IMG/VR virus record: IMGVR_UViG_3300013800_000001
Span: 1-22,064 of that record
Source: a virus
Lineage: Duplodnaviria; Heunggongvirae; Uroviricota; Caudoviricetes
Reading direction: 5' to 3' (one strand)
DNA length: 22,064 nt
The position numbers and the translations under genes were made by a program. The notes beneath the pieces were generated by a model that searched no databases, had not been told where the DNA came from, and was given only the letters and a program-made list of their open reading frames with translations. Of the stretch, positions 1 through 22,064 are shown piece by piece (the first letter of the stretch is position 1; the number at the start of each line of letters is the position of its first letter).

Positions 1-139
1 GGTGCTTGTTTTCTCCACATCCTAAATCTATATGTACTTTAGCTTTCTCTTTCCAGATATTAGCTATTTTTTCTTTTTTAACGGCCTTCTTCTTGGTTAC
101 TTTCTTTACTACTTTTTTTACCGCCTTTTCTTCTTTCAT
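1..139 (-). CDS. Partial class I SAM-dependent methyltransferase with Lys-rich N-terminus (runs off the window's left edge)
   Basis: Not in the ORF track. Manual translation from ATG at 139 gives MKEEKAVKKVVKKVTKKKAVKKEKIANIWKEKAKVHIDLGCGENKH. IDLGCG is the canonical SAM-binding motif I. Confidence 0.65.
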   Translation of the reverse strand, partial: MKEEKAVKKVVKKVTKKKAVKKEKIANIWKEKAKVHIDLGCGENKH

Positions 140-171
140 ATTTTCTATTTAAAAATGCAAATAACTTCTTT

Positions 172-199
172 AGTATAGTACCTGTTATACATTTGTCAA
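172..199 (-). promoter_or_regulatory. Sigma70-type promoter for the methyltransferase gene
   Basis: Minus strand TTGACA (199-194), 16-nt spacer, TATACT (177-172). It sits immediately downstream of the terminator. Confidence 0.6.
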
Positions 200-226
200 C
201 AAAACAAAAACCCCTCCAAAGAGGGG
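196..226 (-). terminator. Rho-independent terminator closing the head/structural operon
   Basis: Minus strand CCCCUC-UUUG-GAGGGG (226-211) followed by UUUUUGUUUUGUUG, about 23 nt after the stop of 250..750. Confidence 0.85.
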
Positions 227-249
227 CAAATGTTGGGTGATTGTAACTA

Positions 250-750
250 CTAGCTGAAACGAATTTGATATGAACCGTTTACAGACTGGTTTGTAGCCAA
301 TGCTGATGTGGTGTAAGTGTTTCCTGCGAAGATTGTACCTGCAGTAGCTGTAGATGAGTGGTTAATCAAACCTACGTTCTGGATAGTCTTAGCTGCTGTA
401 TACACGTTTGAAGCGAGTGTAAAGGCAAACTGAACTGTCTTAGAAGCGATAGTAGTAGGAGTAACTGCACAACGAGCTGCTGCTACGTCGGTAATTTCAC
501 CGTCCAATGATGTTGCTGCTGCTCCAGGAGCTGTACCAGTTCCAAGCATAGCGAATGAAACGGTCTTTGAACCAGCCATTCCGGCCAGGGTCTGACATAG
601 ATACTGATCAAAACCGAGGTTTACGACAGTATTTTCTTTCCAACCAGTGTCTCCTGCAACTTTACCATCCTCTTCTCGGATTTGAAGTCGGAAAAAACCA
701 CGAGCCTTCACGCCATCTGCCTGAGCGTTTCCTTTCTTGCTTTTTGCCAT
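250..750 (-). CDS. Virion structural protein, phage tail-collar/baseplate-like beta fold
   Basis: 166 aa, Ala/Thr/Gly-rich. The pattern LGTGTAPGAAATSLDGEI...VQFAFTL...TIQNVGL...YQIRF resembles tail-collar fibre N-terminal-like domains (recalled, not searched). Last gene of the structural operon. Confidence 0.5.
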   Translation of the reverse strand: MAKSKKGNAQADGVKARGFFRLQIREEDGKVAGDTGWKENTVVNLGFDQYLCQTLAGMAGSKTVSFAMLGTGTAPGAAATSLDGEITDVAAARCAVTPTTIASKTVQFAFTLASNVYTAAKTIQNVGLINHSSTATAGTIFAGNTYTTSALATNQSVNGSYQIRFS

Positions 751-789
751 ATTATTACGTTAAAAATCTTTATAAAAACCACTGTTCAT

Positions 790-804
790 ATTCTACCAGA
801 GTAC
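790..804 (-). promoter_or_regulatory. GnACTnTGnTAnnnT motif copy (candidate late promoter)
   Basis: Minus strand GTACTCTGGTAGAAT, in the gap upstream of 250..750. Confidence 0.6.
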
Positions 805-817
805 CGAAAATCGAAGA

Positions 818-1477
818 TTAAACGATTGTTAGAGCCACGTTTTCAGCAACTGTAACTCCCTGGAATACGTTGAGCTGAGCTGCTCCAGTCGTTACTGATG
901 TGTCAGATGTCTTAGGGTTCAATACGTATGATTGTGTTCCTCTAACATTGATAGCTCCAAATGTCATTGGGGATGTAGAGTTATCAGAAGCATAGAGACT
1001 TAATGGTCCATATGGGACTGAATCATCTGAAATAACGGCTGCACGTGTTCCTCCTATCAAAAATCTCACTGTTCCAGCTTCCCAAATAATACGGAAAACT
1101 GTATTAGCTGCTGTCCAACTTGCATCCCATGTAATAGCAGATGTTGTAGTAGTTACTCCATTTGAACACTCCGCATAGAAGAATGTTCCAGTAGTTCCAA
1201 TAGAGAAGCGAACATATGATGTCCCATCTGGTGATGAAACTCCAAATGCTCTGATATCTCCACCGTCTGGTACATTAGGTATATTTACATTAAAAGAGAT
1301 GTCTCCTTTAGTGAAATCTACATAGTGAACGGCTGCGCCAGTGACTCCTGTTCCGTTATCAAAAACAAGTCTTCCTGATGGGAGAACAGCTGGAGCACCT
1401 GATGTAGTTCTCCAAAGATTTGAGTCAAATCCAGACCTAACTGGATCGTAAGAAAAACTTGTAATTATCTGTGACAT
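818..1477 (-). CDS. Beta-rich virion protein with ConA/LamG-like domain (possible capsid decoration or adhesion)
   Basis: 219 aa. FRIIWEAGTVRFLIGG resembles the concanavalin-like strand motif. Located downstream of the capsid gene. Confidence 0.45.
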   Translation of the reverse strand: MSQIITSFSYDPVRSGFDSNLWRTTSGAPAVLPSGRLVFDNGTGVTGAAVHYVDFTKGDISFNVNIPNVPDGGDIRAFGVSSPDGTSYVRFSIGTTGTFFYAECSNGVTTTTSAITWDASWTAANTVFRIIWEAGTVRFLIGGTRAAVISDDSVPYGPLSLYASDNSTSPMTFGAINVRGTQSYVLNPKTSDTSVTTGAAQLNVFQGVTVAENVALTIV

Positions 1478-1504
1478 AAAGTCTATTAATTATTCTTTAC
1501 TCCT

Positions 1505-1519
1505 AGAATAGCAAAGTCC
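1505..1519 (-). promoter_or_regulatory. GnACTnTGnTAnnnT motif copy (candidate late promoter)
   Basis: Minus strand GGACTTTGCTATTCT, upstream of 818..1477. Confidence 0.65.
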
Positions 1520-1547
1520 CTCAACAGACTTTATGTCTTTAGAAAGG

Positions 1548-2123
1548 CTATTTGGCAGCTGCTGGGCGACCTCTTTTTGGTTTTTCTACAGGAGTTGGTT
1601 CTGATACTGGAGTAGGCTCATCTGTCACTGTTTCAGTCACTTCAGCCACTATAGGGGCTGGTACATCAATTTCTTCCTCTACCTTTGCTGTCTCAGTATC
1701 TTTTCTGTCTACAATGGCTTTAATTGTGCTCTCAACCATGTCTGGGAGCATCTTTTTAGCCATTTCCATAGCTTGTGATTGAATGAGCTTCTGGAGCTCT
1801 GGAGATACATTTGAACTACCTCCTTTAACTTCTTGTTTTACTGGTGTTCCAAACTTCATTTCTGTCAAAACGTGAGCTGGCTCACTTGACTTTCTCGTAT
1901 TTGCGTATGGATCATCGGTTGGTGTCTCTGCTGCGATAAAGTCAGACTGATATCCAGGATGATTTAACATCATTTCAATAAGCGCTTCATCTTTTACTTC
2001 TGCTATACCATCTGTAAAACGAACAGATATTGTTGGTGTAGCTGGTGTACCTGTAATAGGTTGAGCTGAAAGCCCTGGTTTTAGAACTATTAAGAGATTT
2101 GAACTCTTTGATACAAACTTCAT
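1548..2123 (-). CDS. Hypothetical head-module protein with acidic/Pro-rich tail and terminal AT-hook-like motif
   Basis: 191 aa, ends in KPKRGRPAAAK. Located two genes downstream of the major capsid gene. Confidence 0.6.
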   Translation of the reverse strand: MKFVSKSSNLLIVLKPGLSAQPITGTPATPTISVRFTDGIAEVKDEALIEMMLNHPGYQSDFIAAETPTDDPYANTRKSSEPAHVLTEMKFGTPVKQEVKGGSSNVSPELQKLIQSQAMEMAKKMLPDMVESTIKAIVDRKDTETAKVEEEIDVPAPIVAEVTETVTDEPTPVSEPTPVEKPKRGRPAAAK

Positions 2124-2173
2124 AATTTTACATTATTCATATTATTTAACTGCCAGATATTCTGGGCTTAGGC

Positions 2174-2199
2174 TTAGAGGCCTCGTATGAGACCTCTAA
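2174..2199 (-). other. Intergenic RNA hairpin (11 bp, 4-nt loop), no U-tract
   Basis: Minus strand UUAGAGGUCUC-AUAC-GAGGCCUCUAA. One U.G pair forms only on the minus strand. Confidence 0.6.
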
Positions 2200-2216
2200 A
2201 GTAAGACTAGAATCGA

Positions 2217-2921
2217 CTATTCAACTTTTCCGATAACTCGTACGAAGTTTCCTGCGGCGTCTGCAAGTGTTGCAGCATCCTTTACAAGAACAACGAACTC
2301 ATCATCATCTTTTCCAGAGATCATACCCAATCCTGATGCCAGGTTTAGAGTAGTTTCTGTGGTATCGACTGAAAGAGCTGTAAAGATCTTAGTCTCAGTT
2401 GCTCCACGACGACGCCAGATTTGGAAGCTATCTGCGGCTGCAGTTCCCATGTTTACTGAGTAAACAACCTGTTGTACGTGTACACGATGTCCCTTAGGAG
2501 CATCAAAGTTACGACGAGAAGTCAAACCAACTGAAATTTGAAGTGAAACTGAAGTATCGGTCTTAACATCCCAAATAACAACTCCGTTTTCGTCTGTACC
2601 AGCAGTAACTGGAGCAGCTGCCAAAAGGTTGTCATCTGAAGGAAGTGATCGAAGAACATCGATAACCTTTGCTTCCCAACGTCCATCGGCATTGATCTTG
2701 TCAGCCAAGGCTCCGATAGTTGTATAAGTAGCGAAAAGGTATGTGTCGGTTGTTGTAGAACCTACGAGAGCCAAGCTTGTTGCTGAAACTACAGTAACAG
2801 AAACGGCTGTCTCTGATCCTACTTTACGAAGACGGATAGCAATAGGTTCGTCTGTACCATTTTGGCGGACATCACCTAGGGCTAGAAGGTTTCGTACCTG
2901 TAATGAATCTTGTGAGGGCAT
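2217..2921 (-). CDS. Putative capsid decoration/structural protein
   Basis: 234 aa, beta-rich and Ala/Thr/Val-rich, directly downstream of the major capsid gene. Assignment is positional. Confidence 0.45.
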   Translation of the reverse strand: MPSQDSLQVRNLLALGDVRQNGTDEPIAIRLRKVGSETAVSVTVVSATSLALVGSTTTDTYLFATYTTIGALADKINADGRWEAKVIDVLRSLPSDDNLLAAAPVTAGTDENGVVIWDVKTDTSVSLQISVGLTSRRNFDAPKGHRVHVQQVVYSVNMGTAAADSFQIWRRRGATETKIFTALSVDTTETTLNLASGLGMISGKDDDEFVVLVKDAATLADAAGNFVRVIGKVE

Positions 2922-2976
2922 ATTTTTCTTGTTAGGTTAAGTTAAAGGGGCAATGACCCGTGCTCCAGTAGTCGGG

Positions 2977-3051
2977 GCCCTTACGGGCTCGGAGGTGATT
3001 TATCGTCCCACCCCCGAGAAGGACTAGAGAATCCTAACTGCGATTCTCTAG
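2977..3051 (-). other. GC-rich multi-hairpin element in the 3' UTR of the major capsid gene
   Basis: Perfect 10-bp hairpin 3051-3042/3033-3024. 10-bp hairpin CUCGGGGGUG/CACCUCCGAG (3018-3009/2997-2988). GCCC-GUAA-GGGC GNRA hairpin (2988-2977). Confidence 0.65.
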
Positions 3052-3056
3052 CGAGA

Positions 3057-4316
3057 TTACGCTGTTACTCCCTTTAGAAGAGCATGTCGAGGGGCCTGTC
3101 GGCGCTCAAGACCTACTTCTGAGAGGTACTGATCTACTTCACCGTCAACATCGTTAGCCTGGATGTTCATCTCAAGCTTGGTGTCACGACCTTCCAAGTA
3201 TCGGTATTTGAAGCACTCCATATCAAGAAGATAGGCGCTACCTGCAAAATCCTCAACAAACAATGGGTTGTGAACGATATTTACTGTTCCGAAAGCTGTC
3301 TGCCATTCTGAGATACGAACACCGTATGTAGTGTCTCCTGTCTTTGTCTGGATTTGACCACGAGCAATTTCGTTAATTGCCTGAAGAACAATTCCACCAG
3401 CAAACAACATCTTAGTGCTATTTCCGTATGTGAAGGCTTCACGAAGGAAGGTATTCAAGTCAGGAGCAGTCAATGGACCACCTTGGTTCTGAACATATGA
3501 ATTACCGCTAGTAATGAACTCATCGATTCCACCTGTTGAACGACGTGGATGTCCCTGTGTACCAGTAACATCATATTTCTGCTGTCCGAACCAGAATGCT
3601 CGTTCGATGTCCAAAGCATGTTCTGTTCCCTTCTTAGCTCGCTGGTATGGAAGGTCTTTTCCACCGTAAAGTGTAGAAGCTTCTTCTGTTCCAGAAACGG
3701 CAATAGAAGTCTTGAAAATCTGTGTGTAGTTGGTCTGAGGTGTAGAGCGAGTTGCGTTAACATTTCGAGCACCTGAGTTTTCCTCGTTTACGTTACCAAC
3801 AATGAACAAACCATCACCTGCTACCATAGCTGCTGCAGCAGTCGAACCGAAAGCACGAGTAACTGTAAGAGATGTTGATGATGCGATAGCTGTAACAAGG
3901 AAGTTCTCACCAGTACGGCTGTTGCGAACAACGTCACCTACTGTGAAAATATAAGCTGAAGAAGAACCTGCACCTGTAACATCAATAGTTGTAGAACCTG
4001 AAGTTTCGGCTTCGCTAGTTCTGGCGTAACGACCACCATAAACGTCTTCGAACCACTTAAACTCTGGATTTCCAGTCACGGCCTTCATGATGCTTGATCC
4101 TGTCCAAGCTTTACCGTCCCATACCTTTCCTACGTTAGTAAGAAGAGTTACGAGTGGATGCTTGTTAGGCTCGAGAAGAAAAATCTTGTCGACAGCTTCA
4201 ACGATTAAGCGTCCTTCTGCTGAAGAAGTAGCTGAGGTACGTGCACCGTTTCCAGCTATTGATTGTACAGTACCCTGGTTATGGGTAGGCTCTGTATAAT
4301 ATGGATATTGGGGCAT
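3057..4316 (-). CDS. Major capsid protein (HK97 fold, SU10/DUF5309-like)
   Basis: 419 aa. Segments NYTQIFKTSIAVSGTEEA, HALDIERAFWFG, RSTGGI and TAFGTVNIVHNP are typical of this capsid family. Follows a scaffold-like gene. Confidence 0.88.
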   Translation of the reverse strand: MPQYPYYTEPTHNQGTVQSIAGNGARTSATSSAEGRLIVEAVDKIFLLEPNKHPLVTLLTNVGKVWDGKAWTGSSIMKAVTGNPEFKWFEDVYGGRYARTSEAETSGSTTIDVTGAGSSSAYIFTVGDVVRNSRTGENFLVTAIASSTSLTVTRAFGSTAAAAMVAGDGLFIVGNVNEENSGARNVNATRSTPQTNYTQIFKTSIAVSGTEEASTLYGGKDLPYQRAKKGTEHALDIERAFWFGQQKYDVTGTQGHPRRSTGGIDEFITSGNSYVQNQGGPLTAPDLNTFLREAFTYGNSTKMLFAGGIVLQAINEIARGQIQTKTGDTTYGVRISEWQTAFGTVNIVHNPLFVEDFAGSAYLLDMECFKYRYLEGRDTKLEMNIQANDVDGEVDQYLSEVGLERRQAPRHALLKGVTA

Positions 4317-4345
4317 ATATCTTGAAAATTAAATTAATCTATCTT

Positions 4346-5149
4346 TTAAGCTCCTGGGAAGAACGAATTTGGATTCGGACGTCCAGCAATGAACTTATCG
4401 ACGAGAGGAGTTCCGTCTGCAGAGAACTGAGACTGCTGACCACCGCCACCGGCGTTTGCCATAACAGCTTTCGCACTCTCTGCTGCTGCTAAATCTGCCG
4501 CTTTCTGCGCCTGAGATTCTGACATCTCACCCTTTACTGCATAGTAAGCAACTTTGATGTCGTTTACGTCATGAGTATCAAGCCATTTGTCGATCTTGTC
4601 GGCGTACTCCTGAAAGTCGGGAGTGTTTTCGATGAATTTGCTAGTGTATTCTTGAAAAGATTGTAGATCGGCTTTTTCTTCAAATTCCTTGCGGACTTTA
4701 GATACTTGCTCTTCTACTAACTTTGAAATAGCCTCTGGAGTTGCTAGGTCATACTTTTCTTTACCTAACTTCTCTTTGACTTCTTCGTTCGCTTGAACAA
4801 CGGCTGCTGCGTCACGAACATCAACTCTACCCTCCATCACTGCCTGAGCAATATCTTTATCTACCTTTCCATCGATAATTGCTTGCACCAGCTCAGGTGA
4901 TTGATCAAGCTTATCAAGAAGAGGAGCTATATTTTGAAAGAATTCTCTGTATTCACCAAGCTCTTGACCTTGTGTCCCGAGTCGGCTTTCCAGTTCTTTG
5001 TATGCGATAGCTTGCGCATCGTCACTTGCACTTCCTGTCTGTCCCATCTGCCCTGCCTGTGCACCGTGATCTAGGTTTGGGGTAGGAATGGGTTGTGGGC
5101 TACCCGGTAGACCGGACCCTGTATTAGGATTTTCCATAGTATTATTCAT
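4346..5149 (-). CDS. Capsid scaffolding protein
   Basis: 267 aa, acidic and helical/coiled-coil (YKELESRLGTQGQELGEYR) with disordered ends. Immediately upstream of the capsid gene. Confidence 0.7.
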   Translation of the reverse strand: MNNTMENPNTGSGLPGSPQPIPTPNLDHGAQAGQMGQTGSASDDAQAIAYKELESRLGTQGQELGEYREFFQNIAPLLDKLDQSPELVQAIIDGKVDKDIAQAVMEGRVDVRDAAAVVQANEEVKEKLGKEKYDLATPEAISKLVEEQVSKVRKEFEEKADLQSFQEYTSKFIENTPDFQEYADKIDKWLDTHDVNDIKVAYYAVKGEMSESQAQKAADLAAAESAKAVMANAGGGGQQSQFSADGTPLVDKFIAGRPNPNSFFPGA

Positions 5150-5182
5150 ATTTAATTAACTTGTAATGTACTGCGCTTCAAT

Positions 5183-5338
5183 CTAACAATTTTTGCTATC
5201 AGACTTTGCGCCTTTTTCCTTTCGTCTTTTTGAGAGTTTTTGGACTATATTAAGTAGTGATACACCCTTCTTAGAGGAGAAACCTTTTCTACCCTTTAAA
5301 GCGTCCATCACACCTGATGTGGTTTTTGATGAATCCAT
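5183..5338 (-). CDS. Small Lys-rich protein (51 aa), absent from the ORF track
   Basis: MDSSKTTSGVMDALKGRKGFSSKKGVSLLNIVQKLSKRRKEKGAKSDSKNC*. Co-oriented with neighbours and preceded by a motif copy at 5370-5384. Confidence 0.6.
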   Translation of the reverse strand: MDSSKTTSGVMDALKGRKGFSSKKGVSLLNIVQKLSKRRKEKGAKSDSKNC

Positions 5339-5369
5339 AGCTTTTAATTGGACTAAGTACTTGTTAAAT

Positions 5370-5384
5370 AAAATAGCACAGTCC
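5370..5384 (-). promoter_or_regulatory. GnACTnTGnTAnnnT motif copy (candidate late promoter)
   Basis: Minus strand GGACTGTGCTATTTT, upstream of the 51-aa ORF, scaffold and capsid genes. Confidence 0.65.
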
Positions 5385-5395
5385 CAATTTTCGAA

Positions 5396-5572
5396 TTAAA
5401 ATATACCGTTTGTACCAAGGTTCTCACCATTCCCACCTCCAATATGTGAAGCTGAAAGAGGTTTCTTACCGAGGGCTTTGTTTACTCTAAATGGAGAATT
5501 TCCTCCTTTAGATCCTTTTACCATGCTTTTCAACATAGCCTTCTTTTCTTTGTTGTTCTTTGACTTTTGCAT
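5396..5572 (-). CDS. Small Lys/Gly-rich protein (58 aa), absent from the ORF track
   Basis: MQKSKNNKEKKAMLKSMVKGSKGGNSPFRVNKALGKKPLSASHIGGGNGENLGTNGIF*. Starts 8 nt after the stop of 5581..5772. Confidence 0.6.
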   Translation of the reverse strand: MQKSKNNKEKKAMLKSMVKGSKGGNSPFRVNKALGKKPLSASHIGGGNGENLGTNGIF

Positions 5573-5580
5573 AGGTTTAT

Positions 5581-5772
5581 TTACCGCTTACTTTTACTCA
5601 TGAAATTCTTTAGTTTTTTGTCAGATGCTTTCTTTGTTCCAACCTTAGATGGAGCCTTTTTAATGGCGCATTTAAGGCATTTTTTTAATCCATGTGGACA
5701 ACATCCAGCATCTGTTTTCATACGACCTTCACTAGAAGATTCTGCAGTTGTAGTTGGTCCTGAATATTGCAT
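5581..5772 (-). CDS. Small basic protein (63 aa) with Cys cluster
   Basis: Contains CCPHGLKKCLKC and a Lys-rich C-terminus. Tightly packed in the operon. Confidence 0.6.
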   Translation of the reverse strand: MQYSGPTTTAESSSEGRMKTDAGCCPHGLKKCLKCAIKKAPSKVGTKKASDKKLKNFMSKSKR

Positions 5773-5780
5773 AAAAATTG

Positions 5781-6161
5781 CTATCCTATAATCCCCTCTG
5801 GGTGGTTATCAGCTGTATTATCTTCACTCACTCCCTCAAACTTTGGTTCGTTCAGATCTATGATATACGTCTCAAGATCACATAGACCTGCTAGTGCTCC
5901 TTGAGCCCATGAGATTTTACTAGGATCCTTTATTGGGTCAGTAGTACGAAGTGTTGAATCCAACATAGGACTACGGACACCTGAGTATTTTAATAGAGCA
6001 ATCCAATATGTAGTGGTAGGCATATCTTTTAGAATTGCCTCCATCTCTTTCATGCTCATTGCCTGTATTCTATCGTTTATTTCTTTTGTGAAATATGATC
6101 GAACATTAGCGGCTGTCTGCTCTGGTGCTACTGGGACGTCTTGTTGTTTCTTCTTATTCAT
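5781..6161 (-). CDS. Hypothetical head-module protein (small post-portal protein)
   Basis: 126 aa. The helical WAQGALAGLCDLETYI segment recalls small proteins that follow podovirus-type portals (from memory). Confidence 0.55.
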   Translation of the reverse strand: MNKKKQQDVPVAPEQTAANVRSYFTKEINDRIQAMSMKEMEAILKDMPTTTYWIALLKYSGVRSPMLDSTLRTTDPIKDPSKISWAQGALAGLCDLETYIIDLNEPKFEGVSEDNTADNHPEGIIG

Positions 6162-6183
6162 ATGTGCTTGTATTTAATATTTT

Positions 6184-6810
6184 TTAATAACCGTATATTC
6201 CTAAGCTATTGTATGGAGCTGGAGTATTATATGTTGGTTGTTGTGGCATCTGTTGCTGTGGCTGTGGCATTGGAAATCCAGGTCCTCCTCCTCCATCAAC
6301 AACTGGAACTGAGTCTGTAGACGGTGACTTCTTGCTCTGAATACTTCTCAACATTTGCTGAATCTGATCACCTGAACCAGAGCTTAATGCTGATGTCTCC
6401 ATGTTGGCATTATCAGATGAAACTGATGGATCAATCCCATTAAGAGTATCTATTTCCTTGGCAAAGTTCTTGTATGCTGCAATAACAGCTTTAACGCCGT
6501 TTACCATCTCATTTACGCTTCTTCCTGGCTTGTTTAAAAGGTTTGACATCATTTTCTGAAGCAATTCCTTCTTCATAGCGTTACCCTTGCTATCTGAACT
6601 TGATGTAGGAGCTTCTCCCTCTGATGATTCACTATCTGGCATAGGCTCTGATCCCTCTTCATCCATAGGAGGCATTCCCCCACCCATCATAGGTGGCATA
6701 GGAGCTTCTGGTGCTGGAGGCATAGGTGGCATAGGAGGAAGACCCGCTGGTGGCATTCCTGCTCCACTCATATCTGGCATCCCTGCTGGTGGTAATTGTG
6801 ATGGGTCCAT
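6184..6810 (-). CDS. Pro/Met/Gly-rich, largely disordered protein
   Basis: 208 aa. Low-complexity PPMPP repeats flank one helical segment (KKELLQKMM...AKEIDTL). Confidence 0.7.
   Translation of the reverse strand: MDPSQLPPAGMPDMSGAGMPPAGLPPMPPMPPAPEAPMPPMMGGGMPPMDEEGSEPMPDSESSEGEAPTSSSDSKGNAMKKELLQKMMSNLLNKPGRSVNEMVNGVKAVIAAYKNFAKEIDTLNGIDPSVSSDNANMETSALSSGSGDQIQQMLRSIQSKKSPSTDSVPVVDGGGGPGFPMPQPQQQMPQQPTYNTPAPYNSLGIYGY
6273..6297. repeat. 25-bp direct repeat, copy 1 (encodes DGGGGPGF)
   Basis: gaaatccaggtcctcctcctccatc, 24/25 identical to 7170-7194. Confidence 0.85.
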
Positions 6811-6838
6811 AGAAATCTTTTAGTTACGTGTTATATAG

Positions 6839-6853
6839 AAAATAACACAGTAC
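6839..6853 (-). promoter_or_regulatory. GnACTnTGnTAnnnT motif copy (candidate late promoter)
   Basis: Minus strand GTACTGTGTTATTTT, between the portal gene and 6184..6810. Confidence 0.65.
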
Positions 6854-6855
6854 TA

Positions 6856-9036
6856 TTATTTTTGGGTTTGAGGGGAAAATGCCCTGTTAAGGATATTAGA
6901 CTGGACACTAGTGTTCTTATTCTGTGATGGAAGTCCAGTGTTTACAGCAGCCCCTGGTTGGCGATTATGTCCTGCAATATTTGGAATCATTGATCTCTGA
7001 GTTTTATCAGCTGGTGGAACTCCTTTTGGTGTTGGAGGAATACCCCCATTAGTAAGAAGATTTATAGGGCTTGCAAATTGAGAGAAGTTATTATTTCCAC
7101 CATAAGATTCACCTGTTTTTCTCAAATGGCTAACAACGCTTCTAAGATTAGATTTAGGGATAAGCCCATGAAAACCAGGTCCTCCTCCTCCATCCTGTGA
7201 TGGTGGCATTCCTGCTGGTGGCATTTGTGGCTGTGCTCCCATTGGTGGGAGTGCTGTAGGAACTGGAGCTCCTTGTTGTGGCAATGGCTGTCCATCTGGA
7301 CCTACCTGAGGAACACTTTCTTCAGGCTTTGAAATACCATCAAGTGACCATCCCCATGTCTGAATAACCTTGCTAGTAAGCTTCTGAGGGTCAATAAATG
7401 GAAGATTGATAAGCAACTGATAAATATCCATGTCCTGCTTCTTCTTAACCTCATCCTGACCAGCTATAGATGGCAAAACAGTGGCTCTATAGTCATAAAA
7501 TCCTTTAAAGTCGTCCTTTTCAATAAGTGGGAACTCTGGCTTTCCAGCTTCTCCAATGATTCTGATTGTCATGCTTTCGGTAAACAGCTGACGAGTCATA
7601 TCCATCCAGTATCTAAGAACATCAGCATATGCATCTCCGAGATGATTCACGAACATACGAACACGCTCAAGAGTAGATTCACGTAAATGACGAACTTCTG
7701 TAGCGCTTCCTGACCCTCCTCCTACTCCCATAGAGAAGTCATCTACACCAGAGGCGTACTGCATATCATTCTTCAACAATTCCTCTTCCTTATAGGCAGA
7801 AGGCTTAATATCGCTAAATTCTATCTCTCTAACACCATTCGGATCTATAGAATAAATAATACCGAAAGGACGGGTAACAAGTTCATCTTTGTTGATATTT
7901 GCCAATGGGTTTACAACCCACATTTTATGAATAGAAAGGGTGGCTGTATCAAGACGCTGGTTCTTCACCAAGTTGAGCATTACCTGCGGGCTTTCTAGAA
8001 TAAGTGGCAATCCATATCCCTCATGTTCACCTGGTATCTTTAGATAAGCAGCTTCAATAAATGGAGCCTCTTTAAAGTCCATAGGGATAGGCATATCTCC
8101 ATCCTTGAAAATAGGAACATTGCTTCCACCAACAATTACAGCATATGAGTCAGCAAACGGTCTCCACCATTCGTATACTTCGTACATTTTCAACAAATCG
8201 TCCTGAGTATTATAATATTTGTCAGTTCCATAACTTCCACCTCCAACTGAACCCATTTCTGCCATAGAAGACTTTGTGGTGTATAGGTTTGTTGTACGAA
8301 CCTGCTGACGAACAGATGCATAATCTGTTAAATCTCCTCCAGGAGAATTAAAGGCTAATTGAAGCCTTGTTTTGTCTGCCATCGGGTATCTTCGCTCTAT
8401 TTCGTCTTTTGTGAGAACTAAACGCTTAAACCAGTACTGCTTACTTCTTCTGGCTGTATTATGCCAGTCATACCATAGATTATAGTTATCTACCCACTCA
8501 CACATCGGTCCATCAAAGAATGTCTTTTTTTCCTTTTCCCATGTGTACTTCTTGCTAGAAATATCCTTCGATTTAAGGAATCTTAGCTCCCTAACATCTT
8601 TTTTCCATGAAACCTGTAAATAGCCTGTCCCATAAATAAGACAAGCTCGAACAAAATCTTCAGTAGTGGCATCCATTCCAGCTGTCTCCCAAAAGAAGTT
8701 CATCAACTCCTGCTGCTTTGCAGCTCTAACCTGGTCATCTTCGTTTCGTCCTAAAACAGTAAATTCTGGACGTGCATCAACAATACGAGGAACCATTGTC
8801 TCTACAGCAGACTGAATATATGGAATTTGTACGTTTGACTGCCATTTCTTAATCTCTCTCTGACGATCTCCTCCATAAGCAATATAGAGTTTGTAAGACC
8901 GATCAAGGCGTGGCTTGGTCACATTTAAGAAATAATTACGCGCATCATCACGTTGTAGCATGAATAAACGCTGCAATTCTATCTCTTTTTTGCCAAAATC
9001 ACTTGGCGAATAGATTGTTCCGTAAGATTTAGGCAT
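6856..9036 (-). CDS. Portal protein (podovirus P22/T7/SU10-like) with long Pro/Gln/Gly-rich C-terminal tail
   Basis: 726 aa, directly after TerL. Typical segments include VQIPYIQSAVETMVPRI, ACLIYGTGYLQVSW, NLVKNQRLDTATLS and SATEVRHL. Confidence 0.88.
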   Translation of the reverse strand: MPKSYGTIYSPSDFGKKEIELQRLFMLQRDDARNYFLNVTKPRLDRSYKLYIAYGGDRQREIKKWQSNVQIPYIQSAVETMVPRIVDARPEFTVLGRNEDDQVRAAKQQELMNFFWETAGMDATTEDFVRACLIYGTGYLQVSWKKDVRELRFLKSKDISSKKYTWEKEKKTFFDGPMCEWVDNYNLWYDWHNTARRSKQYWFKRLVLTKDEIERRYPMADKTRLQLAFNSPGGDLTDYASVRQQVRTTNLYTTKSSMAEMGSVGGGSYGTDKYYNTQDDLLKMYEVYEWWRPFADSYAVIVGGSNVPIFKDGDMPIPMDFKEAPFIEAAYLKIPGEHEGYGLPLILESPQVMLNLVKNQRLDTATLSIHKMWVVNPLANINKDELVTRPFGIIYSIDPNGVREIEFSDIKPSAYKEEELLKNDMQYASGVDDFSMGVGGGSGSATEVRHLRESTLERVRMFVNHLGDAYADVLRYWMDMTRQLFTESMTIRIIGEAGKPEFPLIEKDDFKGFYDYRATVLPSIAGQDEVKKKQDMDIYQLLINLPFIDPQKLTSKVIQTWGWSLDGISKPEESVPQVGPDGQPLPQQGAPVPTALPPMGAQPQMPPAGMPPSQDGGGGPGFHGLIPKSNLRSVVSHLRKTGESYGGNNNFSQFASPINLLTNGGIPPTPKGVPPADKTQRSMIPNIAGHNRQPGAAVNTGLPSQNKNTSVQSNILNRAFSPQTQK
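7170..7194. repeat. 25-bp direct repeat, copy 2 (in the portal tail)
   Basis: gaaaaccaggtcctcctcctccatc. Confidence 0.85.
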
Positions 9037-9049
9037 AATTTATATAAAA

Positions 9050-9064
9050 ACTATAGCAAAGTGC
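9050..9064 (-). promoter_or_regulatory. GnACTnTGnTAnnnT motif copy (candidate late promoter)
   Basis: Minus strand GCACTTTGCTATAGT, 13 nt upstream of the portal ATG. Confidence 0.65.
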
Positions 9065-9070
9065 TAATTT

Positions 9071-10528
9071 TTAATAGGATGAAGACTCTGGCATATGACT
9101 TTCATAATCAATTTGCCCTAAAGTGCCCGAATACATCACTTTGAAGCCCTGAAATCCTATAGCGGTAGCAAAAATACAGTCGTCATTAAACGAGCTTTGC
9201 GAAACCATATCGCCATGATCGTTAAAAACGAACGTAAGCATTTCATCTAGGGTTTTTTCGCTATGCAATTTTAGACTTCCATCAGATAATGCCTCTCTCA
9301 AATCATCAATCATCAATGGACGAGTGACCTTAGTTGTTTTCCACCCCAATCTATCGCTAAATTTCATAGAAATAGTATCCATTTTCACAACTGGCCTAAA
9401 ATATAGTTGAGGATACATCTTATTTTTGAGAGCAGTGACTGTAGTAAGCCCATGGTTGTTAATTTCCACAACCATAAGGGCGTTATTGTACATTCTTCCT
9501 ATTCTGTCTAGGTAATTACCGAATCTATCTGGAGCCATATAACCTCTCCAAAAACCAACCTCATGGCCATTTTTTCGGTCAAATATAGTGAATACTGAAT
9601 AGTCACCTCCAGTTACACCCTCAGCAACGTCAGCACCAATAATATAGGTTCTACCTGGTCTTGGTGGGTAATACATGACAAAGTCATCTTCATCTTTTGT
9701 AACAACACTTTTAATGCCCTCTTCATCTTCTACCTCTTGACCAACCTTATAAATGCCTTTTCTAAGCCTTTTTATAAGCTGTCCTGGGAAAACTGGACGT
9801 CCAGCTGATAGAAATTCAAGACTGTATTCCTGCGCAAAACGCATAGGATCATTGATACGTCTCCTGATTATTTCTACTTGTTCCTCAGTATAACCCCACC
9901 ACCATCCATACTTTTTCTTGCAATAATCGTTATCTGCCATCCACATACGGTGATAAAGATTACCCATAGCATTCGGTGTGCTCTCTATAATAATCTTCCC
10001 ATCCTGAGGAACAGCGTTTTCAATAGCAAGCATCTTCTCTTCTGCTTTATCCCAGAAAGCTAGCTCTGTACAGAGAACATTATGGAGGGTATATCCACGA
10101 CCTACGTTTTCACTAGAAGGGAGCACAAGGATCTTTGAATCAATGGCAGGAAAGCTGATTTCGTATTTGCTATTGTATTGAATCTTAGGGCGAATAGACT
10201 CTGGAGTTGTTCGATAAAAAGTCTTTACCTTATCAAGAAGCTCAGCTGTAAGGTCAGAGTTATACCCAATAAGGGCAGTGTTAGTACCAGGGGTGGTAAT
10301 TGTTTTATGGTAAAGATAACCAGTTACGGCTGTAGAGAACCCCATTTGGCGAGCTTTAAGAATAATGACTCGTGAATGGGTATTTAAAGCATTGAAAAGA
10401 TCTTTCTGGGCCTCATTCAAGATAAAAGGCACCAAACCTGGCGTCTTTCCCTTCAGCTTCGTGAAGCTCTCTAAATAGAACTTAGGGTCTAAAAGCTTAT
10501 CAATTGACGGTTTCTCATTAATCTCCAT
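9071..10528 (-). CDS. terL: Terminase large subunit
   Basis: Walker A LKARQMGFST, Walker B-like VLCTE, coupling motif IESTPN, and RuvC-like nuclease motifs IIGADVAEG, VEINNHG and DDCIFA. Confidence 0.95.
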   Translation of the reverse strand: MEINEKPSIDKLLDPKFYLESFTKLKGKTPGLVPFILNEAQKDLFNALNTHSRVIILKARQMGFSTAVTGYLYHKTITTPGTNTALIGYNSDLTAELLDKVKTFYRTTPESIRPKIQYNSKYEISFPAIDSKILVLPSSENVGRGYTLHNVLCTELAFWDKAEEKMLAIENAVPQDGKIIIESTPNAMGNLYHRMWMADNDYCKKKYGWWWGYTEEQVEIIRRRINDPMRFAQEYSLEFLSAGRPVFPGQLIKRLRKGIYKVGQEVEDEEGIKSVVTKDEDDFVMYYPPRPGRTYIIGADVAEGVTGGDYSVFTIFDRKNGHEVGFWRGYMAPDRFGNYLDRIGRMYNNALMVVEINNHGLTTVTALKNKMYPQLYFRPVVKMDTISMKFSDRLGWKTTKVTRPLMIDDLREALSDGSLKLHSEKTLDEMLTFVFNDHGDMVSQSSFNDDCIFATAIGFQGFKVMYSGTLGQIDYESHMPESSSY

Positions 10529-11099
10529 GTTTTTTAGGTTCTACATCATAAATACTAGATGTTATCTCATCCTCATCTTCCTGCATCAAACGAGCAGATT
10601 CTGGTATCTCTGGCTTAATCACTTCATATGTAGGAATAACGCCGTCTGAAATCTCTTTCATGTCTGACCCAAGCTCTTTTTGCTCGTTAATCTTTTCAAG
10701 GAGAACTTCTTCCCATGATCCTGAACCGCCTCCTGAATCTTCTTTGTATGTATCCATACCTACAGATTTCAAAAGCGTCTGTAATGCTTTCAACTTATCA
10801 GCATCCTTAAATCCATCCATAGCGATGTTCTTCAGACCCTTCACGATAAAATCAAAAGAAATACCTGACTTGGCTAGAGCCTCATGATATTCCTTTCTCA
10901 TCGCCATCTTATCAAGCGTCCTATATACTTCAGCTACCGTTTTAACCCCTATCATCTCCTTGAGTTTTTTAGGGTCTTGCGTAACCTGGAGTGCCTTCAA
11001 CAAAAACATCTGCTGAGCAGTATTTTGAGCACCCTTCTTTACATGATTTGTAGTATAAACTACTGGTCTAAGCCTTATTTTTGGTTTTTCCTCTTCCAT
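10518..11099 (-). CDS. Putative terminase small subunit
   Basis: 193 aa, helical, overlaps the terL start by 11 nt. Pattern: HTH-like N-terminal part, then an oligomerisation helix (DADKLKALQTLLK), then an acidic tail. Assignment is largely positional. Confidence 0.6.
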   Translation of the reverse strand: MEEEKPKIRLRPVVYTTNHVKKGAQNTAQQMFLLKALQVTQDPKKLKEMIGVKTVAEVYRTLDKMAMRKEYHEALAKSGISFDFIVKGLKNIAMDGFKDADKLKALQTLLKSVGMDTYKEDSGGGSGSWEEVLLEKINEQKELGSDMKEISDGVIPTYEVIKPEIPESARLMQEDEDEITSSIYDVEPKKHGD

Positions 11100-11761
11100 T
11101 ATAGTACATCAAAATTAAATTTATCATTCTCCCAAAACTTCTTGAGATCATTGTTTCTAATATACGGCCAATTGAAATGGCCTCCAATCAATTGGTATTT
11201 TTTTCTCCCATGTTCATCGTTATAACAAAGAGCCCAGTTTAGAGCCCAATTTATGAACTCAGCATAACTCATTCCTCTTTTTTCGGCTTCTGCTAGCATT
11301 TCAAGTCTATTGTCCATCTGATATACAAATACCAAAAAATCTAGCGTCACATGTTTATATGGAAACTTATACATTTCTGGTTTTTCAAAAGGATCCTCAA
11401 AAAGAAACTTTGGGAAGAAATCCTTTAAATAGGTAGCTATTGGTGTGAATATAAAGCTGATAGTCACCGGACGATGACTTATTCCAACCTCTATTTTAGT
11501 AAATTTACCATATGTGTTATCGGAGACAGAGTTGTTTCCTACACGTTTGGTTCTTCGAAAATTAGATACGAAGAGTTGTTGTTCAAGCCATATCTGCTTG
11601 ACTATTGTTTCAAAAATTGAGGTATGTGCTTCTCTGTAAAACTTCCTGAATCTAGCAACATACTTATCAAGAGAACTACCTTTGCATGACAGTGTCTGTT
11701 TTCTTTTTTCCCAGCCCTCTATACTACAAATGTCCTCATACGTTTTGGGGTAAAATTTCAT
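11099..11761 (-). CDS. Hypothetical protein
   Basis: 220-aa ORF rich in aromatic and basic residues. Overlaps its neighbours, suggesting translational coupling. Confidence 0.7.
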   Translation of the reverse strand: MKFYPKTYEDICSIEGWEKRKQTLSCKGSSLDKYVARFRKFYREAHTSIFETIVKQIWLEQQLFVSNFRRTKRVGNNSVSDNTYGKFTKIEVGISHRPVTISFIFTPIATYLKDFFPKFLFEDPFEKPEMYKFPYKHVTLDFLVFVYQMDNRLEMLAEAEKRGMSYAEFINWALNWALCYNDEHGRKKYQLIGGHFNWPYIRNNDLKKFWENDKFNFDVL

Positions 11762-12161
11762 TTTGATTATTATTATTCATATTACTTCCAGGAATATCCA
11801 ACATAGCATTTGGATCCTGAGGCTCTCCAAAAGAGTTCACTTCGCTATTTCCCAAAAGAACATCCATAGATTCCTCAAACATTTGTGCTAATTCAGGGTT
11901 ATTCTCCTTTAGACTAGCAATAAATTCAGCAACAGAGTTTTTATCAGAAAGGTCAACACCAGCCATCTGAAGCTTTTCAAATACCTGCTTTAACATACTC
12001 TTTCTGAACTCTTCAGTCTTGTTATCAGAAGCAAATCTAACTGCACTCAAAGGAGTCAGTTTGTCTTTAATCTTCTGAATCATACCAAGGAGTTCCTGCT
12101 TCTGTTCATCAGAAACTGGCATACCTGTTGGCTGACCTGGTTGCATCTGTTGAAAATCCAT
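11736..12161 (-). CDS. Hypothetical helical protein with Gln/Pro-rich N-terminus
   Basis: 141-aa ORF preceded by a motif copy at 12177-12191. Confidence 0.7.
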   Translation of the reverse strand: MDFQQMQPGQPTGMPVSDEQKQELLGMIQKIKDKLTPLSAVRFASDNKTEEFRKSMLKQVFEKLQMAGVDLSDKNSVAEFIASLKENNPELAQMFEESMDVLLGNSEVNSFGEPQDPNAMLDIPGSNMNNNNQNEILPQNV

Positions 12162-12176
12162 ATATTTCTTTTAATA

Positions 12177-12191
12177 ATAATATCAGAGTAC
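12177..12191 (-). promoter_or_regulatory. GnACTnTGnTAnnnT motif copy (candidate late promoter)
   Basis: Minus strand GTACTCTGATATTAT, upstream of 11736..12161 and the TerS/TerL genes. Confidence 0.65.
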
Positions 12192-12193
12192 TG

Positions 12194-15100
12194 CTATTGG
12201 GCACTACCGCCGTCTTTAAAATTCGTGTTTACTGGAGCTTGTACTGAAATTCCACTAGCCTGCAACAGTCCACGTAGAGTACGTGATGTTTTAGGTTCTT
12301 TACTTGAAATACCTAGCTGGTTTTTACCTTCTTTTGCTTCAGATAACTGTCTCCATCTATAGCTAGGAATATATTTAGCTGCCTCTTCTGGTGTGAGCAG
12401 ACCAGCGTATGATGTAATGTTTGGGACAAAAGCTTCTCCAAATGTTCTTGCACCATACCCAAGTTTTTCTAGTCCTGTGGCGTCAACAGGATACAGCGGT
12501 TGTCCAAACTGACCCTGTGGGCGAATAGCTTCTCCAAGTATAAGAGGTTGAATCAGATAGTCAAACAATACACTTCCAGCTGGATCTTTTAGTATAGGAG
12601 AACCTTGTAATGCTTGTGTAAGCTGCTCTCTTGCAGAATCACCATAGTTAGTCTGGCTAGGATTGAACATGTTCAAAGAATAGTATGGGATCATACTAGC
12701 CATGTTCAAATATATAGGATTCTTTTCGAAGAATGGTAGACGGAACATCCCAGGTTGGTTCAAGTAAGAATAAAAGTCAGTATCCAAAGCTTTTTTCTCT
12801 AGTGGAGTCTTTGTCCCTCCAAAATCCTTCATAGCAAAATTGACCTTGTTAAACGCAGCTGGGTTATAAGCTAGTGTTTGACCTGTTTTTAGGGCCATTC
12901 CATACATGAATGATACAAACGGAGATCCCATCAATGGCATATTTCGAAGAACTCTAACGGCCGCTGGCATAGCGTTATAGTTCAAATACATAGCATTTGC
13001 CAGTTCTATAGCTGACTTTGGCGATAGACGATAAAGATTCTGTCCATCTTTTGCATACTTTCCTAAAGCTAATTCTTCAGGAGTCATATTGATAAGATGA
13101 CGCATTTGTCGAAGCTGGTTTATATCATAACCATCAACAGTTGCTCTAAGAAACGTAGCCATTTTAAAGGTCTGGTCAATCTTCTCATAACCTGAAGGCA
13201 TCTTATTCAAAGTGAAATCAAGAAGCTTCCATGCAATATTTGATGGATCTGACTTAGCCTTCTCAGCTATATGGTCAAACATAGCAGCTGTGGCTCTAGA
13301 GTTGAACATTTCATTAGAAAGCATACCTGTACCAATATCTGCTCTTGATACCTCTTTCCCTGCTTTAATGATCCCTCTAACAGGCTCTGTACCGGCGTTC
13401 ATTCTTATTTCTGCCAACTCATCCATTGCTCCCCTTAGGCTATCTTTTATATCATCTACCTTTACAGCAGATGACAACATTCCATTATCTCTTCCTCTCT
13501 GTAGAAGTACCTCTGCGTAATCATTAGCGTTAAGAAAGCTCAAGTCTCCAAATGTACCTCTAGCGGCAGTCTTATTATCTAAAATACCCCTTCTAATCAG
13601 GTTCTCATCGCCAAGTGATTTACCGGCGCTCATTAGAAGACCATCCAGAAAAGCTGCTGATCCAGACTTATTACGATACATATCAAAAGATTGCTTCAAT
13701 CGAGCAATAAATTGTGGGCTAACATCCCCATTTGCCATGTGGGTCATGATCATGTTTCCTACAACAGCGTTCGTCCAAGCAGTAGGAGATGCTCCAACTT
13801 TTGCAGCACGAAATATACCCATAGCTTGGTCGTACTTGTCCATAACGTTCTTACCAATAGCTACAGCCTTATCCTTATTCTTGTTTGTTTGGATAGTATA
13901 AGACTTGATTCCTCCCATCATCTTATCGAACCATTTGACTCCAGTTTCTTCCAAAGCTCCAGAATTTACTATTTTAGCGATATCTTCCATAGTTATCTGT
14001 TCTCCACCAATTTTTTCATTGGCAATACGAAGAGCATTCTCCATTGGATCTGCAGATATGAATGTATTAGGGTTCTTTAGGATAGATGCCGTATCATCAA
14101 CGCCATTTACAATATCTGGTGCAGCTTCAGCTACCTTTGTTTCTAGTCCAGTTCCAGCCAATTTTGCTACCATTGTATCTACCTCTTTTGCTGTAGGTAA
14201 CGCTGATACTGATTCTGTATCTATGCCGAATGGTACTTTCACAGGACTGGCAGCCTTAACAGCTGAAGAAAACTCTTCTGCACCCTGTTTTAAGAATGGC
14301 TCAATAGATTCTCCCCTCAAATGAGCATTTATAGCCCCTTTCATATCAGCCCCTTGTCCGAGTGATTCCTGGACAACATCCTTAATCCTCGCCTGTCTAA
14401 CCCATTCAACAGGGTCATAGATAAAATTATCCAATATCTTAGCTCCATTGGGAGTAGATTCAGCTGCTTTTTTTATTAAATCTCCTAGTCCTAATCTATA
14501 TGATCCAGAGAATAGACTTCCACCTATACCCTTACCTTGAGAAACGATACTAGCAGCAGTAATACCACTCAGGTCTTCCCATGAATTTGTAGTCTTGATA
14601 GCGGCCTCTCCTAGCTTTTTAAATGCGTCTGATTTTCTAAAGAATGGAGTATATCTACCTGCCACAGAGGCTTTTTCTAATATACTTGACTTCCCAGCTA
14701 TTGAAAGTCCTTTTAGAGCGCCTTCACCGGTCTGGACGCCTTTATAAAGACCCATTCCAAGTCTTGGAACTAAGGCCCCTGTACCCATTGTTGCCCAGTT
14801 TACTGGGTCCATTGTTATATCCAAAGCAAAACCAAGTGGCGCTGCTACTGCCCATGGGACATTAGAGTTTTTCAATACATCTCCAAACGTATTCTTATTT
14901 CTAACCATGTTATCAGCTACATCTTGCTGAAGAGAGCCTTTCCCTTGTCCAGTAAAATGCTTTGTAGCTCCAACAACTCCATAAAGTGGCCTAGAAAGGT
15001 AATCTAATGTAGAGCGAAAAAACCCAGGTGAGTCTTCTCCAGAGTCTGCGGCGTTCTTTTGTTTTGCATCAGTTCCGTACCATTTTGTCTTTAGTCTTGA

Positions 15101-15295
15101 ATCTTCAAGGCTTTGTATCTGACTATTGATACGATTAAGAGACTCCTGATCAGAAATATCAGAAGCTGTAGGTTTTCCATTCCCACCAAGTGCTGTAGGA
15201 GATGACCTTAACTGACTGTCGAATCTTCCTGCTTCTTGTTGGAGATTTGATATTTGTCTCTCAAGATTAGGAATATCTGAAGGTTTTGTTGCCAT
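12194..15295 (-). CDS. Large putative internal virion (ejection/pilot) protein
   Basis: 1033 aa, Ala/Gly-rich and helical, with glycine-rich hydrophobic stretches (APLGFALDITMDPVNWATMGTG) typical of podovirus-like core proteins. No catalytic motif recognised. Confidence 0.5.
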   Translation of the reverse strand: MATKPSDIPNLERQISNLQQEAGRFDSQLRSSPTALGGNGKPTASDISDQESLNRINSQIQSLEDSRLKTKWYGTDAKQKNAADSGEDSPGFFRSTLDYLSRPLYGVVGATKHFTGQGKGSLQQDVADNMVRNKNTFGDVLKNSNVPWAVAAPLGFALDITMDPVNWATMGTGALVPRLGMGLYKGVQTGEGALKGLSIAGKSSILEKASVAGRYTPFFRKSDAFKKLGEAAIKTTNSWEDLSGITAASIVSQGKGIGGSLFSGSYRLGLGDLIKKAAESTPNGAKILDNFIYDPVEWVRQARIKDVVQESLGQGADMKGAINAHLRGESIEPFLKQGAEEFSSAVKAASPVKVPFGIDTESVSALPTAKEVDTMVAKLAGTGLETKVAEAAPDIVNGVDDTASILKNPNTFISADPMENALRIANEKIGGEQITMEDIAKIVNSGALEETGVKWFDKMMGGIKSYTIQTNKNKDKAVAIGKNVMDKYDQAMGIFRAAKVGASPTAWTNAVVGNMIMTHMANGDVSPQFIARLKQSFDMYRNKSGSAAFLDGLLMSAGKSLGDENLIRRGILDNKTAARGTFGDLSFLNANDYAEVLLQRGRDNGMLSSAVKVDDIKDSLRGAMDELAEIRMNAGTEPVRGIIKAGKEVSRADIGTGMLSNEMFNSRATAAMFDHIAEKAKSDPSNIAWKLLDFTLNKMPSGYEKIDQTFKMATFLRATVDGYDINQLRQMRHLINMTPEELALGKYAKDGQNLYRLSPKSAIELANAMYLNYNAMPAAVRVLRNMPLMGSPFVSFMYGMALKTGQTLAYNPAAFNKVNFAMKDFGGTKTPLEKKALDTDFYSYLNQPGMFRLPFFEKNPIYLNMASMIPYYSLNMFNPSQTNYGDSAREQLTQALQGSPILKDPAGSVLFDYLIQPLILGEAIRPQGQFGQPLYPVDATGLEKLGYGARTFGEAFVPNITSYAGLLTPEEAAKYIPSYRWRQLSEAKEGKNQLGISSKEPKTSRTLRGLLQASGISVQAPVNTNFKDGGSAQ

Positions 15296-15320
15296 GATGC
15301 AACTATACTACAATCCCACT

Positions 15321-15716
15321 TTATTCGATAACTCTTCTATTGAGTATTTTCTCTCTTGGGTCAAGTGCTCCTTCATACCCTTCCTTTTCTGCTACCTTAG
15401 CGAAATACTTCCTCCAAGCATCTTTAGGGTAAAACTTGATCATGTATTTACCAGTTATCATCTTCTGATACTGACCAGCCCATCCTATTTTGTCTTTTTG
15501 CCTTACTAGAGCTATATCTCCGAGATGAGGGAGCCTAACTACTCCATTTTCCTTCAATTCAGATGTTAATAGCTTCACAAGGCCTTCATAGAATAGTTTT
15601 ATAGTCCTTTGATCAACATAGTTGTTGTATTCAGACAAAAGACGAAAAAAACGGGCTTCGTCAAAAGCTCCGCTTTTCTTTAATGCTTTTATATCTATCT
15701 TTGGTGTGTGCGCCAT
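15321..15716 (-). CDS. HU/IHF-like DNA-binding protein
   Basis: 131 aa. ELKENGVVRLPHLGDIALV...MIKFYPKDAWRKYF matches the HU beta-sheet/arm/C-helix pattern. Lacks the usual RNP arm motif. Confidence 0.65.
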   Translation of the reverse strand: MAHTPKIDIKALKKSGAFDEARFFRLLSEYNNYVDQRTIKLFYEGLVKLLTSELKENGVVRLPHLGDIALVRQKDKIGWAGQYQKMITGKYMIKFYPKDAWRKYFAKVAEKEGYEGALDPREKILNRRVIE

Positions 15717-15719
15717 AAT

Positions 15720-16060
15720 CCTTGATATGCATAATAATGACGGTGAGACTACTTTTTACTCACGCATACGCCCCTAAACCAACTTTTATTTTTGCGGTGA
15801 TACACACCCATGTGTATTAACCGGGACTACCCCTTAGGAGAGGGACACTTGTCCAAAGTAGCGTAATCAGTCACCCGTTTGCAAGTAGGTTTCTAATCCT
15901 TTTGTAGCTACTGGCTCATTTAGTTTATTTGGAGCCTCTTGACGCTATAGTCATAGTTATTTGTACGTAATACCACCCTACTGGACCCTATTGTCTTTCA
16001 AGTGTGCCTTATCGCCTAGCAAGCGATTCCTCAGCCACGTCATTATTATAAATATCAAGG
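15720..16060 (-). ncRNA. Unassigned ~340-nt structured RNA or 5' leader closed by a 23-bp terminal stem
   Basis: 16060-16038 pairs with 15742-15720 (21/23 Watson-Crick, plus one U.G on the minus strand). Many nested helices, no long ORF, and the predicted TSS (~16063) lies just upstream of the 5' arm. Confidence 0.75.
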
Positions 16061-16069
16061 TACTTTTAG

Positions 16070-16098
16070 ATGATACACAACTGCTAACGTATTGTCAA
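16070..16098 (-). promoter_or_regulatory. Sigma70-type promoter driving the ncRNA/HU/head operon
   Basis: Minus strand TTGACA (16098-16093), 17-nt spacer, TATCAT (16075-16070). Confidence 0.75.
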
Positions 16099-16120
16099 GT
16101 CTTTTAGACTCTTGTATATT
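16092..16120 (+). promoter_or_regulatory. Sigma70-type promoter driving the plus-strand gene
   Basis: TTGTCA (16092-16097), 17-nt spacer, TATATT (16115-16120). Its -35 overlaps that of the minus-strand promoter. Confidence 0.65.
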
Positions 16121-16125
16121 AAGGG

Positions 16126-16150
16126 TAGTTTTTTAACAATAGAACCAGAC
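16126..16150. repeat. Left arm of a 25-bp inverted repeat
   Basis: tagttttttaacaatagaaccagac. 23/25 match to the reverse complement of 17010-17034, with the inner 17 bp perfect. Confidence 0.9.
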
Positions 16151-16163
16151 ATATAAACTTTGG

Positions 16164-16195
16164 GCAAGAAGTCGCATTTTGTTGCGCAAGAAGTC
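16164..16195. repeat. Two 10-bp direct repeats GCAAGAAGTC, 22 bp apart
   Basis: Copies at 16164-16173 and 16186-16195, in the leader of the plus-strand gene. Confidence 0.75.
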
Positions 16196-16211
16196 CCTAC
16201 AACACACACAT

Positions 16212-16988
16212 ATGTTAAAGAAAGATTACGAAGTTCAAGTGATTATCAATGGAAAGCCTGTTAGAGAATTTTCGCATAACGGAAAGGTATACATTGAAGG
16301 AAGAAAAAATACTCGTTTTTCTATTAGAATAAAGAATAATTCCTACACCAGGAAGTTATTTGTACCCACTATTGATGGATTATCAGTCATGAATGGAGAA
16401 GAGGGCAGTTATTCGTCTAGCGGATATATAGTTCCTGCTTATAGCTCAAGGACAATAGAAGGATGGAGAACAAGCGATAAAGAAGTAGCTGAGTTTTATT
16501 TCTCTGCACCGGAGGGTTCATACAGGAAAAGAATGAAGAAAGGAAATAACCTAGGTGCTATAGGAGTGGCAGTATTTGAAGAGAGACAAAATTACACAGT
16601 AACAACAACCATAGGACAGCCCTGGTATTCAACTGGTGCTAGCATTACACCCAATCACCATTGGTATGGCGGAAACACATTTACAAGTGGAGTAGGTGGA
16701 AGTAATTCTGTAAACTGCTCATCACTATCTCCTCAATCTGCAGACAATCAAGTACTGCTTAGATCAGCAAAAAGCGTAAAACAAGCCATCGGTACTGGAT
16801 TCGGTGAATACAAAGAAAGTTCAGTTATATCAGTCAATTTCGATAGATGTACTAACCCAGTTGCCGTGTTTGAGATACTATACAACACTAAAGAAGAACT
16901 CCAGAAAGCTGGGGTAAATATGCAAAAGGAGCCCACGTATGTGACTCCTGAAGCGTTTCCAGGTCAATACTGTAAAGCCCCTCGTTAA
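16212..16988 (+). CDS. Conserved hypothetical protein, the only plus-strand gene
   Basis: ATG at 16212 preferred over TTG at 16179. YIEG...IRIKNN...TIDGLSV...GYIV...IEGWR...AEFYF...LGAIGVAVFEE and the C-terminal IGTGFGE...FDR...PEAFP resemble a widespread uncharacterised bacterial/phage family (from memory). Confidence 0.8.
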   Translation: MLKKDYEVQVIINGKPVREFSHNGKVYIEGRKNTRFSIRIKNNSYTRKLFVPTIDGLSVMNGEEGSYSSSGYIVPAYSSRTIEGWRTSDKEVAEFYFSAPEGSYRKRMKKGNNLGAIGVAVFEERQNYTVTTTIGQPWYSTGASITPNHHWYGGNTFTSGVGGSNSVNCSSLSPQSADNQVLLRSAKSVKQAIGTGFGEYKESSVISVNFDRCTNPVAVFEILYNTKEELQKAGVNMQKEPTYVTPEAFPGQYCKAPR

Positions 16989-17009
16989 TCGAGGACCTTA
17001 AATAAACCC

Positions 17010-17034
17010 GTCTGGTTCTATTGTTAGAAAGCTA
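17010..17034. repeat. Right arm of the 25-bp inverted repeat
   Basis: gtctggttctattgttagaaagcta. The outer edge overlaps the TAG stop of the 17032..17211 ORF. Confidence 0.9.
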
Positions 17035-17211
17035 TTTTCTCTCTAAATGATCTGCAAGTTTCCTGAGAATAGCAACAAGTTCGATGCTACCGGCTACATC
17101 AGCCTTAACAATACCTATATCATTGCCATCTGTCTCAATGATAATCTGGCGCATTTTAATAGGCACTTTTTCTTGAACTTTTTTCTCTTCTACTACTGGT
17201 CCTTCTGGCAT
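17032..17211 (-). CDS. Small protein (59 aa), absent from the ORF track; last gene of the tail cluster
   Basis: MPEGPVVEEKKVQEKVPIKMRQIIIETDGNDIGIVKADVAGSIELVAILRKLADHLERK*. Starts 4 nt after the stop of 17216..17491. Confidence 0.7.
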   Translation of the reverse strand: MPEGPVVEEKKVQEKVPIKMRQIIIETDGNDIGIVKADVAGSIELVAILRKLADHLERK

Positions 17212-17215
17212 ATAT

Positions 17216-17491
17216 TTATTGTGACTTTATTAAGTTCCCTGTTTCTATATCAATAGAATAATCAAGTGGACTTACCGGTGATATTGACTCAAACTCTTTC
17301 AAGATATCTATTTTATCAAGATTATAGTCAATTGAGTCTTTCCCTTTCTGAATCCAACCGATAACGTACTTCCCTATATTTTCCTCTGGAGTACCGTCGC
17401 TTATTTTGCATTGTAGAGCAAATTCATCATGAACTCTCCCATCTACTACAGAGAATACTTTACCTGTGTCTTTTTTGTAAAATAGAATCAT
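17216..17491 (-). CDS. Hypothetical tail-associated protein
   Basis: 91 aa, coupled to the upstream gene by an ATGA overlap. Follows tail-fibre-like genes, so possibly a chaperone. Confidence 0.6.
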   Translation of the reverse strand: MILFYKKDTGKVFSVVDGRVHDEFALQCKISDGTPEENIGKYVIGWIQKGKDSIDYNLDKIDILKEFESISPVSPLDYSIDIETGNLIKSQ

Positions 17492-18144
17492 AATCGTCCT
17501 TTATCAATAAAAATATAATAAGCGTAATCAAAAGTTATATTAGCCCCTCCTGCTCCATAGTCTTCTGCTTGAAATACTATATAGGAATATGTGTCATTTG
17601 AATAGCAATTAAAGTAGAAATCAGTTCCTCCGAAGCCAAAAACGTACGTTCCAATATTGTAGAAATCACCTGGTACAAAGTATACACCAGCCTGGTCACT
17701 CCAATATGCCTGCGTCATTGGAATATATCCCAAGTTGTGGGTTATTACCACCGCTGACTGTGTTTGAAACGTAATCGTACCAGAACCTGCTGATGTTATA
17801 TCTATGGCTGATCCACCTGATGTCAAAGATAGCTGAAACGTATCTGCTGTCTTATTAATAACATAGTATATATTAAACTTCTCTAAAGGAGCTGGCATTG
17901 TAGCATCAGAATCTATAAACACCTGGTTTCCATTTAACAATCCATGGGCAACACAAGTAAAGAAGTCTGTCCCTGTATTTATTGCTGTTATCGTATTTAG
18001 ATTGATAGTTTGTGGTACAGAAATGCTTCCAGACCCAGATAAGCTCCCTTTTAATGTGGAGTACTTTGAAGTAATCACCATATCCTTATCGGCGCCTGTT
18101 TTTACATCGATTCCGTCTCTAGATAGTCTGAATCCAAGGTCCAT
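17488..18144 (-). CDS. Tail/virion protein, paralog of 18146..19150
   Basis: N-terminal unit LGFRLSRDGIDV...ITSKYSTLK, an inserted HGLxNG...YYVIN...FQLSLTSGGSAIDITSAGSGT module, then ITHNLGY. Confidence 0.6.
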   Translation of the reverse strand: MDLGFRLSRDGIDVKTGADKDMVITSKYSTLKGSLSGSGSISVPQTINLNTITAINTGTDFFTCVAHGLLNGNQVFIDSDATMPAPLEKFNIYYVINKTADTFQLSLTSGGSAIDITSAGSGTITFQTQSAVVITHNLGYIPMTQAYWSDQAGVYFVPGDFYNIGTYVFGFGGTDFYFNCYSNDTYSYIVFQAEDYGAGGANITFDYAYYIFIDKGRL

Positions 18145-18145
18145 A

Positions 18146-19150
18146 TTAAATGCTTTTATTCTTGAATATTACGTAGTATATAGCGTCATTATAGCCACCA
18201 AAGCTTAATGTAGATGTATTAATAGTTGTGACATCATTAGCCAATCTTAGGTAACTTTTACCGTTTGGTCTCCCGTAAGACAAAAAAGATGGCAAATATC
18301 CCAAATCATGACTAGTTGACGACCCAGCAAATCCTTTTTTATGAATAATACTAGAGAAGAAAGAGCTAGAAAGTATCAGGTCTATATCTTCGCATGTTTT
18401 CACATCAAATCCAGGTTTGCTTATCTTTAATCCATAATCATTGGATGATGAACCGACACTTGTTCCTGTAGATATGGTACTCGCACTATAGGAATCGAAT
18501 GTATCTAAAAACTGATAGCACGTGAAATAAACGGTAGTAGAAGCGACTTGGTTATCAAACAACGAACGAACATATATCTCGGTCGTATTGTCATATATCC
18601 TAATATCTAGCTGTCCGAACTGTTCAGCCATAAAATTACTTGTTCCTCCACTTGATTCAACGCCATTGTAATTAAAAATCCATGGCGATTTATACCCAAG
18701 ATTGTGAGTTATGACAATTTTGTTTGTTTCCGAGTTCCATTCATGTGTACCACTACCGGCACTCGTTATATCTACGGCTGATCCTCCCGATGTAAGTGAA
18801 ACTTGGAAGGTATTAGTTGTGGCATTTATTACGTAATACACTAATCCTACTCTTTCAAAAACAAAAGCATCAACCTCCTCAATATACAGTGATAAACCCC
18901 CTGGTAACGTGCCGTCAGTGCTAAAATAAACTACTTCTCCGTTGTTTAACCCATGCCCAGCTGATGTTAGAGTATCAGTCCCAGCATCTGCTGTTACAGT
19001 GGCAAAATTGTCTCTTGGTGTATCACAAGAAACGCTATAAGTGGCTAGAACCTTCAAATTAAGGAAAGATGAACTAAAGACTAGAAATCTGTCCGCACAA
19101 TCCCTTACATCATAGCCTTTTTGAGAGACTTTTGCTCCGTAACTGCCCAT
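18146..19150 (-). CDS. Tail/virion protein with duplicated YGxKxSxxGxDV unit
   Basis: Units YGAKVSQKGYDV...FSS and YGLKISKPGFDV...LSS, each followed later by H(N/D)LGY. Same inserted HGLNNG module as 17488..18144. Confidence 0.6.
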   Translation of the reverse strand: MGSYGAKVSQKGYDVRDCADRFLVFSSSFLNLKVLATYSVSCDTPRDNFATVTADAGTDTLTSAGHGLNNGEVVYFSTDGTLPGGLSLYIEEVDAFVFERVGLVYYVINATTNTFQVSLTSGGSAVDITSAGSGTHEWNSETNKIVITHNLGYKSPWIFNYNGVESSGGTSNFMAEQFGQLDIRIYDNTTEIYVRSLFDNQVASTTVYFTCYQFLDTFDSYSASTISTGTSVGSSSNDYGLKISKPGFDVKTCEDIDLILSSSFFSSIIHKKGFAGSSTSHDLGYLPSFLSYGRPNGKSYLRLANDVTTINTSTLSFGGYNDAIYYVIFKNKSI

Positions 19151-19157
19151 ATCATAT

Positions 19158-20006
19158 TTAAAAACCGTTTAATAGATATCCAAGTAAAAATCTATCATTT
19201 GCTGTATCCGCAAGAAGTATTCTTGAGTTCTCCGAATCTATTGTTATCTTACCTGTTGGATCTTGAAATGTAGTAGATGTAATTGTCCACCCAGCTATTG
19301 ACCCAGATGAGGCTACAATTTCTCCTGATTCTGAAATTCTGAATGGGGCTGTAGATCTATCAGCAAAACTGCTTCCAGCCCAAAATCGAATATCATCTCC
19401 TGATGTCACCACTGAAGATAGACCGAAACTATCATCTGTATCTCTAATATAATCCGTTCCAAGTGTAAATCCGCCTACCGTACCGGACTCGGCGACTATT
19501 ACACCTGATTCTAATACTCTAAAAGGTGCTGTATATCTATCTTCAAATGTACTTCCAGCCCAAAAACGGACATCATCACCAGTTGTTACCGTAGAAGAGA
19601 GCCCGAAACTGTTAGCTTCATCTCTAACATAGTCAGATCCTATTTCAAAGCCTCCTATAGACCCCGTTAGGGCCTCAATATTGCCACTTACAAAGACGTT
19701 TGTGAACTCAGCATACCCAGTACCCCCATCTATGTAAAAACCGACGCTTTTCGGCTTCCAATTGATTGATTTTATGAAGCTTTTTATCCAAATATCTCCT
19801 AATCCTCCATCGTCTTTTACTGGCATCTGTTGAACGTTCCCATTTTCTCCAGAATAGCCAAAACCACCGTCATACTGTGATGTATAATTGGTGGAATTTG
19901 GCTCTCCTACAGCTTTTGGAGTAGTTTGACTTGATGATTCAGGAACTCTCTGTAAAAGACTGTTGTAGGGCTGATTAATTTTCTCGTAATTGTCTGTATC
20001 ACTCAT
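19158..20006 (-). CDS. Tail fibre/spike-like protein with two tandem 60-aa repeats
   Basis: G(S/T)(I/V)GGF...RFWAGS...TAPFR repeats at aa 115-174 and 175-234, followed by a partial third (GSIAGW). Confidence 0.65.
   Translation of the reverse strand: MSDTDNYEKINQPYNSLLQRVPESSSQTTPKAVGEPNSTNYTSQYDGGFGYSGENGNVQQMPVKDDGGLGDIWIKSFIKSINWKPKSVGFYIDGGTGYAEFTNVFVSGNIEALTGSIGGFEIGSDYVRDEANSFGLSSTVTTGDDVRFWAGSTFEDRYTAPFRVLESGVIVAESGTVGGFTLGTDYIRDTDDSFGLSSVVTSGDDIRFWAGSSFADRSTAPFRISESGEIVASSGSIAGWTITSTTFQDPTGKITIDSENSRILLADTANDRFLLGYLLNGF
19305..19664 (-). repeat. Tandem 180-bp intragenic repeat (2 units)
   Basis: cttccagcccaaaa recurs exactly 180 bp apart (about 19372 and 19552), matching the 60-aa protein repeat. 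Confidence 0.85.
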
Positions 20007-20013
20007 ATTTCAG

Positions 20014-20028
20014 AGCATAACACAGTCC
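20014..20028 (-). promoter_or_regulatory. GnACTnTGnTAnnnT motif copy (candidate late promoter)
   Basis: Minus strand GGACTGTGTTATGCT, only 7 nt upstream of the ATG at 20006. Confidence 0.65.
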
Positions 20029-20038
20029 TCTCTAGACT

Positions 20039-21214
20039 TTAACTGCCCTTTACGTTGATAATTTGACGCAAAATATGCTTTACTCTCACTAATTCTTTGC
20101 TATTTTCCATTACATTATCAATGTCTTTGTATGCTGACGGCAATTCATCAATATAATCCTCGGATCGTCTTACAACAATACCCGCTAACTCTCTATCAAA
20201 GTCATCCATTGTGAATCTACGACGTGCCTCACTACGTGAGAATCGTCTTCCAGCTCCGTGTGGGGCTGAATGATAGCTCATTTTATTGGCTAATCCCTCT
20301 ACAATGTAGCTTTTTGTGCCCATTGATCCTGGTATTACCCCTAGTTGCCCGTCGTTCATCTGGATAGCACCCTTTCTTGTTATCCACATATTCTTTCCGA
20401 AGTGGTTCTCCATCTGAGTAAAGTTGTGATGACAGTTTATTCTATCAATTTCAATATCTTTTGCTCTACCACCCTCATCGAAGAAGGCGTAAGACATTTC
20501 TTCAAGCACACGATCCATCATTTCTTCTCGGTTTAGACGTGCATAATCCTGAGACCATAGTAGGTCATAGATATAGTCATCAAAACCTTCAATACCAGTC
20601 GGTAGATAGGATAGATCTTTATCTGGTAGCTTGATGTGCATGGTATCCATTAGCTTCATAGCCACTTTTATATGACGATCTGCTAAACGATTTCCCACTC
20701 CTCTTGAACCAGAGTGTAGTACTACCCATACCCTATCCTCTTCATCCAAACAAACCTCAATAAAGTGATTCCCAGAACCAAGAGTCCCCAATTGGTTTTT
20801 CCAATCCTTACAGGCATCATCATAGTAATCCTTCTTTTTAGCATCTAGAGCTTTAACCCTTGCTAGGGCTGTTCCTTGTATTTTATTATTTTTAGCTCCT
20901 GCATTTAAAGGGATTCTACGCTCTATTCCTGCTCGAATAGATTCTAGATCTTCTGGCAAGTCCTTAAAAAAGAACTTTGTCTTAACGGCAATCATTCCAC
21001 ATCCGATATCAACACCAACTGCTGCTGGTATAATAGCGTTTTCAGTAGCGATAACTGAACCAACACAGGCACCCTTTCCAAGGTGGGCATCAGGCATAAC
21101 AGCTACGCCATGAACAAACGGCAATCCTGCCGCATTTTTTACTTGATCGAAAGCACCGCTTTCTAACTCTTCCTTAGGTAGGAAAAGTCTTAATTTTTCG
21201 TTTATTACTTCCAT
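20039..21214 (-). CDS. rtcB: RtcB 3'-phosphate/5'-OH RNA ligase
   Basis: All catalytic motifs present: MPDAH, VGVDIGCG, GTLGSGNHFIE, LHSGSRG, HHN, IPGSMG, HGAGR (guanylylated His) and ELPSAYK. Confidence 0.97.
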   Translation of the reverse strand: MEVINEKLRLFLPKEELESGAFDQVKNAAGLPFVHGVAVMPDAHLGKGACVGSVIATENAIIPAAVGVDIGCGMIAVKTKFFFKDLPEDLESIRAGIERRIPLNAGAKNNKIQGTALARVKALDAKKKDYYDDACKDWKNQLGTLGSGNHFIEVCLDEEDRVWVVLHSGSRGVGNRLADRHIKVAMKLMDTMHIKLPDKDLSYLPTGIEGFDDYIYDLLWSQDYARLNREEMMDRVLEEMSYAFFDEGGRAKDIEIDRINCHHNFTQMENHFGKNMWITRKGAIQMNDGQLGVIPGSMGTKSYIVEGLANKMSYHSAPHGAGRRFSRSEARRRFTMDDFDRELAGIVVRRSEDYIDELPSAYKDIDNVMENSKELVRVKHILRQIINVKGS

Positions 21215-21227
21215 ATAGTTTTTTAAT

Positions 21228-21917
21228 TTAATTTCGTCCCCTTGTTTCAGGGTATAAGTCTAATACAACGTCAGATTGAAAGACTTCTTTGGTATCTACA
21301 TCCATAAGAGATAGTTTTCCTTCCCATCCACCACCAGTGTCCATAAACCAGACATTACCGTACTTTATGGGCTTATGAGAAAACTTATATATGCTCGTAT
21401 GCCCAACATAAACCTCATTGAAGGCTGGATACGATATTCCGTTTTCATCATACATCCACTTTTTGTCCCACAATTGCCTATCCCACATCAAAACCTGATT
21501 ATTCTGTTCTTCAATAGGTAAGTTTGGATCAAACCCTCCATGGACATACAGATTGTTATTCTCATCAACAAAGTAGAATTTTGTACTTTTCAAAAACTCT
21601 CTATGCTTTTGCATTAACTCTGGATGTCGCTCAACATAGCCATTGTAGCTAGCTTGACCTCCCTGCAATAGCCAAACATCTGGCTGTTTTCCTTTTGTAA
21701 GCCAATCTTTTAACCATTGGTCATGATTCCCACGAACAAATACGAGATTTTTTATCTTCATTATCTCCTCAATCAGCTCTGGCACCTCTGGCCATCCATC
21801 TGCGACATCTCCTAGACAGATAAGTCTGTCATTTTCATAATCAAATTTAGATCGTTCCATTACCTGAAGAAATGATCTGTATCCGCCATGGCTATCTCCA
21901 AGTACTAGTGTTCTCAT
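21228..21917 (-). CDS. Calcineurin-like metallophosphoesterase (lambda phosphatase-like)
   Basis: GDSHG, GDVADG, RGNHD, VHGG, GHT and DTGG motifs occur in the canonical order. Confidence 0.92.
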   Translation of the reverse strand: MRTLVLGDSHGGYRSFLQVMERSKFDYENDRLICLGDVADGWPEVPELIEEIMKIKNLVFVRGNHDQWLKDWLTKGKQPDVWLLQGGQASYNGYVERHPELMQKHREFLKSTKFYFVDENNNLYVHGGFDPNLPIEEQNNQVLMWDRQLWDKKWMYDENGISYPAFNEVYVGHTSIYKFSHKPIKYGNVWFMDTGGGWEGKLSLMDVDTKEVFQSDVVLDLYPETRGRN

Positions 21918-22064
21918 ACGATTATTTTATATATGCTGACCGTATTTTCTATATACAGTCGGTTTTTTCTTATGTTGTGATGTATTATCTAAAACTGATG
22001 TCAAATGCCACATAAAACATTGAGGACATTGATATGCCCTAAGTCTTTTTGTCCTATCTCTGTA

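Follow-up and report, generated by a model that had tools for sequence, protein, structure and literature searches.

A repeated 15-base word as a probable −35-independent promoter core in a family of uncultured phages

We found that a 15-base word recurring between the genes of an uncultured phage is probably a DNA-level promoter core that acts without a −35 box, is specific to a family of uncultured phages of ~100 kb and is read by the host holoenzyme, with an accompanying switch between promoter classes that we infer. The type of signal is already known from other phages, and the present version of it is new. The start site, timing and polymerase of the class are predictions made from the DNA sequence.

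The repetition of the word is confirmed. All seven minus-strand matches reported by the first-pass annotation were found again in the window, i.e., the whole stretch of 22,064 nt that was analysed, the plus strand of which has no exact match; 100 dinucleotide shuffles of the window averaged 0.30 matches and never exceeded 2, and none reached seven. The whole genome (G000; 99,376 bp) has 11 exact matches against ~1.15 expected on both strands from first-order Markov simulations. The minus strand carries all 11, each within the intergenic 9.0% of the genome; frequent matches in coding regions or on the plus strand, which had been named as a possible refutation, are absent from this exact set (none on the plus strand, none in genes). 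One-mismatch copies in this genome comprise the intergenic sites listed below and, for the remainder, intragenic matches on either strand. A second complete genome displays nine matches against 0.85 expected, all intergenic, and 26 related viral loci have 43 matches on the coding strand and one on the opposite strand. The flanks of 44 non-redundant sites lack mutual similarity, and the sites are therefore not copies of a repeat. Each window site has a stop codon 2–28 nt upstream and an ATG 7–39 nt downstream; the sites and the genes behind them are as follows.

790–804, minus strand: predicted promoter core GTACTCTGGTAGAAT, predicted start A at 783
250–750: 166-aa tail-fibre-like gene behind the 790–804 core, 39 nt downstream
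1505–1519, minus strand: predicted promoter core GGACTTTGCTATTCT, predicted start A at 1498; kept in related locus L001
818–1477: 219-aa gene behind the 1505–1519 core, 27 nt downstream
5370–5384, minus strand: predicted promoter core GGACTGTGCTATTTT, ATG 31 nt downstream
3057–5338: block behind the 5370–5384 core, with a 51-aa gene, a 267-aa gene and the major capsid gene
6839–6853, minus strand: predicted promoter core GTACTGTGTTATTTT, portal stop codon 2 nt before it, predicted start A at 6832
6184–6810: 208-aa gene behind the 6839–6853 core
9050–9064, minus strand: predicted promoter core GCACTTTGCTATAGT, portal ATG (9036) 13 nt downstream
12177–12191, minus strand: predicted promoter core GTACTCTGATATTAT, predicted start A at 12170; kept in L001
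9071–12161: run behind the 12177–12191 core, with 141-aa, 220-aa and 193-aa genes and the large terminase; ATG 15 nt downstream
15302–15316, minus strand: degenerate copy GGATTGTAGTATAGT (T in place of C-18, TA in place of TG), ATG exactly 6 nt downstream
20014–20028, minus strand: predicted promoter core GGACTGTGTTATGCT, ATG at 20006, 7 nt downstream
17032–20006: fibre-like gene cluster behind the 20014–20028 core, predicted mRNA leaderless or nearly so
28935, 88241, 93198 and 97386, minus strand: exact sites of G000 beyond the window, intergenic
27737, 28155, 82063 and 84560, minus strand: one-mismatch copies in G000, intergenic, ATG 6–10 nt away

The earlier claim that all copies lie upstream of virion or packaging genes holds within the window, where the targets are a tail-fibre-like gene, the head-gene block, the portal, the terminase operon and the fibre cluster, but not for the class as a whole. 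In five of five genomes, the replication module is headed by a TG-less form of the box, at a site that lies next to a divergent promoter, back to back, and that no gene precedes on the same strand. Since this module is also headed by the box, the class is predicted to be middle plus late and not virion-only. The degenerate copy at 15302–15316, which precedes the gene for a 1033-aa polyvalent-type protein (12194–15295), is a weaker candidate for the same promoter class.

The sites share the architecture R(−22) G(−21) K(−20) A(−19) C(−18) T(−17) n T(−15) G(−14) n T(−12) A(−11) nnn T(−7), followed by five bases and then T(−1) A(+1); the hexamer TAnnnT is present at every site by definition of the pattern, with a TAtaaT-like consensus. 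The full extended −10 element is T-17 R-16 T-15 G-14, which bypasses sigma4 and the −35 box (PMC7403470). All 11 exact sites in G000 have TG at −15/−14 and an invariant T-17; position −16 in the set of 44 is mostly T, as against the purine of the full form. Information content is ~0 from −40 to −29 over the 44 sites, and a generic −35/−10 promoter scan listed none of the seven window sites; the class appears to behave as first claimed, as a putative promoter with a −10 hexamer and an upstream TG but no −35. The extended −10 reading itself stands in part: TG and TAnnnT are present, but TG is the less constant half across relatives. Many of these, like the replication-module sites, have TA or AT in its stead or a TG displaced by one base, so the class is not uniformly of the extended −10 type, and GKACT-N4-TAnnnT is steadier than TG. 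Of the GnACT proposed as an extra upstream element, the T is already the T-17 of the known extended −10, which leaves GKAC at −21 to −18 as the novel portion. At orthologous junctions, box and spacing are retained and the flanks have diverged: the motif at the 6839–6853 junction is also found in L001, L002, L003, L005, L010 and L025, and a strict or relaxed box precedes the portal gene in nearly all aligned relatives, with neither form seen upstream of it in L018 and L023.

The start-site statistics, drawn from the 44 non-redundant sites, concern features that lie outside the search pattern, i.e., the A after the final T and the minimum gap to the ATG. An A is located 7 nt past the final T (+1) at 37 of 44 sites and a T at −1 at 28 of 44; in an independent set of variants without the canonical TG, 20 of 21 have the A at +1. 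Among the window sites, four of seven have the A exactly at the seventh base, and in the other three it is shifted by one base either way. The distance from the final T to the ATG ranges from 6 to 55 nt, with 6 nt as both minimum and mode (10 sites). Together, the 6-nt minimum and the A at +1 reproduce the geometry of a −10 element and imply leaderless mRNAs; the start 6–8 nt past the final T that had been expected agrees with the conserved T(−1)A(+1) and this minimum. In many relatives, the box lies exactly 6 nt from the portal ATG, from which a leaderless portal mRNA is predicted. Shine–Dalgarno-like sequences precede just 4 of 142 genes.

We propose that a host sigma-70-type holoenzyme would recognize these sites, with region 2 reading TAnnnT and region 3 reading T-17/TG, and that these contacts would make sigma region 4 and the −35 box dispensable. 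Transcription would begin at the A seven bases past the final T, often the A of the ATG, yielding a leaderless mRNA, and dense internal promoters of this kind, without terminators before them, would precede the virion and packaging genes as well as the replication module. Hints at the host are mutually discordant, with related contigs binned with Bacteroidales, Bacilli and Colwellbacteria MAGs. A Bacteroidota primary sigma is expected to use −33 TTTG and −7 TAnnTTTG, signals that the phage does not show.

Other transcription units are likely served by a strongly conserved TTGACA-N17-TACACT class, and this second promoter class (cTTGACAaatggaaaatcatcatgTACACT) has at least 11 sites. The contrast drawn by the first-pass annotation between the motif and the TTGACA promoters at 172–199 and 16070–16120 is upheld, these being:

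172–199, minus strand: TTGACA-N16-TATACT promoter, directly after the terminator at 210–227
16070–16098, minus strand: TTGACA-N17-TATCAT promoter, heading a leader, an HU-like gene and the 1033-aa gene
16092–16120, plus strand: TTGTCA promoter, back to back with the 16070–16098 promoter

The terminator at 210–227 is the sole convincing one on the minus strand of the window. One exception is site 27737: a complete TTGACA promoter encloses it, and the separation of the two classes is thus not absolute.

The very strict retention of the invariant positions across diverged relatives, along with the many small early proteins without annotation, could be accommodated if the whole word were read by a phage sigma (T4 gp55-like or unrecognisable) or a phage RNA polymerase instead of the host primary sigma, an explanation we consider quite unlikely. 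The proposed search for a sigma or activator gene recovered a single sigma-like gene, encoding a 75-aa protein with sigma region 4 only (PF04545, E = 1.3e-11), but no full sigma and no polymerase. Nothing in the phage matched Sigma70_r2 or TIGR02937 region 2, and no other sigma was found; the T7-type RNA polymerase model PF00940 also had no match, a weak negative as the positive control was likewise without match. The DxDxD motif and any polymerase signature are absent from all large proteins, and the unannotated ones resemble virion or polyvalent proteins. Sigmas of the gp55 type are too divergent for detection by Pfam region-2 models. The conserved T-12, A-11, T-7, TG and T-17, however, are exactly the positions read by primary sigmas. 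T4-type late promoters, with their TATAAATA −10 box, gp55, gp33 and sliding clamp, were rejected: the hexamer here is TAnnnT after TG, and no sigma region 2-like gene was found, although gp55-like proteins could escape the models. The word is loosely like the GACTCACTATA of T7-type promoters, but its spacing to the predicted start fits a bacterial −10, and a T7-type start would be expected inside the word; promoters of T7-like single-subunit polymerases were likewise rejected, as the conserved A lies 7 nt past the word and not inside or directly after it.

An action of the word in RNA, either as a cleavage site for an endoribonuclease of phage or host or as a protein- or ribosome-binding site that separates or activates cistrons in read-through transcripts, is highly unlikely. 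It would suit sites placed between cistrons, right after stop codons and without intervening terminators, and the phage does have RNA-repair genes (RtcB and a phosphoesterase); single sites also pair with downstream sequence (e.g., 6839–6853), with one matching double change in L001. Yet there is no RNA-fold signal over the 44 sites (mean z = 0.14), the 6–55 nt distance to the ATG is ill-suited to a translation signal, and the 6-nt limit, the A at +1 and the identity of the invariant bases with TG and TAnnnT are left unexplained. Least probable of all is another oriented DNA site (a sigma-dependent pause or a repressor operator) or a partial by-product of shared ancestry: sites do lie within long co-directional gene runs, and sigma-dependent pausing is enhanced when a −10-like element is preceded, 4 bp away, by a Z-like box (PMC3173786), but a pause needs neither the 6-nt ATG minimum nor the conserved +1 A, sites at unit heads such as that of the replication module match the rest of the class, and the flanks are too dissimilar for copies of a repeat.

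A promoter core of the kind proposed here, read by the host holoenzyme, has close counterparts in several known phage systems. In T4 middle promoters, the host sigma reads the −10, the MotA box replaces the −35, and sigma region 4 is sidelined by AsiA. They share with the model proposed here a sigma-read −10, a phage-specific box in place of the −35 and a sidelined sigma region 4, but the MotA box is centred near −30 and the present box is at −21 to −17. The T4 middle type (MotA/AsiA) is ruled out, as nothing is conserved near −30 over the 44 sites; no MotA or AsiA homologue was seen in the phage. Extended −10 promoters are left active when the phage proteins gp39 and AsiA displace sigma4 (PMC7403470, PMC3950348). 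In the systems of Thermus phage P23-45 (gp39) and T4 (AsiA), as predicted here, post-early genes are transcribed by the host RNA polymerase from promoters with −10 and TG but no −35, in contrast to the −10/−35 promoters of early and host genes, and transcription moves to the phage class when a small phage protein disables the contact of sigma region 4 with the −35 (PMC3950348, PMC7403470). Unlike in P23-45, there is here an invariant GKAC at −21 to −18 that is more constant than TG, and the candidate switch is a free copy of sigma region 4 as opposed to a gp39- or AsiA-like binder. In another Thermus phage, Lalka27a, late promoters of its own type were mapped and start transcription 6 nt past the −10. 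The mRNAs are mostly leaderless, the late promoters are closely packed without terminators separating the late genes, and a phage factor was postulated but not identified (bioRxiv 10.64898/2026.04.20.719267). The likeness also lies in a consensus for each temporal class and in late promoters with their own signature and no −35; the signature itself differs (TAGGGT and C at −25 in Lalka27a versus GKACT-N4-TAnnnT here), the two phages belong to different families, and the starts are measured in Lalka27a and predicted here.

A box 4 bp upstream of the −10 is able to replace the −35 (PMC3173786). The −10/Z promoters, in which the Z-element is read through the beta-prime zipper (Yuzenkova et al. 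2011, PMC3173786), share with the present class a 5-bp upstream box separated from the −10 hexamer by exactly 4 bp; GKACT followed by 4 bp and TAnnnT occupies this Z-element position at all strict and relaxed sites. Z-elements such as AACCT and AACAT have a loose consensus in which single substitutions alter activity less than 2-fold (PMC3173786). GKACT has the final T in common with both and the preceding C in common with AACCT only, and an AACCT/AACAT-like Z-element sequence is not matched by the box. In contrast to the loose Z-element, GKACT is nearly invariant, which points to a dedicated protein that reads its bases specifically. PMC3173786 predicted, but did not demonstrate, a natural regulon of promoters with a Z-type box. 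The specificity of the class may reside in the invariant GKAC box, of which a phage factor is the likelier reader: we lean slightly towards a phage protein bound beside sigma, whereas a Z-element-like reading of GKAC by the polymerase is a less probable alternative.

The switch between classes might consist of a block on −35 recognition, and the 75-aa region-4-only protein, made from TTGACA promoters, is the candidate agent. It has the same recognition helix (VTRERIRQI) as primary sigmas, the type that reads TTGACA; its gene lies behind TTGACA promoters, and the protein is present in five of five large relatives examined. By analogy, it is plausibly both an early product and the switch; the link to the promoter class is made by co-occurrence in five related genomes and by this analogy. 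A combined scheme, in which GKACT serves as a naturally occurring, information-rich promoter element placed like a Z-element and the free region-4 domain is the switch that removes the TTGACA −35 contact, is speculative and on the whole unlikely. If it is true, the domain would take the −35 contact either through binding to the TTGACA boxes or through competition for the beta flap. In its boldest version, a region-4-type helix-turn-helix, either free or the displaced host domain, would dock on the box at about −22 to −17, making a promoter with a 4-bp 'spacer' unlike any known sigma-70-type promoter; Tagami et al. placed the displaced sigma4 beside the DNA at −19 to −26 (PMC3950348).

Each of the seven copies reported in the first-pass annotation was recovered, at its stated coordinates, by a pattern search of the window: all seven exact matches to GNACTNTGNTANNNT are on the minus strand, in short intergenic gaps between minus-strand ORFs, 2-28 nt past a stop codon and 7-39 nt ahead of an ATG, as against a mean of 0.30 matches (maximum 2) in dinucleotide shuffles of the window. 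Genes downstream of these sites comprise one for a tail-fibre-like protein, a block whose last product is the major capsid protein, the portal gene, the gene after the portal, an operon ending in the large terminase and a fibre-like cluster. The window makes up the opening 22 kb of the complete genome of the same phage (G000; 99,376 bp, 82-bp terminal repeat, 39.6% G+C), where a whole-genome search found 11 exact matches (expectation by simulation, 1.15 for both strands together), and these are nowhere near equally frequent on the plus strand (0/11) or in coding regions (0/11): all 11 are minus-strand and intergenic by simple ORF calls, the intergenic share of the genome being 9.0%. The minus-strand gene run, which includes 26 tRNA genes, starts at 73.6 kb, continues past the genome end into the window and stops at 30.2 kb; the plus-strand gene block (30.2-73.6 kb), which encodes RecA, SNF2 helicase, ParB-like and AAA proteins, among others, has no exact copy. 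The seven window copies are joined in G000 by these:

28935, 88241, 93198 and 97386, minus strand: exact matches outside the window, intergenic
27737, 28155, 82063 and 84560, minus strand: one-mismatch copies, intergenic, 6-10 nt before an ATG

Other one-mismatch copies in G000 are dispersed within genes on either strand. Across the viral contigs of the collection, GGACTTTGATANNNTNNNNNTA matched 113 loci; a further copy of the general motif is present in only 2 of them, and we regard these matches as background. When the paper library was searched for six common versions of the word, the only hits were unrelated primers.

No near-identical record was found in the phage collection, and the terminase and capsid proteins have deposited-phage relatives at no more than 33% identity; a portal-protein search yielded 26 loci of viral origin, with amino-acid identities of 66-90%. 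These loci have 43 exact matches on the coding strand versus 1 on the opposite strand. Where the stretch ahead of the portal ATG is aligned, the flanking sequence is no longer recognisably similar, while the box is present in all relatives except L018 and L023, in many of them exactly 6 nt from the ATG. A second complete related genome (G001; 101,483 bp, 35.6% G+C) has nine exact copies against 0.85 expected, all nine intergenic and eight in the large structural block. The TG is what varies: at the portal it is replaced in several relatives (GKACT-nTA-n-TAnnnT) or displaced by one base, whereas GKACT, the 4-bp gap and TAnnnT are unchanged across both this alignment and the TG-less set.

The geometry of the sites is that of a -10 element and points to a probable start. 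We collected 44 non-redundant sites, each within 60 nt of an ATG, and numbered them with the final T of the hexamer at -7. The seventh base after this T is A in 37/44 sites, and T stands immediately ahead of that position in 28/44; an independent set without the canonical TG (GKACT-N4-TAnnnT, n = 21) has A in 20/21, and both the A and the preceding T lie outside the search pattern. The spacing between the final T and the ATG has a minimum and mode of 6 nt (10 sites), with more sites at 7 and 8, and in the -7 numbering a spacing of 6 nt makes the A of the ATG position +1. This pile-up at 6 nt, with none shorter, is what would be predicted for a -10 element ahead of leaderless genes. In the window the predicted starting A is at 783, 1498, 6832 and 12170, and it lies within one base of the seventh position at the other three sites (5362-5364, 9043-9044 and 20006-20008). 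Translation in G000 seems to proceed without Shine-Dalgarno pairing, a Shine-Dalgarno-like sequence at -18 to -4 being found in 4 of 142 ORFs (19 in the control window). Positions -40 to -29 show no conservation in the 44 sites, and a generic sigma-70 scan called a -35/-10 promoter at none of the seven window sites and found one convincing minus-strand terminator in the window, at 210-227; the sites are therefore predicted to be internal promoters without preceding terminators.

Much of the word could be read by a primary sigma factor. An extended -10 element comprises T-17, R-16, T-15 and G-14, and renders region 4 and the -35 element dispensable (PMC7403470; PMC3950348). T-12, A-11, T-7, the TG at -15/-14 and T-17 would accordingly be contacted by primary sigma regions 2 and 3, leaving only G-21, K-20, A-19 and C-18, plus R at -22, unexplained as far as the base pattern indicates. 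The Z-element, which is used by the beta-prime zipper and is able to replace the -35, occupies the same position as the GKAC-type box, 4 bp upstream of the hexamer (PMC3173786). However, Z-elements (AACCT, AACAT) have another sequence and tolerate substitutions (PMC3173786), whereas the GKAC of the phage is near-invariant, which points to base-specific reading by a dedicated protein.

The first-pass annotation had favored a phage-encoded sigma factor or activator as this reader, and the genome search recovered only a region-4-only sigma protein and an Xre-type HTH protein. Searches of G000 with Sigma70_r2, TIGR02937 and T7-type models found no sigma region 2 or T7-type polymerase (the T7-type search is weak, its control being without a match), the DxDxD-type polymerase signature was not found in any large phage protein, and none of about 100 additional ORFs scanned with Pfam or PHROG matched another sigma or polymerase. 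Two specific candidates were set aside: the 1033-aa window protein resembles polyvalent/MuF-type virion proteins, and for the 188-aa partner of the region-4 gene the match is a Cas4-like PHROG, not a sigma. That a hidden phage sigma or polymerase reads the word is thus unlikely, and it would also be a poorer fit to the base pattern and start geometry. The candidate DNA binders are:

36659-37018: Xre-type HTH protein
window 15321-15716, minus strand: HU-like protein
G000 73144-73650, plus strand: 168-aa protein carrying zinc-ribbon motifs, encoded at the end of the plus-strand block
G000 45373-45669, minus strand: DUF5659-like 98-aa protein, with a box upstream in 5/5 genomes

The 168-aa protein has several CxxC pairs, weakly matches rubredoxin and ribosomal proteins of the zinc-ribbon type, and shares 47% identity with its counterpart in G001; it is possibly a nucleic-acid-binding regulator. 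The TTGACA promoter at 16098 is followed by a long leader and then, immediately, by the gene for the HU/IHF-type protein (PF00216, E = 8.8e-06).

Action of the word in RNA, as a cleavage or binding site, is very unlikely: it would leave the 6-nt spacing limit without explanation and is contradicted by the A at +1 and by the absence of structure, the word plus 45 downstream bases giving no folding signal over the 44 sites (mean z = 0.14). A hairpin as a general feature, raised by complementarity seen by eye at 6839, 5370 and 20014, is rejected on the same folding result. Least probable of all is another oriented DNA site, such as a sigma-dependent pause site or operator, which would leave the position of the sites at the heads of units unexplained. 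As a separate observation, the site after the portal gene (window 6826-6853, minus strand) overlaps an inverted repeat, GTGTTAT ... ATAACAC; in a relative (L001, 5666-5693) both arms are changed (ATGTTAT ... ATAACAT) and other relatives lack the repeat, which may be local.

Read as a promoter, the box is not confined to virion genes. The earlier claim that every copy precedes virion or packaging genes stands for the window sites and falls for the class, since a TG-less box heads the replication module in 5/5 genomes:

G000 45724, minus strand: replication-module box
G001 95398, minus strand: replication-module box
L161 1165, minus strand: replication-module box
L164 9952, plus strand: replication-module box
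L165 9952, plus strand: replication-module box

The seventh base is A in four of these five, and in all five genomes where the region is readable the box and a TTGACA promoter stand back to back. It precedes, with a leader of 30-54 nt, the DUF5659-like gene, which opens a module with a DnaD/RepO-like loader, an IstB-like ATPase and a primase-helicase. Both middle (replication) and late (virion) functions therefore fall under the class, this timing being judged from gene content only. The DUF5659-like protein (also L028:3373-3669) is conserved at least as well as the portal protein (60-88% identity over 195 clusters), and its confident model (pLDDT 86), an alpha/beta domain whose C terminus forms a long helix, has no fold match in the PDB.

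The separation of the GKACT word from TTGACA promoters, proposed earlier from 172-199 and 16070-16120, is upheld by a near-identical 30-bp unit, cTTGACAaatggaaaatcatcatgTACACT, at no fewer than 11 places on both strands of G000:

22183, 27382, 27765, 30300 and 45345, minus strand: TTGACA-class units, cTTGACAaatggaaaatcatcatgTACACT
45761, 45808, 51551, 58120, 64784 and 71802, plus strand: TTGACA-class units, cTTGACAaatggaaaatcatcatgTACACT
window 172-199 (minus strand) and 16070-16120 (both strands): looser versions

These units head tRNA arrays, several plus-strand operons and an operon starting with the sigma-like gene, and relatives share their TTGACAAATGGAAAG start. The spacer of the cTTGACAaatggaaaatcatcatgTACACT unit is as strongly conserved as the hexamers, which suggests a protein-binding site in the spacer besides sigma recognition. 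At G000 27737-27765 (minus strand), 7 nt before an ATG, lies a hybrid, a full TTGACA-N17-TACACT unit with GGACT in the spacer at the position specific to the GKACT class, and this promoter could be active in both programmes.

The sigma-like gene lies outside the window:

G000 45868-46095 (L028:3868-4095), plus strand: 75-aa protein made solely of sigma-70 region 4

The protein exceeds the curated cut-off of PF04545 (E = 1.3e-11) and has a recognition helix, VTRERIRQI, identical to that of primary-sigma region 4. Two tandem TTGACA promoters precede the gene in G000 and TTGACA-N18-TATAAT precedes it in G001; it is present in 5/5 large relatives examined, and the next gene invariably encodes a Cas4/PD-(D/E)XK-like protein of about 185-200 aa. 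An exhaustive search of a 1.8-billion-protein library returned many region-4-only proteins of 70-120 aa, on contigs of 1-7 kb with no late genes, too short to judge co-occurrence with the box; a word-index search gave two proteins and pattern-based locus searches only the known relative. By its residues the helix would fit TTGACA, not GKACT, and with such a fit its most economical role would be interference with -35-dependent initiation. We infer that the protein may act as a switch, occupying TTGACA boxes or competing for the beta flap, such that loss of -35-dependent initiation would favor the class without a -35. The same favoring is achieved by gp39 and AsiA by other means (PMC7403470; PMC3950348).

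Among the closest systems are Thermus phages P23-45, with gp39 and extended -10 middle/late promoters, and Lalka27a, with mapped, leaderless, terminator-free late promoters (TAGGGT plus C-25); T4 middle promoters are a more distant likeness. Phage-specific promoters without a -35 and with leaderless mRNAs are thus already documented, making the finding solid and unsurprising; what is new is the box, which has an unusual position, and the candidate switch is unusual as well. The rule GKACT-N4-TAnnnT-N5-TA marks non-early units and probable starts across a family of uncultured ~100-kb phages, which helps to annotate operons, leaderless genes and their start codons, and two sharply distinct classes together with a putatively early-expressed free sigma region 4 provide a concrete, testable model of a temporal switch. 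Should RNA polymerase be the reader, the class would constitute the first natural regulon based on an element at the Z position; a phage protein in that role would bind nearer the -10 than any activator compared here.

Host hints are mixed. One portal relative comes from a Bacteroidales MAG, on a contig of 6.5 kb; the extended pattern occurs 0 times in that MAG versus 2 for the control, and the Bacteroidetes-type TAnnTTTG is not enriched between phage genes. Other relatives are labelled Bacilli or Colwellbacteria, and these bin labels conflict.

Three further loci deserve mention. The 26-tRNA array (G000 22198-27325, minus strand) adjoins an RtcB RNA ligase (phrog_1075, E = 5.5e-142) and a NinI-like phosphoesterase (window 20039-21917, minus strand), which together look like a tRNA supply-and-repair module. 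The 1033-aa protein (window 12194-15295, minus strand), with a degenerate box copy exactly 6 nt from its ATG, has no Pfam/PHROG match; the Atlas clusters nearest to it consist of large polyvalent/MuF-C-type phage proteins (LPD38, LPD3). Finally, the portal match spans ~3160 nt in four relatives (L015, L016, L017 and L020) versus ~2200 nt in the others, and these additional 950 nt or so suggest that the portal gene carries an insertion (intein, intron or homing-endonuclease gene).

Follow-up and report, generated by a model that had tools for sequence, protein, structure and literature searches.

Background

The closest described system for the RNA analyzed here is manA (Rfam RF01745), which was first described and catalogued as a candidate cis-regulator or riboswitch in marine cyanophages (Weinberg et al., 2010, PMC2864571). 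According to a July 2026 preprint based on cryo-EM, manA RNAs use kissing loops to form a 60-subunit cage and decamers based on pentamers (bioRxiv 10.64898/2026.07.01.735769). ROOL, GOLLD and OLE are ornate phage and bacterial RNAs that form homo-oligomers via loop–loop contacts (Kretsch et al., 2025, PMC12286853). The DNA examined in this study (the window, 22,064 nucleotides) is the first 22 kb of a viral record of 99,376 bp with direct terminal repeats, and a structured RNA on its minus strand was compared with these systems.

Locus and Promoter

The RNA stretch occupies a gap of approximately 500 bp that separates divergent genes. The minus-strand genes near the RNA are an HU-like gene, an ORF of 1033 aa, the large terminase and a P22-type portal, while a plus-strand gene start was located near 16180–16213, divergent from the RNA. 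An RtcB gene lies 4 kb from the RNA. Inside the HU coding region, a possible attenuator was examined, a terminator-like hairpin (15662–15641), which was seen to overlap conserved codons (RFFRLL). The features of the locus are:

15720–16060, minus strand: whole structured RNA, approximately 341 nt including both strands of the closing stem
15321–15716, minus strand: gene for an HU-like DNA-binding protein (PF00216), directly 3′ of the RNA and outside it
16070–16098, minus strand: sigma-70-like promoter, TTGACA at 16098–16093, 17-nt spacer, TATCAT ending at 16070

The promoter showed 11 out of 12 consensus matches and its likely start site is a few nucleotides ahead of the closing stem, in agreement with an initial annotation of this DNA, made from the sequence alone, in which the stem was proposed to begin just after the transcription start. 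Of 26 family loci, 14 had a promoter-like site (at least 9 out of 12 matches) within the 60 nt ahead of the RNA, compared to 7% of random windows. The HU AUG is located 3 nt past the end of the closing stem, the 3′ strand of which includes an AAGGA sequence (15724–15720), and no terminator was found between the RNA and HU in the window. As part of the explanation favored below, the RNA is probably transcribed as the first element of a transcript that continues into the HU gene.

Homolog Collection and Searches

Homologs of HU led to viral loci where the same element of approximately 345 nt precedes HU; searching viral contigs with a single HU protein gave no matches, and an HU alignment was needed to reach these loci. 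A DNA pattern made from the motifs CAAAUAAACU and CAAAAAUAAAAG, common to the first three copies, was used to search viral, metagenome and genome collections, and a first covariance model (R1, 3 sequences) separated true copies from chance matches. The resulting family consisted of 28 loci with 25 distinct sequences (106–360 bits) from phage contigs, metagenomes and metagenome-assembled genomes (MAGs) of small-genome bacteria, and the 25 sequences were used for a second covariance model (R2). The window copy scored 360 bits with R1 and 275 bits with R2, and the RNA is present in a single copy in the 99-kb genome. Relaxed DNA patterns, each without one required motif, gave no extra members (84 new viral loci, IMG/VR). 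Thus, as far as this limited test goes, the invariance of CAAAUAAACU and CAAAAAUAAAAG does not merely reflect the way in which the copies were found. No match was obtained when the RNA region was compared by BLASTn with 50,697 phage records. Five small MAG genomes (0.6–1.5 Mb) contained one copy each, and no copy was found in 150 other sampled Patescibacteria genomes, which argues against a housekeeping RNA.

In Rfam 15, no family reached its gathering score with the window RNA and relaxing the cutoff to E ≤ 10 brought up nothing relevant, and ARAGORN detected no tRNA or tmRNA in it. Models of tRNA, tmRNA, RNase P RNA, 6S RNA, group I and II introns and other curated families likewise gave no match, so that the absence of known tRNA, tmRNA, RNase P and 6S families noted in the initial annotation was borne out.

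Conserved Fold and Coding Strand

The fold was assessed on MAFFT alignments of the 25 distinct copies that were not fitted to structure. For a structure edited slightly and placed on the second of these alignments, base pairing was possible in 88.8% of the cells, compared to 39–45% when the partners were slid by 1–3 columns, and double (compensatory) changes were detected in 64 of 68 pairs, with a covariation score of 0.758 vs. 0.12–0.18 for slid partners. An independent RNAalifold run predicted 69 pairs, 65 of them compensatory. The check for covariation among collected homologs that had been suggested with the initial annotation thus turned out in favor of a conserved structure, the elements of which are as follows:

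16038–16060, minus strand: helix 1 (closing stem), 5′ strand; approximately 21 bp in nearly all members, every pair compensatory
15720–15742, minus strand: helix 1 (closing stem), 3′ strand; contains AAGGA
16006–16036, minus strand: helices 2 and 3; hairpin with a manA-like internal loop, G GCUGAGGAAU ... AUAAGGC; covaries and aligns with manA P2
15974–16004, minus strand: helices 4–6; small bulged hairpin, CACUU...GGGUG around GAC/GUC; at the position of the manA three-hairpin domain
15966–15971 and 15766–15770, minus strand: helix 7; AUUACG with CGUAU; surrounds the large insertion; aligned to the P4 stem of manA
15913–15936, minus strand: helix 8; GGCUC/GAGCC; all cells paired (100%), compensatory changes in 4 of 5 pairs
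15922–15931, minus strand: helix 8 loop, CAAAUAAACU; identical across all copies found
15857–15912, minus strand: long arm; AGUAGC/GCUACU base (helix 9), inner stems and a 10-nt apical loop
15824–15854, minus strand: helices 10 and 11; GGAC/GUCC around UCCC/GGGG; the loop carries pseudoknot PK1
15795–15823, minus strand: helix 12; CGGU..AUACACA/UGUGUAU..ACCG closed by a conserved loop, UGGG/UAGG; compensatory changes in all 11 pairs
15783–15794, minus strand: A-rich single strand, CAAAAAUAAAAG; identical across all copies found
15743–15763, minus strand: helix 13; GUGAG/CUCAC, 11-nt loop UAAAAAGUAGU; corresponds to the 3′ hairpin of manA (GGUAnAnAGUAAUCC)

The 23-bp closing stem described in the initial annotation (16060–16038/15742–15720) was found to contain 21 Watson–Crick pairs, one G-U pair and one U-C mismatch over its 23 positions, with 0 such stems expected by chance; helix 7 has just 4–5 bp in the window. 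Five local helices of the initial annotation were confirmed, and AUCGCUU/AGGCGAU, GGCUC/GAGCC, CGGU..AUACACA/UGUGUAU..ACCG and GUGAG/CUCAC are all present and covary in the homologs. Two other proposed pairings did not hold up. The long-range ACACUUG/CAAGUGU pairing (16009–15995/15858–15841) is perfect in the window but not kept in the homologs, which pair CACUU locally with GGGUG (helix 4) instead. A pairing of the loop AAAGUAGU with GCUACUUU was shown to be peculiar to the window and not conserved, GCUACU being paired with AGUAGC as the base of the long arm.

Within the paired columns, 140 G-U cells were counted vs. 34 A-C cells. This excess shows that the RNA is read from the minus strand of the window, as G.U pairs had already suggested in the initial annotation, and it is also where a DNA-level explanation fails. 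A MITE, a cruciform or a protein-binding site bounded by the 23-bp inverted repeats would agree with terminal repeats that flank approximately 300 bp and with a plus strand that by energy folds at least as well; but the element is present as a single copy per genome, its internal helices covary throughout, no target-site duplication was seen at its ends, and G-U cells far in excess of A-C cells are explicable only by RNA of one strand. We give such an element a negligible chance, and a MITE was ruled out by the single copy, the covarying interior and the missing target-site duplication. Readings of the stretch as an origin or as a small ORF were also rejected. Folding energy was only moderately better than that of shuffled sequences (z-score −3.2 on the minus strand) and was not specific to the minus strand (−6.1 on the plus strand), and both values are driven by the closing stem; folding energy by itself is a weak test for this RNA. 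Judged by the comparison of the homologs, a genuine, conserved and large structured non-coding RNA at 15720–16060 on the minus strand is strongly supported.

Two Covarying Pseudoknots

Two further contacts were detected outside the nested helices:

15834–15840, minus strand: PK1, loop side, CUCCUAA; loop of the UCCC/GGGG hairpin
15771–15777, minus strand: PK1, partner, UUAGGGG; immediately precedes the helix 7 3′ strand
16017–16021, minus strand: PK2, loop side, UGCUA; loop of helix 3
15943–15947, minus strand: PK2, partner, UAGCG; junction 5′ of the GGCUC hairpin

PK1 corresponds to the CUCCUAAG/UUUAGGGG pairing of the initial annotation. The pairing is conserved, but it was shown to be a pseudoknot between a hairpin loop and the 3′ junction strand and not a nested helix. 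Its covariation exceeded that of permuted controls (z = 4.8, 0/200), with CCUAA/UUAGG, CUGUA/UACGG, AUCUUG/CAAGAU, GGUUG/CAACC and CGUUU/AAACG among the covarying duplexes. PK2 was even stronger (z = 10, 0/200), its complementarity being held through many sequences, for example as UUUUUGCCG/CGGCAAAGA, UCAACG/CGUUGA, UGAUCGU/ACGAUCG and UUAGUAUA/UAUACUAA. When every loop pair was compared, only L2a with J6/7 and L11 with the 3′ junction beat the permutation controls; the 3′ hairpin loop was not above these controls with either the UGGG loop or the J6/7 strand. As far as complementarity can tell, the PK1 and PK2 contacts could be formed within one molecule or between molecules.

A Self-Complementary Apical Loop

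The apical loop of the long arm contains the following feature:

15879–15884, minus strand: self-complementary hexamer UUGCAA; candidate homodimeric kissing loop

All 25 sequences carried a palindromic hexamer at one and the same position of the apical loop, in eight different types (CUCGAG, CUGCAG, UUGCAA, UACGUA, CUUAAG, CCUAGG, AUGCAU and UAAUUA), compared to any palindromic hexamer in 15% of other windows of the same size in the family RNAs and in 31% of shuffled loops. A loop that changes in sequence and always remains self-complementary is what would be predicted for a two-fold kissing contact between copies; alternatively, it could bind a symmetric protein. Self-association through loop–loop contacts occurs in the HIV-1 DIS hairpin and in the rings of phi29 pRNA. 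As in the family described here, sites of the HIV-1 DIS type have a self-complementary loop core of 6 nt with unpaired purine-rich flanks, and the core varies by lineage and stays self-complementary. Both the HIV-1 DIS and phi29 pRNA are molecules unrelated to the window RNA, so that the likeness is one of self-association mode only and serves as a lead.

Relation to manA

The only Rfam family that ever appeared for members of the family was manA. Full-length sub-threshold alignments to RF01745 were obtained for at least eight members (loci L018, L116, L118, L071, L067, L040, L026 and others), in which the ends of the alignment coincided with the ends of the element, with scores of 18–36 bits and E-values down to 1e-5. 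The gathering score of 55.2 bits was reached by no member, and the window copy gave no match to RF01745 at E ≤ 10, nor did its genome at E ≤ 1. In the reverse direction, R2 with filters off placed the annotated manA RNA first in the manA locus of cyanophage P-SSM2 (18.9 bits, E 1.3e-5; next match 5.5 bits). This RNA was missed by R1, and by R2 with default filters over the whole P-SSM2 genome, and was recovered solely by R2 with filters off. Besides, the best nhmmer match of the 5′ module in the 252-kb P-SSM2 genome fell in manA, with an E-value (1.6) that is weak alone; manA was not ranked first by the 3′ module or by the full-length profile.

The organization of the two RNAs is similar in several respects. 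In both, a multi-helix junction is closed by pairing of both ends and contains an inner closing helix, and the modules are arranged in the same order around the closing helix, with a stem at the P4 position. The first hairpin of both has the internal loop GUG(A/G)CUGAAUAA...UAAGG; the manA arrangement of a closing helix followed by a hairpin with GUGaCUGAAUAA ... UAAgG is found in the family with the consensus UG(G/A)CUGAAnAA ... UAA(g/a)GC. The last hairpin of both, 5 bp with the 11-nt loop UAnAnAGUAAU (UG...GGUAnAnAGUAAUCC), abuts the closing helix. The manA loop UAuacAguAAU corresponds to GUGAG-UAAAAAGUAGU-CUCAC in the window and to the family consensus G-UAcAnAGUAAU-C, from which some clades vary. 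Both RNAs are also phage-borne, promoter-proximal and usually located just 5′ of an ORF.

The differences mainly concern size. The window RNA is approximately 341 nt compared to approximately 190 nt for manA, and its interior is approximately 150–220 nt larger in the alignments. The closing stem has approximately 21–23 bp in the family and 5 bp in manA, and the upstream P0 hairpin of manA is absent from the family. Neither the three-hairpin P3 domain nor the simple P4 hairpin of manA, nor its length of approximately 190 nt, was found in the family: P3 is replaced by one small bulged hairpin, and the P4-equivalent stem encloses approximately 200 extra nucleotides, comprising the GGCUC hairpin, the long arm with the palindromic loop, two more hairpins and the two invariant A-rich strands. 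In terms of alignment and predicted structure, the two covarying pseudoknots and the always-palindromic apical loop are new features compared to manA. The habitats differ as well, the family being found in wastewater, soil and sediment phages and in small-genome bacteria and manA in marine cyanophages.

The reciprocal covariance-model matches, weak though they are, together with the three common sequence and structure modules, suggest that the window family is a distant, expanded branch of the manA fold that falls outside RF01745 as defined. The proposal in the initial annotation of a previously undescribed phage non-coding RNA was thus right as to a structured non-coding RNA, but the relation to manA speaks against an entirely new kind, and the RNA is not confined to phages, since copies also occur in bacterial chromosomes.

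The relation to manA also bears on the idea of a ribozyme, self-cleaving, self-processing or circularising, which was raised in the initial annotation and to which nothing found here points. Such an activity would be in keeping with the size of the RNA, its compact pseudoknotted fold, the invariant single-stranded motifs CAAAUAAACU and CAAAAAUAAAAG and the joining of its ends by the closing stem; we consider it very improbable, however, since no Rfam ribozyme family matched even at E ≤ 10, no joints or circular junctions were seen in the contigs, and the closest relative, manA, has a solved assembly behavior that is not catalytic.

Gene Neighborhoods and Expression

The gene that follows the RNA was found to vary between loci. 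HU is present after the RNA in 9 out of 28 loci, all of the window's clade, and even among these a tRNA-Met gene (L071) or approximately 1 kb of ORFs (L018) was inserted between the RNA and HU. Other loci showed tRNA or tRNA-like genes (L058 and L065), a tRNA and a tmRNA, with a family-B polymerase upstream (L014), ORF6N (L059 and L124), RhuM (L051), or a MazF/PemK gene with no antitoxin ORF between it and the RNA (L038), on the 3′ side of the RNA. In a 267-kb contig of a Doudnabacteria genome (L121), the RNA is located beside rpsB, tsf and prfA and is followed by a clean intrinsic terminator and then a Fic gene; other copies were found near gyrB, mreB and an aminoacyl-tRNA synthetase gene. 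The tie to HU, or to a packaging and head operon, that was made in the initial annotation is therefore not specific.

These neighborhoods are relevant to the possibility that the RNA is a cis-acting 5′ leader, which would stay on the downstream mRNA (here HU) and control its translation or stability, the closing stem possibly holding the ribosome-binding region until it is opened or cleaved. The layout of the window locus would suit such a role, as the 3′ strand of the stem, with its AAGGA, stops 3 nt short of the HU AUG and no terminator intervenes; a same-strand ORF start 3–60 nt downstream of the RNA, present in most loci, is the layout expected of a 5′ leader, and manA, too, has been listed as a candidate cis-regulator (PMC2864571). 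Across the family, however, the downstream genes are unrelated (HU, ORF6N/RhuM, MazF-like, Ro60, small ORFs), at least five loci have tRNA genes or a terminator between the RNA and any ORF, and the AAGGA of the stem was found in the window only and is not conserved in HU-linked relatives. Neither coherent downstream genes together with an expression platform, as expected of a riboswitch or leader, nor an obvious leader role for the always-palindromic loop was found, and compact genomes place an ORF after almost anything. The varied downstream genes, tRNAs and terminator argue against an HU-specific leader, and we regard the leader explanation as rather unlikely. The regulatory leader of the initial annotation is thus possible at the window locus, where an HU leader role may apply, but it cannot be the general role of the family. 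The genomic distribution of the element is that of a mobile RNA gene that occurs sporadically, as a self-contained unit, in phages and in bacteria with small genomes.

The same neighborhoods could be read as those of an RNP in which the RNA acts as a scaffold or decoy for a protein of the host or of a neighboring gene; candidates are an RNA-repair enzyme, a toxin that the RNA neutralizes, Ro60 and the HU-like protein. Genes for nucleic-acid-binding or toxin-like proteins do recur 3′ of the RNA (HU in nine loci, ORF6N in L059 and L124, RhuM in L051, MazF/PemK in L038 and Fic in L121), Ro60 and a YrlA-like RNA follow the element in L058 and L065, and RtcB lies nearby in the window. Against this, no single protein family co-occurs family-wide, and the neighbors are of the kind usually found in mobile or defence islands, where adjacency may mean mobility and not partnership; we take this role to be clearly unlikely. 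With regard to Ro60, the RNA resembles the bacterial Y RNAs (YrlA) in that its 5′ and 3′ ends form a long stem, and in the clade of L058, L065 and L085 the element is located directly 5′ of a YrlA-like RNA and a TROVE/Ro60 gene. The element is, however, three times larger than YrlA and without an Rfam Y-RNA match, and most loci lack Ro60.

One contig wholly inside the element, with 0 mismatches, was present in each of two RNA libraries of separate studies, a sediment metatranscriptome and a sludge library (15749–16006 and 15773–15918); the flanking genes were not covered by contigs of either library. These contigs give a weak hint of expression of the element, at a depth of 2–4, with DNA carry-over possible and contigs from DNA runs also fragmentary in this region.

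A Proposed Trans-Acting, Self-Associating RNA

The explanation that we favor, and consider somewhat probable, is a stable trans-acting structural RNA gene of approximately 341 nt, a distant and expanded relative of manA, whose product would be released and would self-associate. The RNA would start at its own sigma-70-like promoter, its ends would pair into a two-turn stem, and the resulting multi-helix junction with its closing stem of approximately 21–23 bp would be locked by two pseudoknots or loop contacts. The folded RNA would then be released from the downstream mRNA or outlive it. In relatives, release may occur by tRNA processing or by a terminator; in the window, the closing stem could plausibly be cut by a double-strand-specific enzyme such as RNase III, which would also free the HU start region that abuts the stem. 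Copies would pair via the palindromic loop and perhaps also through the two covarying contacts, and by analogy with manA, ROOL and GOLLD they may form RNA-only homo-oligomers, with a dimer as the minimum and possibly larger closed assemblies.

The comparison with ROOL, GOLLD and OLE is limited to behavior and genomic setting. Like these, the window RNA is large, pseudoknotted, phage-associated and often located near tRNA genes; homo-oligomers have been seen for ROOL, GOLLD and OLE and are only predicted from the palindromic loop for the window RNA. It is 341 nt compared to roughly 580–800 nt, and the models RF03087, RF02032 and RF01071 gave no match to the family, the members of which are shorter than the lengths above 500 nt that characterize those RNAs.

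A further step would be a new and larger RNA-only assembly, which we propose as possible, if on balance doubtful. A manA-type core would make cyclic (pentamer-like) contacts via the two covarying loop interactions, the palindromic arm would provide a two-fold contact and the stem of approximately 22 bp would act as a strut. Carried as a mobile one-gene module of phages and CPR-like bacteria, such a cage or lattice could sequester or protect a cargo, for instance the products of HU, ORF6N/RhuM, MazF or Fic genes, or damaged RNAs together with Ro60 or RtcB.

Implications for the manA Fold and Its Distribution

The Rfam model of manA misses a whole branch of relatives, and the 25-sequence alignment and model allow this branch to be annotated. 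With this family, the manA fold reaches nearly twice its former size range and its distribution extends to phages of wastewater and soil and to the chromosomes of small-genome bacteria. manA, ROOL and GOLLD are phage-borne RNA-only cage builders, and the palindromic loop is a clean sequence signature of two-fold self-pairing, as predicted here, in a manA-like RNA. The neighborhoods of the element, with tRNA/tmRNA arrays, Ro60 and Y RNA, RtcB, toxin-like genes and HU, offer concrete hypotheses on its function.

Genes and RNA elements beside the manA-like RNA and its relatives

Features in the window and in contigs (L-numbers, local coordinates) carrying relatives of the manA-like RNA
L058:1637-3491, also L065:943-1075: tRNA-Lys-like/YrlA-like element after the RNA, Ro60-Y RNA module
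L014:5373-5964, minus strand: genes for tRNA-Met and a complete tmRNA
Window 20039-21917, minus strand: RtcB RNA ligase and adjoining calcineurin-like metallophosphoesterase
L038:9700-10118: MazF/PemK-type toxin gene
L003:1430-2500 (= L018): insertion with two ORFs separating the RNA from HU
Window 15641-15662, minus strand: terminator-like hairpin followed by a U-run
Window 16092-16120, plus strand: second promoter-like site, TTGTCA-17-TATATT (10/12 matches)

The tRNA-Lys-like element 3′ of the RNA in L058 and L065 scored better as YrlA (Y RNA-like), at a sub-threshold 41 bits. The gene order in L058 was manA-like RNA, YrlA-like element, TROVE/Ro60 gene and ATP-grasp gene, and the arrangement in the two contigs is a Ro60-Y RNA module headed by an extra large RNA. 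In the phage contig L014, the tRNA-Met and tmRNA genes come immediately after a family-B DNA polymerase gene and the manA-like RNA; the tmRNA gene, which encodes its own tag peptide, scored 57.7 bits, over the Rfam cut-off. In the window itself, RtcB (PF01139, E 1e-114) and the metallophosphoesterase are an RNA-repair pair approximately 4 kb upstream of the RNA.

The toxin gene in L038 starts approximately 55 nt downstream of the RNA, and the interval separating it from the aminoacyl-tRNA synthetase gene upstream contains no antitoxin-sized ORF. In the neighbourhood of other copies of the RNA were PIN, Fic, RhuM, and ORF6N genes.

Boundaries of the RNA

The insertion of approximately 1 kb in one relative, in which one of the two ORFs looks by eye HNH-endonuclease-like, shows that the RNA need not adjoin the HU gene. 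The terminator-like hairpin of the window lies within the HU gene, approximately 55–75 nt into the coding sequence, where it coincides with conserved codons. It could have arisen by chance from the coding sequence, or it could be an attenuator ending an RNA-plus-stub transcript. At the other end, the plus-strand promoter-like site points away from the RNA's own promoter, with whose -35 region it overlaps, and serves the lone plus-strand gene that is DUF7918-like by a sub-threshold match.

Habitat range

DNA near-identical (99% or more) to window positions 15000–16700 was present in soil metagenome contigs (sequencing runs X3 and X7) from studies separate from the wastewater/activated-sludge samples, the possible source. 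Thus, this phage, or one closely related to it, is not limited to one habitat.

Follow-up and report, generated by a model that had tools for sequence, protein, structure and literature searches.

Paired ends around a whole mRNA and around an adjacent structured RNA in an uncultured phage: covarying terminal stems as candidate processing stalks

The locus described here (positions 15720-17034 of the DNA analysed) is best read as two independent RNA units, in each of which the 5' and 3' ends would be held together in a duplex of about 23-25 bp. The left unit would be a minus-strand RNA of about 340 nt, read from a predicted sigma-70-type promoter and located in the leader of an HU-like gene, and the right unit would be the complete plus-strand mRNA of a 258-aa protein, read from a putative phage-specific promoter of late type. 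As judged by comparison with relatives, the pairing exists, is conserved by covariation and operates at the level of RNA on these two strands. On balance, the stems are probably RNase III-type processing stalks, by which discrete RNAs would be obtained from longer transcripts. A stem of about 25 bp around a whole mRNA has been maintained, through compensating mutations, in dozens of uncultured phages of ~100 kb. The locus is a clean natural system for the study of end pairing and RNA fate, and it also offers a new conserved leader hairpin that probably binds a protein and what may be a relative of the orphan manA RNA with a long stem.

The window (the whole stretch of 22,064 nt that was analysed) corresponds to the first 22 kb of a phage record of 99,376 bp with direct terminal repeats. 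The phage is uncultured and derives from wastewater; sequencing runs containing the record came from wastewater, activated sludge and soil, and a blastn comparison of the window with the INPHARED phages gave no match. Genes are on the minus strand throughout positions 250-15716 and 17032-21917, and encode an SU10-type capsid protein, portal, terminase, tail-fibre-like proteins, a 1033-aa protein of unknown function, a metallophosphatase, an RtcB ligase (3 kb from the locus) and an HU/IHF-like protein (15321-15716, minus strand; Pfam Bac_DNA_binding, 26.3 bits), the last of which had zero relatives in an IMG/VR search. The sole plus-strand gene of the window is that of the 258-aa protein (16212-16988). 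No tRNA or tmRNA gene was found in the window, and the phage genome was found to encode neither an RNase III nor a resolvase or integrase of the serine or tyrosine recombinase families.

Two adjacent inverted repeats were located with a repeat finder. In the left pair, positions 15720-15742 match 16038-16060 (23 nt, 91% complementary), and in the right pair positions 16126-16150 match 17010-17034 (25 nt, 92% complementary), so that segments of 341 bp and 909 bp, respectively, are flanked. Long-range inverted repeats were counted in the 99-kb genome when they had at least 18 nt and at least 85% complementarity, with arms within 3 kb of each other; five were obtained, two of which are these adjacent pairs, and ten shuffled genomes contained 0-4 each. 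The occurrence of two such pairs side by side exceeds chance expectation. Comparison of the arms confirmed that the two pairs share no sequence. The 3' arm of the right pair lies just past the stop codon of the 258-aa gene, as had been described: the stop codon occupies 16986-16988 and the arm begins 21 nt later.

The right stem was first sought in nine relatives of the 258-aa gene, all of which (9/9), including those with different neighbour genes, carried an inverted repeat of 23-31 nt, the 5' arm preceding the ATG by ~50-80 nt and the 3' arm following the stop codon by 10-20 nt. A second set consisted of 80 further metagenomic loci, giving 71 testable loci in total, and in 40 of these a right stem scoring at least 14 was obtained, the mirrored controls giving 1 of 71. 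The stem was lacking in relatives with less than about 40% protein identity. After de-duplication, 37 distinct arm pairs remained, with lengths of 20-31 bp (median 25 bp). That pairing of the ends would be retained in relatives while the arm sequences differ had been named in advance as a check, and these 37 distinct pairs bear it out. In most loci the 5' arm precedes the ATG by 35-62 nt, two others having it at 98-100 nt, and the 3' arm mostly lies 12-36 nt after the stop codon. One relative (L008) carries a 136-aa ORF within the leader, and its arms nevertheless pair across 1.26 kb. This inserted ORF looks HNH-like by eye; a Pfam search with it returned no hit.

The composition of the 37 arm pairs indicates the molecule in which they pair. 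Of the apposed positions, 839 are Watson-Crick pairs, 55 read as G·U in the sense strand and 13 as A·C, the remaining 27 being mismatches of other kinds. Counted locus by locus, G·U was the more frequent in 22 loci and A·C in 1 (p = 6e-6). In the window, both mismatches of the right stem are G·U in the sense RNA, and the stem is present in the minimum-energy and centroid folds alike (923-nt RNA). As a DNA repeat has no reason to favour transitions giving G·U on the coding strand, the pairing is selected in the mRNA, and the right stem (5' arm 16126-16150, 3' arm 17010-17034, plus strand) is, by this covariation, an element that acts in RNA. The stem is also asymmetric: its inner half has a G+C content of 0.38 against 0.25 for the outer half, and 26 of the non-wobble mismatches are in the outer half against 1 in the inner half. 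Since no other gene of the phage carries such a stem, this would not be a general processing system.

The left stem closes a structured RNA of ~340 nt with 13 helices (15720-16060, minus strand), for which a consensus fold was built from seven homologues (the window, L004, L005, L006, L009, L012/L077 and L073). The consensus contains 84 pairs; 92% of the cells are paired, against ~40% when partners are slid, and changes on both sides were found at 55 of the 84 pairs, against 11-16 in the slid controls. None of 500 shuffles matched any of the observed measures. The closing stem P1 (helix 1 of the consensus; 5' strand 16038-16060, 3' strand 15720-15742, both on the minus strand) has 23-28 bp among the homologues, and 15 of its 23 pairs show compensatory changes. 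The G·U pairs of the structured RNA are numerous and would read as C·A on the plus strand, for which reason it is assigned to the minus strand. By these comparative measures, that strand carries a real structured RNA, which the left stem closes. Together with the strand-specific G·U pairs of the right stem, this agrees with the original prediction of two end-paired RNA products, each on the strand proposed.

In the window, the 3' strand of P1 includes AAGGA upstream of the start of the HU-like gene and ends 3 nt before its ATG; it abuts or overlaps the start codon of that gene in L004, L006 and L012 as well. In L009, the structured RNA is found among tmRNA and tRNA genes instead. Searches of 84 loci with sequences and with a covariance model (R1) gave no copies beyond L073 and L077, and a motif scan of IMG/VR gave 60 hits, all of which were attributed to chance by nhmmer except the contig already known. 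The mRNA stem and the structured RNA are thus separable, the latter being far rarer (7 against at least 37 distinct loci). RNA contigs, obtained in two libraries of different studies, are identical to the interior of the structured RNA only (15749-16006 and 15773-15918), the flanks being uncovered. As these contigs are assembled, with a depth of 2-5, and cannot show ends, and as RNA libraries can contain DNA, they give a weak hint of a stable structured RNA.

The genomic context of the right unit was compared among relatives. In seven loci (L113, L084, L103, L104, L117, L076 and L095) the unit is inside co-oriented arrays of tRNA or tmRNA genes, and in most of the array-embedded loci a tRNA end is found 5-21 nt from the arms. 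In L113, a tRNA-Asp ends 21 nt upstream of the 5' arm and a tRNA-Glu starts 78 nt past the 3' arm; a tRNA-Ile starts 10 nt past the 3' arm in L084, and a tRNA-Met 6 nt past it in L095; upstream of the 5' arm, a tRNA-Met ends at 7-14 nt in L103, L104 and L117, and the tmRNA at 9 nt in L076. Many relatives have no promoter of their own for the gene, the 5' arm following a tRNA or tmRNA. Because the unit sits within tRNA and tmRNA arrays, the stem would mark the ends of a unit in a precursor and not a transcription start, and because the arms are not tied to a promoter, what is conserved would be the position of the mature ends within or beside a duplex, by whatever route these ends arise. The frequent position between tRNA genes suggests a way to release an mRNA from a tRNA precursor or to stabilise it. 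In organelles, transcripts are subject to tRNA punctuation, and the release suggested here would resemble such punctuation combined with an rRNA-like stalk.

The duplexes would then work as the stems around 16S and 23S rRNA do. A putative host endonuclease specific for double strands (RNase III type) would cut the weaker outer half of each stem and release each RNA from a longer transcript, and the remaining short, G+C-richer inner duplex would guard the two ends against exonucleases and against decay that depends on the 5' end. On the left side, cutting would detach the structured RNA from the HU-like mRNA and would free the start region that is sequestered by the stem. We infer cleavage, stabilisation and translational activation by the stems from this architecture. 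RNase III needs roughly two helical turns, which the stem lengths of 20-31 bp match. A processing stalk would be a duplex of about 20 bp or more that flanks the mature RNA and pairs as RNA: the stems of the window have 23 and 25 bp (median 25 bp for the right stem of the relatives), and RNA-level pairing is indicated by the 55 G·U against 13 A·C and by the compensated P1 pairs (15/23). Since both stems have the length of a minimal substrate and flank a discrete RNA in a precursor that often contains tRNAs, the architecture is that of a stalk.

A close rival, possible but rather doubtful, is that the duplex protects the ends with no cleavage: RNase III would not be involved, and the stem would cap ends made otherwise, by transcription initiation in the window and by RNase P or RNase Z cuts at the tRNAs in relatives, and would block exonucleases and sensing of the 5' end. 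The arms are indeed within a few nt of a predicted start in the window, and in relatives tRNA ends are 5-21 nt away from them; a duplex of 25 bp without mismatches could just as well shield ends that are left uncut, and in the hbs mRNA of B. subtilis a 14-bp interaction between the 5'-UTR and the 3'-UTR modulates RNase Y (PMC5737220). However, in L010, L009 and L113 a distance of 17-77 nt separates the arms from the closest predicted end, so that single-stranded tails would remain, and the combination of a weak outer half with a strong inner half fits trimming better than capping. In the earlier proposal the end-paired RNAs could be protected, processed by RNase III or circularised; the first two roles are the most plausible, and nothing was found in favour of the third.

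The processing-stalk reading was compared with known systems. In rRNA operons, the sequences flanking the mature RNAs pair and RNase III cuts the stalks, and early mRNAs of phage T7 have RNase III sites. Common to the rRNA stalks and to the present locus are the pairing of the flanks of the mature RNA over about two helical turns or more and the presence of the unit in a polycistronic precursor together with tRNAs; the difference is that one of the RNAs enclosed here is a complete protein-coding mRNA of ~0.9 kb, and that cleavage is here a prediction. The T7 sites are local intergenic hairpins, whereas the present pairing spans the whole gene. In type I toxin-antitoxin systems, the hok mRNA is closed by pairing between its 3' end and its extreme 5' end, as the present mRNA would be, although the present gene encodes a 258-aa protein and not a small toxin. 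A fold-back of hok type was rejected: when the 5' arm was compared with shuffled arms by RNAduplex in 32 loci, it had no conserved partner in the start region (mean z of -0.08, with 1 locus of 32 below -2).

To our knowledge, bacterial or phage mRNAs have rarely been shown to be closed by pairing of their ends, and the icaR, hbs and hok cases concern single genes in single species. In icaR and hbs, as in the present unit, the pairing is between the 5'-UTR and the 3'-UTR of a single mRNA. In Staphylococcus aureus, the pairing between the 5'-UTR and the 3'-UTR of the icaR mRNA creates an RNase III substrate (PMC3868564), and in B. subtilis the UTR pairing of the hbs mRNA modulates the access of RNases (PMC5737220); these two cases show that UTR pairing can act in either way, by cleavage or by protection. 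The icaR pairing covers the Shine-Dalgarno sequence and blocks initiation, whereas the arms are here 35-62 nt upstream of the ATG; translational repression of icaR type was rejected, since the start region is unpaired in the folds and the 5' arm is at that distance (98-100 nt in two loci). The hbs duplex has 14 bp, whereas the present one has 25 bp, is located at the very ends of the unit and covaries across dozens of phages.

The two units face away from each other, and the sequence between them contains TTGTCAA at 16092-16098, at the coordinates originally given. The hexamers described on both strands were recovered by a promoter scan: TTGACA-17-TATCAT on the minus strand (16098..16070, 11/12 matches) and TTGTCA-17-TATATT on the plus strand (16092..16120, 10/12 matches). 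Transcription starts at ~16063 and ~16127 were predicted from the usual 7-nt spacing from the -10 element, that is from consensus only. The left arm abuts the predicted minus-strand start, as had been noticed, the two being 3 nt apart. The predicted plus-strand start is reasonable because the -10 element ends 6-9 nt before the arm in the subclade of the window; in L010, it ends 17 nt ahead of the 5' arm.

These two promoters appear to belong to different classes. The minus-strand one (16070-16098) would be a sigma-70-type promoter serving the structured RNA and the HU-like gene, and all relatives of this layout have CTTGACAA with a spacer of 16-17 nt to TAnnnT. A promoter family, cTTGACAAATGGAAAATCATCrTGTACACT, is present in eight near-identical copies in the genome, and therefore promoters of the TTGACA type are probably read by the host polymerase; the minus-strand site at 16098 has the same cTTGACAA box as this family, with a proper spacer in every relative. 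The plus-strand promoter (AGACTCTTGTATATT, 16106-16120, including the -10 element TATATT) is a two-mismatch copy of GnACTnTGnTAnnnT. Strict copies of GnACTnTGnTAnnnT number 11 in the genome, against 0.8 expected, and every one of them is on the minus strand and precedes virion genes; we infer that this motif defines a promoter class for which no -35 element is needed. At the position of the plus-strand promoter, L004 and L010 have perfect copies, and L008, L009, L012 and L073 have copies with one mismatch, 6-17 nt ahead of the 5' arm in these relatives. The plus-strand promoter thus fits a phage-specific, late-type class.

It had been proposed that TTGTCAA is one -35 element serving both divergent promoters, so that exclusive binding of the polymerase would give a bistable switch. 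This arrangement is unlikely, even if both hexamer pairs of the window have 17-nt spacers with the scores given above, and if the three closest relatives (L005, L006 and L012) also have 17 nt on the plus strand. In ten relatives in which TTGTCAAG is retained, the distance between it and the plus-strand -10 element was 11, 17 (four loci), 19, 20, 20, 21 and 21 nt, whereas that to the minus-strand -10 element was 16-17 nt in all of them, and the idea of a shared -35 did not survive this comparison. What is fixed with respect to the plus-strand -10 element is a GnACT element and not TTGTCA. The plus-strand promoter also matches the phage class that is putatively independent of a -35, TTGTCAAG is missing from 27 of 37 loci that have the mRNA unit, and most loci with the mRNA stem have no structured RNA. 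Because the TTGTCA distance varies over 11-21 nt, sharing would be limited to the window and its three closest relatives, and the symmetric module is, by these comparisons, a local coincidence of two independent elements. With two back-to-back promoters of different classes, any switch would more likely be temporal than steric.

Circularisation is very improbable. It supposes that the stems hold the RNA ends for joining by RNA ligases of the phage (RtcB in the window, Rnl1 with PNKP in relatives), giving a circular mRNA and a circular structured RNA which, if this were true, would resist host exonucleases. RtcB is encoded 3 kb away, and within 3 kb of the locus PNKP is encoded in six relatives and Rnl1 in three, but the neighbourhood is rich in tRNA genes, which explains the RNA-repair genes well enough with no need for circles. 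Moreover, the pairing is ungapped and has no bulge-helix-bulge motif, and we know of no nuclease that leaves RtcB-compatible ends on such duplexes. No back-joined form was seen in the RNA contigs, although assembled contigs cannot reliably show joints, ends or inversions.

Least probable of all, to the point of being nearly negligible, is an action of the repeats as DNA, either as invertons or as the ends of a small mobile cassette with terminal inverted repeats. Segments of 341 bp and 909 bp do have inverted repeats of 23-25 bp on either side, and the gene and its arms are found in differing genomic contexts, but the strand-specific excess of G·U is unexpected for DNA sites, the orientation relative to the HU-like gene is identical in 8/8 relatives of that layout, DNA contigs were seen in one orientation only, and the phage has no serine or tyrosine recombinase (a host enzyme being possible). 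A DNA inverton was rejected on the fixed orientation and the missing resolvase or integrase, its repeats being present; an IS element or MITE was rejected as well, the cassette being in single copy in the genome, with a beta-sandwich product instead of a transposase and with no visible target-site duplications or flanking direct repeats.

The structured RNA may be a distant, enlarged relative of manA, an orphan riboswitch candidate from cyanophage leaders (Weinberg et al. 2010, PMC2864571), a resemblance that is to be taken as a lead. The copy of L009, the only one of the seven homologues to match and below threshold, obtained 32.2 bits with the full Rfam model (RF01745; gathering score 55.2), with an E value of ~1e-6 in a search of 401 nt and of 1e-4 in 40 kb. 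In the alignment, the 5' and 3' modules align and the central junction does not. Both RNAs are phage-borne and located in a 5' leader, and the parts that they have in common are the closing helix, hairpins of the form UGnCUGAAUAA...UAAGG and AA-GACU...GUC, and a 3' hairpin whose loop is of the GUAAnAnAG type, with CC after it; each of these can be recognised in the genuine manA RNA of Prochlorococcus phage P-SSM2. They differ in that the present RNA has ~150 extra nucleotides in the middle and a P1 of 23-28 bp, against 5-6 bp in manA. Rfam searches of the window at gathering and permissive thresholds gave nothing relevant, its own copy being without a manA hit, and nothing was found with the manA model in the 99-kb genome; in the reciprocal search, R1 aligned to the correct place of the P-SSM2 manA RNA, with a score at noise level.

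The 258-aa gene (16212-16988, plus strand) encodes a beta-sandwich protein of unknown function with a weak match to DUF7918 (Pfam PF25534, 24.9 bits, under the cut-off of 27) and none in PHROGs. It has 115 homologues, many of which are on contigs of ~100 kb. Its structure model has a pLDDT of 80, and fold searches with it retrieved generic Ig/MSP-like folds and uncharacterised AFDB clusters only, with no function. Between the 5' arm and the start codon, the 5'-UTR contains a conserved hairpin (16162-16197, plus strand), in which a basal GGG/CCC stem and an apical stem are separated by a symmetric internal loop, rich in purines, that reads AAGAAGU on either side. The same architecture was seen in ~35 relatives in single-sequence folds, MAFFT with RNAalifold not having aligned it, and the hairpin had no match in Rfam. 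The basal and apical stems both covary among relatives, and this new conserved leader hairpin probably binds a protein.

The 5'-UTR of the end-paired gene, which encodes the 258-aa beta-sandwich protein and whose mRNA carries complementary terminal arms, contains a hairpin (window 16162-16197, plus strand) that is conserved at the same position in about 35 related loci, and whose distance to the ATG is 10-20 nt in the window and in these loci. This leader hairpin is composed of a base stem of 3-4 bp, a symmetric internal loop with (C)AnGAAGU on each strand, and an apical stem that covaries among the related loci; it is followed on its 3' side by an A-rich stretch devoid of a Shine-Dalgarno sequence. 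Tandem G·A pairs of the loop E type would form within the internal loop. Comparison of the hairpin with Rfam returned no match. The leader hairpin is probably bound by a protein dimer. In one relative (L008), a 136-aa ORF (2534-3000) is inserted into the apical loop, and pairing of the terminal arms is retained over 1.26 kb despite this insertion. The Cys/His pattern of the inserted ORF is HNH-like by eye only, and a Pfam search with it matched nothing.

The slot adjoining the end-paired gene is occupied by a tmRNA gene in three relatives (L009, 2467-2777; L075, 137-446; L076, 1376-1740), by a tRNA-Asp in L008, and by the 340-nt structured RNA in the clade of the window. In several relatives, genes for polynucleotide kinase-phosphatase and T4-type RNA ligase 1 directly adjoin the end-paired gene (L004, 4897-5772; L007, 1957-2910 and 3900-4775; L010, 3892-4767), a role taken in the window by the RNA ligase RtcB. 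The beta-sandwich protein may be a member of a tRNA or RNA-repair island.

The HU-like gene, whose leader holds the structured RNA, contains within its codons 13-27 a hairpin that resembles a terminator, with a run of seven U after it (window 15641-15662, minus strand), which is retained in the window and in L004, L005, L006, L010 and L012. It is preserved in the window although the residues changed (GAFDEA versus GILNED), and may be an attenuator terminating the structured-RNA transcript.

A single RNA library (sludge, oligo-dT) provided a 157-nt contig at window 17021-17165, covering a 59-aa minus-strand ORF immediately to the right of the 3' arm.

The genome contains eight promoters that are nearly identical in sequence (cTTGACAAATGGAAAATCATCrTGTACACT), mostly beyond the window (22183, 27382, 45345, 45761, 45808, 51551, 58120 and 64784), and their spacer is as strongly conserved as the hexamers. 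The sole other long-range inverted repeat of the genome that is not built from promoter copies (20 nt, 85%; 29997-30016 and 31055-31074) lies outside the window and, with a span of about 1.1 kb, surrounds a non-coding island.

What the first reader, a model, noticed from the sequence alone, without database searches (positions are those of the whole stretch)
16126..17034. Lone plus-strand gene enclosed by 25-bp inverted repeats: possible invertible switch or transposase-less cassette
Seen: 23/25 inverted repeats (inner 17 bp perfect) bracket a 909-bp segment containing the only opposite-strand gene. The promoter lies just outside the left arm, and the right arm overlaps the stop of the last tail-cluster ORF (17032..17211). 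Both outer ends are TA. Inference: if inverted, the gene would lose its own promoter and become the next cistron of the late tail transcript, switching its timing or expression. Alternatives are a non-autonomous TA-targeting element carrying cargo, or purely RNA-level pairing. No recombinase or transposase is in the window, and the protein is uncharacterised.
Basis: partly seen in the sequence, partly recalled or inferred. Interest (0 to 1): 0.75.

Follow-up and report, generated by a model that had tools for sequence, protein, structure and literature searches.

The report
RNA stem enclosing one phage gene
The 25-bp inverted repeat is not a DNA switch or a transposon end: it is a conserved RNA stem that pairs the start and the end of one phage messenger RNA, and dozens of uncultured phages package this gene the same unusual way.

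Summary
The repeat is real. Arms 16126-16150 and 17010-17034 match at 23/25, occur nowhere else in the 99-kb phage genome and are beyond chance. Both mismatches are G·U pairs in the gene's sense RNA.

About 40 distinct homologous loci carry an equivalent 20-40 bp helix at the same position. It ends 31-61 nt before the ATG and restarts 5-25 nt after the stop. The arm sequences differ widely yet stay complementary (28 arm families; 95% paired against 47.5% with shuffled partners). G·U pairs fit the sense strand 85 times and the antisense strand 11 times.

The helix is therefore selected as RNA, not as a recombination site. The genome has no serine or tyrosine recombinase, no inverted form appears in contigs or relatives, and there are no extra copies or target duplications.

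A second covarying motif (16162-16197) lies in the 5'UTR of every member and nowhere else.

The helix encloses exactly this cistron whether it has its own promoter (as here), sits in a tRNA array or sits inside an operon. My best reading is an rRNA-like processing and end-pairing stem, probably cut by RNase III, plus a translational operator. The cleavage and operator roles are inferred. The scan noted the same design on another genome (unchecked).

The parts
16092..16120 (+). Sigma-70-like promoter of the gene: -35 TTGTCA at 16092-16097, 17-nt spacer, -10 TATATT at 16115-16120. The predicted start is at about 16123-16128, the first bases of the helix.
   Evidence: 10/12 match. Equivalent boxes lie 1-14 nt before the helix start in 11 of 38 distinct loci. 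Perfect TTGACA-17-TAnAnT boxes are seen in further loci. The transcription start itself is inferred, not mapped.
16122..16150 (+). 5' arm of the long-range RNA helix.
   Evidence: Pair probability is about 1.0 in the partition function of the full-length mRNA.
16162..16197 (+). Conserved 5'UTR motif. P1 pairs 16162-16164 with 16195-16197. A pseudo-symmetric 9x9 internal loop carries YAnnGAAGU on both strands. The P2 hairpin pairs 16173-16176 with 16183-16186. I read it as a candidate translational operator.
   Evidence: Alignment A3. Covariance model R1 finds 65 matches, one per locus, each at the start codon of the homologue on the sense strand, and none elsewhere in 385 kb. 96.2% of cells pair, with 101 double-sided changes against 29 in shuffles and at most 56% paired in slid registers.
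16212..16988 (+). Enclosed gene: a 258-aa Ig-like beta-sandwich protein of unknown function, with a weak sub-threshold DUF7918 (PF25534) match.
   Evidence: 24.9 bits against a cut-off of 27. 115 homologues at 29-77% identity. AlphaFold model with pLDDT 82. Only generic beta-sandwich matches in PDB and uncharacterised proteins in AFDB and the Atlas.
17010..17038 (+). 3' arm of the helix, starting 21 nt after the stop codon. Its last bases overlap the stop codon of the convergent minus-strand ORF 17032-17211.
   Evidence: The duplex energy of the two arms is -39.7 kcal/mol.

Best explanation
The two arms are the halves of a long-range RNA helix in the sense transcript of the enclosed gene. The first bases of the mRNA pair with a segment about 20 nt after the stop codon, so the whole cistron and its 5'UTR become the loop of a stem about 28 bp long. 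This part is shown by comparative evidence.

The following steps are inferred.

- The stem works like the processing stems that flank 16S and 23S rRNA. It is a two-turn-plus double-stranded RNA that host RNase III cuts, releasing this cistron as a discrete mRNA whatever it is transcribed with. Here that is its own early-type promoter facing a convergent late gene. Elsewhere it is a tRNA array or a same-strand operon.
- Both new ends stay held in the remaining inner helix, shielded from nucleases that need a free end.
- The second conserved element, a pseudo-symmetric internal-loop motif between the stem and the ATG, is most likely a translational operator bound by a dimeric factor, possibly the encoded protein itself.
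For: (1) The helix is present in relatives, with compensatory changes. The first four relatives examined, including one in a different gene context, all have it.

(2) Of 68 distinct loci with both flanks, 38 have an ungapped helix at the same position (score 15 or more). They fall into 28 arm families. True partners pair in 95% of cells (86% Watson-Crick, 9% G·U), against 47.5% on average and 55.8% at most with shuffled partners. Every helix position shows 4 or more pair types.

(3) All seven low scorers inspected that hold both the motif and both flanks show the helix with one bulge or mismatch.

(4) Non-Watson-Crick pairs are G·U on the sense strand 85 times and on the antisense strand 11 times (binomial p = 2.5e-15).

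(5) Geometry is conserved. The left arm ends 31-61 nt before the ATG in 27 of 28 families, the right arm starts 7-32 nt after the stop (7-25 in 27 of 28 families), and the median length is 28 bp.

(6) The minimum-free-energy fold of the 924-nt transcript contains the 28-bp terminal helix with pair probability about 1.

(7) The promoter sits so that transcription starts at the helix.

(8) The helix brackets exactly this cistron in very different settings:
- inside dense same-strand tRNA arrays in L076 and L015, and directly after a tRNA in L023;
- with same-strand ORFs ending 0-11 nt before the left arm and starting 3-43 nt after the right arm;
- convergent with a late ORF in the window.
Only a processing role explains all three.

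(9) The length matches the two helical turns or more that RNase III needs and the length of rRNA processing stems (established knowledge, not tested here).

(10) The 5'UTR motif has strong covariation and is exclusive to this gene's leader.
Against: - No RNA ends, cleavage sites or half-lives are available. The only RNA data are assembled contigs, and none covers the gene.
- The phage encodes no RNase III of its own, and the host is unknown.
- A long AU-rich stem could be needed simply for stability over 860 nt, without any cleavage.
- The outer half of the left arm is conserved in sequence (GTTCTTTGA-like) beyond what pairing requires. That hints at a further, unexplained role.
- The locus counts are related sequences, not independent events, so the p-value overstates significance.
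- Helices were picked as the best local match, which inflates the percentage paired. The shuffled-partner and mismatched-flank controls address this only in part.
Confidence: 0.55

Rival explanations
1. The same sense-strand RNA helix exists but is not cleaved. It acts as a clamp that buries the 5' end, blocking the 5'-end-dependent decay pathway (RppH, RNase E, RNase J). It also holds the stop codon next to the leader, giving a bacterial closed-loop mRNA that is more stable or lets ribosomes re-initiate.
For: The predicted transcription start coincides with the first base of the helix in many loci. The right arm lies only 7-25 nt after the stop in 27 of 28 families. Known precedents for 5'/3'-UTR pairing that modulates RNase access or translation are hbs (PMC5737220) and icaR (PMC3868564).
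Against: In operon and tRNA-array settings the arms are internal to a longer transcript, so without cleavage they protect no end. A near-perfect duplex of 24-40 bp is hard to keep uncut in a cell with RNase III (established knowledge). Protection would need far fewer pairs: hbs uses 14 bp.
Confidence: 0.33
2. The arms are terminal inverted repeats of a non-autonomous mobile cassette, moved as DNA by a transposase encoded elsewhere.
For: The gene always travels with its arms and leader, and it is found in unrelated neighbourhoods: RNA ligase and PNKP in L007, tRNA arrays in L076 and L015, and the HU-like module in the window.
Against: - There is a single copy in the genome and no similar arm elsewhere.
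- No duplication flanks the arms.
- Arm sequences differ between relatives and covary instead of keeping a transposase-binding consensus.
- The conserved ends are the inner ones, not the outer ones.
- The G·U asymmetry has no meaning for double-stranded DNA.
- The position is stable across relatives whose HU-like neighbour has diverged to 25% identity.
Confidence: 0.03
3. The arms are crossover sites of a site-specific invertase, and flipping the segment switches the gene between its own promoter and the late tail transcript.
For: Inverted repeats bracket a lone opposite-strand gene, with the promoter just outside one arm.
Against: - The complete 99-kb genome has no Resolvase or Phage_integrase domain.
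- Contigs from two DNA runs cross both arms in the reference orientation with no strand-switch joints, although contigs hide rare variants.
- Every relative that keeps the HU-like gene directly upstream has the same orientation.
- The helix is equally conserved where the gene is co-directional with its neighbours, where inversion would have no such logic.
- Covariation and G·U asymmetry point to RNA.
Confidence: 0.02
4. The pairing matters on the other strand, as a structure in a read-through late minus-strand transcript, or at the DNA level as protein-mediated looping or a cruciform.
For: The gene lies antisense to a block of late genes, and the right arm overlaps the end of a minus-strand ORF.
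Against: The two mismatches in the window and 85 of 96 transition-type non-Watson-Crick pairs across families would be A·C mismatches on the minus strand. The helix is kept in loci with no antisense late genes.
Confidence: 0.03

Closest known systems
RNase III processing stems flanking 16S and 23S rRNA in bacterial rrn operons (established knowledge)
   Same: Sequences on either side of a long RNA pair into a helix of roughly 25-30 bp, so the mature RNA is the loop. These stems sit in polycistronic precursors together with tRNAs, as in loci L076, L015 and L023.
   Different: Here the enclosed RNA is a protein-coding cistron with its own leader motif. Cleavage has not been shown. In the window the unit has its own promoter starting at the stem.
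icaR mRNA 5'/3'-UTR pairing in Staphylococcus aureus (PMC3868564)
   Same: [quoted passage not shown]
   Different: The icaR interaction is a short UCCCCUG motif that masks the Shine-Dalgarno sequence. Here the stem is 24-40 bp, lies 31-61 nt upstream of the ATG, involves the very 5' end and does not cover the ribosome-binding region. It is also conserved with covariation across dozens of divergent phages.
hbs mRNA 5'/3'-UTR interaction in Bacillus subtilis (PMC5737220)
   Same: Long-range pairing of leader and trailer modulates ribonuclease access and so mRNA stability.
   Different: The hbs interaction is 14 bp and overlaps an RNase Y site in a structured leader. Here the helix is twice as long and terminal, and it also occurs inside operons and tRNA arrays.
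cis-encoded RNA-RNA interaction in the yabJ-spoVG transcript forming an RNase III substrate (bioRxiv 10.64898/2026.09.18.752551; abstract only)
   Same: Intramolecular pairing within a polycistronic transcript gives one cistron its own post-transcriptional fate through RNase III.
   Different: It is a repressive interaction in one staphylococcal operon, not a stem bracketing the whole cistron, and no family-wide covariation is reported in the abstract.
Phage T7 early-mRNA RNase III sites (established knowledge)
   Same: A phage uses host RNase III to cut polycistronic RNA into stable single-gene messages.
   Different: T7 sites are local hairpins between genes, not a helix formed across about 860 nt around one gene.

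Membership tests
Invertible DNA switch (invertase plus inverted repeats) | Inverted repeats bracketing a promoter or gene | tested here: met
Invertible DNA switch (invertase plus inverted repeats) | A serine or tyrosine recombinase encoded nearby or in the genome | tested here: not met
   PF00239 and PF00589 find nothing in the complete 99,376-bp genome, while the controls ring. A host-encoded enzyme cannot be excluded.
Invertible DNA switch (invertase plus inverted repeats) | Both orientations present in a population or among close relatives | tested here: inconclusive
   Only the reference orientation appears in the contigs of two DNA runs and in every relative that keeps the HU-like gene directly upstream. 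Contigs drop rare variants, and no raw reads were available.
Invertible DNA switch (invertase plus inverted repeats) | Repeat sequence conserved as a recombinase core site, symmetric on both DNA strands | tested here: not met
   28 different arm families; G·U asymmetry 85 to 11.
Non-autonomous TIR transposon / MITE-like cassette | Target-site duplication outside the terminal repeats | tested here: not met
   The flanks are ...ATTAAGGG on the left and TTTTCTCT... on the right, with no duplication. The 'TA' lies inside the arms.
Non-autonomous TIR transposon / MITE-like cassette | Several copies, or related ends elsewhere in the genome | tested here: not met
   No other match with up to 3-4 mismatches.
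Non-autonomous TIR transposon / MITE-like cassette | Empty sites in close relatives | tested here: inconclusive
   Every relative found that keeps the HU-like gene directly upstream carries the gene. A search seeded with the HU-like neighbour found no further viral contigs.
Bacterial mRNA 5'/3'-UTR pairing (icaR / hbs type) | Complementary segments in the leader and trailer of one mRNA, supported by covariation | tested here: met
Bacterial mRNA 5'/3'-UTR pairing (icaR / hbs type) | Pairing overlaps the ribosome-binding site or a mapped RNase site | tested here: not met
   The helix ends 61 nt before the ATG in the window and 31-61 nt before it in relatives. No RNase sites are mapped.
RNase III processing stem (rRNA-operon type) | A near-perfect helix of about 20 bp or more formed by sequences flanking the released RNA | tested here: met
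   Median 28 bp, range 20-43; 28 bp in the window.
RNase III processing stem (rRNA-operon type) | Embedded in a polycistronic precursor | tested here: inconclusive
   True by gene arrangement in L076, L015, L023, L020, L073 and L091. In the window the unit seems to have its own promoter. No transcripts were mapped.
RNase III processing stem (rRNA-operon type) | Cleavage by RNase III | not testable with these tools
   This needs an in vitro or in vivo assay. The phage has no RNase III gene.
Any Rfam family (5'UTR motif or whole unit) | Match to a curated covariance model | tested here: not met
   Nothing relevant at E of 10 or less on 16100-16230, or at E of 1 or less on 15200-17400. Only tRNAs reach gathering score in 20 loci.

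The most novel reading that the evidence does not exclude
This is an undescribed, portable 'self-packaged cistron'. A phage gene carries its own rRNA-style closing stem, so it can be dropped into tRNA arrays, operons or antisense positions and still be excised by RNase III as a discrete, end-paired mRNA. A new pseudo-symmetric leader motif lets the encoded beta-sandwich protein, or another dimeric factor, set its own translation. In an even bolder version, the paired ends are sealed by the RNA ligases these phages carry (RtcB here, Rnl1 in L007) to give a circular mRNA.
Probability: 0.25. Interest if true: 0.8.

Novelty: new variant of a known kind. Interest (0 to 1): 0.62.

Why it matters
Pairing between the two ends of a bacterial or phage mRNA is known from only a handful of single-species cases, with short interactions. 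Here a helix of rRNA-processing-stem size encloses a whole protein-coding cistron. Extensive compensatory change maintains it across dozens of divergent uncultured phages and in three different transcriptional settings, including the middle of tRNA arrays.

That gives a clean, comparative-genomics-backed system for asking how single messages are carved out of, and stabilised within, polycistronic phage RNA. It also adds an uncatalogued 5'UTR motif specific to one widespread protein family of unknown function.

There is a practical lesson too. Gene-flanking inverted repeats in phage genomes should be tested for strand-asymmetric G·U pairs before they are called switches or transposon ends.

Tried and rejected
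- DNA search of the region against 50,697 phage records: no match.
- Rfam at permissive thresholds on the leader, the whole unit and the neighbouring non-coding RNA: nothing relevant.
- Fold searches of the protein: only generic Ig-like, MSP or PapD-like sandwiches (Z of 7.4 or less) and uncharacterised AFDB and Atlas clusters, so no functional lead. PHROGs gave no hit. No paper mentions DUF7918.
- RNAduplex energies between flanks, tried as a gapped-helix statistic: not discriminating, because long GC-rich flanks and related arms give very negative control values. I relied on ungapped scoring with controls instead.
- A strict scan for intrinsic terminators after the right arm: only 1 of 28 families. 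My earlier impression that a terminator usually follows the stem was wrong; a few loci (L007/L008, L009, L021/L064, L061, L062) have weaker ones.
- A search for relatives with an empty site, seeded with the HU-like neighbour: none found.
- Read laying: all four runs are assembled contigs. They show no inversion joints, but they cannot show rare orientations, RNA ends or strand. No RNA contig covers the gene, and that absence carries no weight.
- The leader-motif model finds nothing in the neighbouring 340-nt RNA, so the visible resemblance between the two (CUUUGGRCAAG ... AGUCCC) stays an anecdote.
- Homologues in cultured jumbo phages (Atu_ph07, Phosso, RHph_I1_18) lack both the stem and the motif, so they cannot serve as ready test systems.

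Full report
**Observation.** The window is the first 22 kb of a complete 99,376-bp phage genome with direct terminal repeats. It is an uncultured tailed phage whose terminase is at most 30% identical to any phage in GenBank. The arms are 16126-16150 and 17010-17034, 23 of 25 complementary, with a perfect inner 17 bp, 859 nt apart. The arm sequence has no other copy in the genome, even with 3-4 mismatches. Exact inverted repeats of 17 nt or more at 100-1500 nt spacing occur 0.03 times per shuffled genome. All substantial ORFs in the window are on the minus strand except 16212-16988. The right arm overlaps the stop codon of the minus-strand ORF 17032-17211. Both mismatches in the repeat place a T in the left arm opposite a G in the right arm. 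They are therefore U·G pairs in + strand RNA and A·C mismatches on the other strand. With G·U allowed, the helix reaches 28-29 bp.

**Relatives.** The enclosed 258-aa protein has 115 homologues at 29-77% identity in metagenomes and viral contigs. Many lie on contigs of about 100 kb. I collected about 120 loci from viral, metagenome and MAG collections. In the first four relatives the gene is again flanked by an inverted repeat, but with different sequences that remain complementary. One of the four (L007) has a completely different neighbourhood.

A systematic scan covered 68 distinct loci that have both flanks. In it, 38 have an ungapped helix (score 15 or more) at the same position. Mismatched flank pairs score 9.5 on average, with a 95th percentile of 13. 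All seven low scorers I inspected that hold both the motif and both flanks show the same helix interrupted by a single bulge or mismatch.

After collapsing to 28 arm families that differ at more than 3 of the 16 inner positions:

- True partners pair in 95% of cells (86% Watson-Crick, 9% G·U), against a mean of 47.5% and a maximum of 55.8% when partners are shuffled between loci.
- Every helix position shows at least four pair types.
- The median length is 28 bp (range 20-43).
- The left arm ends 31-61 nt before the ATG in 27 of 28 families.
- The right arm starts 7-32 nt after the stop (7-25 nt in 27 of 28 families).
- Non-Watson-Crick pairs are G·U on the sense strand 85 times and on the antisense strand 11 times (p = 2.5e-15, not corrected for relatedness).

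This strand asymmetry cannot arise from selection on double-stranded DNA. It identifies the functional molecule as the gene's own sense RNA. In the window, the minimum-free-energy fold of the 924-nt transcript contains the terminal 28-bp helix with pair probability about 1, and the two arms alone give -39.7 kcal/mol.

**The DNA-level readings fail their tests.**

- The complete genome has no Resolvase or Phage_integrase domain.
- Contigs of two DNA runs cross both arms collinearly with no strand-switch joints. Contigs would hide rare variants.
- In each of the roughly a dozen distinct relatives that keep the HU-like gene directly upstream, the gene is divergent from that gene, although the HU-like protein has diverged to as little as 25% identity.
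- There is no target duplication and no second copy.
- The conserved ends of the arms are the inner ends, not the outer ones.
- The protein is an Ig-like beta-sandwich, not a recombinase or nuclease fold.

**A second RNA element.** Between the left arm and the ATG, every member carries a motif that spans 16162-16197 in the window. It has a 3-bp P1, an internal loop whose two strands both read YAnnGAAGU, and a P2 hairpin. A covariance model built from 34 leaders finds 65 matches in 385 kb of loci searched on both strands. There is one match per locus, each at the start codon on the sense strand, and none anywhere else. On that alignment 96.2% of cells pair. There are 101 double-sided changes against 29 in shuffles, and slid registers reach at most 56% paired. 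Rfam has nothing like it. In L013 a tRNA-Phe gene is inserted in the P2 loop. Homologues below about 40% identity, including those of cultured jumbo phages, lack both the stem and the motif and use ordinary Shine-Dalgarno leaders.

**Transcriptional setting.** In the window the two best sigma-70-like matches within 2 kb are a back-to-back pair sharing one palindromic -35 box. TTGTCA-17-TATATT points into the gene (16092-16120). TTGACA-17-TATCAT points the other way (16098-16070). The + promoter predicts a start at the first bases of the helix. Equivalent boxes lie 1-14 nt before the helix in 11 of 38 loci and in several more with perfect TTGACA boxes.

Elsewhere the same stem-leader-ORF-stem unit appears in other settings:

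- inside dense same-strand tRNA arrays (L076 and L015) or directly after a tRNA (L023);
- squeezed into same-strand operons, with the upstream ORF ending 0-11 nt before the left arm and the downstream ORF starting 3-43 nt after the right arm.

A canonical terminator after the stem is rare (1 of 28 under strict criteria).

**Mechanism.** It is shown that a sense-strand RNA helix encloses exactly one cistron and its leader motif. I put my confidence in this part at about 0.95.

The rest is inferred. The helix keeps the length of a two-turn-plus duplex, and it is retained where its arms are internal to longer precursors. The reading that covers all settings is therefore an rRNA-like processing stem. 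Host RNase III would cut it and release a discrete message whose ends stay paired in the remaining inner helix. I put this at about 0.55. The main rival, at about 0.33, is an uncleaved clamp that hides the 5' end and closes the mRNA into a loop, in the manner of hbs (PMC5737220) or icaR (PMC3868564).

The leader motif's pseudo-twofold symmetry, its position next to the ATG and its strict association with one protein subfamily suggest a translational operator for a dimeric binder, possibly the product itself. This is inference only.

**Comparison and novelty.** The closest known systems are the rRNA processing stems, T7-type RNase III maturation of phage messages, and the few bacterial 5'/3'-UTR interactions. 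This differs from them in several ways. It encloses a whole protein-coding cistron with a stem of rRNA size. It involves the extreme 5' end rather than the ribosome-binding site. It is conserved with heavy covariation across many divergent phages. It also comes with an uncatalogued leader motif. I class it as a new variant of a known kind.

An unchecked first-reader note of this scan (e1-5437304) describes the same design on another genome: a 23-bp repeat around one gene whose only deviations are G·U pairs.

Noticed in passing
window 15720-16060 (minus strand): A second conserved inverted repeat (15720-15742 / 16038-16060) closes a non-coding RNA with a 295-nt interior of very constant size (294-299 nt in W, L005, L006, L009, L035, L012, L040, L041). 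Its sequence is highly conserved (alignment A2). Its wobble-type mismatches mostly fit the minus strand. The 11/12 promoter TTGACA-17-TATCAT (16098-16070) starts it at its arm. Contigs from two RNA libraries of different studies lie inside it (15749-16006 and 15773-15918) with no differences. Rfam gives no match at E of 10 or less, manA included, so an earlier agent's 'manA-like' label is not backed by cmscan here.
   Followed up: partly
window 16070-16120: One palindromic -35 box (TTGTCAAG / CTTGACAA, 16092-16099) serves two back-to-back promoters. Each transcript begins with an arm that pairs with a distal arm, so the neighbouring RNA and the mRNA share one design.
   Followed up: partly
L013:2330-2503: A tRNA-Phe gene (2388-2459) is inserted in the P2 hairpin loop of the 5'UTR motif, between the left arm and the ATG. 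If the tRNA is excised, the leader is split and held together only by base pairing.
   Followed up: no
L076:841-3795; L015:1310-3938: The stem-enclosed gene sits as one unit in dense same-strand tRNA arrays. In L076 there are four tRNAs before it and nine after it.
   Followed up: partly
L007:2957-5775; window 20039-21917; L122, L123: The gene family keeps company with RNA-repair and translation genes: T4-type RNA ligase 1 and PNKP flank it in L007, RtcB and a phosphoesterase lie 3 kb away in the window, and a ClpS adaptor, ribosome recycling factor and threonyl-tRNA synthetase fragment are its neighbours in jumbo phages Phosso and Atu_ph07. This may hint at the protein's function.
   Followed up: no
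own genome G000:C1 45329-45346 and 45807-45824 (outside the window): This is the only other long inverted repeat in the genome (18 nt exact, 460 nt between the arms). It contains the same TTGTCAAG promoter box and flanks a 98-aa minus-strand ORF. It looks like a duplicated promoter region rather than an RNA stem.
   Followed up: no
window 16980-16994: A small hairpin (CCTCG-TTAAT-CGAGG) spans the stop codon of the gene and is kept in L005. Its role is unknown.
   Followed up: no
window 16126-16138 and the left arms of many loci: The outer half of the left arm is conserved in sequence (TAGTTCTTTGA-like) across arm families whose inner halves differ completely. The right arm follows it with G·U pairs. 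This part therefore seems to carry a sequence-specific role beyond pairing, perhaps as initial transcribed sequence or a protein or RNase recognition site.
   Followed up: no
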